This document shows positions 1 through 64,000 of a stretch of 64,000 nucleotides of DNA, piece after piece. The stretch spans positions 5,270,001-5,334,000 of the forward strand of contig OZ218950.1 in assembly GCA_965112735.1 (NCBI GenBank), written 5' to 3'. The notes under the pieces were generated by a model that was not told the origin of the DNA, did not search any database, and was given only the letters and a program-made list of their open reading frames with translations. A program made the position numbers and the translations under genes. Source of the stretch: Phaeosaccion multiseriatum (Eukaryota > Protista > Ochrophyta, other classes). Each line of letters opens with the position of its first letter. Position 1 is the first letter of the stretch.

Positions 1-3000
1 GCCTGACGGCGGGCAGCGGCACCAGCGGCGCTGGCGCTCTGGTGCAGATGTATGCTGGTGTGAGCACGGTACTGACGGGCGGTGTGGTGAGCATCGGGGG
101 CGGCGAGGGCCGCGCGTCCACGAGCGGGTCTGTGACTGTGCGCTCTCTGAACGCTGGCACGGCTGGCACGAGTGGTCGTCTGGTGTTCAGCTCCGGCACG
201 GCCAACTCCGGCAACAGCGGCGCCGTGCTCATCGGCAGCGGCGCGAGCACGGGAGGGCGCGGCGGCATGGTGAGCCTGACGGCGGGCAGCGGCACCAGCG
301 GCGCTGGCGGTCTGGTGCAGATGTATGCTGGTGTGAGCACGGTACTGACGGGCGGTGTGGTGAGCATCGGAGGCGGCGAGGGCCGCGCATCCACGAGCGG
401 GTCTGTGACTGTGCGCTCTCTGAACGCAGGGGCGGCCGGAACGAGTGGTCGTCTGGTGTTCAGCTCTGGCACGGCCAACTCCGGCAACAGCGGCGCCGTG
501 CTCATCGGCAGCGGCGCCAGCACGGGAGGACGTGGCGGCATGGTGAGCCTGACGGCGGGCAGCGGCACGAGTGGCGCTGGCGGTCTGGTGCAGATGTATG
601 CTGGCGTGAGCACGGTACTGACGGGCGGTGTGGTGAGCATCGGGGGCGGCGAGGGGCGTGCATCCACGAGCGGTTCTGTGACTGTGCGCTCTCTGAACGC
701 TGGCACGAAGGGTGCGAGTGGTCGTCTGGTGTTCAGCTCCGGCACGGCCAACTCCGGCAACAGCGGCGCCGTGCTCATCGGAAGTGGCGCCAGCACGGGA
801 GGACGTGGCGGCATGCTGAGCCTGACGGCGGGCAGCGGCACCAGCGGCGCTGGTGGTCTGGTGCAGATGTATGCTGGTGTGAGCACGGTACTGACGGGCG
901 GTGCGGTGAGCATCGGAGGCGGCGAGGGCCGCGCCTCCACGAGCGGGTCTGTGACTGTGCGCTCTCTGAACGCTGGCACGAAGGGTACGAGCGGTCGCCT
1001 GGTGTTCAGCTCCGGTACGGCCAACTCCGGCAACAGCGGCGCCGTGCTCATCGGCAGCGGCGCCAGCACGGGAGGACGTGGCGGCATGGTGAGCCTGACG
1101 GCGGGCAGTGGCACCAGCGGCGCTGGCGGTCTGGTGCAGATGTATGCTGGCGTGAGCACGGTACTGACGGGCGGTGTGGTGAGCATCGGGGGCGGCGAGG
1201 GCCGCGCGTCCACAAGTGGTTCTGTGACTGTGCGCTCTCTGAACGCTGGCACGGCCGGCACGAGTGGTCGTCTGGTGTTCAGCTCCGGCACGGCCAACTC
1301 CGGCAACAGCGGCGCCGTGCTCATCGGCAGCGGCGCCAGCACGGGAGGACGCGGCGGCATGGTGAGCCTGACGGCGGGCAGCGGCACTAGTGGCGCTGGC
1401 GGTCTGGTGCAGATGTATGCCGGCGTGAGCACGGTACTGACGGGCGGTGTGGTGAGCATCGGGGGCGGTGAGGGCCGCGCGTCCACAAGTGGGTCTGTGA
1501 CTGTGCGCTCTCTGAACGCTGGCACGAAGGGTACGAGTGGTCGCCTGGTGTTCAGCTCCGGCACGGCCAACTCCGGCAACAGCGGCGCCGTGCTCATCGG
1601 CAGCGGCGCCAGCACGGGAGGACGTGGCGGCATGGTGAGCCTGACGGCGGGCAGCGGCACGAGTGGCGCTGGCGGTCTGGTGCAGATGTATGCTGGCGTG
1701 AGCACGGCACTGACGGGCGGTGTGGTGAGCATCGGGGGCGGCGAGGGCCGCGCGTCCACGAGCGGGTCTGTGACTGTGCGCTCCCTGAACGCTGGCACGG
1801 CTGGCACGAGTGGTCGTCTGGTGTTCAGCTCCGGCACGGCCAACTCCGGCAACAGCGGCGCCGTGCTCATCGGCAGCGGCGCCAGCACGGGAGGACGTGG
1901 CGGCATGGTGAGCCTGACGGCGGGCAGCGGCACCAGCGGCGCTGGCGGCTTGGTGCAGATGTATGCTGGTGTGAGCACGGTACTGACGGGCGGTGTGGTG
2001 AGCATCGGGGGCGGCGAGGGCCGCGCGTCCACGAGCGGGTCTGTGACTGTGCGCTCTCTGAACGCTGGCACGGCCGGTACGAGTGGTCGTCTGGTGTTCA
2101 GCTCCGGCACGGCCAACTCCGGCAACAGCGGCGCCGTGCTCATCGGCAGTGGCGCCAGTACGGGAGGGCGTGGTGGCATGGTGAGCCTGACGGCGGGCAG
2201 CGGCACCAGCGGCGCTGGCGGTCTGGTGCAGATGTATGCTGGTGTGAGCACGGTACTGACGGGCGGTGTGGTGAGCATCGGGGGCGGCGAGGGTCGCGCG
2301 TCCACGAGTGGGTCTGTGACTGTGCGCTCTCTGAACGCTGGCACGGCTGGTACGAGTGGTCGTCTGGTGTTCAGCTCTGGCACAGCCAACTCCGGCAACA
2401 GCGGCGCCGTGCTCATCGGCAGCGGCGCCAGCACGGGAGGGCGTGGCGGCATGGTGAGCTTGACGGCGGGCAGCGGCACCAGCGGCGCTGGCGGTCTGGT
2501 GCAGATGTATGCTGGCGTGAGCACGGTACTGACGGGCGGTGTGGTGAGCATCGGAGGCGGCGAGGGCCGCGCGTCCACGAGCGGGTCTGTGACTGTGCGC
2601 TCTCTGAACGCTGGCACGGCTGGCACGAGTGGTCGTCTGGTGTTCAGCTCCGGCACGGCCAACTCCGGCAACAGCGGCGCCGTGCTCATCGGCAGCGGCG
2701 CCAGCACGGGAGGGCGTGGCGGCATGGTGAGCCTGACGGTGGGCAGCGGCACGAGTGGCGCTGGCGGTCTGGTGCAGATGTATGCTGGTGTGAGCACGGT
2801 ACTGACGGGTGGAGTAGTGAGTATCGGGGGCGGCGAGGGTCGTGCATCCACGAGCGGGTCTGTGACTGTGCGCTCTCTGAACGCTGGCACGGCTGGCACG
2901 AGTGGTCGTCTGGTGTTCAGCTCCGGCACGGCCAACTCCGGCAACAGCGGCGCCGTGCTCATCGGCAGCGGCGCCAGCACGGGAGGACGTGGCGGCATGC

Positions 3001-6000
3001 TGAGCCTGACGGCGGGCAGCGGCACCAGCGGCGCTGGCGGTCTGGTGCAGATGTATGCTGGTGTGAGCACGGCTCTGACGGGCGGTGTGGTGAGCATCGG
3101 GGGCGGCGAGGGTCGTGCATCCACGAGCGGGTCTGTGACTGTGCGCTCTCTGAACGCTGGCACGAAGGGTACGAGTGGTCGTCTGGTGTTCAGCTCCGGC
3201 ACGGCCAACTCCGGCAACAGCGGCGCCGTGCTCATCGGCAGCGGCGCCAGCACGGGAGGACGTGGCGGCATGGTGAGCCTGACGGCGGGCAGCGGCACGA
3301 GTGGCGCTGGCGGTCTGGTGCAGATGTATGCCGGCGTGAGCACTGTACTGACGGGCGGTGTGGTGAGCATCGGGGGCGGCGAGGGCCGCGCATCCACAAG
3401 CGGGTCTGTGACTGTGCGCTCTCTGAACGCTGGCACGGCCGGCACGAGTGGTCGTCTGGTGTTCAGCTCCGGCACGGCCAACTCCGGCAACAGCGGCGCC
3501 GTGCTCATCGGCAGCGGCGCCAGCACGGGAGGACGTGGCGGCATGGTGAGCCTGACGGCGGGCAGCGGCACCAGCGGCGCTGGCGGTCTGGTGCAGATGT
3601 ATGCTGGTGTGAGCACGGCCCTGACGGGCGGTGTGGTGAGCATCGGGGGCGGCGAGGGCCGCGCGTCCACGAGCGGGTCTGTGACTGTGCGGTCTCTGAA
3701 CGCTGGTACGGCTGGCACGAGTGGTCGTCTGGTGTTCAGCTCTGGCACGGCCAACTCCGGCAACAGCGGCGCCGTGCTCATCGGCAGCGGCGCCAGCACG
3801 GGAGGACGCGGCGGCATGGTGAGCCTGACGGCGGGCAGCGGCACCAGCGGCGCTGGCGGTCTGGTGCAGATGTATGCTGGTGTGAGCACGGTACTGACGG
3901 GCGGAGTGGTGAGCATCGGGGGCGGCGAGGGCCGCGCGTCCACGAGCGGGTCTGTGACTGTGCGCTCTCTGAACGCGGGCGCGGCCGGTACGAGTGGTCG
4001 TCTGGTGTTCAGCTCCGGCACGGCCAACTCCGGCAACAGCGGCGCCGTGCTCATCGGCAGCGGCGCCAGCACGGGAGGACGTGGCGGCATGCTGAGCCTG
4101 ACGGCGGGCAGCGGCACCAGCGGCGCTGGCGGTCTGGTGCAGATGTATGCTGGTGTGAGCACGGTACTGACGGGCGGTGTGGTGAGTATCGGGGGCGGCG
4201 AGGGTCGCGCGTCCACGAGCGGGTCTGTGACTGTGCGCTCTCTGAACGCTGGCACGGCTGGCACGAGTGGTCGTCTGGTGTTCAGCTCCGGCACGGCCAA
4301 CTCCGGCAACAGCGGCGCCGTGCTCATCGGCAGCGGCGCGAGCACGGGAGGACGTGGCGGCATGGTGAGCCTGACGGCGGGCAGCGGCACCAGCGGCGCT
4401 GGCGGTCTGGTGCAGATGTATGCTGGTGTGAGCACGGTACTGACGGGCGGTGTGGTGAGCATCGGGGGCGGCGAGGGCCGCGCGTCCACGAGCGGGTCTG
4501 TGACTGTGCGCTCTCTGAACGCTGGCACGGCTGGTACGAGTGGTCGTCTGGTGTTCAGCTCCGGCACGGCCAACTCCGGCAACAGCGGCGCCGTGCTCAT
4601 CGGCAGCGGCGCCAGCACGGGAGGACGTGGCGGCATGGTGAGCCTGACGGCGGGCAGCGGCACCAGCGGCGCTGGCGGTCTGGTGCAGATGTATGCTGGT
4701 GTGAGCACGGTACTGACGGGAGGTGTGGTGAGCATCGGGGGCGGCGAGGGCCGCGCGTCCACGAGCGGGTCTGTGACTGTGCGCTCTCTGAACGCTGGCA
4801 CGGCTGGCACGAGTGGTCGTCTGGTGTTCAGCTCCGGCACGGCCAACTCCGGCAACAGCGGCGCCGTGCTCATCGGCAGCGGCGCCAGCACGGGAGGACG
4901 CGGCGGCATGGTGAGCCTGACGGCGGGCAGCGGCACCAGCGGCGCTGGCGGTCTGGTGCAGATGTATGCTGGTGTGAGCACGGTACTGACGGGCGGTGTG
5001 GTGAGCATCGGGGGCGGCGAGGGCCGCGCGTCCACGAGCGGGTCTGTGACTGTGCGCTCCCTGAACGCTGGCACGGCTGGCACGAGTGGTCGTCTGGTGT
5101 TCAGCTCCGGCACGGCCAACTCCGGCAACAGCGGCGCCGTGCTCATCGGCAGCGGCGCGAGCACGGGAGGACGTGGCGGCATGCTGAGCCTGACGGCGGG
5201 CAGCGGCACCAGCGGCGCTGGCGGTCTGGTGCAGATGTATGCTGGTGTGAGCACGGTACTGACGGGCGGTGTGGTGAGTATCGGGGGCGGCGAGGGCCGC
5301 GCGTCCACGAGCGGGTCTGTGACTGTGCGCTCTCTGAACGCTGGCACGAAGGGTACGAGTGGTCGTCTGGTGTTCAGCTCTGGCACGGCCAACTCCGGCA
5401 ACAGCGGCGCCGTGCTCATCGGCAGCGGCGCCAGCACGGGAGGACGTGGTGGCATGCTGAGCCTGACGGCGGGCAGCGGCACCAGCGGCGCTGGCGGTCT
5501 GGTGCAGATGTATGCTGGCGTGAGCACGGTACTGACGGGCGGTGTGGTGAGCATCGGGGGCGGCGAGGGCCGCACGTCCACGAGCGGGTCTGTGACTGTG
5601 CGCTCTCTGAACGCTGGCACGGCTGGTACGAGTGGTCGTCTGGTGTTCAGCTCCGGCACGGCCAACTCCGGCAACAGCGGCGCCGTGCTCATCGGCAGCG
5701 GCGCCAGCACGGGAGGACGCGGCGGCATGGTGAGCCTGACGGCGGGCAGCGGCACCAGCGGCGCTGGCGGTCTGGTGCAGATGTATGCTGGTGTGAGCAC
5801 GGTACTGACGGGCGGTGTGGTGAGCATCGGGGGCGGCGAGGGCCGCGCGTCCACGAGCGGGTCTGTGACTGTGCGCTCTCTGAACGCTGGCACGGCTGGT
5901 ACGAGTGGTCGTCTGGTGTTCAGCTCCGGCACGGCCAACTCCGGCAACAGCGGCGCCGTGCTCATCGGCAGCGGCGCCAGCACGGGAGGACGTGGCGGCA

Positions 6001-9000
6001 TGCTGAGCCTGACGGCGGGCAGCGGTACCAGCGGCGCTGGCGGTCTGGTGCAGATGTATGCTGGTGTGAGCACGGTACTGACGGGCGGTGTGGTGAGCAT
6101 CGGGAGCGGCGAGGGCCGCGCGTCCACGAGCGGGTCTGTGACTGTGCGCTCTCTGAACGCTGGCACGGCTGGTACGAGTGGTCGTCTGGTGTTCAGCTCC
6201 GGCACGGCCAACTCCGGCAACAGCGGCGCCGTGCTCATCGGCAGCGGCGCCAGCACGGGAGGGCGCGGCGGCATGGTGAGCCTGACGGCGGGCAGCGGCA
6301 CCAGCGGCGCTGGCGGCTTGGTGCAGATGTATGCTGGTGTGAGCACGGTACTGACGGGCGGTGTGGTGAGCATCGGGGGCGGCGAGGGCCGCGCGTCCAC
6401 AAGCGGGTCTGTGACTGTGCGCTCTCTGAACGCTGGCACGGCCGGCACGAGTGGTCGTCTGGTGTTCAGCTCCGGCACGGCCAACTCCGGCAACAGCGGC
6501 GCCGTGCTCATCGGCAGCGGCGCCAGCACGGGAGGACGTGGCGGCATGGTGAGCCTGACGGCGGGCAGCGGCACCAGCGGCGCTGGCGGTCTGGTGCAGA
6601 TGTATGCTGGCGTGAGCACGGTACTGACGGGCGGTGTGGTGAGCATCGGGGGCGGTGAGGGCCGCGCATCCACAAGCGGGTCTGTGACTGTGCGCTCTCT
6701 GAACGCTGGCACGGCCGGCACGAGTGGTCGTCTGGTGTTCAGCTCCGGCACGGCCAACTCCGGCAACAGCGGCGCCGTGCTCATCGGCAGCGGCGCCAGC
6801 ACGGGAGGACGTGGCGGCATGGTGAGCCTGACGGCGGGCAGCGGCACCAGCGGCGCTGGCGGTCTGGTGCAGATGTATGCTGGTGTGAGCACGGTACTGA
6901 CGGGCGGTGTGGTGAGCATCGGGGGCGGCGAGGGTCGCGCGTCCACGAGCGGGTCTGTGACTGTGCGCTCTCTGAACGCTGGCACGGCTGGCACGAGTGG
7001 TCGTCTGGTGTTCAGCTCCGGCACGGCCAACTCCGGCAACAGCGGCGCCGTGCTCATCGGGAGCGGCGCCAGCACGGGAGGACGTGGCGGCATGGTGAGC
7101 CTGACGGCGGGCAGCGGCACCAGCGGCGCTGGCGGCTTGGTGCAGATGTATGCTGGTGTGAGTACGGTACTGACGGGCGGTGTGGTGAGCATCGGGGGCG
7201 GCGAGGGCCGCGCGTCCACGAGCGGGTCTGTGACTGTGCGCTCTCTGAACGCTGGCACGGCTGGTACGAGTGGTCGTCTGGTGTTCAGCTCCGGCACGGC
7301 CAACTCCGGCAACAGCGGCGCCGTGCTCATCGGCAGCGGCGCCAGCACGGGAGGACGTGGCGGCATGCTGAGCCTGACGGCGGGCAGCGGCACCAGCGGC
7401 GCTGGCGGTCTGGTGCAGATGTATGCTGGTGTGAGCACGGTACTGACGGGCGGTGTGGTGAGCATCGGGGGCGGCGAGGGTCGCGCGTCCACGAGCGGGT
7501 CTGTGACTGTGCGCTCTCTGAACGCTGGCACGAAGGGTACGAGTGGTCGTCTGGTGTTCAGCTCCGGTACGGCCAACTCCGGCAACAGCGGCGCCGTGCT
7601 CATCGGCAGCGGCGCGAGCACAGGAGGACGTGGTGGCATGGTGAGCCTGACGGCGGGCAGCGGCACCAGCGGCGCTGGCGGTCTGGTGCAGATGTATGCT
7701 GGTGTGAGCACGGTACTGACGGGCGGTGTGGTGAGCATCGGGGGCGGCGAGGGCCGCGCGTCCACGAGCGGGTCTGTGACTGTGCGCTCTCTGAACGCTG
7801 GCACGGCTGGTACGAGTGGTCGTCTGGTGTTCAGCTCCGGCACGGCCAGCTCCGGCAACAGCGGCGCCGTGCTCATCGGCAGCGGCGCCAGCACGGGAGG
7901 GCGTGGCGGCATGCTGAGCCTGACGGCGGGCAGCGGCACCAGCGGCGCCGGCGGTCTGGTGCAGATGTATGCTGGTGTGAGCACGGTACTGACGGGCGGA
8001 GTGGTGAGCATCGGGGGCGGCGAGGGCCGCGCGTCCACGAGCGGGTCTGTGACTGTGCGCTCTCTGAACGCTGGCACGGCTGGCACAAGTGGTCGTCTGG
8101 TGTTCAGCTCCGGCACGGCCAACTCCGGCAACAGCGGCGCCGTGCTCATCGGCAGCGGCGCCAGCACGGGAGGACGTGGTGGCATGCTGAGCCTGACGGC
8201 GGGCAGCGGTACCAGCGGCGCTGGCGGTCTGGTGCAGATGTATGCTGGTGTGAGCACGGTACTGACGGGCGGTGTGGTGAGCATCGGGGGCGGCGAGGGT
8301 CGCGCGTCCACAAGTGGGTCTGTGACTGTGCGCTCTCTGAACGCTGGCACGGCTGGCACGAGTGGTCGTCTGGTATTCAGCTCCGGCACGGCCAACTCCG
8401 GCAACAGCGGCGCCGTGCTCATCGGCAGCGGCGCGAGCACAGGAGGACGTGGTGGCATGGTGAGCCTGACGGCGGGCAGCGGCACTAGCGGCGCTGGCGG
8501 TCTGGTGCAGATGTATGCTGGTGTGAGCACGGTACTGACGGGCGGTGTGGTGAGCATCGGGGGCGGCGAGGGCCGCGCGTCCACGAGCGGGTCTGTGACT
8601 GTGCGCTCTCTGAACGCTGGCACGGCTGGCACGAGTGGTCGTCTGGTGTTCAGCTCCGGCACGGCCAACTCCGGCAACAGCGGCGCCGTGCTCATCGGCA
8701 GCGGCGCCAGCACGGGAGGACGTGGCGGCATGCTGAGCCTGACGGCGGGCAGCGGCACCAGCGGCGCTGGCGGTCTGGTGCAGATGTATGCTGGTGTGAG
8801 CACGGTACTGACGGGCGGTGTGGTGAGCATCGGGGGCGGCGAGGGCCGCGCGTCCACGAGCGGGTCTGTGACTGTGCGCTCTCTGAACGCTGGCACGGCT
8901 GGTACGAGTGGTCGTCTGGTGTTCAGCTCCGGCACGGCCAACTCCGGCAACAGCGGCGCCGTGCTCATCGGCAGCGGCGCCAGCACGGGAGGACGTGGCG

Positions 9001-12000
9001 GCATGCTGAGCCTGACGGCGGGCAGCGGCACCAGCGGCGCTGGCGGTCTGGTGCAGATGTATGCTGGTGTGAGCACGGTACTGACGGGCGGAGTAGTGAG
9101 CATCGGGGGCGGCGAGGGCCGCGCGTCCACGAGCGGATCTGTGACTGTGCGCTCTCTGAACGCTGGCACGGCTGGTACGAGTGGTCGTCTGGTGTTCAGC
9201 TCCGGCACGGCCAACTCCGGCAACAGCGGCGCCGTGCTCATCGGCAGCGGCGCCAGTACGGGAGGACGTGGCGGCATGGTGAGCCTGACGGCGGGCAGCG
9301 GCACTAGCGGCGCTGGCGGTCTGGTGCAGATGTATGCTGGTGTGAGCACGGTACTGACGGGTGGAGTAGTGAGCATCGGGGGCGGCGAGGGTCGCGCATC
9401 CACGAGCGGGTCTGTGACTGTGCGCTCTCTGAACGCTGGCACGGCTGGCACGAGTGGTCGTCTGGTGTTCAGCTCCGGCACGGCCAACTCCGGCAACAGC
9501 GGCTCCGTGCTCATCGGCAGCGGCGCCAGTACGGGAGGACGTGGCGGCATGGTGAGCCTGACGGCGGGCAGCGGCACCAGCGGCGCTGGCGGTCTGGTGC
9601 AGATGTATGCTGGCGTGAGCACGGTACTGACGGGCGGTGTGGTGAGCATCGGGGGCGGCGAGGGCCGCGCGTCCACGAGCGGGTCTGTGACTGTGCGCTC
9701 TCTGAACGCTGGCACGGCTGGCACGAGTGGTCGTCTGGTGTTCAGCTCCGGCACGGCCAACTCCGGCAACAGCGGCGCCGTGCTCATCGGCAGCGGCGCC
9801 AGCACGGGAGGACGTGGCGGCATGGTGAGCCTGACGGCGGGCAGCGGCACCAGCGGCGCAGGCGGTCTGGTGCAGATGTATGCTGGTGTGAGTACGGTAC
9901 TGACGGGCGGAGTAGTGAGCATCGGGAGCGGCGAGGGCCGCGCGTCCACGAGCGGGTCTGTGACTGTGCGCTCTCTGAACGCTGGCACGGCTGGAGCGAG
10001 TGGTCGTCTGGTGTTCAGCTCCGGCACGGCCAACTCCGGCAACAGCGGCGCCGTGCTCATCGGCAGCGGCGCCAGCACGGGAGGGCGTGGCGGCATGCTG
10101 AGCCTGACGGCGGGCAGCGGCACCAGCGGCGCTGGCGGTCTGGTGCAGATGTATGCTGGTGTGAGCACGGTACTGACGGGTGGCGTAGTGAGCATCGGGG
10201 GCGGCGAGGGCCGCGCGTCCACGAGCGGGTCTGTGACTGTGCGCTCTCTGAACGCTGGCACGGCTGGCACGAGTGGTCGTCTGGTGTTCAGCTCCGGCAC
10301 GGCCAACTCCGGCAACAGCGGCGCCGTGCTCATCGGCAGCGGCGCCAGCACGGGAGGACGCGGCGGCATGGTGAGCCTGACGGCGGGCAGCGGCACCAGC
10401 GGCGCTGGCGGTCTGGTGCAGATGTATGCCGGCGTGAGCACGGTACTGACGGGCGGTGTGGTGAGCATCGGGGGCGGCGAGGGCCGCGCGTCCACGAGCG
10501 GGTCTGTGACTGTGCGCTCTCTGAACGCTGGCACGGCTGGTACGAGTGGTCGTCTGGTGTTCAGCTCCGGCACGGCCAACTCCGGCAACAGCGGCGCCGT
10601 GCTCATCGGCAGCGGCGCCAGCACGGGAGGACGTGGTGGCATGCTGAGCCTGACGGCGGGCAGCGGCACCAGCGGCGCTGGCGGTCTGGTGCAGATGTAT
10701 GCTGGTGTGAGCACGGTACTGACGGGCGGTGTGGTGAGCATCGGGGGCGGTGAGGGCCGCGCGTCCACGAGCGGATCTGTGACTGTGCGCTCTCTGAACG
10801 CTGGCACGGCTGGTACGAGTGGTCGTCTGGTGTTCAGCTCCGGCACGGCCAACTCCGGCAACAGCGGCGCCGTGCTCATCGGCAGCGGCGCCAGCACGGG
10901 AGGACGCGGCGGCATGGTGAGCCTGACGGCGGGCAGCGGCACCAGCGGCGCTGGCGGTCTGGTGCAGATGTATGCTGGTGTGAGCACGGTACTGACGGGC
11001 GGAGTAGTGAGCATCGGAGGCGGCGAGGGCCGCGCGTCCACGAGCGGGTCTGTGACTGTGCGCTCTCTGAACGCTGGCACGGCTGGCACGAGTGGTCGTC
11101 TGGTGTTCAGCTCCGGCACGGCCAACTCCGGCAACAGCGGCGCCGTGCTCATCGGCAGCGGCGCCAGCACGGGAGGACGTGGCGGCATGGTGAGCCTGAC
11201 GGCGGGCAGCGGTACCAGCGGCGCTGGCGGTCTGGTGCAGATGTATGCTGGCGTGAGCACGGTACTGACGGGCGGTGTGGTGAGCATCGGGGGCGGCGAG
11301 GGCCGCGCGTCCACGAGCGGGTCTGTGACTGTGCGCTCTCTGAACGCTGGCAAGGCTGGCACGAGTGGTCGTCTGGTGTTCAGCTCCGGCACGGCCAACT
11401 CCGGCAACAGCGGCGCCGTGCTCATCGGCAGCGGCGCCAGCACGGGAGGGCGTGGTGGCATGCTGAGCCTGACGGCGGGCAGCGGCACCAGCGGCGCTGG
11501 CGGTCTGGTGCAGATGTATGCTGGCGTGAGCACGGTACTGACGGGCGGTGTGGTGAGCATCGGGGGCGGCGAAGGCCGCGCGTCCACGAGCGGGTCTGTG
11601 ACTGTGCGCTCTCTGAACGCTGGCACGAAGGGTACGAGTGGTCGTCTGGTGTTCAGCTCCGGCACGGCCAACTCCGGCAACAGCGGCGCCGTGCTCATCG
11701 GCAGCGGCGCCAGCACGGGAGGACGCGGCGGCATGGTGAGCTTGACGGCGGGCAGCGGCACCAGCGGCGCTGGCGGTCTGGTGCAGATGTATGCTGGTGT
11801 GAGTACGGTACTGACGGGCGGTGTGGTGAGCATCGGGGGCGGCGAGGGCCGCGCGTCCACGAGCGGGTCTGTGACTGTGCGCTCACTGAACGCTGGCACG
11901 GCTGGCACGAGTGGTCGTCTGGTGTTCAGCTCCGGCACGGCCAACTCCGGCAACAGCGGCGCCGTGCTCATCGGCAGCGGCGCCAGCACGGGAGGGCGTG

Positions 12001-15000
12001 GCGGCATGGTGAGCCTGACGGCGGGCAGCGGCACCAGCGGCGCTGGCGGTCTGGTGCAGATGTATGCTGGCGTGAGCACGGTACTGACGGGCGGTGTGGT
12101 GAGCATCGGGGGCGGCGAGGGCCGCGCATCCACGAGCGGGTCTGTGACTGTGCGCTCTCTGAACGCTGGCACGGCTGGCACGAGTGGTCGTCTGGTGTTC
12201 AGCTCTGGCACGGCCAACTCCGGCAACAGCGGCGCCGTGCTCATCGGCAGCGGCGCCAGCACGGGAGGACGTGGCGGCATGGTGAGCCTGACGGCGGGCA
12301 GCGGCACCAGCGGCGCTGGCGGTCTAGTGCAGATGTATGCTGGCGTGAGCACGGTACTGACGGGCGGTGTGGTGAGCATCGGGGGCGGAGAGGGCCGCGC
12401 GTCCACGAGCGGGTCTGTGACTGTGCGCTCTCTGAACGCTGGCACGGCTGGTACGAGTGGTCGTCTGGTGTTCAGCTCCGGCACGGCCAACTCCGGCAAC
12501 AGCGGCGCCGTGCTCATCGGCAGCGGCGCCAGCACGGGAGGACGTGGCGGCATGCTGAGCCTGACGGCGGGCAGCGGCACCAGCGGCGCTGGCGGTCTGG
12601 TGCAGATGTATGCTGGTGTGAGCACGGTACTGACGGGCGGTGTGGTGAGTATCGGGGGCGGCGAAGGCCGCGCGTCCACGAGCGGGTCTGTGACTGTGCG
12701 CTCTCTGAACGCTGGCACGAAGGGTACGAGTGGTCGTCTGGTGTTCAGCTCTGGCACGGCCAACTCCGGCAACAGCGGCGCCGTGCTCATCGGCAGCGGC
12801 GCCAGCACGGGAGGACGTGGCGGCATGGTGAGCCTGACGGCGGGCAGCGGCACCAGCGGCGCTGGCGGTCTGGTGCAGATGTATGCTGGTGTGAGCACGG
12901 TACTGACGGGCGGTGTGGTGAGCATCGGGGGCGGCGAGGGCCGCGCGTCCACGAGCGGGTCTGTGACTGTGCGCTCTCTGAACGCTGGCACGGCCGGCTC
13001 GAGTGGTCGTCTGGTGTTCAGCTCCGGCACGGCCAACTCCGGCAACAGCGGCGCCGTGCTCATCGGCAGCGGCGCCAGCACGGGAGGACGTGGCGGCATG
13101 GTGAGCCTGACGGCGGGCAGCGGCACCAGCGGCGTTGGCGGTCTGGTGCAGATGTATGCTGGCGTGAGCACGGCCCTGACGGGCGGTGTGGTGAGCATCG
13201 GGGGCGGCGAGGGCCGCGCGTCCACGAGCGGATCTGTGACTGTGCGCTCTCTGAACGCTGGCACGGCTGGCACGAGTGGTCGTCTGGTGTTCAGCTCCGG
13301 CACGGCCAACTCCGGCAACAGCGGCGCCGTGCTCATCGGCAGCGGCGCCAGCACGGGAGGACGCGGCGGCATGGTGAGCCTGACGGCGGGCAGCGGCACC
13401 AGTGGCGCTGGCGGTCTGGTGCAGATGTATGCTGGTGTGAGCACGGTACTGACGGGCGGTGTGGTGAGCATCGGGGGCGGCGAGGGCCGCGCGTCCACGA
13501 GCGGGTCTGTGACTGTGCGCTCTCTGAACGCTGGCACGAAGGGTACGAGTGGTCGTCTGGTGTTCAGCTCCGGCACGGCCAACTCCGGCAACAGCGGCGC
13601 CGTGCTCATCGGCAGCGGCGCCAGCACGGGAGGACGTGGCGGTATGGTGAGCCTGACGGCGGGCAGCGGTACCAGCGGCGCTGGCGGTCTGGTGCAGATG
13701 TATGCTGGCGTGAGCACGGTACTGACGGGCGGTGTGGTGAGCATCGGGGGCGGCGAGGGCCGCGCGTCCACGAGCGGGTCTGTGACTGTGCGCTCTCTGA
13801 ACGCTGGCACGGCCGGTACGAGTGGTCGTCTGGTGTTCAGCTCCGGCACGGCCAACTCCGGCAACAGCGGCGCCGTGCTCATCGGCAGCGGCGCCAGCAC
13901 GGGAGGACGTGGCGGCATGGTGAGCCTGACGGCGGGCAGCGGCACCAGCGGCGCTGGCGGTCTGGTGCAGATGTATGCTGGCGTGAGCACGGTATTGACG
14001 GGCGGTGTGGTGAGCATCGGGGGCGGCGAGGGCCGCGCGTCCACGAGCGGGTCTGTGACTGTGCGCTCTCTGAACGCTGGCACGGCTGGCACGAGTGGTC
14101 GTCTGGTGTTCAGCTCCGGCACGGCCAACTCCGGCAACAGCGGCGCCGTGCTCATCGGCAGCGGCGCCAGCACGGGAGGGCGTGGCGGCATGGTGAGCCT
14201 GACGGCGGGCAGCGGCACCAGCGGCGCTGGTGGTCTGGTGCAGATGTATGCTGGTGTGAGCACGGTACTGACGGGCGGTGTGGTGAGCATCGGGGGTGGT
14301 GAGGGCCGCGCGTCCACGAGTGGGTCTGTGACTGTGCGCTCTCTGAACGCTGGCACGGCTGGCACGAGTGGTCGTCTGGTGTTCAGCTCCGGCACGGCCA
14401 ACTCCGGCAACAGCGGCGCCGTGCTCATCGGCAGCGGCGCCAGCACGGGAGGGCGTGGCGGCATGGTGAGCCTGACGGCGGGCAGCGGCACCAGCGGCGC
14501 TGGCGGTCTGGTGCAGATGTATGCTGGCGTGAGCACGGTACTGACGGGCGGTGTGGTGAGCATCGGGGGCGGTGAAGGCCGCGCGTCCACGAGCGGGTCT
14601 GTGACTGTGCGCTCTCTGAACGCTGGCACGGCTGGCACGAGTGGTCGTCTGGTGTTCAGCTCCGGCACGGCCAACTCCGGCAACAGCGGCGCCGTGCTCA
14701 TCGGCAGCGGCGCCAGCACGGGAGGACGTGGCGGCATGGTGAGCCTGACGGCGGGCAGCGGCACCAGCGGCGCTGGCGGTCTGGTGCAGATGTATGCTGG
14801 TGTGAGCACGGCACTGACGGGCGGTGTGGTGAGCATCGGGGGCGGCGAGGGCCGCGCGTCCACGAGCGGATCTGTGACTGTGCGCTCTCTGAACGCTGGC
14901 ACGGCTGGCACGAGTGGTCGTCTGGTGTTCAGCTCCGGCACGGCCAACTCCGGCAACAGCGGCGCCGTGCTCATCGGCAGCGGCGCCAGCACGGGAGGAC

Positions 15001-18000
15001 GCGGCGGCATGGTGAGCCTGACGGCGGGCAGCGGCACGAGTGGCGCTGGCGGTCTGGTGCAGATGTATGCTGGCGTGAGTACGGCCCTGACGGGCGGTGT
15101 TGTGAGCATCGGGGGCGGCGAGGGCCGCGCGTCCACGAGCGGGTCTGTGACTGTGCGCTCTCTGAACGCTGGCACGGCTGGCACGAGTGGTCGTCTGGTG
15201 TTCAGCTCCGGCACGGCCAACTCCGGCAACAGCGGCGCCGTGCTCATCGGCAGCGGCGCCAGCACGGGAGGGCGTGGCGGCATGGTGAGCCTGACGGCGG
15301 GCAGCGGCACCAGCGGCGCTGGCGGTCTGGTGCAGATGTATGCTGGTGTGAGCACGGTACTGACGGGCGGTGTGGTGAGCATCGGAGGCGGCGAGGGCCG
15401 CGCGTCCACGAGCGGGTCTGTGACTGTGCGCTCTCTGAACGCTGGCACGGCTGGAGCGAGTGGTCGTCTGGTGTTCAGCTCCGGCACGGCCAACTCCGGC
15501 AACAGCGGCGCCGTGCTCATCGGCAGCGGCGCCAGCACGGGAGGACGTGGCGGCATGGTGAGCCTGACGGCGGGCAGCGGCACTAGCGGCGCTGGCGGTC
15601 TGGTGCAGATGTATGCTGGTGTGAGCACGGTATTGACGGGCGGTGTGGTGAGCATCGGGGGCGGCGAGGGCCGCGCGTCCACGAGCGGGTCTGTGACTGT
15701 GCGCTCTCTGAACGCTGGTACGGCTGGTACGAGTGGTCGTCTGGTGTTCAGCTCCGGCACGGCCAACTCCGGCAACAGCGGCGCCGTGCTCATCGGCAGC
15801 GGCGCCAGCACGGGAGGACGTGGCGGCATGGTGAGCCTGACGGCGGGCAGCGGCACCAGCGGCGTTGGCGGTCTGGTGCAGATGTATGCTGGTGTGAGCA
15901 CGGTACTGACGGGCGGTGTGGTGAGCATCGGGGGCGGCGAGGGCCGCGCGTCCACGAGCGGGTCTGTGACTGTGCGCTCTCTGAACGCTGGTACGGCTGG
16001 TACGAGTGGTCGTCTGGTGTTCAGCTCCGGCACGGCCAACTCCGGCAACAGCGGCGCCGTGCTCATCGGCAGCGGCGCCAGCACGGGAGGACGTGGCGGC
16101 ATGGTGAGCCTGACGGCGGGCAGCGGCACCAGCGGCGCAGGCGGTCTGGTGCAGATGTATGCTGGTGTGAGCACGGCCCTGACAGGCGGTGTGGTGAGCA
16201 TCGGGGGCGGCGAGGGCCGCGCGTCCACGAGCGGGTCTGTGACTGTGCGCTCTCTGAACGCTGGCACGAAGGGTACGAGTGGTCGTCTGGTGTTCAGCTC
16301 TGGCACGGCCAACTCCGGCAACAGCGGCGCCGTGCTCATCGGCAGCGGCGCCAGCACGGGAGGACGTGGCGGCATGCTAAGCCTGACGGCGGGCAGCGGC
16401 ACCAGCGGCGCTGGCGGACTGGTTCAGATGTATGCTGGCGTGAGTACGGCCCTGACGGGCGGTGTGGTGAGCATCGGGGGCGGCGAGGGCCGCGCGTCCA
16501 CGAGCGGGTCTGTGACTGTGCGCTCTCTGAACGCTGGCACGGCTGGCACGAGTGGTCGTCTGGTGTTCAGCTCCGGCACGGCCAACTCCGGCAACAGCGG
16601 CGCCGTGCTCATCGGCAGCGGCGCCAGCACGGGAGGACGTGGCGGCATGGTGAGCCTGACGGCGGGCAGCGGCACCAGCGGCACTGGTGGTCTGGTGCAA
16701 ATGTATGCTGGCGTGAGCACGGCCCTGACGGGCGGTGTGGTGAGCATCGGGGGCGGCGAGGGCCGCGCGTCCACGAGCGGGTCTGTGACTGTGCGCTCTC
16801 TGAACGCTGGCACGGCTGGTACGAGTGGTCGTCTGGTGTTCAGCTCCGGCACGGCCAACTCCGGCAACAGCGGCGCCGTGCTCATCGGCAGCGGCGCCAG
16901 CACGGGAGGGCGTGGCGGTATGGTGAGCCTGACGGCGGGCAGCGGCACCAGCGGCGCTGGCGGTCTGGTGCAGATGTATGCTGGTGTGAGTACGGTACTG
17001 ACGGGCGGTGTGGTGAGCATTGGAGGTGGCGAGGGCCGCGCGTCCACAAGTGGGTCTGTGACTGTGCGCTCTCTGAACGCTGGCACGAAGGGTACGAGTG
17101 GTCGTCTGGTGTTCAGCTCCGGCACGGCCAACTCCGGCAACAGCGGCGCCGTGCTCATCGGCACCGGCGCCAGCACGGGAGGACGTGGCGGCATGGTGAG
17201 CCTGACGGCGGGCAGCGGCACCAGCGGCGCTGGCGGTCTGGTGCAGATGTATGCTGGTGTGAGCACGGCATTGACGGGCGGTGTGGTGAGCATCGGGGGC
17301 GGCGAGGGCCGCGCGTCCACGAGCGGGTCTGTGACTGTGCGCTCTCTGAACGCTGGCACGGCCGGCACGAGTGGTCGTCTGGTGTTCAGCTCCGGCACGG
17401 CCAACTCCGGCAACAGCGGCGCCGTGCTCATCGGAAGTGGCGCCAGCACGGGAGGGCGTGGCGGCATGCTGAGCCTGACGGCGGGCAGTGGCACCAGCGG
17501 CGCTGGCGGTCTGGTGCAGATGTATGCTGGTGTGAGCACGGTACTGACGGGCGGTGTGGTGAGCATCGGGGGCGGCGAGGGCCGCGCGTCCACGAGCGGG
17601 TCTGTGACTGTGCGCTCTCTGAACGCTGGCACGGCTGGTACGAGTGGTCGTCTGGTGTTCAGCTCCGGCACGGCCAACTCCGGCAACAGCGGCGCCGTGC
17701 TCATCGGCAGCGGCGCCAGCACGGGAGGACGTGGCGGCATGGTGAGCCTGACGGCGGGCAGCGGCACCAGCGGCGCTGGCGGTCTGGTGCAGATGTATGC
17801 TGGTGTGAGCACCGTACTGACGGGCGGTGTGGTGAGCATCGGAGGTGGCGAGGGCCGCGCGTCCACGAGCGGGTCTGTGACTGTGCGCTCTCTGAACGCT
17901 GGCACGGCCGGCTCGAGTGGTCGTCTGGTGTTCAGCTCCGGCACGGCCAACTCCGGCAACAGCGGCGCCGTGCTCATCGGCAGCGGCGCCAGCACGGGAG

Positions 18001-21000
18001 GACGTGGCGGCATGGTGAGCCTGACGGCGGGCAGTGGCACCAGCGGCGCTGGCGGTCTGGTGCAGATGTATGCTGGTGTGAGCACGGTACTGACGGGCGG
18101 TGTGGTGAGCATCGGGGGCGGCGAGGGCCGCGCGTCCACGAGCGGGTCTGTGACTGTGCGCTCTCTGAACGCTGGCACGAAGGGTACGAGTGGTCGTCTG
18201 GTGTTCAGCTCCGGCACGGCCAACTCCGGCAACAGCGGCGCCGTGCTCATCGGCAGCGGCGCCAGCACGGGAGGGCGCGGTGGCATGGTGAGCCTGACGG
18301 CGGGCAGCGGCACCAGCGGCGCTGGCGGTCTGGTGCAGATGTATGCTGGTGTGAGTACGGCTCTGACAGGCGGTGTGGTGAGCATCGGGGGCGGCGAGGG
18401 CCGCGCGTCCACGAGCGGGTCTGTGACTGTGCGCTCTCTGAACGCCGGCACGGCTGGCACGAGTGGTCGTCTGGTGTTCAGCTCCGGCACGGCCAACTCC
18501 GGCAACAGCGGCGCCGTGCTCATCGGCAGCGGCGCCAGCACGGGAGGGCGTGGCGGCATGGTGAGCCTGACGGCGGGCAGCGGCACCAGCGGCGCTGGTG
18601 GACTGGTTCAGATGTATGCTGGTGTGAGTACGGCCCTGACGGGCGGTGTGGTGAGCATCGGGGGCGGCGAGGGCCGCGCGTCCACGAGCGGGTCTGTGAC
18701 TGTGCGCTCTCTGAACGCTGGCACGGCCGGCACGAGTGGTCGTCTGGTGTTCAGCTCCGGCACGGCCAACTCCGGCAACAGCGGCGCCGTGCTCATCGGC
18801 AGCGGCGCCAGCACGGGAGGACGTGGCGGCATGGTGAGCCTGACGGCGGGCAGCGGCACCAGCGGCGCTGGCGGTCTGGTGCAGATGTATGCTGGTGTGA
18901 GTACGGCCCAGACGGGCGGTGTGGTGAGCATCGGGGGTGGTGAGGGCCGCGCGTCCACGAGCGGGTCTGTGACTGTGCGCTCTCTGAACGCTGGCACGGC
19001 TGGTACGAGTGGTCGTCTGGTGTTCAGCTCCGGCACGGCCAACTCCGGCAACAGCGGCGCCGTGCTCATCGGAAGTGGCGCCAGCACGGGGGGACGTGGC
19101 GGCATGCTGAGCCTGACGGCGGGCAGCGGCACCAGCGGCGCTGGCGGTCTGGTGCAGATGTATGCTGGCGTGAGCACGGTACTGACGGGCGGTGTGGTGA
19201 GCATCGGGGGCGGCGAGGGCCGCGCGTCCACGAGCGGGTCTGTGACTGTGCGCTCTCTGAACGCTGGCACGAAGGGTACGAGTGGTCGTCTGGTGTTCAG
19301 CTCCGGCACGGCCAACTCCGGCAACAGCGGCGCCGTGCTCATCGGCAGCGGCGCCAGCACGGGAGGACGTGGCGGCATGGTGAGCCTGACGGCGGGCAGC
19401 GGCACCAGCGGCGCTGGCGGTCTGGTGCAGATGTATGCTGGTGTGAGCACGGTACTGACGGGCGGTGTGGTGAGCATTGGGGGCGGCGAGGGCCGCGCGT
19501 CCACGAGCGGGTCTGTGACTGTGCGCTCTCTGAACGCTGGCACGGCTGGCGCGAGTGGTCGTCTGGTGTTCAGCTCCGGCACGGCCAACTCCGGCAACAG
19601 CGGCGCCGTGCTCATCGGCAGCGGCGCCAGCACGGGAGGACGTGGCGGTATGGTGAGCCTGACGGCGGGCAGCGGTACCAGCGGCGCTGGCGGTCTGGTG
19701 CAGATGTATGCTGGTGTGAGCACGGTACTGACGGGCGGTGTGGTGAGCATCGGGGGCGGCGAGGGCCGCGCGTCCACGAGCGGGTCTGTGACTGTGCGCT
19801 CTCTGAACGCTGGCGCGGCTGGCACGAGTGGTCGTCTGGTGTTCAGCTCCGGCACGGCCAACTCCGGCAACAGCGGCGCCGTGCTCATCGGCAGCGGCGC
19901 CAGCACGGGAGGGCGCGGTGGCATGGTGAGCCTGACGGCGGGCAGCGGCACCAGCGGCGCTGGCGGTCTGGTGCAGATGTATGCTGGTGTGAGTACGGCT
20001 CTGACAGGCGGTGTGGTGAGCATCGGGGGAGGCGAGGGCCGCGCGTCCACGAGCGGGTCTGTGACTGTGCGCTCTCTGAACGCTGGCACGGCTGGCACGA
20101 GTGGTCGTCTGGTGTTCAGCTCCGGCACGGCCAACTCCGGCAACAGCGGCGCCGTGCTCATCGGCAGCGGCGCCAGCACGGGAGGGCGTGGCGGCATGGT
20201 GAGCCTGACGGCGGGCAGCGGCACCAGCGGCGCTGGTGGACTGGTGCAGATGTATGCTGGCGTGAGTACGGCCCTGACGGGCGGTGTGGTGAGCATCGGA
20301 GGTGGCGAGGGCCGCGCGTCCACAAGTGGGTCTGTGACTGTGCGCTCTCTGAACGCTGGCACGGCCGGCACGAGTGGTCGTCTGGTGTTCAGCTCCGGCA
20401 CGGCCAACTCCGGCAACAGCGGCGCCGTGCTCATCGGCAGCGGCGCCAGCACGGGAGGACGTGGCGGCATGGTGAGCCTGACGGCGGGCAGCGGTACCAG
20501 CGGCGCTGGCGGTCTGGTGCAGATGTATGCTGGTGTGAGCACGGTACTGACGGGCGGAGTGGTGAGCATCGGGGGTGGTGAGGGCCGCGCGTCCACGAGT
20601 GGGTCTGTGACTGTGCGCTCTCTGAACGCTGGCACGGCTGGCACGAGTGGTCGTCTGGTGTTCAGCTCCGGCACGGCCAACTCCGGCAACAGCGGCGCCG
20701 TGCTCATCGGCAGTGGCGCCAGCACGGGAGGACGTGGCGGCATGCTGAGCCTGACGGCGGGCAGCGGTACCAGCGGCGCTGGCGGTCTGGTGCAGATGTA
20801 TGCTGGCGTGAGCACGGCACTGACGGGCGGTGTGGTGAGCATCGGAGGTGGCGAGGGCCGCGCATCCACAAGTGGGTCTGTGACTGTGCGCTCTCTGAAC
20901 GCTGGCACGGCTGGCTCGAGTGGTCGTCTGGTGTTCAGCTCCGGCACGGCCAACTCCGGCAACAGCGGCGCCGTGCTCATCGGCAGCGGCGCCAGCACGG

Positions 21001-24000
21001 GAGGACGTGGCGGCATGGTGAGCCTGACGGCGGGCAGCGGCACCAGCGGCGCTGGCGGTCTGGTGCAGGTGTATGCTGGTGTGAGCACGGCCCTGACGGG
21101 CGGTGTGGTGAGCATCGGGGGCGGCGAGGGTCGCACGTCCACGAGCGGGTCTGTGACTGTGCGCTCTCTGAACGCTGGCACGGCTGGCACGAGTGGTCGT
21201 CTGGTGTTCAGCTCCGGCACGGCCAACTCCGGCAACAGCGGCGCCGTGCTCATCGGAAGTGGCGCCAGCACGGGAGGGCGTGGCGGCATGCTGAGCCTGA
21301 CGGCGGGCAGCGGCACCAGCGGCGCTGGCGGTCTGGTGCAGATGTATGCTGGTGTGAGCACGGTACTGACGGGCGGTGTGGTGAGCATCGGGGGCGGCGA
21401 GGGCCGCGCGTCCACGAGCGGGTCTGTGACTGTGCGCTCTCTGAACGCTGGCACGAAGGGTACGAGTGGTCGTCTGGTGTTCAGCTCCGGCACGGCCAAC
21501 TCCGGCAACAGCGGCGCCGTGCTCATCGGCAGCGGCGCCAGCACGGGAGGACGTGGCGGCATGGTGAGCCTGACGGCGGGCAGCGGCACGAGCGGCGCTG
21601 GCGGTCTGGTGCAGATGTATGCTGGTGTGAGCACGGTACTGACGGGCGGTGTGGTGAGCATCGGGGGCGGCGAGGGCCGCGCGTCCACGAGCGGGTCTGT
21701 GACTGTGCGCTCTCTGAACGCTGGCACGGCTGGCACGAGTGGTCGTCTGGTGTTCAGCTCCGGCACGGCCAACTCCGGCAACAGCGGCGCCGTGCTCATC
21801 GGCAGCGGCGCCAGCACGGGAGGACGTGGCGGCATGGTGAGCCTGACGGCGGGCAGCGGCACCAGCGGCGCTGGCGGTCTGGTGCAGATGTATGCTGGTG
21901 TGAGCACGGTACTGACGGGCGGTGTGGTGAGCATCGGGGGCGGCGAGGGCCGCGCGTCCACGAGCGGGTCTGTGACTGTGCGCTCTCTGAACGCTGGCAC
22001 GAAGGGTACGAGTGGTCGTCTGGTGTTCAGCTCCGGCACGGCCAACTCCGGCAACAGCGGCGCCGTGCTCATCGGCAGCGGCGCCAGCACGGGAGGACGT
22101 GGCGGCATGCTGAGCCTGACGGCAGGCAGCGGCACCAGCGGCGTTGGCGGTCTGGTGCAGATGTATGCTGGCGTGAGCACGGTACTGACGGGCGGTGTGG
22201 TGAGCATCGGGGGCGGCGAGGGCCGCGCGTCCACGAGCGGGTCTGTGACTGTGCGCTCTCTGAACGCTGGCACGGCTGGCTCGAGTGGTCGTCTGGTGTT
22301 CAGCTCCGGCACGGCCAACTCCGGCAACAGCGGCGCCGTGCTCATCGGAAGTGGCGCCAGCACGGGAGGGCGTGGTGGCATGGTGAGCCTGACGGCGGGC
22401 AGCGGCACCAGCGGCGCTGGCGGTCTGGTGCAGATGTATGCTGGTGTGAGCACGGTACTGACGGGCGGTGTGGTGAGCATCGGGGGCGGCGAGGGCCGCG
22501 CGTCCACGAGCGGGTCTGTGACTGTGCGCTCTCTGAACGCTGGCACGGCTGGCACGAGTGGTCGTCTGGTGTTCAGCTCCGGCACGGCCAACTCCGGCAA
22601 CAGCGGCGCCGTGCTCATCGGCAGCGGCGCCAGCACGGGAGGACGCGGCGGAATGCTGAGCCTGACGGCGGGCAGCGGCACCAGTGGCACTGGCGGTCTG
22701 GTGCAGATGTATGCTGGTGTGAGCACGGTACTGACGGGCGGTGTGGTGAGCATCGGGGGTGGTGAGGGCCGCGCGTCCACGAGCGGGTCTGTGACTGTGC
22801 GCTCTCTGAACGCTGGCACGGCTGGCGGGAGTGGTCGTCTGGTGTTCAGCTCCGGCACGGCCAACTCCGGCAACAGCGGCGCCGTGCTCATCGGCAGCGG
22901 CGCCAGCACGGGAGGACGTGGCGGCATGGTGAGCCTGACGGCGGGCAGCGGCACCAGCGGCGCTGGTGGTCTGGTGCAGATGTATGCTGGTGTGAGCACG
23001 GCCCTGACGGGCGGTGTGGTGAGCATCGGGGGCGGCGAGGGCCGCGCGTCCACGAGCGGGTCTGTGACTGTGCGCTCTCTGAACGCTGGCACGGCTGGTA
23101 CGAGTGGTCGTCTGGTGTTCAGCTCCGGCACGGCCAACTCCGGCAACAGCGGCGCCGTGCTCATCGGCAGCGGCGCCAGCACGGGAGGGCGTGGCGGCAT
23201 GCTGAGCCTGACGGCGGGCAGCGGCACCAGCGGCGCTGGCGGACTGGTGCAGATGTATGCTGGCGTGAGCACGGCTCTGACAGGCGGTGTGGTGAGCATC
23301 GGGGGCGGCGAGGGCCGCGCGTCCACGAGCGGGTCTGTGACTGTGCGCTCTCTGAACGCTGGCACGGCTGGCACGAGTGGTCGTCTGGTGTTCAGCTCTG
23401 GCACGGCCAACTCCGGCAACAGCGGCGCCGTGCTCATCGGCAGCGGCGCCAGCACGGGAGGACGTGGCGGCATGGTGAGCCTGACGGCGGGCAGCGGCAC
23501 CAGCGGCGCTGGCGGTCTGGTGCAGATGTATGCTGGTGTGAGCACGGTACTGACGGGCGGTGTGGTGAGCATCGGGGGCGGTGAGGGCCGCGCGTCCACG
23601 AGCGGGTCTGTGACTGTGCGCTCTCTGAACGCTGGCACGGCCGGTTCGAGTGGTCGTCTGGTGTTCAGCTCCGGCACGGCCAACTCCGGCAACAGCGGCG
23701 CCGTGCTCATCGGCAGCGGCGCCAGCACGGGAGGACGTGGCGGCATGCTGAGCCTGACGGCGGGCAGCGGCACCAGCGGCGCTGGCGGTCTGGTGCAGAT
23801 GTATGCTGGCGTGAGCACGGCCCTGACGGGCGGTGTGGTGAGCATCGGGGGCGGCGAGGGCCGCGCGTCCACGAGCGGGTCTGTGACTGTGCGCTCTCTG
23901 AACGCTGGCACGGCTGGCACGAGTGGTCGTCTGGTGTTCAGCTCCGGCACGGCCAACTCCGGCAACAGCGGCGCCGTGCTCATCGGCAGCGGCGCCAGCA

Positions 24001-27000
24001 CGGGAGGACGTGGCGGCATGGTGAGCCTGACGGCGGGCAGCGGCACCAGCGGCGCTGGCGGTCTGGTGCAGATGTATGCTGGTGTGAGCACGGTACTGAC
24101 GGGCGGTGTGGTGAGCATCGGGGGCGGCGAGGGCCGCGCGTCCACGAGCGGGTCTGTGACTGTGCGCTCTCTGAACGCTGGCACGGCTGGCACGAGTGGT
24201 CGTCTGGTGTTCAGCTCCGGCACGGCCAACTCCGGCAACAGCGGCGCCGTGCTCATCGGCAGCGGCGCCAGCACGGGAGGACGTGGCGGCATGGTGAGCC
24301 TGACGGCGGGCAGCGGCACCAGCGGCGTTGGCGGTCTGGTGCAGATGTATGCTGGCGTGAGCACGGTACTGACGGGCGGTGTGGTGAGCATCGGGGGCGG
24401 CGAGGGCCGCGCGTCCACGAGCGGGTCTGTGACTGTGCGCTCTCTGAACGCTGGCACGGCCGGCACGAGTGGTCGTCTGGTGTTCAGCTCCGGCACGGCC
24501 AACTCCGGCAACAGCGGCGCCGTGCTCATCGGAAGTGGCGCCAGCACGGGAGGGCGTGGCGGCATGCTGAGCCTGACGGCGGGCAGCGGCACCAGTGGCA
24601 CTGGCGGTCTGGTGCAGATGTATGCTGGTGTGAGCACGGTACTGACGGGCGGTGTGATGAGCATCGGGGGCGGCGAGGGCCGCGCGTCCACGAGCGGGTC
24701 TGTGACTGTGCGCTCTCTGAACGCTGGCACGAAGGGCACGAGTGGTCGTCTGGTGTTCAGCTCCGGCACGGCCAACTCCGGCAACAGCGGCGCCGTGCTC
24801 ATCGGCAGCGGCGCCAGCACGGGAGGACGTGGCGGCATGGTGAGCCTGACGGCGGGCAGCGGCACCAGCGGCGCTGGCGGTCTGGTGCAGATGTATGCTG
24901 GTGTGAGCACGGCCCTGACGGGCGGTGTGGTGAGCATCGGGGGTGGTGAGGGCCGCGCGTCCACGAGCGGGTCTGTGACTGTGCGCTCTCTGAACGCTGG
25001 CACGGCCGGCACGAGTGGTCGTCTGGTGTTCAGCTCCGGCACGGCCAACTCCGGCAACAGCGGCGCCGTGCTCATCGGCAGCGGCGCCAGCACGGGAGGA
25101 CGTGGCGGCATGGTGAGCCTGACGGCGGGCAGCGGCACCAGCGGCGCTGGCGGTCTGGTGCAGATGTATGCTGGTGTGAGCACGGTACTGACGGGCGGTG
25201 TGGTGAGCATCGGGGGCGGCGAGGGCCGCGCGTCCACGAGCGGGTCTGTGACTGTGCGCTCTCTGAACGCTGGCACGGCCGGCACGAGTGGTCGTCTGGT
25301 GTTCAGCTCCGGCACGGCCAACTCCGGCAACAGCGGCGCCGTGCTCATCGGCAGCGGCGCCAGCACGGGAGGACGTGGCGGCATGCTGAGCCTGACGGCG
25401 GGCAGCGGCACCAGCGGCGCTGGCGGTCTGGTGCAGATGTATGCTGGCGTGAGCACGGCTCTGACGGGCGGTGTGGTGAGCATCGGGGGCGGCGAGGGCC
25501 GCGCGTCCACGAGCGGGTCTGTGACTGTGCGCTCTCTGAACGCTGGCACGGCTGGCACGAGTGGTCGTCTGGTGTTCAGCTCCGGCACGGCCAACTCCGG
25601 CAACAGCGGCGCCGTGCTCATCGGCAGCGGCGCCAGCACGGGAGGACGTGGCGGCATGCTGAGCCTGACGGCGGGCAGCGGCACCAGCGGCGCTGGCGGT
25701 CTGGTGCAGATGTATGCTGGTGTGAGCACGGTACTGACGGGCGGTGTGGTGAGCATCGGGGGCGGCGAGGGCCGCGCGTCCACGAGCGGGTCTGTGACTG
25801 TGCGCTCTCTGAACGCTGGCACGAAGGGTACGAGTGGTCGTCTGGTGTTCAGCTCCGGCACGGCCAACTCCGGCAACAGCGGCGCCGTGCTCATCGGCAG
25901 CGGCGCCAGCACGGGAGGACGTGGCGGCATGGTGAGCCTGACGGCGGGCAGCGGCACCAGCGGCGCTGGCGGTCTGGTGCAGATGTATGCTGGTGTGAGC
26001 ACGGTACTGACGGGCGGTGTGGTGAGCATCGGGGGCGGCGAGGGCCGCGCGTCCACGAGCGGGTCTGTGACTGTGCGCTCTCTGAACGCTGGCACGGCTG
26101 GCACGAGTGGTCGTCTGGTGTTCAGCTCCGGCACGGCCAACTCCGGCAACAGCGGCGCCGTGCTCATCGGCAGCGGCGCCAGCACGGGAGGACGTGGCGG
26201 CATGGTGAGCCTGACGGCGGGCAGCGGCACCAGCGGCGCTGGCGGTCTGGTGCAGATGTATGCTGGTGTGAGCACGGTACTGACGGGCGGTGTGGTGAGC
26301 ATCGGGGGGCGGCGAGGGCCGCGCGTCCACGAGCGGGTCTGTGACTGTGCGCTCTCTGAACGCTGGCACGGCTGGTACGAGTGGTCGTCTGGTGTTCAGC
26401 TCCGGCACGGCCAACTCCGGCAACAGCGGCGCCGTGCTCATCGGCAGCGGCGCCAGCACGGGAGGACGCGGCGGCATGGTGAGCCTGACGGCGGGCAGCG
26501 GCACCAGCGGCGCTGGCGGTCTGGTGCAGATGTATGCTGGTGTGAGCACGGTACTGACGGGCGGTGTGGTGAGCATCGGGGGCGGCGAGGGCCGCGCGTC
26601 CACGAGCGGGTCTGTGACTGTGCGCTCTCTGAACGCTGGCACGGCTGGCACGAGTGGTCGTCTGGTGTTCAGCTCCGGCACGGCCAACTCCGGCAACAGC
26701 GGCGCCGTGCTCATCGGCAGCGGCGCCAGCACGGGAGGACGTGGCGGCATGCTGAGCCTGACGGCGGGCAGCGGCACCAGCGGCGCTGGCGGTCTGGTGC
26801 AGATGTATGCTGGTGTGAGCACGGTACTGACGGGCGGTGTGGTGAGCATCGGGGGCGGCGAGGGCCGCGCGTCCACGAGCGGGTCTGTGACTGTGCGCTC
26901 TCTGAACGCTGGCACGGCCGGCTCGAGTGGTCGTCTGGTGTTCAGCTCCGGCACGGCCAACTCCGGCAACAGCGGCGCCGTGCTCATCGGCAGCGGCGCC

Positions 27001-30000
27001 AGCACGGGAGGACGTGGCGGCATGGTGAGCCTGACGGCGGGCAGCGGCACCAGCGGCGCTGGCGGTCTGGTGCAGATGTATGCTGGCGTGAGCACGGTAC
27101 TGACGGGCGGTGTGGTGAGCATCGGGGGCGGCGAGGGCCGCGCGTCCACGAGCGGGTCTGTGACTGTGCGCTCTCTGAACGCTGGCACGGCTGGCACGAG
27201 TGGTCGTCTGGTGTTCAGCTCCGGCACGGCCAACTCCGGCAACAGCGGCGCCGTGCTCATCGGCAGCGGCGCCAGCACAGGAGGTCGTGGCGGCATGCTG
27301 AGCCTGACGGCGGGCAGCGGCACCAGCGGCGCTGGCGGTCTGGTGCAGATGTATGCTGGTGTGAGCACGGTACTGACGGGCGGTGTGGTGAGCATCGGAG
27401 GTGGCGAGGGCCGCACGTCCACAAGTGGGTCTGTGACTGTGCGCTCTCTGAACGCTGGCACGAAGGGTACGAGTGGTCGTCTGGTGTTCAGCTCCGGCAC
27501 GGCCAACTCCGGCAACAGCGGCGCCGTGCTCATCGGCAGCGGCGCCAGCACGGGAGGACGTGGCGGCATGGTGAGCCTGACGGCGGGCAGCGGCACCAGC
27601 GGCGCTGGCGGTCTGGTGCAGATGTATGCTGGTGTGAGCACGGTACTGACGGGCGGTGTGGTGAGCATCGGGGGCGGCGAGGGCCGCGCGTCCACGAGCG
27701 GGTCTGTGACTGTGCGCTCTCTGAACGCTGGCACGGCCGGCACGAGTGGTCGTCTGGTGTTCAGCTCCGGCACGGCCAACTCCGGCAACAGCGGCGCCGT
27801 GCTCATCGGCAGCGGCGCCAGCACGGGAGGGCGTGGCGGCATGGTGAGCCTGACGGCGGGCAGCGGCACCAGCGGCGCTGGCGGTCTGGTGCAGATGTAT
27901 GCTGGTGTGAGCACGGCCCTGACGGGCGGTGTGGTGAGCATCGGAGGTGGTGAGGGCCGCGCGTCCACGAGCGGGTCTGTGACTGTGCGCTCTCTGAACG
28001 CTGGCACGGCTGGTACGAGTGGTCGTCTGGTGTTCAGCTCCGGCACGGCCAACTCCGGCAACAGCGGCGCCGTGCTCATCGGCAGCGGCGCCAGCACGGG
28101 AGGACGTGGCGGCATGGTGAGCCTGACGGCGGGCAGCGGCACCAGCGGCGCTGGCGGTCTGGTGCAGATGTATGCTGGTGTGAGCACGGTACTGACGGGC
28201 GGTGTGGTGAGCATCGGGGGCGGCGAGGGCCGCGCGTCCACGAGCGGGTCTGTGACTGTGCGCTCTCTGAACGCTGGCACGGCTGGCACGAGTGGTCGTC
28301 TGGTGTTCAGCTCCGGCACGGCCAACTCCGGCAACAGCGGCGCCGTGCTCATCGGCAGCGGCGCCAGCACGGGAGGACGTGGCGGCATGCTGAGCCTGAC
28401 GGCGGGCAGCGGCACCAGCGGCGCTGGCGGTCTGGTGCAGATGTATGCTGGTGTGAGCACGGTACTGACGGGCGGTGTGGTGAGCATCGGGGGCGGCGAG
28501 GGCCGCGCGTCCACGAGCGGGTCTGTGACTGTGCGCTCTCTGAACGCTGGCACGGCTGGCTCGAGTGGTCGTCTGGTGTTCAGCTCCGGCACGGCCAACT
28601 CCGGCAACAGCGGCGCCGTGCTCATCGGCAGCGGCGCCAGCACGGGAGGACGTGGCGGCATGGTGAGCCTGACGGCGGGCAGCGGCACCAGCGGCGCTGG
28701 CGGTCTGGTGCAGATGTATGCTGGTGTGAGCACGGTACTGACGGGCGGTGTGGTGAGCATCGGGGGCGGCGAGGGCCGCGCGTCCACGAGCGGGTCTGTG
28801 ACTGTGCGCTCTCTGAACGCTGGCACGGCTGGCACGAGTGGTCGTCTGGTGTTCAGCTCCGGCACGGCCAACTCCGGCAACAGCGGCGCCGTGCTCATCG
28901 GCAGCGGCGCCAGCACGGGAGGACGTGGTGGCATGGTGAGCCTGACGGCGGGCAGCGGCACCAGCGGCGCTGGCGGTCTGGTGCAGATGTATGCTGGTGT
29001 GAGCACGGTACTGACGGGCGGTGTGGTGAGCATCGGGGGCGGCGAGGGTCGCGCGTCCACGAGCGGGTCTGTGACTGTGCGCTCTCTGAACGCTGGTGCG
29101 GCCGGCTCGAGTGGTCGTCTGGTGTTCAGCTCCGGCACGGCCAACTCCGGCAACAGCGGCGCCGTGCTCATCGGCAGCGGCGCCAGCACGGGAGGACGTG
29201 GCGGCATGGTGAGCCTGACGGCGGGCAGCGGCACCAGCGGCGCTGGCGGTCTGGTGCAGATGTATGCTGGCGTGAGCACGGCCCTGACGGGCGGTGTGGT
29301 GAGCATCGGGGGTGGTGAGGGCCGCGCGTCCACGAGCGGATCTGTGACTGTGCGCTCTCTGAACGCTGGCACGGCTGGCACGAGTGGTCGTCTGGTGTTC
29401 AGCTCCGGCACGGCCAACTCCGGCAACAGCGGCGCCGTGCTCATCGGCAGCGGCGCCAGCACGGGAGGACGTGGCGGCATGGTGAGCCTGACGGCGGGCA
29501 GCGGCACCAGCGGCGCTGGCGGTCTGGTGCAGATGTATGCTGGCGTGAGCACGGTACTGACGGGCGGTGTGGTGAGCATCGGGGGTGGTGAGGGCCGCGC
29601 GTCCACGAGCGGGTCTGTGACTGTGCGCTCTCTGAACGCTGGCACGGCCGGCTCGAGTGGTCGTCTGGTGTTCAGCTCCGGCACGGCCAACTCCGGCAAC
29701 AGCGGCGCCGTGCTCATCGGCAGCGGCGCCAGCACGGGAGGACGTGGCGGCATGGTGAGCCTGACGGCGGGCAGCGGCACCAGCGGCGCTGGCGGTCTGG
29801 TGCAGATGTATGCTGGTGTGAGCACGGCCCTGACGGGCGGTGTGGTGAGCATCGGGGGCGGCGAGGGCCGCGCGTCCACGAGCGGGTCTGTGACTGTGCG
29901 CTCTCTGAACGCTGGCACGGCTGGCACGAGTGGTCGTCTGGTGTTCAGCTCCGGCACGGCCAACTCCGGCAACAGCGGCGCCGTGCTCATCGGCAGCGGC

Positions 30001-33000
30001 GCCAGCACGGGAGGACGTGGCGGCATGCTGAGCCTGACGGCGGGCAGCGGCACCAGCGGCGCTGGCGGTCTGGTGCAGATGTATGCTGGTGTGAGCACGG
30101 TACTGACGGGCGGTGTGGTGAGCATCGGGGGCGGCGAGGGCCGCGCGTCCACGAGCGGGTCTGTGACTGTGCGCTCTCTGAACGCTGGCACGAAGGGTAC
30201 GAGTGGTCGTCTGGTGTTCAGCTCCGGCACGGCCAACTCCGGCAACAGCGGCGCCGTGCTCATCGGCAGCGGCGCCAGCACGGGAGGACGTGGCGGCATG
30301 GTGAGCCTGACGGCGGGCAGCGGCACCAGCGGCGCTGGCGGGTCTGGTGCAGATGTATGCTGGTGTGAGCACGGTACTGACGGGCGGTGTGGTGAGCATC
30401 GGGGGCGGCGAGGGCCGCGCGTCCACGAGCGGGTCTGTGACTGTGCGCTCTCTGAACGCTGGCACGGCTGGTACGAGTGGTCGTCTGGTGTTCAGCTCCG
30501 GCACGGCCAACTCCGGCAACAGCGGCGCCGTGCTCATCGGCAGCGGCGCCAGCACGGGAGGACGTGGCGGCATGGTGAGCCTGACGGCGGGCAGCGGCAC
30601 CAGCGGCGCTGGCGGTCTGGTGCAGATGTATGCTGGTGTGAGCACGGTACTGACGGGCGGTGTGGTGAGCATCGGGGGCGGCGAGGGCCGCGCGTCCACG
30701 AGCGGGTCTGTGACTGTGCGCTCTCTGAACGCTGGCACGGCTGGCACGAGTGGTCGTCTGGTGTTCAGCTCCGGCACGGCCAACTCCGGCAACAGCGGCG
30801 CCGTGCTCATCGGCAGCGGCGCCAGCACGGGAGGACGTGGCGGCATGGTGAGCCTGACGGCGGGCAGCGGCACCAGCGGCGCTGGCGGTCTGGTGCAGAT
30901 GTATGCTGGTGTGAGCACGGCCCTGACGGGCGGTGTGGTGAGCATCGGGGGCGGCGAGGGCCGCGCGTCCACGAGCGGGTCTGTGACTGTGCGCTCTCTG
31001 AACGCTGGCACGGCTGGCACGAGTGGTCGTCTGGTGTTCAGCTCCGGCACGGCCAACTCCGGGCAACAGCGGCGCCGTGCTCATCGGCAGCGGCGCCAGC
31101 ACGGGAGGACGTGGGCGGCATGGTGAGCCTGACGGCGGGCAGCGGCACCAGCGGCGCTGGCGGTCTGGTGCAGATGTATGCTGGTGTGAGCACGGTACTG
31201 ACGGGCGGTGTGGTGAGCATCGGGGGCGGCGAGGGCCGCGCGTCCACGAGCGGGTCTGTGACTGTGCGCTCTCTGAACGCTGGCACGGCTGGCACGAGTG
31301 GTCGTCTGGTGTTCAGCTCCGGCACGGCCAACTCCGGCAACAGCGGCGCCGTGCTCATCGGCAGCGGCGCCAGCACGGGAGGACGTGGCGGCATGGTGAG
31401 CCTGACGGCGGGCAGCGGCACCAGCGGCGCTGGCGGTCTGGTGCAGATGTATGCTGGGTGTGAGCACGGCCCTGACGGGCGGTGTGGTGAGCATCGGGGG
31501 CGGCGAGGGCCGCGCGTCCACGAGCGGGTCTGTGACTGTGCGCTCTCTGAACGCTGGCACGGCTGGGCACGAGTGGTCGTCTGGTGTTCAGCTCCCGGCA
31601 CGGCCAACTCCGGCAACAGCGGCGCCGTGCTCATCGGCAGCGGCGCCAGCACGGGAGGACGTGGCGGCATGCTGAGCCTGACGGCGGGCAGCGGCACCAG
31701 CGGCGCTGGCGGTCTGGTGCAGATGTATGCTGGTGTGAGCACGGTACTGACGGGCGGTGTGGTGAGCATCGGGGGCGGCGAGGGCCGCGCGTCCACGAGC
31801 GGGTCTGTGACTGTGCGCTCTCTGAACGCTGGCACGGCTGGCACGAGTGGTCGTCTGGTGTTCAGCTCCGGCACGGCCAACTCCGGCAACAGCGGCGCCG
31901 TGCTCATCGGCAGCGGCGCCAGCACGGGAGGACGTGGCGGCATGGTGAGCCTGACGGCGGGCAGCGGCACCAGCGGCGCTGGCGGTCTGGTGCAGATGTA
32001 TGCTGGTGTGTGAGCACGGCTACTGACGGGCGGTGTGGTGAGCATCGGGGGGCGGCGAGGGCCGCGCGTCCACGAGCGGGTCTGTGACTGTGCGCTCTCT
32101 GAACGCTGGCACGGCTGGCACGAGTGGTCGTCTGGTGTTCAGCTCCGGCACGGCCAACTCCGGCAACAGCGGGCGCCGTGCTCATCGGCAGCGGCGCCAG
32201 CACGGGGAGGGCGTGGTGGCATGCTGAGCCTGACGGCGGGCAGCGGCACCAGCGGCGCTGGCGGTCTGGTGCAGATGTATGCTGGTGTGAGCACGGTACT
32301 GACGGGCGGTGTGGTGAGCATCGGGGGCGGCGAGGGCCGCGCGTCCACGAGCGGGTCTGTGACAGTGCGCTCTCTGAACGCTGGCACGGCTGGCTCGAGT
32401 GGTCGTCTGGTGTTCAGCTCCCGGCACGGCCAACTCCGGCAACAGCGGCGCCGTGCTCATCGGCAGCGGCGCCAGCACGGGAGGTCGTGGCGGCATGGTG
32501 AGCCTGACGGCGGGCAGCGGCACCAGCGGCGCTGGCGGTCTGCAGATGCAGATGTATGCTGGTGTGAGCACGGTACTGACGGGCGGTGTGGTGAGCATCG
32601 GGGGGGGCGGCGAGGGCCGCGCGTCCACGAGCGGGTCTGTGACTGTGCGCTCTCTGAACGCTGGCACGGCTGGCTCGAGTGGTCGTCTGGTGTTCAGCTC
32701 CGGCACGGCCAACTCCGGCAACAGCGGCGCCGTGCTCATCGGCAGCGGCGCCAGCACGGGGAGGACGTGGCGGCATGGTGAGCCTGACGGCGGGCAGCGG
32801 CACCAGCGGCGCTGGCGGTCTGGTGCAGATGTATGCTGGTGTGAGCACGGCTCTGACGGGCGGTGTGGTGAGCATCGGGGGCGGCGAGGGCCGCGCGTCC
32901 ACGAGCGGGTCTGTGACTGTGCGCTCTCTGAACGCTGGCACGGCTGGTACGAGTGGTCGTCTGGTGTTCAGCTCCGGCACGGCCAACTCCGGCAACAGCG

Positions 33001-36000
33001 GCGCCGTGCTCATCGGCAGCGGCGCCAGCACGGGAGGACGTGGCGGCATGGTGAGCCTGACGGCGGGCAGCGGCACCAGCGGCGCTGGCGGTCTGGTGCA
33101 GATGTATGCTGGTGTGAGCACGGTACTGACGGGCGGTGTGGTGAGCATCGGGGGCGGCGAGGGCCGCGCGTCCACGAGCGGGTCTGTGACTGTGCGCTCT
33201 CTGAACGCTGGCACGGCTGGCACGAGTGGTCGTCTGGTGTTCAGCTCCGGCACGGCCAACTCCGGCAACAGCGGCGCCGCCGTGCTCATCGGCAGCGGCG
33301 CCAGCACGGGAGGACGTGGCGGCATGCTGAGCCTGACGGCGGGCAGCGGCACCAGCGGCGCTGGTGGTCTGGTGCAGATGTATGCTGGTGTGAGCACGGC
33401 CCTGACGGGCGGGGTGGTGAGCATCGGGGGCGGCGAGGGCCGCGCGTCCACGAGCGGGTCTGTGACTGTGCGCTCTCTGAACGCTGGCACGGCCGGCACG
33501 AGTGGTCGTCTGGTGTTCAGCTCCGGCACGGCCAACTCCGGCAACAGCGGCGCCGTGCTCATCGGCAGCGGCGCCAGCACGGGAGGACGTGGCGGCATGG
33601 TGAGCCTGACGGCGGGCAGCGGCACCAGCGGCGCTGGCGGTCTGGTGCAGATGTATGCTGGTGTGAGCACGGGTACTGACGGGCGGTGTGGTGAGCATCG
33701 GGGGTGGCGGCGGGCCGCGCGTCCACGAGCGGGTCTGTGACTGTGCGCTCTCTGAACGCTGGCACGGCTGGTACGAGTGGTCGTCTGGTGTTCAGCTCCG
33801 GCACGGCCAACTCCGGCAACAGCGGCGCCGTGCTCATCGGCAGCGGCGCCAGCACGGGAGGACGTGGCGGCATGCTGAGCCTGACGGCGGGCAGCGGCAC
33901 CAGCGGCGCTGGCGGTCTGGTGCAGATGTATGCTGGTGTGAGCACGGTACTGACGGGCGGTGTGGTGAGCATCGGGGGCGGCGAGGGCCGCGCGTCCACG
34001 AGCGGGTCTGTGACTGTGCGCTCTCTGAACGCTGGCACGGCCGGCACGAGTGGTCGTCTGGTGTTCAGCTCCGGGCACGGCCAACTCCGGCAACAGCGGC
34101 GCCGTGCTCATCGGCAGCGGCGCCAGCACGGGAGGACGTGGCGGCATGCTGAGCCTGACGGCGGGCAGCGGCACCAGCGGCGCTGGCGGTCTGGTGCAGA
34201 TGTATGCTGGTGTGAGCACGGTACTGACGGGCGGTGTGGTGAGCATCGGGGGCGGCGAGGGCCGCGCGTCCACGAGCGGGTCTGTGACTGTGCGCTCTCT
34301 GAACGCTGGCACGGCTGGCACGAGTGGTCGTCTGGTGTTCAGCTCCGGCACGGCCAACTCCGGCAACAGCGGCGCCGTGCTCATCGGCAGCGGCGCCAGC
34401 ACGGGAGGACGTGGCGGCATGCTGAGCCTGACGGCGGGCAGCGGCACCAGCGGCGCTGGCGGTCTGGTGCAGATGTATGCTGGTGTGAGCACGGTACTGA
34501 CGGGCGGTGTGGTGAGCATCGGGGGCGGCGAGGGCCGCGCGTCCACGAGCGGGTCTGTGACTGTGCGCTCTCTGAACGCTGGCACGGCTGGCACGAGTGG
34601 TCGTCTGGTGTTCAGCTCCGGCACGGCCAACTCCGGCAACAGCGGCGCCGTGCTCATCGGCAGCGGCGCCAGCACGGGAGGACGTGGCGGCATGCTGAGC
34701 CTGACGGCGGGGCAGCGGCACCAGCGGCGCTGGCGGTCTGGTGCAGATGTATGCTGGTGTGAGCACGGTACTGACGGGCGGTGTGGTGAGCATCGGGGGC
34801 GGCGAGGGCCGCGCGTCCACGAGCGGGTCTGTGACTGTGCGCTCTCTGAACGCTGGCACGGCTGGCACGAGTGGTCGTCTGGTGTTCAGCTCCCGGCACG
34901 GCCAACTCCGGCAACAGCGGCGCCGTGCTCATCGGCAGCGGCGCCAGCACGGGAGGACGTGGCGGCATGGTGAGCCTGACGGCGGGCAGCGGCACCAGCG
35001 GCGCTGGCGGTCTGGTGCAGATGTATGCTGGTGTGAGCACGGTACTGACGGGGCGTGTGTGGTGAGCATCGGGGGCGGCGAGGGCCGCGCGTCCACGAGC
35101 GGGTCTGTGACTGTGCGCTCTCTGAACGCTGGCACGGCTGGCACGAGTGGTCGTCTGGTGTTCAGCTCCGGCACGGCCAACTCCGGCAACAGCGGGCGCC
35201 GTGCTCATCGGCAGCGGCGCCAGCACGGGAGGACGTGGCGGCATGGTGAGCCTGACGGCGGGCAGCGGCACCAGCGGCGCTGGCGGTCTGGTGCAGATGT
35301 ATGCTGGTGTGAGCACGGCTACTGACGGGCGGTGTGGTGAGCATCGGGGGCGGCGAGGGCCGCGCGTCCACGAGCGGGTCTGTGACTGTGCGCTCTCTGA
35401 ACGCTGGCACGGCTGGCACGAGTGGTCGTCTGGTGTTCAGCTCCGGCACGGCCAACTCCGGCAACAGCGGCGCCGTGCTCATCGGCAGCGGCGCCAGCAC
35501 GGGAGGACGTGGCGGCATGGTGAGCCTGACGGCGGGGCAGCGGCACCAGCGGCGCTGGCGGTCTGGTGCAGATGTATGCTGGTGTGAGCACGGCCCTGAC
35601 GGGCGGTGTGGTGAGCATCGGGGGGGGCGGCGAGGGGCCGCGCGTCCACGAGCGGGTCTGTGACTGTGCGCTCTCTGAACGCTGGCACGGCTGGTACGAG
35701 TGGTCGTCTGGTGTTCAGCTCCGGCACGGCCAACTCCGGCAACAGCGGCGCCGTGCTCATCGGCAGCGGCGCCAGCACGGGAGGACGTGGCGGCATGGTG
35801 AGCCTGACGGCGGGGCAGCGGGCACCAGCGGGCGCTGGCGGTCTGGTGCAGATGTATGCTGGTGTGAGCACGGCACTGACGGGCGGTGTGGTGAGCATCG
35901 GGGGGCGGTGAGGGCCGCGCGTCCACGAGCGGGTCTGTGACTGTGCGCTCTCTGAACGCTGGCACGGCGGGTACGAGTGGGTCGTCTGGTGTTCAGCTCC

Positions 36001-39000
36001 GGCACGGCCAACTCCGGCAACAGCGGCGCCGTGCTCATCGGCAGCGGCGCCAGCACGGGAGGACGTGGCGGCATGGTGAGCCTGACGGCGGGCAGCGGCA
36101 CCAGCGGCGCTGGCGGTCTGGTGCAGATGTATGCTGGTGTGAGCACGGTACTGACGGGCGGTGTGGTGAGCATCGGGGGCGGCGAGGGCCGCGCGTCCAC
36201 GAGCGGGTCTGTGACTGTGCGCTCTCTCTGAACGCTGGCACGGCTGGCACGAGTGGTCGTCTGGTGTTCAGCTCCGGCACGGCCAACTCCGGCAACAGCG
36301 GCGCCGTGCTCATCGGCAGCGGCGCCAGCACGGGAGGACGTGGCGGCATGGTGAGCCTGACGGCGGGCAGCGGCACCAGCGGCGCTGGCGGTCTGGTGCA
36401 GATGTATGCTGGTGTGAGCACGGTACTGACGGGCGGTGTGGTGAGCATCGGGGGCGGCGAGGGCCGCGCGTCCACGAGCGGGTCTGTGACTGTGCGCTCT
36501 CTGAACGCTGGCACGGCTGGCACGAGTGGTCGTCTGGTGTTCAGCTCCGGCACGGCCAACTCCGGCAACAGCGGCGCCGTGCTCATCGGCAGCGGCGCCA
36601 GCACGGGAGGGCGTGGCGGCATGCTGAGCCTGACGGCGGGCAGCGGCACCAGCGGCGCTGGCGGTCTGGTGCAGATGTATGCTGGTGTGAGCACGGCTCT
36701 GACAGGCGGTGTGGTGAGCATAGGGGGCGGTGAGGGCCGCGCGTCCACAAGCGGGTCTGTGACTGTGCGCTCTCTGAACGCTGGCACGGCTGGTACGAGT
36801 GGTCGTCTGGTGTTCAGCTCCGGCACGGCCAACTCCGGCAACAGCGGCGCCGTGCTCATCGGCAGCGGCGCCAGCACGGGAGGGCGTGGCGGCATGGTGA
36901 GCCTGACGGCGGGCAGCGGCACCAGCGGCGCTGGCGGTCTGGTGCAGATGTATGCTGGTGTGAGCACGGTACTGACGGGCGGTGTGGTGAGCATCGGGGG
37001 TGGCGAGGGCCGCGCGTCCACGAGCGGGTCTGTGACTGTGCGCTCTCTGAACGCTGGCACGGCTGGTACGAGTGGTCGTCTGGTGTTCAGCTCCGGCACG
37101 GCCAACTCCGGCAACAGCGGCGCCGTGCTCATCGGCAGCGGCGCCAGCACGGGAGGACGTGGCGGCATGCTGAGCCTGACGGCGGGCAGCGGCACCAGCG
37201 GCGCTGGCGGTCTGGTGCAGATGTATGCTGGTGTGAGCACGGGTACTGACGGGCGGTGTGGTGAGCATCGGGGGCGGCGAGGGCCGCGCGTCCACGAGCG
37301 GGTCTGTGACTGTGCGCTCTCTGAACGCTGGCACGGCACGAGTGGTCGTCTGGTGTTCAGCTCCGGCACGGCCAACTCCGGCAACAGCGGCGCCGTGCTC
37401 ATCGGCAGCGGCGCCAGCACGGGAGGACGTGGCGGCATGCGTGAGCCTGACGGCGGGCAGCGGCACCAGCGGCGCTGGCGGTCTGGTGCAGATGTATGCT
37501 GGGTGTGAGCACGGCCCTGACGGGCGGTGTGGTGAGCATCGGGGGCGGTGAGGGCCGCGCGTCCACGAGCGGGTCTGTGACTGTGCGCTCTCTGAACGCT
37601 GGCACGGCTGGCACGAGTGGTCGTCTGGTGTTCAGCTCCGGCACGGCCAACTCCGGCAACAGCGGCGCCGTGCTCATCGGCAGCGGCGCCAGCACGGGAG
37701 GACGTGGCGGCATGGTGAGCCTGACGGCGGGCAGCGGCACCAGCGGCGCTGGCGGTCTGGTGCAGATGTATGCTGGTGTGAGCACGGCCCTGACGGGCGG
37801 TGTGGTGAGCATCGGGGGCGGCGAGGGCCGCGCGTCCACGAGCGGGTCTGTGACTGTGCGCTCTCTGAACGCTGGCACGGCTGGCACGAGTGGTCGTCTG
37901 GTGTTCAGCTCCGGCACGGCCAACTCCGGCAACAGCGGCGCCGTGCTCATCGGCAGCGGCGCCAGCACGGGAGGACGTGGCGGCATGCTGAGCCTGACGG
38001 CGGGCAGCGGCACCAGCGGCGCTGGCGGTCTGGTGCAGATGTATGCTGGTGTGAGCACGGTACTGACGGGCGGTGTGGTGAGCATCGGGGGCGGCGAGGG
38101 CCGCGCGTCCACGAGCGGGTCTGTGACTGTGCGCTCTCTGAACGCTGGCACGGCTGGCACGAGTGGTCGTCTGGTGTTCAGCTCCGGCACGGCCAACTCC
38201 GGCAACAGCGGCGCCGTGCTCATCGGCAGCGGCGCCAGCACGGGAGGACGTGGCGGCATGCTGAGCCTGACGGCGGGCAGCGGCACCAGCGGCGCTGGCG
38301 GTCTGGTGCAGATGTATGCTGGTGTGAGCACGGTACTGACGGGCGGTGTGGTGAGCATCGGGGGCGGTGAGGGCCGCGCGTCCACGAGCGGGTCTGTGAC
38401 TGTGCGCTCTCTGAACGCTGGCACGGCTGGCACGAGTGGTCGTCTGGTGTTCAGCTCCGGCACGGCCAACTCCGGCAACAGCGGCGCCGTGCTCATCGGC
38501 AGCGGCGCCAGCACGGGAGGACGTGGCGGCATGCTGAGCCTGACGGCGGGCAGCGGCACCAGCGGCGCTGGCGGTCTGGTGCAGATGTATGCTGGCGTGA
38601 GCACGGCTCTGACGGGCGGTGTGGTGAGCATCGGGGGTGGCGAGGGCCGCGCGTCCACGAGCGGGTCTGTGACTGTGCGCTCTCTGAACGCTGGCACGGC
38701 TGGCACGAGTGGTCGTCTGGTGTTCAGCTCCGGCACGGCCAACTCCGGCAACAGCGGCGCCGTGCTCATCGGCAGCGGCGCCAGCACGGGAGGACGTGGC
38801 GGCATGCTGAGCCTGACGGCGGGCAGCGGCACCAGCGGCGCTGGCGGTCTGGTGCAGATGTATGCTGGTGTGAGCACGGTACTGACGGGCGGTGTGGTGA
38901 GCATCGGGGGCGGCGAGGGCCGCGCGTCCACGAGCGGGTCTGTGACTGTGCGCTCTCTGAACGCTGGCACGGCTGGTACGAGTGGTCGTCTGGTGTTCAG

Positions 39001-42000
39001 CTCCGGCACGGCCAACTCCGGCAACAGCGGCGCCGTGCTCATCGGCAGCGGCGCCAGCACGGGAGGACGTGGCGGCATGCTGAGCCTGACGGCGGGCAGC
39101 GGCACCAGCGGCGCTGGCGGTCTGGTGCAGATGTATGCTGGTGTGAGTTCGGCTCTGACGGGCGGTGTGGTGAGCATCGGGGGCGGCGAGGGCCGCGCGT
39201 CCACGAGCGGGTCTGTGACTGTGCGCTCTCTGAACGCTGGCACGGCTGGCACGAGTGGTCGTCTGGTGTTCAGCTCCGGCACGGCCAACTCCGGCAACAG
39301 CGGCGCCGTGCTCATCGGCAGCGGCGCCAGCACGGGAGGACGTGGCGGCATGCTGAGCCTGACGGCGGGCAGCGGCACCAGCGGCGCTGGCGGTCTGGTG
39401 CAGATGTATGCTGGTGTGAGCACGGTACTGACGGGCGGTGTGGTGAGCATCGGGGGCGGCGAGGGCCGCGCGTCCACGAGCGGGTCTGTGACTGTGCGCT
39501 CTCTGAACGCTGGCACGAAGGGTACGAGTGGTCGTCTGGTGTTCAGCTCCGGCACGGCCAACTCCGGCAACAGCGGCGCCGTGCTCATCGGCAGCGGCGC
39601 CAGCACGGGAGGACGTGGCGGCATGCTGAGCCTGACGGCGGGCAGCGGCACCAGCGGCGCTGGCGGTCTGGTGCAGATGTATGCTGGTGTGAGCACGGCC
39701 CTGACGGGCGGTGTGGTGAGCATCGGGGGCGGTGAGGGCCGCGCGTCCACGAGCGGGTCTGTGACTGTGCGCTCTCTGAACGCTGGCACGGCTGGTACGA
39801 GTGGTCGTCTGGTGTTCAGCTCCGGCACGGCCAACTCCGGCAACAGCGGCGCCGTGCTCATCGGCAGCGGCGCCAGCACGGGAGGTCGTGGCGGCCTCCT
39901 GAGCCTGACGGCGGGCAGCGGCACCAGCGGCGCTGGTGGACTCGTGCAGATGTATGCTGGCGTGAGCACGGCCCTGACAGGCGGTGTGGTGAGCATCGGG
40001 GGCGGCGAGGGCCGCGCGTCCACGAGCGGGTCTGTGACTGTGCGCTCTCTGAACGCTGGCACGGCTGGTACGAGTGGTCGCCTGGTGTTCAGCTCCGGCA
40101 CGGCCAACTCCGGCAACAGCGGCGCCGTGCTCATCGGCAGCGGCGCCAGCACGGGAGGACGTGGCGGCATGGTGAGCCTGACGGCGGGCAGCGGCACCAG
40201 CGGCGCTGGCGGTCTGGTACAGATGTATGCTGGTGTGAGTACGGCCCTGACGGGCGGTGTGGTGAGCATCGGGGGCGGCGAGGGCCGCGCGTCCACGAGC
40301 GGGTCTGTGACTGTGCGCTCTCTGAACGCTGGCACGGCCGGCACGAGTGGTCGTCTGGTGTTTAGCTCCGGCACGGCCAACTCCGGCAACAGCGGCGCCG
40401 TGCTCATCGGCAGCGGCGCCAGTACGGGAGGACGTGGCGGCATGCTGAGCCTGACGGCGGGCAGCGGCACCAGCGGCGCTGGCGCTCTGGTGCAGATGTA
40501 TGCTGGTGTGAGTACGGCCCTGACGGGCGGTGTGGTGAGCATCGGGGGCGGCGAGGGCCGCGCGTCCACGAGCGGGTCTGTGACTGTGCGCTCTCTGAAC
40601 GCTGGCACGAAGGGCACGAGTGGTCGTCTGGTGTTCAGCTCCGGCACGGCCAACTCCGGCAACAGCGGCGCCGTGCTCATCGGTAGTGGCGCCAGCACGG
40701 GAGGACGTGGCGGCATGCTGAGCCTGACGGCGGGCAGCGGCACCAGCGGCACTGGTGGTCTGGTGCAGATGTATGCTGGCGTGAGCACGGTACTGACGGG
40801 CGGTGTGGTGAGCATCGGGGGCGGCGAGGGCCGCGCGTCCACGAGCGGGTCTGTGACTGTGCGCTCTCTGAACGCTGGTGCGGCCGGCACGAGTGGTCGT
40901 CTGGTGTTCAGCTCCGGCACGGCCAACTCCGGCAACAGCGGCGCCGTGCTCATCGGAAGTGGCGCCAGCACAGGAGGACGTGGAGGCATGCTGAGCCTGA
41001 CGGCGGGCAGCGGCACCAGTGGCGCTGGTGGTCTGGTGCAGATGTATGCTGGTGTGAGTACGGCTCTGACGGGCGGTGTGGTGAGCATCGGGGGCGGCGA
41101 GGGCCGCGCGTCCACGAGCGGGTCTGTGACTGTGCGCTCTCTGAACGCTGGCACGGCTGGCGGGAGTGGTCGTCTGGTGTTCAGCTCCGGCACGGCCAAC
41201 TCCGGCAACAGCGGCGCCGTGCTCATCGGCAGCGGCGCCAGCACGGGAGGACGTGGCGGCATGCTGAGCCTGACGGCGGGCAGCGGCACCAGCGGCGCTG
41301 GCGGTCTGGTGCAGATGTATGCTGGTGTGAGTACGGCTCTGACGGGCGGTGTGGTGAGCATCGGGGGCGGCGAGGGCCGCGCGTCCACGAGCGGGTCTGT
41401 GACTGTGCGCTCTCTGAACGCCGGCTCGGCCGGCTCGAGTGGTCGTCTGGTGTTCAGCTCCGGCACGGCCAACTCCGGCAACAGCGGCGCCGTGCTCATC
41501 GGCAGCGGCGCCAGCACGGGAGGACGTGGCGGCATGCTGAGCCTGACGGCGGGCAGCGGCACCAGCGGCGCTGGTGGACTGGTGCAGATGTATGCGGGCG
41601 TGAGCACGGCCCTGACGGGCGGTGTGGTGAGCATCGGGGGCGGCGAGGGCCGCGCGTCCACGAGCGGGTCTGTGATAGTGCGCTCTCTGAACGCTGGCAC
41701 GGCCGGCTCGAGTGGTCGTCTGGTGTTCAGCTCCGGCACGGCCAACTCCGGCAACAGCGGCGCCGTGCTCATCGGCAGCGGCGCCAGCACGGGAGGACGT
41801 GGCGGCATGCTGAGCCTGACGGCGGGCAGCGGCACCAGCGGCGCTGGTGGACTGGTGCAGATGTATGCGGGCGTGAGCACGGCCCTGACGGGCGGTGTGG
41901 TGAGCATCGGGGGCGGTGAGGGCCGCGCGTCCACGAGCGGGTCTGTGACTGTGCGCTCTCTGAACGCTGGCACGAAGGGTACGAGTGGTCGTCTGGTGTT

Positions 42001-45000
42001 CAGCTCCGGCACGGCCAACTCCGGCAACAGCGGCGCCGTGCTCATCGGCAGCGGCGCCAGCACGGGAGGACGTGGGGGCATGGTGAGCCTGACGGCGGGC
42101 AGCGGCACCAGCGGCGCTGGTGGTCTGGTGCAGATGTATGCGGGTGTGAGTACGGCTCTGACGGGCGGTGTGGTGAGCATCGGGGGCGGCGAGGGCCGCG
42201 CGTCCACGAGCGGGTCTGTGACTGTGCGCTCTCTGAACGCTGGCACGGCCGGCTCGAGTGGTCGTCTGGTGTTCAGCTCCGGCACGGCCAACTCCGGCAA
42301 CAGCGGCGCCGTGCTCATCGGCAGCGGTGCCAGCACGGGAGGTCGTGGCGGCATGGTGAGCCTGACGGCGGGCAGCGGCACCAGCGGCACTGGCGGTCTG
42401 GTGCAGATGTATGCTGGTGTGAGCACGGCCCTGACGGGAGGAGTGGTGAGCATCGGGGGCGGCGAGGGCCGCGCGTCCACGAGCGGGTCTGTGACTGTGC
42501 GCTCTCTGAACGCTGGCACGGCCGGCACGAGTGGTCGTCTGGTGTTCAGCTCCGGCACGGCCAACTCCGGCAACAGCGGCGCCGTGCTCATCGGCAGCGG
42601 CGCCAGCACGGGAGGACGTGGCGGCATGCTGAGCCTGACGGCGGGCAGCGGCACCAGCGGCGCTGGCGGTCTGGTGCAGATGTATGCTGGTGTGAGCACG
42701 GTACTGACGGGCGGGGTGGTGAGCATCGGGGGCGGCGAGGGCCGCGCGTCCACGAGCGGGTCTGTGACTGTGCGCTCTCTGAACGCTGGCACGAAGGGTA
42801 CGAGTGGTCGTCTGGTGTTCAGCTCCGGCACGGCCAACTCCGGCAACAGCGGCGCCGTGCTCATCGGCAGCGGCGCCAGCACGGGAGGACGTGGCGGCAT
42901 GCTAAGCCTGACGGCGGGCAGCGGCACCAGCGGCGCTGGCGGTCTGGTGCAGATGTATGCTGGTGTGAGTACGGCCCTGACGGGCGGTGTGGTGAGCATC
43001 GGGGGCGGCGAGGGCCGCGCGTCCACGAGCGGGTCTGTGACTGTGCGCTCTCTGAACGCTGGCACGAAGGGTACGAGTGGTCGTCTGGTGTTCAGCTCCG
43101 GCACGGCCAACTCCGGCAACAGCGGCGCCGTGCTCATCGGCAGCGGCGCCAGCACGGGAGGTCGTGGCGGCATGGTGAGCCTGACGGCGGGCAGCGGCAC
43201 CAGCGGTGCCGGCGGTCTGGTGCAGATGTATGCTGGTGTGAGCACGGCCCTGACAGGCGGTGTGGTGAGCATCGGGGGCGGCGAGGGCCGCGCGTCCACG
43301 AGTGGGTCTGTGACTGTGCGCTCTCTGAACGCCGGCTCGGCCGGCTCGAGTGGTCGTCTGGTGTTCAGCTCCGGCACGGCCAACTCCGGCAACAGCGGCG
43401 CCGTGCTCATCGGCAGCGGCGCCAGCACGGGAGGGCGTGGCGGTATGCTGAGCCTGACGGCGGGCAGCGGCACCAGCGGCGCTGGTGGTCTGGTGCAGAT
43501 GTATGCTGGTGTGAGCACGGTACTGACGGGCGGTGTGGTGAGCATCGGGGGCGGTGAGGGCCGCGCGTCCACGAGCGGGTCTGTGACTGTGCGCTCTCTG
43601 AACGCTGGCACGGCCGGCACGAGTGGTCGTCTGGTATTCAGCTCCGGCACGGCCAACTCCGGCAACAGCGGCGCCGTGCTCATCGGCAGCGGCGCCAGCA
43701 CGGGAGGTCGTGGCGGCATGCTGAGCCTGACGGCGGGCAGCGGCACCAGCGGCGCTGGTGGACTCGTGCAGATGTATGCTGGTGTGAGTACGGCCCTGAC
43801 GGGCGGTGTGGTGAGCATCGGGGGCGGTGAGGGCCGCGCGTCAACGAGCGGGTCTGTGACTGTGCGCTCTCTGAACGCTGGCACGAAGGGTACGAGTGGT
43901 CGTCTGGTGTTCAGCTCCGGCACGGCCAACTCCGGCAACAGCGGCGCCGTGCTCATCGGAAGTGGCGCCAGCACGGGAGGACGTGGCGGCATGCTGAGCC
44001 TGACGGCGGGCAGCGGCACCAGCGGCGCTGGCGGTCTGGTGCAGATGTATGCTGGTGTGAGCACGGCCCTGACGGGAGGAGTGGTGAGCATCGGAGGCGG
44101 TGAGGGCCGCGCGTCCACGAGCGGGTCTGTGACTGTGCGCTCTCTGAACGCTGGCACGGCCGGCACGAGTGGTCGTCTGGTGTTCAGCTCCGGCACGGCC
44201 AACTCCGGCAACAGCGGCGCCGTGCTCATCGGCAGCGGCGCCAGCACGGGAGGACGTGGCGGCATGGTGAGCCTGACGGCGGGCAGCGGCACCAGCGGCG
44301 CTGGTGGTCTGGTTCAGATGTATGCTGGTGTGAGTACAGCCCTGACGGGCGGTGTGGTGAGCATCGGGGGCGGCGAGGGCCGCGCATCCACGAGCGGGTC
44401 TGTGACTGTGCGCTCTCTGAATGCTGGTACGGCTGGCACGAGTGGTCGTCTGGTGTTCAGCTCCGGCACTGCCAACTCCGGCAACAGCGGCGCCGTGCTC
44501 ATCGGCAGCGGCGCCAGCACGGGAGGACGTGGCGGAATGGTGAGCCTGACGGCGGGCAGCGGCACCAGCGGCGCTGGCGGTCTGGTACAGATGTATGCTG
44601 GTGTGAGCACGGCCCTGACGGGCGGTGTGGTGAGCATCGGGGGCGGCGAGGGCCGCGCGTCCACGAGCGGGTCTGTGACAGTGCGCTCTCTGAACGCTGG
44701 CACGGCTGGCACGAGTGGTCGTCTGGTATTCAGCTCCGGCACGGCCAACTCCGGCAACAGCGGCGCCGTGCTCATCGGCAGCGGCGCCAGCACGGGAGGG
44801 CGTGGTGGCATGCTGAGCCTGACGGCGGGCAGCGGCACCAGCGGCGCTGGCGGTCTGGTGCAGATGTATGCTGGTGTGAGTACGGCCCTGACGGGCGGTG
44901 TGGTGAGCATCGGGGGCGGCGAGGGCCGCGCGTCCACGAGCGGGTCTGTGACTGTGCGCTCTCTGAACGCTGGCACGGCTGGCACGAGTGGTCGTCTGGT

Positions 45001-48000
45001 GTTCAGCTCCGGCACGGCCAACTCCGGCAACAGCGGCGCCGTGCTCATCGGCAGCGGCGCCAGCACGGGAGGACGTGGCGGCATGGTGAGCCTGACGGCG
45101 GGCAGCGGCACCAGCGGCACTGGCGGTCTGGTGCAGATGTATGCTGGTGTGAGCACGGTACTGACGGGCGGTGTGGTGAGCATCGGGGGTGGTGAGGGCC
45201 GCGCGTCCACGAGCGGGTCTGTGACTGTGCGCTCTCTGAACGCTGGCACGAAGGGCACGAGTGGTCGTCTGGTGTTCAGCTCTGGCACGGCCAACTCCGG
45301 CAACAGCGGCGCCGTGCTCATCGGCAGCGGCGCCAGCACGGGAGGACGTGGCGGCATGCTGAGCCTGACGGCGGGCAGCGGCACCAGCGGCGCTGGCGGT
45401 CTGGTGCAGATGTATGCTGGTGTGAGTACGGCCCTGACGGGCGGTGTGGTGAGCATCGGGGGCGGCGAGGGCCGTGCATCCACGAGCGGGTCTGTGACTG
45501 TGCGCTCTCTGAACGCTGGCACGGCTGGCACGAGTGGTCGTCTGGTGTTCAGCTCCGGCACGGCCAACTCCGGCAACAGCGGCGCCGTGCTCATCGGCAG
45601 CGGCGCCAGCACGGGAGGACGTGGCGGCATGGTGAGCCTGACGGCGGGCAGCGGCACCAGCGGCGCTGGCGGTCTGGTGCAGATGTATGCTGGTGTGAGT
45701 ACAGCCCTGACGGGCGGTGTGGTGAGCATCGGCGGCGGCGAGGGCCGCGCATCCACGAGCGGGTCTGTGACTGTGCGCTCTCTGAACGCTGGTGCAGCTG
45801 GCACGAGTGGTCGTCTGGTGTTCAGCTCCGGCACGGCCAACTCCGGCAACAGCGGCGCCGTGCTCATCGGCAGCGGCGCCAGCACGGGAGGACGTGGCGG
45901 CATGCTGAGCCTGACGGCGGGCAGCGGCACCAGCGGCGCTGGCGGTCTGGTGCAGATGTATGCCGGCGTGAGCACGGCCCTGACGGGAGGTGTGGTGAGC
46001 ATCGGGGGTGGTGAGGGCCGCGCGTCCACGAGCGGGTCTGTGACTGTGCGCTCTCTGAACGCTGGCACGAAGGGTACGAGTGGTCGTCTGGTGTTCAGCT
46101 CCGGCACTGCCAACTCCGGCAACAGCGGCGCCGTGCTCATCGGCAGCGGCGCCAGCACGGGAGGACGTGGCGGCATGGTGAGTCTAACCGTTGGCAGCGG
46201 CACCAGTGGTGCTGGCGGGATCCTGCAGATGTATGCTGGCGTGAGTACGGTGATGACGGGAGGCGCGATGACCCTCGTAGGTGGCGAGGGCCGCGCGTCC
46301 ACGAGCGGGTCTGTGACTGTGCGCTCTCTGAACGCTGGTGCGGCTGGTACGAGTGGTCGTCTGGTGTTCAGCTCCGGCACGGCCAACTCCGGCAACAGCG
46401 GCGCCGTGCTCATCGGCAGCGGCGCCAGCACGGGAGGACGTGGTGGCATGCTGAGCCTGACGGCGGGCAGCGGCACCAGCGGCGCTGGTGGTCTGGTGCA
46501 GATATACGCTGGTGTGAGCACGGCTCTGACGGGCGGTGTGGTGAGCATCGGGGGCGGCGAGGGCCGCGCGTCCACGAGCGGGTCTGTGACTGTGCGCTCT
46601 CTGAACGCTGGCTCGGCTGGCTCGAGTGGTCGTCTGGTGTTCAGCTCCGGCACGGCCAACTCCGGCAACAGCGGCGCCGTGCTCATCGGCAGCGGCGCCA
46701 GCACGGGAGGTCGTGGCGGCATGCTGAGCCTGACGGCGGGCAGCGGCACCAGCGGCGCTGGCGGTCTGGTGCAGATGTATGCTGGTGTGAGTACGGCCCT
46801 GACGGGCGGTCTGGTGAGCATCGGGGGCGGCGAGGGCCGTGCATCCACGAGCGGGTCTGTGACTGTGCGCTCTCTGAACGCTGGCACGGCTGGCGCGAGT
46901 GGTCGTCTGGTGTTCAGCTCCGGCACGGCCAACTCCGGCAACAGCGGCGCCGTGCTCATCGGCAGCGGCGCCAGCACGGGAGGACGTGGAGGTATGCTGA
47001 GCCTGACGGCGGGCAGCGGCACCAGCGGCGCTGGCGGTCTGGTGCAGATGTATGCTGGTGTGAGTACGGCCCTGACGGGCGGTGTGGTGAGCATCGGGGG
47101 TGGTGAGGGCCGCGCGTCCACGAGCGGGTCTGTGACTGTGCGCTCTCTGAACGCTGGCACGGCCGGCACGAGTGGTCGTCTGGTGTTCAGCTCCGGCACG
47201 GCCAACTCCGGCAACAGCGGCGCCGTGCTCATCGGCAGCGGCGCCAGCACGGGAGGACGTGGCGGCATGCTGAGCCTGACGGCAGGCAGCGGCACCAGCG
47301 GCGCTGGTGGTCTGGTGCAGATGTATGCTGGTGTGAGTACGGCCCTGACGGGCGGTGTGGTGAGCATCGGGGGCGGCGAGGGCCGCGCGTCCACGAGCGG
47401 GTCTGTGACTGTGCGCTCTCTGAACGCTGGCACGGCTGGCACGAGTGGTCGTCTGGTGTTCAGCTCCGGCACGGCCAACTCTGGCAACAGCGGCGCCGTG
47501 CTCATCGGAAGTGGCGCCAGCACGGGAGGACGTGGCGGCATGCTGAGCCTGACGGCGGGCAGCGGCACCAGCGGCGCTGGCGGTCTGGTGCAGATGTATG
47601 CTGGTGTGAGTACGGCTCTGACGGGCGGTGTGGTGAGCATCGGGGGCGGTGAGGGCCGCGCGTCCACGAGCGGGTCTGTGACTGTGCGCTCTCTGAACGC
47701 TGGCACGGCTGGTACGAGTGGTCGTCTGGTGTTCAGCTCCGGCACGGCCAACTCCGGCAACAGCGGCGCCGTGCTCATCGGCAGCGGCGCCAGCACGGGA
47801 GGTCGTGGCGGCATGCTGAGCCTGACGGCGGGCAGCGGCACCAGCGGCGCTGGCGGTCTGGTGCAGATGTATGCTGGTGTGAGCACGGCCCTGACGGGCG
47901 GTGTGGTGAGCATCGGGGGCGGCGAGGGCCGCGCGTCCACGAGCGGGTCTGTGACTGTGCGCTCTCTGAACGCTGGCACGAAGGGTACGAGTGGTCGTCT

Positions 48001-51000
48001 GGTGTTCAGCTCCGGCACGGCCAACTCCGGCAACAGCGGCGCCGTGCTCATCGGCAGCGGCGCCAGCACGGGAGGACGTGGCGGCATGCTGAGCCTGACG
48101 GCGGGCAGCGGCACCAGCGGAGCTGGCGGTCTGGTGCAGATGTATGCTGGTGTAAGTACGGCCCTGACGGGCGGTGTGGTGAGCATCGGGGGCGGCGAGG
48201 GCCGCGCGTCCACGAGCGGGTCTGTGACTGTGCGCTCTCTGAACGCTGGCACGGCTGGCTCGAGTGGTCGTCTGGTGTTCAGCTCCGGCACGGCCAACTC
48301 CGGCAACAGCGGCGCCGTGCTCATCGGCAGCGGCGCCAGCACGGGAGGACGTGGAGGTATGCTGAGCCTGACGGCGGGCAGCGGCACCAGCGGCGCTGGC
48401 GGTCTGGTACAGATGTATGCTGGTGTGAGCACGGCTCTGACGGGCGGTGTGGTGAGCATCGGGGGCGGCGAGGGCCGCGCGTCCACGAGCGGGTCTGTGA
48501 CTGTGCGCTCTCTGAACGCTGGCACGGCCGGCTCGAGTGGTCGTCTGGTGTTCAGCTCCGGCACGGCCAACTCCGGCAACAGCGGCGCCGTGCTCATCGG
48601 CAGCGGCGCCAGCACGGGAGGACGTGGCGGCATGGTGAGCCTGACGGCGGGCAGCGGCACCAGCGGCGCTGGCGGTCTGGTGCAGATGTATGCTGGTGTG
48701 AGCACGGCTCTGACGGGCGGTGTGGTGAGCATCGGGGGCGGCGAGGGCCGCGCGTCCACGAGCGGGTCTGTGACTGTGCGCTCTCTGAACGCTGGCACGG
48801 CTGGTACGAGTGGTCGTCTGGTGTTCAGCTCCGGCACTGCCAACTCCGGCAACAGCGGCGCCGTGCTCATCGGCAGCGGCGCCAGCACGGGAGGACGTGG
48901 CGGCATGCTGAGCCTGACGGCGGGCAGCGGCACCAGCGGCGCTGGCGGTCTGGTGCAGATGTACGCTGGTGTGAGCACGGCCCTGACGGGCGGTGTGGTG
49001 AGCATCGGGGGTGGTGAGGGCCGCGCGTCCACGAGCGGGTCTGTGACTGTGCGCTCTCTGAACGCTGGCACGGCCGGCACGAGTGGTCGTCTGGTGTTCA
49101 GCTCCGGCACGGCCAACTCCGGCAACAGCGGCGCCGTGCTCATCGGCAGCGGCGCCAGCACGGGAGGTCGTGGCGGCATGCTGAGCCTGACGGCGGGCAG
49201 CGGCACCAGCGGCGCTGGCGGTCTGGTACAGATGTATGCTGGTGTGAGTACGGCCCTGACGGGCGGTGTGGTGAGCATCGGGGGCGGCGAGGGCCGCGCG
49301 TCCACGAGCGGGTCTGTGACTGTGCGCTCTCTGAACGCTGGCACGGCCGGCACGAGTGGTCGTCTGGTGTTCAGCTCCGGCACGGCCAACTCCGGCAACA
49401 GCGGCGCCGTGCTCATCGGCAGCGGCGCCAGCACGGGAGGCCGTGGAGGCATGCTGAGCCTGACGGCGGGCAGCGGCACCAGCGGCGCTGGCGGTCTGGT
49501 GCAGATGTATGCTGGTGTGAGCACGGTACTGACGGGCGGTGTGGTGAGCATCGGGGGTGGTGAGGGCCGCGCGTCCACGAGCGGGTCTGTGACTGTGCGC
49601 TCTCTGAACGCTGGCACGAAGGGTACGAGTGGTCGTCTGGTGTTCAGCTCCGGCACGGCCAACTCCGGCAACAGCGGCGCCGTGCTCATCGGCAGCGGCG
49701 CCAGCACGGGAGGACGTGGGGGCATGGTGAGCCTGACGGCGGGCAGCGGCACCAGCGGCGCTGGTGGTCTGGTGCAGATGTATGCGGGTGTGAGTACGGC
49801 TCTGACGGGCGGTGTGGTGAGCATCGGGGGCGGCGAGGGCCGCGCGTCCACGAGCGGGTCTGTGACTGTGCGCTCTCTGAACGCTGGCACGGCCGGCTCG
49901 AGTGGTCGTCTGGTGTTCAGCTCCGGCACGGCCAACTCCGGCAACAGCGGCGCCGTGCTCATCGGCAGCGGTGCCAGCACGGGAGGACGTGGCGGCATGG
50001 TGAGTCTAACCGTTGGCAGCGGCACCAGTGGTGCTGGCGGGATCCTGCAGATGTATGCTGGCGTGAGTACGGTGATGACGGGAGGCGCGATGACCCTCGT
50101 AGGTGGCGAGGGCCGCGCGTCCACGAGCGGGTCTGTGACTGTGCGCTCTCTGAACGCTGGCACGGCTGGCACGAGTGGTCGTCTGGTGTTCAGCTCCGGC
50201 ACGGCCAACTCCGGCAACAGCGGCGCCGTGCTCATCGGCAGCGGCGCCAGCACGGGAGGACGTGGTGGCATGCTGAGCCTGACGGCGGGCAGCGGCACCA
50301 GCGGCGCTGGTGGTCTGGTGCAGATATACGCTGGTGTGAGCACGGCTCTGACGGGCGGTGTGGTGAGCATCGGGGGCGGCGAGGGCCGCGCGTCCACGAG
50401 CGGGTCTGTGACTGTGCGCTCTCTGAACGCTGGCACGGCTGGCTCGAGTGGTCGTCTGGTGTTCAGCTCCGGCACGGCCAACTCCGGCAACAGCGGCGCC
50501 GTGCTCATCGGCAGCGGCGCCAGCACGGGAGGTCGTGGCGGCATGCTGAGCCTGACGGCGGGCAGCGGCACCAGCGGCGCTGGCGGTCTGGTGCAGATGT
50601 ATGCTGGTGTGAGTACGGCCCTGACGGGCGGTGTGGTGAGCATCGGCGGCGGCGAGGGCCGCGCGTCCACGAGCGGGTCTGTGACTGTGCGCTCTCTGAA
50701 CGCTGGCTCGGCTGGCACGAGTGGTCGTCTGGTGTTCAGCTCCGGCACGGCCAACTCCGGCAACAGCGGCGCCGTGCTCATCGGCAGCGGCGCCAGCACG
50801 GGAGGACGTGGAGGTATGCTGAGCCTGACGGCGGGCAGCGGCACCAGCGGCGCTGGCGGTCTGGTGCAGATGTATGCTGGTGTGAGCACGGTACTGACGG
50901 GAGGCGTGGTGAGCATCGGGGGCGGCGAGGGACGCGCGTCCACGAGTGGGTCTGTGACTGTGCGCTCTCTGAACGCTGGCACGGCGGGCACGAGTGGTCG

Positions 51001-54000
51001 TCTGGTGTTCAGCTCCGGCACGGCCAACTCCGGCAACAGCGGCGCCGTGCTCATCGGCAGCGGCGCCAGCACGGGAGGTCGTGGCGGCATGCTGAGCCTG
51101 ACGGCGGGCAGCGGCACCAGCGGCGCTGGCGGTCTGGTACAGATGTATGCTGGTGTGAGTACGGCCCTGACGGGCGGTGTGGTGAGCATCGGGGGCGGCG
51201 AGGGCCGCGCGTCCACGAGCGGGTCTGTGACTGTGCGCTCTCTGAACGCTGGCACGAAGGGCACGAGTGGTCGTCTGGTGTTCAGCTCCGGCACGGCCAA
51301 CTCCGGCAACAGCGGCGCCGTGCTCATCGGAAGTGGCGCCAGCACGGGAGGACGTGGTGGCATGGTGAGCCTGACGGCGGGCAGCGGCACCAGCGGCGCT
51401 GGCGGTCTGGTGCAGATGTATGCTGGTGTGAGCACGGCTCTGACGGGCGGTGTGGTGAGCATCGGGGGCGGTGAGGGCCGCGCGTCCACGAGCGGGTCTG
51501 TGACTGTGCGCTCTCTGAACGCTGGCACGGCTGGCTCGAGTGGTCGTCTGGTGTTCAGCTCCGGCACGGCCAACTCCGGCAACAGCGGCGCTGTGCTCAT
51601 CGGCAGCGGCGCCAGCACGGGAGGTCGTGGAGGCATGCTGAGCCTGACGGCGGGCAGCGGCACCAGCGGCGCTGGCGGTCTGGCGCAGATGTATGCTGGT
51701 GTGAGTACGGCCCTGACGGGCGGTGTGGTGAGCATCGGGGGCGGTGAGGGCCGCGCGTCCACGAGCGGGTCTGTGACTGTGCGCTCTCTGAACGCTGGCA
51801 CGGCCGGCACGAGTGGTCGTCTGGTGTTCAGCTCCGGCACAGCCAACTCTGGCAACAGCGGCGCCGTGCTCATCGGCAGCGGCGCCAGCACGGGAGGACG
51901 TGGCGGCATGCTGAGCCTGACGGCGGGCAGCGGCACCAGCGGCGCTGGCGGTCTGGTGCAGATGTATGCTGGTGTGAGTACGGTACTGACGGGCGGTGTG
52001 GTGAGCATCGGCGGCGGCGAGGGACGCGCGTCCACGAGCGGGTCTGTGACTGTGCGCTCTCTGAACGCTGGCACGGCTGGCACGAGTGGTCGTCTGGTGT
52101 TCAGCTCCGGCACGGCCAACTCCGGCAACAGCGGCGCCGTGCTCATCGGCAGCGGCGCCAGCACGGGAGGTCGTGGCGGCATGCTGAGCCTGACGGCGGG
52201 CAGCGGCACCAGCGGCGCTGGCGGTCTGGTGCAGATGTATGCTGGCGTGAGTACGGCTCTGACCGGCGGGGTGGTGAGCATCGGGGGCGGCGAGGGCCGC
52301 GCGTCCACGAGCGGGTCTGTGACTGTGCGCTCTCTGAACGCTGGCACGGCCGGCACGAGTGGTCGTCTGGTGTTCAGCTCCGGCACGGCCAACTCCGGCA
52401 ACAGCGGCGCCGTGCTCATCGGCAGCGGCGCCAGCACGGGAGGACGTGGCGGCATGCTGAGCCTGACGGCAGGCAGCGGCACCAGCGGCGCTGGCGGTCT
52501 GGTGCAGATGTACGCTGGTGTGAGCACGGCTCTGACGGGCGGTGTGGTGAGCATCGGGGGCGGTGAGGGCCGCGCGTCCACGAGCGGGTCTGTGACTGTG
52601 CGCTCTCTGAACGCTGGCACGAAGGGTACGAGTGGTCGTCTGGTGTTCAGCTCCGGCACGGCCAACTCCGGCAACAGCGGTGCCGTGCTCATCGGCAGCG
52701 GCGCCAGCACGGGAGGTCGTGGCGGCATGCTGAGCCTGACGGCGGGCAGCGGCACCAGCGGCGCTGGCGGTCTGGTACAGATGTATGCTGGTGTGAGCAC
52801 GGTACTGACGGGCGGTGTGGTGAGCATCGGGGGTGGTGAGGGTCGCGCGTCCACGAGCGGGTCTGTGACTGTGCGCTCTCTGAACGCTGGTACGGCTGGC
52901 TCGAGTGGTCGTCTGGTGTTCAGCTCCGGCACGGCCAACTCCGGCAACAGCGGCGCCGTGCTCATCGGCAGCGGCGCCAGCACGGGAGGACGTGGCGGCA
53001 TGCTGAGCCTGACGGCGGGCAGCGGCACCAGCGGCGCCGGTGGTCTGGTGCAGATGTATGCTGGTGTGAGCACGGTACTGACAGGCGGTGTGGTGAGCAT
53101 CGGGGGCGGCGAGGGCCGCGCGTCCACGAGCGGGTCTGTGACTGTGCGCTCTCTGAACGCTGGAGCGGCTGGCTCGAGTGGTCGTCTGGTGTTCAGCTCC
53201 GGCACGGCCAACTCCGGCAACAGCGGCGCCGTGCTCATCGGCAGCGGCGCCAGCACGGGAGGACGTGGCGGCATGCTGAGCCTGACGGCGGGCAGCGGCA
53301 CCAGCGGCGCTGGCGGTCTGGTGCAGATGTATGCTGGTGTGAGCACGGCCCTGACAGGCGGTGTGGTGAGCATCGGGGGCGGTGAGGGCCGCGCGTCCAC
53401 GAGCGGGTCTGTGACTGTGCGCTCTCTGAACGCTGGCTCGGCTGGTACGAGTGGTCGTCTGGTGTTCAGCTCCGGCACGGCCAACTCCGGCAACAGCGGC
53501 GCCGTGCTCATCGGCAGCGGCGCCAGCACGGGAGGTCGTGGAGGCATGCTGAGCCTGACGGCGGGCAGCGGCACCAGCGGCGCTGGCGGTCTGGTGCAGA
53601 TGTATGCTGGTGTGAGCACGGCCCTGACGGGCGGTGTGGTGAGCATCGGGGGCGGCGAGGGCCGCGCGTCCACGAGCGGGTCTGTGACTGTGCGCTCTCT
53701 GAACGCTGGCACGGCTGGCACGAGTGGTCGTCTGGTGTTCAGCTCCGGCACGGCCAACTCCGGCAACAGCGGCGCCGTGCTCATCGGCAGCGGCGCCAGC
53801 ACGGGAGGACGTGGCGGTATGCTGAGCCTGACGGCGGGCAGCGGCACCAGCGGCGCTGGCGGTCTGGTGCAGATGTATGCTGGTGTGAGCACGGCCCTGA
53901 CGGGCGGTGTGGTGAGCATCGGGGGTGGTGAGGGCCGCGCGTCCACGAGCGGGTCTGTGACTGTGCGCTCTCTGAACGCTGGCACGAAGGGTACGAGTGG

Positions 54001-55620
54001 TCGTCTGGTGTTCAGCTCCGGCACGGCCAACTCCGGCAACAGCGGCGCCGTGCTCATCGGCAGCGGCGCCAGCACGGGAGGACGTGGCGGCATGCTGAGC
54101 CTGACGGCGGGCAGCGGCACCAGCGGCGCTGGCGGTCTGGTACAGATGTATGCTGGTGTGAGCACGGTACTGACGGGCGGTGTGTTGAGCATCGGGGGTG
54201 GTGAGGGCCGCGCATCCACGAGCGGGTCTGTGACTGTGCGCTCTCTGAACGCTGGCACGGCTGGTACGAGTGGTCGTCTGGTGTTCAGCTCCGGCACGGC
54301 CAACTCCGGCAACAGCGGCGCCGTGCTCATCGGCAGCGGCGCCAGCACGGGAGGACGTGGCGGCATGCTGAGCCTGACGGCGGGCAGCGGCACCAGCGGC
54401 GCTGGTGGTCTGGTGCAGATATATGCCGGTCTGAGCACGGCTCTGACGGGCGGTGTGGTGAGCATCGGGGGTGGTGAGGGCCGCGCGTCCACGAGCGGGT
54501 CTGTGACTGTGCGCTCTCTGAACGCTGGCACGGCCGGCTCGAGTGGTCGTCTGGTGTTCAGCTCCGGCACGGCCAACTCCGGCAACAGCGGCGCCGTGCT
54601 CATCGGCAGCGGCGCCAGTACGGGAGGACGTGGCGGCATGCTGAGCCTGACGGCGGGCAGCGGCACCAGCGGCGCTGGCGGTCTCGTGCAGATGTATGCT
54701 GGTGTGAGTACGGCCCTGACGGGAGGTGTGTTGAGCATCGGGGGCGGCGAGGGCCGCGCGTCCACGAGCGGGTCTGTGACTGTGCGCTCTCTGAACGCTG
54801 GCTCGGCTGGTACGAGTGGTCGTCTGGTGTTCAGCTCCGGCACGGCCAACTCTGGCAACAGCGGCGCCGTGCTCATCGGCAGCGGCGCCAGCACGGGAGG
54901 ACGTGGCGGCATGCTGAGCCTGACGGCGGGCAGCGGCACCAGCGGCGCTGGTGGTCTGGTGCAGATGTATGCTGGTGTGAGCACGGCCCTGACGGGCGGT
55001 GTGGTGAGCATCGGGGGCGGCGAGGGCCGTGCGTCCACGAGCGGGTCTGTGACTGTGCGCTCTCTGAACGCTGGCACGGCTGGCACGAGTGGTCGTCTGG
55101 TGTTTAGCTCCGGCACGGCCAACTCCGGCAACAGCGGCGCCGTGCTCATCGGCAGCGGCGCCAGCACGGGAGGACGTGGCGGCATGCTGAGCCTGACGGC
55201 GGGCAGCGGCACCAGCGGCGCTGGTGGTCTGGTACAGATGTATGCTGGTGTGAGCACGGCTCTGACGGGCGGTGTGGTGAGCATCGGGGGCGGCGAGGGA
55301 CGCGCGTCCACGAGCGGGTCTGTGACTGTGCGCTCTCTGAACGCTGGCACGAAGGGTACGAGTGGTCGTCTGGTGTTCAGCTCCGGCACGGCCAACTCTG
55401 GTAACAGCGGCGCCGTGCTCATCGGTAGCGGCGCCAGCACGGGAGGACGTGGCGGCATGCTGAGCCTGACGGCGGGCAGCGGCACCAGCGGCGCTGGCGG
55501 TCTGGTGCAGATGTATGCCGGTGTGAGTACGGCCTTGACAGGCGGTGTGGTGAGCATCGGGGGAGGTGAGGGCCGCACATCCACGAGCGGGTCTGTGACT
55601 GTGCGCTCTCTGAACGCTGG
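1..55620 (+). repeat. Coding tandem array, 273-bp unit (91 aa), 204 unit starts in the window, consensus about 71% GC
   Basis: The ATG of 'MYAG' recurs at 48, 321, ..., 26256 (48+96x273), 37766, ..., 55511 (37766+65x273). Unit: MYAGVSTVLTGGVVSIGGGEGRASTSGSVTVRSLNAGTAGTSGRLVFSSGTANSGNSGAVLIGSGASTGGRGGMVSLTAGSGTSGAGGLVQ. GC was hand-counted on the consensus unit (193/273). Confidence 0.99.
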
Positions 55621-56455
55621 TACAGCGGGTGCGAGTGGTCGACTGGTGTTTAGCTCTGGTGTGGCCACCTCCGGCAACAGCGGATCTGTACTGATTGGCA
55701 CGGGAGCTGCCACCGGTGGTCGCGGAGGTGCCATTTCGATGGCTGTGGCAGCCGGTGACAGTGGAATGGGTGGAAGTATTACTATTGAGGCGGGCAGCAC
55801 CAGTGCGACCACCATGAATGGTGGGAATGTGGTGGTGAAGCCGGGCAACAACGGCGGTACCACTCTGCCTGGAAGCATTGAACTGCAGGACGGCCTTGGG
55901 AATGTGGCAGTGACAGTTTCGGCAACTACGGTCATTGACAGCGCATCTACGACAGATCTGTCTTCTACGACGGCCATGACCATTGATTCGGGTGATACCT
56001 TGTCAATCGCGTCGGCCGCAGCGACTACGCTTGTTTCGACTACTTCGGTAGCTATCACAGCAAGCGGAGGTGCGATCACCCTGAACCCGTCCACCCATGT
56101 GACTTTCAACGGCAAGGAAGTTCGAGGCTGGATGATGGGTTCTGGGACGCATTCAAGCGGCGCACTTCTCACCACTGGTACAACCGCAGCTACCATCGAT
56201 GCAATTGTTGGGCAGTTCACAAGAACAGCGTCGGGAGACTTGTCAGGTGGTGGCACAGAGGTGGTTCGAATCGCGAACTCATTGGTCACCACGTCAGACT
56301 ACGTCATCGGCACCATCACCTCTTCCTGCGATAACAAAGTGATGGGCCTGGTAAGCACCACGATTAGTGCGGGAACAATCGACTTCGGCGTCTACTTGGA
56401 TTGTTCGACCTCGAGCACTTATACTTTGAGTTTCGTTGTCTACAAGATTCTATGA
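3..56455 (+). CDS. Giant Gly/Ser/Thr-rich tandem-repeat protein (>=18,800 aa, 5'-truncated by the window); predicted beta-helical/solenoid fibre with a unique C-terminal domain; apparently split by assembly indels at 26304-37503
   Basis: The frame is open from nt 3 (LTAGSGTSGAGALVQMY...). ORFs 42..(26303), 26341..(30340) and 37496..56455 all encode the same 91-aa unit. The repeat frame has no stop codons, and inter-copy differences are mostly synonymous. The last segment reads through a degenerate unit into a unique C-terminus ending ...YTLSFVVYKIL-TGA-TGA, followed by an AT-rich 3' region. Confidence 0.85.
26304..37503 (+). other. Low-quality consensus zone within the array: dozens of small indels (net +44 nt), probably sequencing or polishing artefacts
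   Basis: Extra G/C bases in homopolymers (e.g. 26304-26309, 30340-30342, 31061-31063, 31113-31115, 31594-31596, 37501-37503), dinucleotide slips (~32008, ~36224) and merged-allele strings (acggctactg at 32016 and 35315; atgcgtgagc at 37437). The 273-nt phase is exact outside this zone. Confidence 0.8.
55621..56455 (+). other. Non-repetitive C-terminal region of the giant protein: degenerate repeats, 8-aa-periodic beta segment, ~88-aa terminal beta-rich domain with two Cys
   Basis: From the translation of the end of ORF 37496..56455: GGAISMAVAAG / GGSITIEAG / GGNVVVKPG, then TVIDSAST-TDLSSTTA-MTIDSGDT-LSIASAAA-TTLVSTTS-VAITASGG-AITLNPST, then ATIDAIVGQFTRT...LSFVVYKIL*. Confidence 0.85.
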
Positions 56456-56986
56456 TGACAACACGGAGATGATTGCCGGTTGGCGATCAATAATATATAA
56501 ATACAAATGAAGTGATTTACAACAACAACAAAATAGCATTTTCCTCTTCGTCCCATAGTCCCGCAGTAGTCGTAACAGATCGCGGGCCTTTCTTTGGCGC
56601 CGGTCGCTGCCCCGCCCCAACTTCTGGCTCCCGTGCCTTAGGTTGATTCCCATAAGTCCATAATTTGTGTGCCCACGGAGGACGGAGACGCTCCTTTCCC
56701 AGCACACATGTGTCTGGTCAACCCTTTTTCGTGTATATACCATTCGTCCGTTTGTTTACCATTTAGTCTATTAAAGATAGCCTGATGTCATATAACAGCA
56801 TAGAGAATAGACTCTTTCTTCGAGATTGATGCTGTCCCTGTCTGTCTGACCTGGCCGGCCGAGGGTGTGCTACCAATTTTCGCACGGCACAAAGGACAAC
56901 AAAGCCAGTTTCTGCCAGCATCACATATTCTTACATTAACGGTAGAATGAGTGGTTTCATGGCATTCGTTTCGTTCGGGCACGTCG

Positions 56987-59030
56987 CTACGATGCCTTGG
57001 CTGCTGCAACCTGCAAAGCTTCCTCCAGTATTCGAAGGCAATCGTTCACTTCTGCCTCAGACACCACGAGAGGGGGTACAAATCGAATGACCTTAAGCCC
57101 CGCGGGCACGAGAAGTAGACCCTTCTCAGATGCCGTTCCCACAACCTCCCCGGCGAGGACGGGTGCAGTCTCCTTCAAGACCAGGCCCAAAATGAGGCCC
57201 CATCCCCGGACGCCTTCGCAGAGGGAGGGGAACTTAGCCACGAGCGCTTCCAGGCCTGGTGAGGAGAAGAGAGCCACACACATGAGCTTCAAATCCAAAG
57301 GGGAGAGAAAGAAAGGCGTAATCGAATCTATCAATACCTGCCCGTAGCTGCTCTCCTCGCGCTTGACAATTGTCCAGGAGCCCTCCATTGTCCAGTTGGT
57401 CCGCCACCGCCAGCCCGGCCGCACACGCGAGGGGGTTTCCGCCGTAGGTAGAGGCGTGGTCCCCGGGCCCGAACACGTTTGCCCTGGCCTTGCACAGCAT
57501 CGCCCCGATAGGCACCCCGCCTCCCAAAGCTTTGGCAGAGGTGAACACATCAGGCTGCACGCCCAGATTTTCGTAACCCCATAGCCGGCCAGTGCGACCC
57601 ATTCCCGTCTGCAGCAGACAAGTCGTGGAAGCGTGCCTTGTGTAAGCAAACGAACGAACGCGCAGAGCACGTCTCACACACGCGCACGCACCTGGACTTC
57701 GTCACAGATCATGAGAGCGCCGGTCTCGTCACAAATTTGCCGAATGGCCTGGAAGAACTCCTTACTCGCGGGCTTTACTCCGCCCTCTCCCTGTAGAGCC
57801 TCCATCATGATTGCAGCCACCCCGCGCCGCTTCTGGCCTGGTAGCGCGCCTCTCAACCTGCCCAGTCCATTGATGCGACCCACCTTTCGAAGTTTCGTGC
57901 AAGCAAGTTGTGGGTCGTCAGACCTCTCTATAGGAGTAAACCAACAGTTTGGCGAAAGATGGCGCTCGAGGTTCTCACCAGTTTCTTGAGCCCTTTAACG
58001 TCGTTGAGGGCCACATACTCAAAGCCCGGTACGAGGGGCCCGAAGTTCTTTTGGTACTTGGGCTGGCCTGTTGCTGATATGGTGGCCATGGTGCGACCAT
58101 GGAAGGACTGCGGATACAATATACAGAGTTTACGCGCCGGCTTGAGTCTTGGGAACACACCAGCTGGGAACCCAGGAGCGAGTACGTTACCTCGTGTGCA
58201 GTAATAATGATGGGATAGTCGATGCCCAGTTCGGTGTGCGCGTGCTTCCGAGAGAGCTTGATTGCCGCCTCATTCGCCTCCGCCCCGGAGTTGCAGAAGA
58301 AGGCCTGTCAACATAGTGGCGGCGAGCAATCGATGCAGTAACCCGTTGGTCGAGCTGCACATTTGAGCTGGCCCCGTTGCCCACGGCGTGCAGGTCTTCC
58401 TGTCTTTACCTTGTCTGCGCAGCTGTTCTCGACCAGCCACTTTGCCAGTTCTCCTTGTTGCGGAATGTAGTATAAGTTGGATATGTGGTGCAGCTTTGAC
58501 ACTTGCTCAGACACGGCCTTGGCGAACACCTTGTTGCCGTGCCCCAGAGCGCACGTCGATATGCCTGCCACAAAGTCCAAGTACTCCTTGCCGTTGATGT
58601 CTGTGAGCTGAGGGACGGAAGGCATTGCTCAGACAAGGTGACCTCCCAGGTCCAATACAACGGGCACCTACTCACCTTGCATCCGTCGCCACGGACGATT
58701 GTGAGGGGGTATCGCCCATACGTTTTTTGCACCACACTGTCGAAGACCGCTGGTGTCATACCTTCCTCTCCGGCTGATGCCGTGGCAGCGTGGGACGTCC
58801 GCGACAGCAAGGCAGCACTACTCCTTGTGTTGCAAGTCTCCTCGAACCGGCCCTGTATTCGTACAGCATAGAATCAAGCGGTTCGTTCAAACACCTTCCC
58901 TCCTCATGTCGCTCCCCACCAATTTTAAACACACCTGCCGGCGCGAGATAGCCAAGCTTCCCTGGCTGAATGCCACTCCACCGGCACAGCAGCTCCCGGC
59001 CACCACAGCCAGCAACGCCTTGTTCCGCAT
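56987..59030 (-). CDS. argD: Acetylornithine aminotransferase (class-III PLP aminotransferase), plastid-targeted; 8 exons, ~481 aa
   Basis: Exons on the minus strand: 59030-58935, 58852-58676, 58607-58410, 58304-58191, 58107-57979, 57883-57692, 57608-57338, 57255-56987. All introns are GT-AG (68-105 nt) and the exons join in frame (1446 nt). Motifs: [59 protein letters not shown] lysine in [32 protein letters not shown]. Confidence 0.95.
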
Positions 59031-59125
59031 GTTTGCACACTGTTTTCTGTTCACCACAATCCCCGATCCTCGGATCGATCGGGCGGGAGTCGGCCGTAGA
59101 GTGCCATCGCCTCCCCCTAAAAGTA
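59031..59125. promoter_or_regulatory. Very short divergent intergenic region (putative bidirectional promoter)
   Basis: The argD ATG at 59030 (-) and the next gene's candidate ATGs at 59126 or 59159 (+) are only ~95-130 nt apart, head to head. No specific promoter motif was identified. Confidence 0.45.
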
Positions 59126-59215
59126 ATGCGGAAGTTTCGTGCCGCATTGTATAGACAAATGATTCGCAGGAGGCGAAGCAGCTGCGATAGCAGCAGCACC
59201 AGCAGCAGTAGTAGC

Positions 59216-59247
<32 letters not shown>

Positions 59248-60721
59248 AAGTAGCAGTAGTAGTAGCAGTAGGAGTGGCGGTGGCCGTGGCTCTTACAGCG
59301 GCAGCCACTGTGATCACTTGGTTGACAACTTGGTTGTGGATCTGGAGAGTCTGCCAGAGCAGCAGCCACGGCATTCTCTCTCGTCTCTCGGAATCTCTGA
59401 GAATGACTTACCTGCAGGGAAGCACGAGGAGAGTATGTGTCCGAAAGGAGCAACAGCAGCCGCAGCGACAGAACATTTATGTGAGAGCCCTGGATCAGCA
59501 CCTTATGCGGCAGCCAGTCCTGCTGTTGCCGCAGCTGCTACGCTGCCCACGATGAGTCCAAAGGCTTTTGGCCTTTCTCGATGGAAAGAATATGCCATTC
59601 TCCGGCATGGAGACAAGATGCAGTTTTTGTCGAGTCGTCATGGGCAAGAGATGCTGAAAGAAACAGCGGACAGTATTCGAACAAAGGAAGTAAACAACCT
59701 CAAGGTGAGCTGGCTGCTCGCTGTTTATTATTTTATCGTAGCACCTTCTCAAGTCATGCTCAAATCGCCCACAGGCAAGACTTCAATGGGCGGAGAAACT
59801 CAACGTGGAGTTGGCGCGAGGGCTAGCGGCGAATACAAATGAAAAGAAAGATCTCGCCGTGAGAGTGCGGCAGCTGGAGCAGGAGGTTGATAGGCTGGAG
59901 GCGGACCAGCGGAGTCTACTTAAGAACGCCTCGATTCAGCAAGGAAAGGGGTCCAATCTTGAGCGGAGGCTTGCAGAAACGGACACGCTGAAGTCCTATC
60001 TCTTTGGCTCTTCTTCATCCCGCCGAGAGATGGATATGCATAGCGGCGCCAGCGAGAAACGAACGAGGTAAGGCCCCGTCTTCCAGCCCCAAAGCGTGTT
60101 CAGTACGCATGCTCTTAAGCGTGTCCAATGTTACCTTTCTCTGCACGTGTATAGCGCTTCCCACCACCGGACAGGCTCGAGACACGCAACCCGAGCCGCC
60201 AATGCCCCATCCTTGGATCAGGACCACCCCGAGGTATGACCCCACACTGGAGCAGAAAGAATAAAAGAGAACTCATTGATCACACTACTGCTTCCTCTCA
60301 CACGCTTGTGGCGGCTCAGATGCGAAGAGTGGTGGACCTTCTGAAGCTGGAGATGAGCGAGCTTCGTCGGAGACACGCCGCCGAACTCGCGCAAATGTCT
60401 GGCCGCATGGCCAAGCAGAGACTTGTGCTACACAGAGTAGAGGTGCAGTAAGGGTGTAAACACAGCTATGGAGCTGGAGGGAGGAGCGCGTGGTCACTAC
60501 TTTCGCCGCCTAACACCTCCTCCTCACCCTTGCTATCATACTCTTGGCAGGGAGAGAGAGATGGGCTCCTGGCTGCGGTGGAGTCACAGGCCAAGTACTG
60601 GAGTAGTATAGGACCACCACCTGCTTTGGACACGTGTCAAGAACCCACGTCTCTAGGGGTCGCCCCTCAAGGAGACGCTTCTTCCTTTTTAACACCAAGC
60701 GCTTCCCAGGACGCTGGCTGA
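59126..60721 (+). CDS. Hypothetical coiled-coil protein with an N-terminal poly-Ser tract; 5 predicted exons
   Basis: Predicted exons 59126 (or 59159)-59704, 59775-60067, 60155-60233, 60320-60442 and 60551-60721, with GT-AG introns that keep the frame. Heptad-like segments: KKDLAVRVRQLEQEVDRLEADQRSLLK and VVDLLKLEMSELRRRHAAELAQM...RVE|GERDGLLAAVESQ. No family recognised; the start codon is uncertain. Confidence 0.6.
59189..59270 (+). repeat. (AGT/AGC)n microsatellite encoding poly-Ser
   Basis: The run agcagcagc...agtagtagtagtagtagtagt is visible at 59189-59270 and is in frame with the downstream gene. Confidence 0.9.
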
Positions 60722-61656
60722 AGTTTGGTTTTTACACAACACACTCCATCCACACGAGAATGCAGGAGCTACTTACGAGAATGTACGATATCGCCATCGG
60801 ACTGGCGCCTGTTGTGGTGGTGCTCTGTCTACGTTCCCGCCCGTGTTACAACCAAAGCAGTCCCGATTCTCTGCCCCCTTGTTTCTCTTCACAACTCTCC
60901 CACAGCCCTGATAACTAGACGTGCCCACATGTTGGGGCAAGCGGAGCCGATCCCTCCGAGCAACAAGGTAAGAGGCTCTTGACTTCAGTTATGCTGGCCC
61001 CGATCAAGGGTGGGGCCCTCTCATGTGTCCACCAACAATAGTGAGATCCCTCACAAGTCACCTCGCCTCCCCTCGCCACAAGCAGGCTGTGTATTTGTGA
61101 CACGCTCGATCTGGGTGCACGCTTTGTCTTCTCGGAGACTCCCTCCGCACCTGCTCAAACCACCTGGTCGTGCGATAGGGGAGCGAATGGTCACCCTGTT
61201 GGCGGAGACCTTTCGGACGTGGTGGGATCCGAGAAAGCACGACGAAATCGCATAGCTTGAAGCATGTTGGGAGCGAGCGAGGAGGAAAGGGAAGGAGGAT
61301 CCCTCGATCGACCCAGCCCTCCAAGTCGGGATGGAAGCAGCAGCTGTGAATGAACGACGACGACGACAATTCTCGGCCTATCCTGCGCTGGGATCGGGCA
61401 GCACCCCGCTGTATGGGTCAGACTACGCAGAGAGCTGTCGACCAGAAACCAAAAGCTCTGAGACGCCGCTGACACGCTGTTGCAAAGTTTTCGATAGCGC
61501 TTTTTCGCCCCCCACCCGTCCATAGCCCATAGCTCCCTGGCTGACGCCAGCAACAGCTGACAGGAGGACGAGCTCCATGAATCGCTCCATAGCGAAGCGT
61601 CGTGTAAAAGTAATTAATGCGTCAATTTCCCCATCCCGTGGGTACATTTGGCCAGG

Positions 61657-62661
61657 ATGGGTGGCCTGCCCGCGGTGCGAAAAAGCAACTGTCCCCGGGC
61701 AGCAGCACCACTGACAGGAGCATACAGCAGCAAGGGGAACGCGAGTAGTTCAGCAACCTTCATGTCAGGTACCCTGCGTCCTGACAAGTCGAGCGACTCT
61801 CATAATGGAGGAGGAAATCTAATGGCAACTAATGGAGCGCCAGGTGAGGGGGGATGCGGGAAGGGGGCGGTTGTTCCTGGTAGGCTAGCTTGCGGCCGTA
61901 GATCTTCCCTGGTTACTTGCGGGGAGGGGGGGTGCAATTCCGCTTATTCGATTCATGCGCAGGGGCGGACAGCGAAAACCTTACCCGTTCTGCCTTGCAC
62001 ACGCGCCCCATGATTTCCCCCACATCGGCAACAGCAGGTCGTGGCGGGGGCAAGAGCCGAAAGGGGGCTGTCCCAACTCACCCAGGAGGTGAAGGGGGAG
62101 GAGGGGAGTGGACAATGGCCCATCCCAAGCCAGGAGTAGCCGGTTTGGAAACGATGGGTGCCCTGACCCCGCAGCGGGTATCTTCAGCGCCGCCCACGGA
62201 GCATTCTGCAAACATGGCTTCTTGGCAGCATCAGCAGCAGCACCAGCAGCACCAGCACCAGCACCAGCAGCAGCAGCAGCAACATGCCCATGGCAGGGCC
62301 CCACCGCAGCAGCAGCAGTCAGGTGGGCCCATGGGAATGGGCGCACCTCAGCAGCAGCAGGCTCGAATGATGGCTCCCCCACCACAACAAGGACAGCAGG
62401 CCACTCCCCCGCATCCGCCTCAGGCACAGATAGGTATGCCTGGCCAAATGTCTCCGCAGCGCCTACCACAGCAGCAGCAGGGAGGGCAGCAGCCGCCGCC
62501 ACCGCAAGGTATCCCCCAAGGCCACATCACTGGACAAATGGGGCAGCGAGCAGGGCCCCAACAAGGCCAAATGGGGATGGGCGGCGGCCCTGGGATGCCG
62601 AGAGTAGGAATGAATGTGATGCCAGCACAATCATCCCAGCAGATGGCGTTGCCTCCTCATG

Positions 62662-62696
<35 letters not shown>

Positions 62697-64000
62697 GTGC
62701 CTCCACAGGCACAGGCTGGACAGCAGCAGCAGCATCAGCAGCATGCTGGACAATTGGGTCAGCCTAATCACCAGCAGCAGCAGATGTATTATAATCTGAT
62801 GCAGCAGCAGCAAATGCAGCAGCAGCAGCAGCAGCAGCAGCAGCACCCTCACCCATACAACCCCGTGCAACTTCAGCAAGGGTATGGATATCCGCCGATG
62901 GGAGGCATTGCTTTGCAACAGCAGCAGCAACAACAGCAACAACAGCAGCAGCAACAGCAACAGCGACCTCCGCAGCCAGGAATGGGTGGTGCGGCGATAC
63001 CAGCGCCAGTACCCCAGCCAAAGCCAAGGGAGAGAAAGGTAATGACCATCACTGATCCTAAGACCGGCAAGCCAATTGAACTTGTACCCAAGGGTGGCGC
63101 AGGCAGTGCACCAAGCAGCTCAGCCAGTAATGGTGGAGGTGCCGACGGGAAGAAACAAGGAGACGTGTCTGGACCTTCGGCAGCCCCGAGGAGTACTCTC
63201 GGCAAAGCCGCGACGAGCAGTGGCGAATCTGCGGCTGTCGAGGAAATGAAAGCTAAGATCAAAGCCGCGAAGGGTATGGAGGGCGCCGGGAAGGGTGCAA
63301 AGGGTGCTGCTGCACCTGCACCTGCTGCTGCTACTGGTGGAGGTGCTGAAGCCACTGCCCCAGCAGAAGGAGCGGGAGGTGGGAGTGGAGACGACTCTTT
63401 CTCCTTTGGAGACTTTGGTGAGGACGATACGGCAGCAGGGAAGGCTGCAAGGGCTGGGAATGGGAAGGCCCCAGCAGAGGGGGAGAGGAAGGCGAGAGGC
63501 CTGGACATCGAGCAGCAGACCAAGGCGGCAGCAGAAGCGGCGGAAGCAGCAGCAGCAGCAGCGACGAAGAAGGCCGCCGAAGACGAGCAGCTTGCTTTGA
63601 AGAGGGCAGGGGAGAAGAAAGAAGAGGAGGAGAGGAAGGCGAAGGACGAGGTGGACAAAGCTGCATCTGCTGCGAAGAAAAGGGAGGCTGAGGCGCAGCA
63701 GGCGGAAGAAGAGAAGAAGGCTGCAGCCGCTTTGGTGAAGAAGGCCGAGGAGGAAAAGATAGCCAAGGCGCAAGAGGAACAGAAGAGGGCAAAGGAAGAA
63801 GCAGAGGCAGCGAAGAAACAAGCGGCCACCGCAGCTGAGGAGAAGAAGAGGGCATCTGCAAAGGCGGCAGCAGAGGCACAAGCGGAGGAGGAGAGGAAAG
63901 AGAAGCTGCGTGTAGCTACCCAGACTGAGGCTTCGGCAACACCTGAGGCTGCGGTTAGCAAGGCACCTGCGGTGGACATGGATGCAAAGGGCAAAGCGGT
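61657..64000 (+). CDS. N-terminal part of an eIF4G-like protein (Q/P-rich region, PABP-binding-like motif, E/K/A-rich helix); 3'-truncated by the window
   Basis: Predicted exon 61657-61843, GT-AG intron 61844-62037, then a frame open from 62038 to the window end. The ORF track omits this frame, presumably because it has no stop. It contains poly-Q/P/G/M sequence, KPRERKVMTITDPKTGKPIEL (63021-63083), FSFGDFG (63399-63419) and long EEEK/KKAAE runs. No MIF4G domain lies in the window, so the call rests on motifs only; the true start is uncertain. Confidence 0.6.
62225..62963 (+). repeat. Several (CAG/CAA)n tracts encoding poly-Gln
   Basis: CAG-rich runs at ~62225-62283, 62664-62696, 62802-62843 and 62916-62963, all in the open + frame. 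Confidence 0.9.

Follow-up and report, generated by a model that had tools for sequence, protein, structure and literature searches.

A 273-bp tandem array in Phaeosaccion multiseriatum, probably part of a very large gene of an undescribed fibre family

The heads of YadA-like adhesins are trimeric left-handed parallel β-rolls of 14–16-residue repeats, and ice-nucleation proteins of the InaZ type consist of ~16-residue rungs rich in Gly, Ser, Thr and Ala, with a higher-order period. The repeat unit that we describe here, from a 64,000-nt stretch of the Phaeosaccion multiseriatum genome (the window, whose own positions are used throughout), recalls both. Its rung length (~15 residues) and the flavour x-V-x-I-G-x-G-A are similar to those of YadA-like heads, as would be the design of a trimeric fibrous adhesin, and with the ice-nucleation repeats it shares the G/S/T/A-rich composition and the lack of Cys and Pro. 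Neither assignment holds. A trimeric autotransporter adhesin is rejected since there is no Pfam Hep_Hag/YadA match, the C-terminus is a soluble β-sandwich and not an anchor, and the host is a eukaryote. Ice-nucleation repeats (PF00818) are rejected since there is no Pfam or PDB match, the motif differs, and the window unit is strongly basic with a conserved 91-aa super-period.

Megadalton size is also known from near-identical tandem repeats. The Marinomonas primoryensis adhesin MpAFP/MpIBP, of 1.5 MDa, contains ~120 near-identical 104-aa repeats that form a rigid extender projecting a distal ligand-binding region (PMC3492233, PMC4083281). The likeness to the window protein, which includes a copy number that is hard to fix, is one of design principle only: the MpAFP repeats are Ca2+-dependent, Ig-like and part of an RTX protein of type I secretion, whereas the window unit is Gly-rich, six-rung and eukaryotic. 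An RTX or type I secreted adhesin is rejected, as the unit has neither Asp nor Ca2+-binding motifs and gives no Pfam or NCBIfam match. PKZILLA-1, with 45,212 aa and 4.7 MDa (bioRxiv 10.1101/2024.01.29.577497), offers a parallel, together with titin among the proteins of record size, in that standard assembly and annotation would miss so large a gene in a genome of microalgal type. The PKZILLAs, however, are multidomain enzymes, while the window protein is a monotonous structural repeat that, at a nominal ≥1.7 MDa, sets no record.

Another comparison is with phage tail fibres and their eukaryotic relatives, MYRF and the fibre proteins of polinton-like viruses. Peptidase_S74 is the C-terminal intramolecular chaperone (ICA domain) of these phage fibres, which trimerises an upstream triple β-helix and then self-cleaves (PMC8326128, PMC3742443), and MYRF provides the precedent for an internal, non-terminal S74 domain (PMC3742443, PMC8326128). 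As in the phage tail fibres and tailspikes with S74, relatives of the window gene carry this domain directly past Gly-rich repeats; like phage tail fibres, the window protein has an elongated repetitive shaft and a small β-sandwich end knob, and the knob matches fibre and tailspike tips. The differences are as clear. No sequence similarity to any phage or viral protein is found in the collections searched, the repeat module is new, and the protein is 10–50 times larger; the gene is cellular, eukaryotic and intron-bearing; the S74 domain of the relatives is flanked by repeats on both sides, and no match to it appears in the scanned pieces of the window protein.

The tandem array and its reading frame

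TRF reports a 273-bp period over positions 1–55,683 with 203.8 copies, 96% matches and a score of 102,471, and unit-by-unit alignment gives 203 units followed by a degenerate 204th (55,466–55,738, 40 mismatches). Both agree with a sequence-only reading of this DNA, which had described at least 204 copies of a 273-bp repeat open at the left edge. Indeed, the array touches position 1: the edge of the window truncates it, and the gene continues upstream. In the consensus unit, Gly, Ser, Thr, Ala and Val account for 70 of the 91 residues, Pro, Cys, Trp, His, Asp and Lys do not occur, and the mass is 8.18 kDa; the composition and the ~8.2 kDa given in the sequence-only reading are thereby reproduced, and the consensus contains the three tryptic peptides that it named. 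With +3 per unit the shaft is strongly basic, and the knob at its end is acidic. Table 1 lists the features.

Table 1. Features of the gene within the window
Feature	Position	Strand	Evidence
Array units 1–96 (and partial 97th)	1–26,303	+	TRF, frame/stop map, indel-free unit alignment
Central zone, units 97–138	26,304–37,501	+	Indel positions and sequence contexts
Array units 138–204, protein in frame 2	37,496–55,738	+	Frame/stop map, unit alignment, translation
Cap and neck	55,739–56,197	+	Translation, alignments of relatives, tblastn
C-terminal domain, ~85 aa, six-stranded β-sandwich, two conserved Cys	56,198–56,452	+	AF2, Foldseek, homologues
TGA stop	56,453–56,455	+	Second in-frame TGA next; placed as in relatives with respect to the domain

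At every lag, units differ pairwise by a mean of ~9.5 per 273 bp, and a search for a higher-order repeat or for distance-dependent divergence within the array found neither. No exact repeat of ≥600 bp occurs anywhere in the array, no multi-unit block is duplicated, and 170 of the 185 intact units are distinct at the DNA level, which argues that the array has not been inflated by block duplication.

The claim that all 204 units share one reading frame proved incorrect. In frame 3 the open stretch extends no further than 3–26,303 (at least 8,767 aa without a stop, 787 kDa, pI 12) and, read literally, the frame reaches a stop at 27,951; the open stretch of frame 2 covers 37,496–56,455 (6,319 aa, 569 kDa). 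In units 97–138 there are 39 indel events, 38 insertions and one deletion, which break the frame many times and are mostly +1 changes in runs of G or C, or in GT or CT dinucleotides. These central units are the most consensus-like of the array, with 1.7–2.7 mismatches per unit. The centre shows 39 indels per 106 substitutions, against 0 per 1,078 in the flanks (Fisher p = 5e-39), whose 161–162 units stay in frame, with neither an indel nor a stop across ~44 kb. The indels are concentrated among the most similar units and are missing from the flanks. We therefore read them as, most likely, leftover errors of the long-read consensus in the most uniform stretch of the array, and not as mutations. 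With the central zone read as unpolished long-read consensus, the central copy number and the exact protein length are uncertain; the earlier figures of ≥18,800 aa and 1.7 MDa presuppose that the central indels are errors, and the uninterrupted pieces are those of 8,767 and 6,319 aa. A relative from a long-read metagenome is fragmented by frameshifts throughout, and in the metagenome contig L010, presumed from its name to be a short-read assembly, 4,135 aa of units remain in frame.

Taken at face value, the 39 interruptions and the literal stop of the frame-3 ORF would describe a decaying pseudogene with real frameshifts, giving at most an N-terminal product cut short near 27,951, plus a stranded 3′ ORF. 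We regard this as improbable. Decay should add substitutions and stops array-wide, whereas the flanks are free of indels and stops and have a dN/dS of ~0.17; the indel zone has the fewest substitutions; and a 38:1 excess of insertions in homopolymer and dinucleotide runs is a technical signature. An error in array length deserves more weight, though we still think it unlikely: the gene and family would be real, and the central units mis-assembled, expanded or collapsed, so that the protein is much shorter or longer. The central 11 kb is the least diverged part and full of homopolymer indels, as is typical of a poorly anchored, unpolished consensus, and the array of every relative is truncated by contig ends, which leaves no independent full-length count. 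Yet the array shows no long exact repeat, block duplication or higher-order periodicity, its 162 flank units can be told apart and stay in frame, and long arrays occur in relatives too (≥75 units in the ERZ28548090 contig, ≥44 in L010 and ≥38 in L023).

If the array is continuous, its extent in the window alone would place the protein among the largest of any genome and make it the most extreme known near-identical domain repetition in a eukaryotic protein. The central zone is also a warning, as clustered frameshift errors of giant homogeneous arrays in long-read assemblies lead annotators to discard or fragment the gene.

Coding constraint and relatives of the unit

Differences from the consensus fall at third codon positions in 816 of 1,151 cases. 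In the coding frame, 704 codon differences are synonymous and 295 non-synonymous, from which the dN/dS above is obtained, and no stop is seen in the 185 intact units; the corresponding synonymous/non-synonymous counts in the other two forward frames are 94/916 and 106/978. One antisense frame mimics the excess (685/399), and the strand assignment therefore rests on homology: the forward frame runs on into a C-terminal domain that has homologues. The third-position bias, the synonymous excess and a transcriptome homologue together argue for a real coding gene, as the sequence-only reading had supposed. Several long open frames on both strands (antisense ORFs up to 4,649 aa) and the antisense synonymous excess could instead suggest a non-coding satellite, with open frames as a by-product of high GC. 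That explanation is effectively refuted by the homology results, as homologues of the 91-aa module occur in transcriptomes and genomes of distant eukaryotes and the frame leads into a C-terminal domain that, like its stop, is conserved; the third-position bias also speaks against it.

A class-III aminotransferase gene split by GT..AG introns lies ~530 bp downstream, which marks the window as eukaryotic. On balance we consider it probable that positions 1–56,455 form the 3′ portion of a single, very large protein-coding gene of a eukaryote, whose product would belong to an undescribed family of secreted Gly-rich fibres.

The family is defined by the sequences P0001–P0032 and L004–L034. A 3,798-aa protein with a signal peptide from the Nephroselmis pyriformis transcriptome matches at E = 2.8e-73, proteins of the MERC transcript catalogue match as well, and homologues are present in Phytophthora fragariae and P. 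ramorum, of a genus of plant pathogens. The statement in the sequence-only reading that similar repeat proteins exist in stramenopiles is thus true for the two Phytophthora species, and the green alga Nephroselmis can be added. Signal-peptide-like N-termini are seen in P0032 (MGGLRGQKAMLQALAVLLLFAQQTWA) and in the Phytophthora proteins P0009 and P0013, and all three also have an N-terminal non-repeat domain. The N-terminus was not reached by walking 33 kb upstream of the homogeneous array in the long-read relative contig. Judged by these sequence matches, the family is spread over green algae, oomycetes and marine protists and is frequent in metagenomes of marine eukaryotes.

An HMM made from the window units detects units in register, 91 aa apart, in L010, L022, L023, L004–L006 and others. 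At least 34 units in succession are spaced at exactly 91 aa in L010, and the same spacing holds for L022 and L023, where TRF sees no DNA repeat. The module thus keeps its length in relatives whose DNA repeats have decayed, which suggests that the length is fixed by structure. Across 123 diverged units (mean identity 48.5%), six rungs are spaced 15/15/16/15/15/15 and carry alternating hydrophobic residues.

Searches of described families returned nothing comparable. Pfam scans of six units (3–1,640) and of the last three units with the C-terminus (54,920–56,452) gave a single, spurious match, Arabinose_Iso_C (PF11762), which was rejected: its whole-protein score of 29.5 bits passes the cut-off only as a sum of weak, repeated matches, the best stretch covers 31 of 144 profile positions, and none passes. 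NCBIfam and PHROGs searches with the window protein gave nothing, PDB searches with a single protein and with the unit profile gave nothing meaningful, tblastn against INPHARED phages gave no match, and pattern scans of IMG/VR and of GTDB bacterial and archaeal genomes, whose reach is that of fairly close relatives, found none. An ORF of the window, looked up as an exact sequence, had no entry. Nor did the literature yield a relevant account of the family. The protein family is undescribed by the measure of Pfam, NCBIfam, PHROGs, PDB and the literature, and in our view a new family without a database name weighs more than the size of the protein. Short-read assemblies systematically break such genes, which is probably why the family went unnoticed.

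The C-terminus

Past the last unit the protein ends in a non-repeat C-terminus of 238 aa (55,739–56,452, pI 4.3) and a normal stop, in accord with the unique terminal domain noted before. The cap has the Gly-rich strands GGSITIEAG, GGNVVVKPG and GSIELQDG and is followed by an S/T-rich neck of short strands; the AlphaFold pLDDT of cap and neck is <50. The cap/neck motif recurs in relatives and in P0004, and tblastn places neck matches immediately past the last unit in L014, L015, L017 and L018. The AF2 monomer model of the C-terminal domain (mc3fc9d995586, residues 336–420) has six strands at pLDDT 83–93. Homologues of this domain are found in P0001 (phmmer, E = 8.9e-12), P0002, P0003, P0015, L009, L013, L015 and L018, and the last four of these have an identical kind of ending, a two-Cys domain and then a stop.

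Foldseek searches with the knob returned H-type lectins, the R1 pyocin fibre tip and C-terminal domains of phage tailspikes, all as weak matches (against PDB, E ≥0.013 and TM ~0.5). The fold resemblance to the lectins SLL-2 and HPA is likewise weak (TM 0.48–0.56, E ≥0.013), and an H-type lectin (PF09458) was rejected, as no Pfam match appears at E up to 1.

The proposed shaft-neck-tip layout is borne out: many relatives share the repeat shaft, the cap/neck and the C-terminal domain, and their stop falls at the equivalent place. An extracellular location is plausible, given the signal peptides of the Nephroselmis and Phytophthora homologues and the two conserved Cys of the tip. Of the suggested giant structural or extracellular filament, then, the coding gene, the layout and a plausible secretion stand, and the array in one frame does not; the number of central units is unreliable.

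Peptidase_S74 and the proposed fibre

Peptidase_S74 was detected in two relatives, L008 (45.7 bits) and L010 (39.3 bits), upstream of the array in both; in L010 it lies within an uninterrupted 996-aa ORF with window-type repeats on both sides. The S74-bearing relatives have 50–60% unit identity to the window unit. In the window, the scanned pieces 3–1,640 and 54,920–56,452 give no Pfam match to Peptidase_S74 (PF13884), and the array between them is of the identical unit type. The domain ties a cellular eukaryotic fibre to the folding of phage tail fibres, with a testable mechanism, trimerisation followed by self-cleavage. By analogy, it points to a trimeric, self-cleaving fibre. This internal chaperone domain of phage type in the relatives had escaped the sequence-only reading.

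The same domain raises the question of a viral origin, by insertion of a polinton-like virus, virophage or giant virus. Phage-like fibres with S74 are known from polinton-like viruses that have integrated into protist genomes, one of them with an H_lectin tip (PMC12220804); Foldseek matches in BFVD are mostly phage tail-fibre-like and giant-virus proteins; and the GC content is 70% in the array against ~55% in the flank. We nevertheless hold a viral fibre gene to be very improbable. At ≥56 kb the gene exceeds the size of an entire polinton-like virus (14–40 kb), the intron-containing host aminotransferase gene adjoins it and L010 has spliceosomal introns, homologues with eukaryotic signal peptides occur in Nephroselmis and Phytophthora, and INPHARED phages, IMG/VR and PHROGs contain no match. 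Gly and Ala codons account for the high GC, and GC3 is 0.58 in the tip domain against 0.68–0.73 in the adjoining gene.

For the cellular fibre gene that we favour, each module would consist of six ~15-residue rungs, in which a short β-strand with alternating buried hydrophobics is followed by a Gly/Ser/Thr turn, in the pattern GG-x-h-x-h-x-x-G. Modules of 91 residues placed head to tail would form the shaft, followed by the cap, the S/T-rich neck and the two-Cys β-sandwich knob, and the repeats may fold as a trimeric β-helical fibre, by analogy with the S74-bearing relatives. At 4.8 Å per rung, a unit would measure ~2.9 nm, and the shaft 0.47 µm for the ~162 verified units or 0.59 µm for ~204. 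Our preferred reading is a secreted, probably trimeric β-helical fibre, ~0.5–0.6 µm long. As a rigid extender, the shaft could keep the knob, which may be a binding or oligomerisation domain, well away from the opposite end of the protein.

It is possible, though less likely than not, that the window protein is the largest assembled member of a widespread, hitherto unrecognised family of secreted megadalton fibres, in which the 91-residue modules would polymerise in cis into a trimeric β-helix, an internal self-cleaving chaperone of phage type would cut the precursor into separate fibres, the number of modules would set a length of ~0.5 µm, and the product would be a surface hair or fibril known only from microscopy.

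Finally, the rung period can be seen within the unit itself, as its internal self-similarity at lag 15 is reached in only 18 of 5,000 shuffles. An earlier AlphaFold run with nine sequences had given a pLDDT of 54, and AF2 monomer models of the repeats have pLDDT 70–80 with no DSSP strands.

Coding character of the repeat array

Tandem Repeats Finder reports a single array at 1-55,683, with a 273-bp period, 203.8 copies and 96% matches, which abuts the window's left edge. GC content is ~70% and GC skew holds constant at ~+0.19 across the array; after 56 kb GC drops to ~55%. The consensus unit translates as LTAGSGTSGAGGLVQMYAGVSTVLTGGVVSIGGGEGRASTSGSVTVRSLNAGTAGTSGRLVFSSGTANSGNSGAVLIGSGASTGGRGGMVS. 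It contains G25, S16, T10, V10 and A9, lacks P, C, W, H, D and K, and has a mass of 8.18 kDa and a net charge of ~+3. The composition and mass calculated by hand in the sequence-only reading are therefore correct, as are the tryptic peptides it proposed, ASTSGSVTVR, SLNAGTAGTSGR and LVFSSGTANSGNSGAVLIGSGASTGGR, all of which occur in the consensus unit. The final unit, at 55,466-55,738, is degenerate, and the unique C-terminus and normal stop that had been described follow it as 238 aa and a TGA at 56,453-56,455. When six tandem units (window 3-1,640) are compared with Arabinose_Iso_C, a score of 29.5 bits is obtained against a gathering cut-off of 25 bits. We rejected this as a false positive summed over repeats, as no single stretch passes, though it could mislead automatic annotation.

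Across the 185 intact units, codon positions 1, 2 and 3 account for 201, 134 and 816 differences from the consensus, respectively. In this frame 704 codon differences are synonymous and 295 non-synonymous (dN/dS ~0.17), with no stop codons, while the other two forward frames give 94/916 and 106/978. One antisense frame mimics the synonymous excess (685/399), and the strand call therefore rests on homology. The forward frame runs on into the C-terminal domain, and homologues of that domain end at the same place. The proposal that the array is a non-coding satellite is refuted by this homology, and we conclude from the sequence evidence that the giant repeat array belongs to a gene. Antisense "shadow" ORFs traverse the array (window 16,377-56,292, minus strand), the longest reaching 4,649 aa, and a gene caller could pick the wrong strand here.

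Frame switches and the unit count

The sequence-only reading had the whole array in one reading frame, which is not what we find. Frame 3 is open only over 3-26,303 and frame 2 over 37,496-56,455 (6,319 aa); between these the protein frame switches repeatedly. Alignment of each unit to the consensus reveals 39 indel events (38 insertions and 1 deletion), every one of them in units 97-138, at 26,304-37,501. Most insertions are of a single G (n = 25) or a single C (n = 6), each lengthening a run already present; the others are GGG, GT, CT and the like. These central units are also the nearest to consensus, with 1.7-2.7 mismatches per unit versus 5-10 at either end of the array. The 161 flanking units carry 1,078 substitutions and no indels, whereas the 42 central units carry 106 substitutions and 39 indels (Fisher p = 5e-39). 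Because the indels are insertion-biased, lie in homopolymers and are confined to the least distinguishable units, we infer that they represent residual long-read consensus error. That the frameshifts are genuine and the locus a pseudogene is unlikely given this same pattern, since decay would bring substitutions and stops everywhere. Consensus error also fits what is seen in two metagenome contigs: a long-read, Pilon-polished contig with a related array has frameshifts throughout, and contig L010, taken on the basis of its name to be short-read assembled, keeps its diverged units in a single frame over 4,135 aa.

It is possible that the assembler mis-estimated the copy number. We found no exact repeats of at least 600 bp and no higher-order period in the array, and 170 of the 185 intact units are distinct at the DNA level, which argues that the assembly was not inflated by block copying. 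The unit count of the central 11 kb is provisional.

The 91-aa module, its relatives and Peptidase_S74

When 1.84 billion representative proteins were searched exhaustively with phmmer, the 238-aa C-terminus as query gave only 4 matches, the best being P0001 (E = 8.9e-12). Word-indexed searches identified relatives of the repeat in Phytophthora fragariae (PF002_g28544), P. ramorum (H3H8H8), marine eukaryote transcript catalogues and the MMETSP transcriptome of Nephroselmis pyriformis, where a protein of 3,798 aa matches with E = 2.8e-73. A metagenome pattern scan added 26 loci, of which many are marine. In Nephroselmis and Phytophthora the proteins begin with a classical signal-peptide sequence followed by a non-repeat N-terminal domain. 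Judging from these sequences and the transcriptome matches, members of the family are transcribed and enter the secretory pathway. No match to the giant protein was found in Pfam, NCBIfam, PHROGs or the PDB, and we found no description of the family in the literature.

An HMM of the window unit finds in-register units in all relatives. In the related loci L010, L022 and L023, Tandem Repeats Finder reports no repeats, as the DNA repeats are too diverged; the start-to-start spacing of units is nonetheless exactly 91 aa over at least 34 consecutive units. The retention of this spacing in sequence whose DNA repeats have decayed argues that the module length is set by structure and not by an accident of recent amplification. 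Conserved positions among 123 diverged units (mean identity 48.5%) define six rungs spaced by 15/15/16/15/15/15 residues, each comprising GG or SG, alternating hydrophobic residues (x-h-x-h), then x-x-G. Within the window unit, self-similarity at lag 15 amounts to 26/91 identities, a value reached by only 18 of 5,000 shuffles. Such a sequence pattern is characteristic of a β-solenoid or β-helix in which every rung contributes one short strand and the turns are rich in Gly.

On the long-read contig ERZ28548090 (94.6 kb), a stretch of at least 75 homogeneous 273-bp units is cut off by the contig end; before it, on the same strand, lie at least 33 kb of this type of repeat in diverged form. The contig encodes two Peptidase_S74 domains (chaperone of endosialidase) ~18.5 kb apart, one clean (45.7 bits, E = 7.8e-12) and the other split by a frameshift. 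Gly-rich repeats resume within ~200 nt after each domain, and no new start is obvious there. The arrangement suggests a polyprotein that would be cut into several fibres, though the contig is full of frameshifts. An S74 domain is also found in L010 (39.3 bits, E = 8.2e-10), at residues 288-352 of an uninterrupted 996-aa ORF with Gly-rich repeats on both sides; downstream of this ORF, the gene, interrupted by small GT..AG introns, extends into at least 44 units. In phage tailspikes and MYRF, S74 drives trimerization of an upstream triple β-helix and then self-cleaves (PMC8326128, PMC3742443). By this association with S74 in relatives, a trimeric β-helical fibre is the probable fold of the repeats, and cleavage of the precursor at S74 is possible. 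No S74 domain is present in the scanned parts of the window protein; that of the giant gene, if it has one, would lie upstream of the window and, going by relatives, several kb ahead of the homogeneous array.

C-terminal end, proposed fibre and neighbouring sequence

A common order is seen in L009, L013, L015, L018, P0001, P0003, P0015 and others: last unit, Gly-rich cap, S/T-rich neck, a domain of ~85-100 aa, and stop. The terminal domain has two conserved Cys in relatives. AlphaFold2, with a 31-row alignment, models it as a six-stranded β-sandwich (pLDDT 83-93); the neck has pLDDT <50, and the repeats reach 70-80 with no DSSP strands. We speculate that such a fairly confident monomer model lacking intrachain strands is what would be expected if strands pair between chains. 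Foldseek gives weak matches of the tip domain to the PDB (E at least 0.013, TM ~0.5), which share a theme: the H-type lectins SLL-2 and HPA, the R1 pyocin fibre tip and phage tailspike C-terminal domains. Against predicted viral structures, 20 matches have E <1e-3, mostly tail-fibre-like proteins of uncultured tailed phages along with some giant-virus proteins. The 770-aa metagenome protein P0004 has two copies of the window cap/neck motif (GG.V.VK.G ... G.I.LQDG.G), with a C-terminal coiled coil and hydrophobic anchor in place of the repeat array; the cap/neck seems to be a separable module. Metagenome proteins P0014 and P0020 carry an extra ~170-aa domain after the β-sandwich, ending ...HYCDGIAYPRATGEYHSVSIVGT, so the tip is modular across the family.

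In the mechanism we propose, the Gly-rich modules of a secreted precursor would fold into a rigid, strongly basic shaft, probably as a trimer, and the acidic two-Cys C-terminal knob would be a distal binding or oligomerization element. With six rungs per unit and a rise of 4.8 Å for each rung, a unit would contribute ~2.9 nm, giving a shaft of ~0.47 µm for 162 in-frame units or ~0.59 µm for 204. Candidates for the cellular structure it would build are surface fibrils, flagellar hairs and adhesive threads. Both Nephroselmis and Phytophthora have flagellate cells, and the sharing of the family between them is only suggestive. In function, the closest parallel is found in giant bacterial adhesins such as that of Marinomonas (1.5 MDa, ~120 identical 104-aa repeats; PMC3492233, PMC4083281), namely in their extender region. 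The design of repetitive fibre, S74 chaperone and knob has precedents; what is new is the module, its occurrence in a cellular eukaryotic context, the S74 domain being internal, and the scale. The nominal mass of at least 1.7 MDa is below those of titin and PKZILLA-1 (4.7 MDa; bioRxiv 10.1101/2024.01.29.577497).

Polinton-like viruses of protists commonly encode phage-like fibres that bear S74 (PMC12220804). A viral fibre gene is, however, an unlikely identity for the giant gene, which exceeds a whole polinton-like virus in size. Introns and signal peptides occur in its relatives, searches of PHROGs, INPHARED phages and IMG/VR gave no viral sequence match, and a host class-III aminotransferase gene lies downstream. 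The latter is convergent with the giant gene, with ~530 bp between its 3' end and the stop of that gene, and has at least five exons separated by short GT..AG introns of ~85 nt, which identifies the window as eukaryotic nuclear DNA.

Features 3' of the giant gene, and the related locus in ERZ28548090
Feature	Position	Strand	Remarks
Related locus L004-L008	ERZ28548090 (ENA) contig_16749, 41,120-94,646	wholly one strand	at least 53 kb
Class-III aminotransferase gene	window 56,987-58,622	-	acetylornithine/ornithine aminotransferase-like; Pfam Aminotran_3 positions 21-403, piecewise
(AGT)23 microsatellite	window 59,207-59,275		within ORF 58,970-59,842; encodes poly-Ser run
Short ORFs, coiled-coil-like sequence	window 59,805-60,451	+	e.g. 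VRQLEQEVDRLEADQRSLL
Several GCA/GCAGCA/GCAACA microsatellites	window 62,225-62,964		poly-Ala or poly-Gln by frame

The short coiled-coil-like ORFs have no match in Pfam and may be exons of an unannotated gene. The region of GCA-type microsatellites shows a strong AT skew (+0.43) and probably represents low-complexity coding sequence belonging to a different gene.

Follow-up and report, generated by a model that had tools for sequence, protein, structure and literature searches.

What kind of domain closes a giant repeat gene of an alga, and did it come from a phage? We studied this question in the window, i.e., the whole 64,000-nucleotide stretch of DNA analysed here, where the plus strand encodes a very long repeat stalk, a neck, a linker and a terminal domain, the knob (Table 1). 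The knob and its stop codon (56189-56455, plus strand) constitute the C-terminal end of an ORF of 6,319 aa (37496..56455). Its 88-residue translation was exactly that quoted in an initial annotation, which had taken the domain for a phage fibre or decoration tip inside a eukaryotic gene. The two Cys of the knob are the only ones in this ORF, as had been said of the visible protein; those read in another ORF (42..27953) are out-of-frame, because all of them lie past a frameshift at ~26.3 kb. Giant minus-strand ORFs (e.g., 44314..56292) were discounted as stop-free shadows of the GC-rich repeat.

Table 1 Features at and around the knob, in window coordinates
Feature	Position	Strand	Evidence or remark
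Stalk: tandem array, ~204 copies of a 273-nt (91-aa) unit	1..55683	+	TRF period 273
Zone of ~20 small frame-breaking insertions	26341..37577	+	Anchor-motif spacing, frame tracking
Last degenerate stalk repeats, from array to neck	55652..55897	+	Translation; GC falls to 61%
Neck: nine turns of an 8-residue repeat, hydrophobic at a fixed position	55898..56122	+	Periodicity
Linker with conserved Gly-Trp, from neck to knob	56123..56188	+	Alignments A1 and A3; low pLDDT
Knob: 88-aa domain, predicted six-stranded beta-sandwich	56189..56452	+	Translation, AlphaFold2 strands, structural neighbours, homologues
First conserved Cys codon, just past strand 3	56327..56329	+	Invariant C81 of alignment A3
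Second conserved Cys codon, just past strand 5	56402..56404	+	Invariant C106 of A3; putative disulfide partner
Tandem stops TGA TGA	56453..56458	+	Sequence; stop of the knob ORF at 56453-56455, second TGA directly 3'
AT-richer spacer and 3' UTRs of two convergent genes	56459..56986		Sequence; one X10 contig spans it unbroken
Convergent class-III aminotransferase, acetylornithine-aminotransferase-like, at least 6 short GT-AG introns	56987..59140	-	RNA, translation, Pfam

The huge expansion of the stalk that had been remarked on was evident: TRF counted 203.8 copies with 96% matches. The array extends past the left edge of the window, and the N-terminus of the giant protein, with any signal peptide, lies outside it. 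Each unit is rich in Gly, Ser, Thr, Ala and Val and consists of six sub-repeats of ~15 aa, with a hydrophobic periodicity that peaks at 15.25 residues (91/6). The 181 clean units were 95-100% identical to their consensus and showed 726 synonymous versus 327 non-synonymous codon differences among them, so the array behaves as coding sequence. GC content was 70% across the array versus ~55% from 56 kb on, and the final unit was only 57% identical to the consensus. Unit spacing was exactly 273 nt except between 26.3 and 37.6 kb, where it was 274-280 nt and the ORF list was fragmented; we read this zone as long-read error left unpolished in mid-array, the alternative being real decay. On either side of it, 9,303 and 6,319 codons were free of stops. 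By DNA read depth, a rough measure (summed contig depths of repeat and unique sequence, divided one by the other, from three DNA runs on the same sample), the array would total ~300 units, i.e., ~100 further units upstream of the window. In the three runs, coverage of the repeat bins exceeded that of unique sequence by a factor of, very roughly, a few hundred. Their sample is perhaps the one from which the window was assembled.

The neck comprises 75 residues and ends in the motif ITLNPxTHxTFN, which was conserved in P0002, L001, L003 and L004 (see below). Its hydrophobic periodicity peaked at 8.0 residues, a value matched by 2 of 2000 shuffles; the periodicity was weaker in the neck of L003 (8.25-8.75). 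This arrangement resembles the triple beta-helix of the T4 gp5 C-terminus and of VgrG, which likewise is built of octapeptides with a fixed hydrophobic position and stands directly before a terminal domain. It differs from that system in that the neck has only nine turns and in that a Pfam scan found neither a Gp5_C nor any other Pfam match in it.

The gene had been called eukaryotic, and its surroundings agree with this. A convergent gene for a class-III aminotransferase ends 530 nt from the stop codon of the knob, and its last exon matched the Pfam family Aminotran_3 with E 2.9e-10. RNA contigs of run X10 placed its splice joints at 57254/57337, 57608/57692, 58107/58191, 58303/58409, 58607/58676 and 58851/58934. 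Its introns, at least six of them between 57.2 and 58.9 kb, read CT..AC on the plus strand and therefore GT..AG on the minus strand. The locus is thus an ordinary intron-rich eukaryotic one, and this spliced neighbour contradicts the encoding of the knob by a phage or prophage. No viral hallmark gene was found in the 7.5 kb downstream. The GC content at third codon positions was also close in the two genes, 0.61 for the knob versus 0.66 for the aminotransferase.

Transcription across the knob was seen in the same run. A single RNA contig with a mean depth of 1101 began at 55591, crossed the knob and the spacer without a break and extended into the last three exons of the aminotransferase; depths were ~4-18 for the other exons of that gene and 121-144 for the last stalk repeats, with a steep step at ~55.6 kb. 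RNA contigs covered the last stalk repeats and the knob, and no intron appeared over the neck, the knob and the 3' UTR. These depths suggest an abundant transcript over the neck, the knob and the 3' UTR; sense transcription is likely rather than proven, because the RNA contigs are strandless and depth is a contig mean. The contig over the knob is merged with the convergent gene.

Relatives of the knob were very few. A phmmer search with the 199-aa neck and knob as query against all 1.84 billion cluster representatives returned three protein matches. One of these, P0003, a 1,554-aa repeat protein with E 6e-5, was rejected as a low-complexity match to the Ser/Thr-rich neck. P0001 lies at locus L001 on a 26.7-kb contig of the NCBI assembly GCA_024449685.1, beside genes that carry the Pfam families PUB, HVSL and CAF1, which we take to be of eukaryotic type. 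P0002 and its cluster mate P0004 come from an ENA metagenome contig. A scan of JGI metagenomes added L003 and L004, intact relatives of L001. Protein search and contig scans together thus located the knob in no more than three sequence sets besides the window: the genome assembly of a eukaryote and two metagenomes. All the relatives shared one architecture: a Gly/Ser-rich stalk of ~15-residue coils, the neck, a Gly-Trp linker and the knob at the extreme end. Knob identity between the window and the relatives was 34-42%, with 14 invariant positions that include both Cys, so that the knob is more than a chance product; the view of it as a discrete C-terminal domain was upheld. In L001 the linker contains an in-frame TGA where L003 and L004 have Arg.

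The comparison of L003 with L004 gave 22 synonymous and 3 non-synonymous differences in the neck and linker, 24 and 12 in the knob, and 17 and 17 in the stalk. The neck is therefore the most constrained part. Judged by these counts, the knob is constrained yet more variable than the neck, as tips often are.

Sequence searches for known families gave no support to the motif match to phage fibre or decoration proteins that had been proposed in the initial annotation. Pfam and PHROGs had no match for the 88-, 122-, 267- and 650-aa pieces of the protein end; the homologues had none in Pfam, and three of them none in PHROGs either. At E up to 10, neither the four pieces nor any of the five remaining members of alignment A3 matched the H_lectin profile (PF09458), and the same pieces and members had no Pfam match to the K1-lyase_C profile (PF24146). 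A sequence search of the PDB, with the single sequence and with profile A3, yielded only chance matches (E 0.77 and 1.9). With the knob as query and E up to 10, tblastn had no hit in 50,697 phage records, an IMG/VR scan with alignment A2 found no relative, and neither did word-indexed protein searches with the neck and knob of the window and of L003. The hhalign probability of profile A3 was 0.4% against the C-terminus of LKA1 gp49 and 0.2% against a 21-sequence K1-lyase_C alignment, weak negatives because the profiles were shallow on both sides (Neff ~2 and ~1.2); profile building for K1-lyase_C and LKA1 recovered only near-identical phages. On sequence grounds, the knob is a family new to Pfam and PHROGs and very sparsely sampled.

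The knob was modelled with AlphaFold2 twice, in run 1 as part of the 199-aa neck and knob (single sequence) and in run 2 as a 122-aa piece with a six-sequence alignment. Both monomer models, of middling confidence (knob pLDDT ~63-79), gave six strands in the last ~85 residues, in line with the all-beta pattern noted earlier, and left the neck and linker without a usable model (pLDDT 30-40). The strands of the 122-aa model spanned residues 39-47, 56-63, 72-79, 86-94, 97-104 and 111-119. The first modelled strand begins at ~56201, so the domain boundary at 56189 is correct. The two Cys lie just past strands 3 and 5, which are expected to be co-directional in an up-and-down sandwich, and a disulfide between them is therefore plausible; we infer that the pair forms one. 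Two other kinds of chain end were weighed and set aside. A C-terminal anchor signal, of the GPI type or otherwise hydrophobic, does not fit, as the chain ends in a knob beta-strand, and a Peptidase_S74 chaperone (PF13884), found at fibre C-termini, had no Pfam match in the last 650 aa or in the C-termini of the homologues.

Each model was compared with 48,161 chains, and the same five neighbours came out on top for both. They included the H-lectin domain of discoidin I (scores of 7.7 and 6.7 with the two models), the phage proteins AP22 gp54 (7.4 and 6.4) and phi297 gp61 (7.2 and 6.3), and Helix pomatia agglutinin (7.2 and 6.1). Lower ranks held R-pyocin fibre tips, the tailspike of cyanophage Pam1, the coral lectin SLL-2, Tk-SP and K1 lyase. 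Foldseek gave no match at E below 1e-3. Its probability was 1.0 (E 5e-3 to 7e-2) for a large number of C-terminal domains from uncultured Caudovirales, for entries named "H-type lectin" and "tail fiber" and for some giant-virus proteins, 0.89-0.96 for SLL-2, Helix pomatia agglutinin and Helix aspersa agglutinin, and 0.54-0.93 for K1-lyase_C entries. Among BFVD fold matches, Faunusvirus and Marseillevirus proteins had probability 1.0, and collagen-like proteins of cedratviruses and pithoviruses had lower or mixed probability. Among the AFDB clusters matched were entries for H-type lectins and for a phage tail protein, the C-terminal part of a protein with an S74 domain, and a fragment from a eukaryotic transcriptome (A0A7S2XWY3, presumably from a marine protist, judging by the style of its accession). 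A fold search of the Swiss-Prot part of AFDB returned only low-probability matches to CBMs and adaptin ears. In a language-model feature search that does not depend on the structural models, clusters of Uroviricota stood next to the neck and knob (0.93, 187 of 256 features shared), and the neighbours with names included clusters of K1-lyase_C and of H_lectin.

These comparisons are suggestive of the discoidin-like or H-type-lectin class for the predicted shape of the knob. Domains of this class form the tips of phage tailspikes and tail fibres as well as the trimeric GalNAc/Gal lectins of snails, corals and Dictyostelium, and all its known members are, to our knowledge, trimeric. The knob is accordingly a new sequence family with a predicted fold of a known tip or lectin kind, in a position of a known kind. 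The description of LKA1 gp49 groups discoidins, the tailspikes of AP22 and Sf6, HPA and Tk-SP in one jellyroll-sandwich class, which probably evolved for the binding of oligo- or polysaccharides and for trimer stabilisation (PMC5701251).

The proposal of a phage-type tip thus held in part. The predicted fold comes closest to the discoidin-like domains at phage tailspike C-termini; at the sequence level no link was found, and eukaryotic lectins match equally well. Profile searches gave no hit to a viral or prokaryotic fibre protein, and structural hits were obtained only narrowly.

Comparison with the known systems brings out both sides of this resemblance. The closest fold neighbours on the phage side are the C-terminal domains of tailspikes (LKA1 gp49, 4ru4, residues ~679-768; phi297 gp61, 4ru5; AP22 gp54, 4y9v), and the position is tailspike-like too, as the knob ends at the stop codon after a solenoid-type stalk and a neck. 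However, the knob shows no sequence or profile similarity to tailspike C-termini or K1-lyase_C, its gene is eukaryotic and nuclear, and its conserved Cys pair is a difference from the tailspike domains. Upstream, tailspikes carry an enzymatic beta-helix of the pectate-lyase type, whereas the knob gene encodes an enormous non-enzymatic Gly/Ser repeat stalk. The predicted shape of the knob also resembles that of the H-type lectins (PF09458; HPA, 2ccv; the C-terminal domain of discoidin I, 2w94; SLL-2, 3wmp), whose profile gave no match. H-type lectins are antiparallel beta-sandwiches with six strands and ~100 residues, and they form homotrimers whose GalNAc/Gal sites lie between protomers. They are small, or are domains within proteins of modest size, and none is known as the tip of a micron-scale fibre. 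Polinton-like viruses (PLVs) of protists are reported to have fibres of phage type that bear H_lectin domains at the C-terminus, and S74 chaperones (PMC12220804). Like the giant algal protein, PLV and giant-virus fibres occur in a eukaryotic setting, and in the viruses they are built from phage tail-fibre repeats (PMC12220804); they are ~1,000 aa long and lie inside viral elements, whereas the algal gene abuts a spliced host gene and has ~300 near-identical units.

In phage fibres and spikes, a solenoid and a neck lead to a terminal domain that lies on the three-fold axis, clamps the fibre end and often binds sugars. Because the stalk, neck and knob follow this same order, we propose, with a confidence that is evenly balanced, that the knob caps the distal end of a giant extracellular fibre, where it would trimerise and bind glycans. 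A Gly/Ser-rich beta-solenoid of great length, with at least 204 units of six ~15-residue coils each, would form the stalk and extend for ~0.6 µm within the window (204 units × 6 coils × 4.8 Å). The neck would belong to the 8-residue-periodic type that forms triple beta-helices, and the knob would be a six-stranded sandwich locked by one conserved disulfide. Three knobs would pack around the fibre axis, clamp the stalk at its end, form a cap there and present carbohydrate-binding sites at the distal tip; the fibre, presumably secreted, would then serve as an adhesin or surface filament.

The source of the knob is a separate matter. A phage or viral origin is plausible, and in one reading, which we hold to be rather improbable, the alga captured a gene for a tail fibre or tailspike, either from a phage or from a eukaryotic virus with fibres of phage type, and expanded its repeats. 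Candidate donors would be a phage, a polinton-like virus, a virophage or a giant virus, with the knob as receptor-binding tip. Most fold neighbours are indeed phage tailspike or fibre C-termini and giant-virus fibre proteins, and the Uroviricota clusters of the feature search point the same way, as do the triple beta-helix period of the neck and the H_lectin- and S74-bearing fibres reported for protist PLVs (PMC12220804). The clusters nearest to the stalk have no Pfam family, and the top one among them has a predicted structure similar to that of Peptidase_S74-bearing fibre proteins (TM 0.78-0.91), kinship being unproven, and the 800 nt of non-repeat C-terminal sequence are intronless versus an intron every ~250-300 nt in the neighbouring gene. 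However, neither the 1.84 billion proteins nor IMG/VR nor the 50,697 phage genomes contained a viral or prokaryotic homologue, the architecture was of eukaryote type in 4 of 4 homologous sequence sets, and both sets with flanking genes (the window and L001) sit among eukaryote-type genes. The host-like GC3 of the knob and the lack of a viral hallmark gene downstream also argue against capture. Since eukaryotic H-type lectins fit the model equally well, phage homology and the direction of any transfer are unproven; of the suggestion that the gene is a domesticated viral or bacterial fibre, hugely expanded, only the expansion is borne out. A more specific version, slightly less probable again, has a domesticated phage- or PLV-type fibre fused to a eukaryotic signal/PSI exon and inflated to ~300 units in an intronless gene of ~90 kb. 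This version includes a protein of ~30,000 aa that forms a micron-long, trimeric, adhesive fibre with the knob as its receptor-binding tip.

Neck and knob might instead be a lineage-specific end cap that closes a monomeric, three-sided beta-solenoid, prevents its aggregation and binds no ligand; the matches to lectins and phage tips would then reflect a common small sandwich and no relation. In favour of this reading, no lectin family could be connected with the knob by sequence, constraint is stronger on the neck than on the knob, which would be the expectation where structure, and not ligand specificity, is what counts, and the stalk-like clusters were predicted as monomeric solenoids (pTM 0.69). 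Co-translational folding from N to C terminus would also be easier for so long a protein. By our estimate, translation of such a chain at a few residues per second takes more than 1 h, so a C-terminal folding nucleus would be awkward and a monomeric solenoid stalk is favoured; because of this long wait, a monomeric solenoid with a simple end cap stays a serious rival. Nevertheless, the same five related tip or lectin domains topped both searches of the 48,161 chains, the orthogonal feature search pointed to the same kind of domain, and a disulfide-type Cys pair plus 14 invariant residues exceed what a simple cap usually has, and we regard the end cap as unlikely. Far less probable still is a decaying or mis-assembled locus, i.e., a pseudogene or a satellite-like assembly artefact with the knob as a relic. 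The frame-breaking insertions in mid-array and the in-frame TGA of L001 would fit it, but the long stop-free stretches outside the insertion zone, the synonymous excess in repeats, neck and knob, the conservation of the knob across distant sequence sets, the RNA contigs over the last repeats and knob, and a DNA read depth in agreement with a real array of ~300 units all speak against it. The indels themselves are all small insertions clustered in mid-array, a pattern typical of unpolished long reads.

If the fold and the function as a trimeric lectin hold, a micron-scale algal fibre would end in a tip module otherwise known from phage tailspikes and from small lectins of animals and amoebae, and a small expressible domain would give a testable handle on what the giant protein binds and where it is located. 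Should the reading of a virally captured giant fibre be true, the protein would rank with the largest on record and would exemplify the rare reuse of a virion fibre as a cell-surface structure. The knob is of interest mainly as the unique and tractable handle on an extraordinary giant fibre gene, and as a marker for the expression of that gene and for its origin by viral capture or from an old eukaryotic lectin. Neck and knob form a practical probe, antibody target and marker, because no other sequence at the 3' end of the array is unique.

When 55856-56452 was compared with the convergent class-III aminotransferase gene at 56987-59140, the giant gene was intronless over at least its last 860 nt and apparently throughout its 56 kb inside the window, whereas the adjacent aminotransferase gene had about one intron per 250-300 nt. 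RNA contigs from run X10, which carry no strand, showed a steep step in depth within 55318-57875: the last stalk repeats were covered at a depth of 121-144, a single contig running through the neck, knob and spacer into the final three exons of the aminotransferase gene reached 1101, and the remaining aminotransferase exons were covered at only 4-18. This step could be due to pronounced 3' bias on a very large, GC-rich mRNA, to a short transcript comprising the neck and knob, or to the overlap of the two convergent 3' ends.

Within the stalk array, about 20 repeat units in succession measured 274-280 nt instead of 273, each of them shifting the frame; beyond this zone the unit spacing was exact across ~180 units. 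The shifts look like unpolished long-read error in the unreachable mid-section of the array, although they could be real decay. Very long minus-strand and off-frame ORFs were also present on both strands over 1-55683, the region of the stalk array (two examples are listed in the table); these were rejected as genes, being stop-free shadows of the GC-rich repeat.

Coordinates of the array zone, ORFs and flanking features in the window
Feature	Position	Strand	Extent
Zone of frame-shifting repeat units	26341-37577	+	~20 units
Stop-free shadow ORF	16377-30326		4,649 aa
Stop-free shadow ORF	44314-56292		3,992 aa
(GTA/GCA)n trinucleotide microsatellite	59183-59293
Open frame	61902-64000	+	at least 699 codons, continuing past the window end

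The homologue L001, on a contig of assembly GCA_024449685.1, presented an in-frame TGA within the linker (L001:2353-2355), and its metagenome relatives L003 and L004 both had an Arg codon at exactly the same position. The TGA may be allelic, belong to a pseudogene copy or result from a sequencing error. For the CAF1-type neighbour of this homologue (L001:9696-10433), the nearest ESM Atlas clusters were mostly from Streptophyta, which hints, as a lead only, that the family may extend into the green lineage.

In the downstream flank, the microsatellite lay close to the aminotransferase gene's 5' end, corresponded to a Tyr/Cys-rich run on the coding strand, and was a break point in the assemblies of all DNA runs. 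The open frame that follows had no Pfam match; it contained long poly-Gln/CAG tracts and then a charged region rich in Lys, Glu and Ala.
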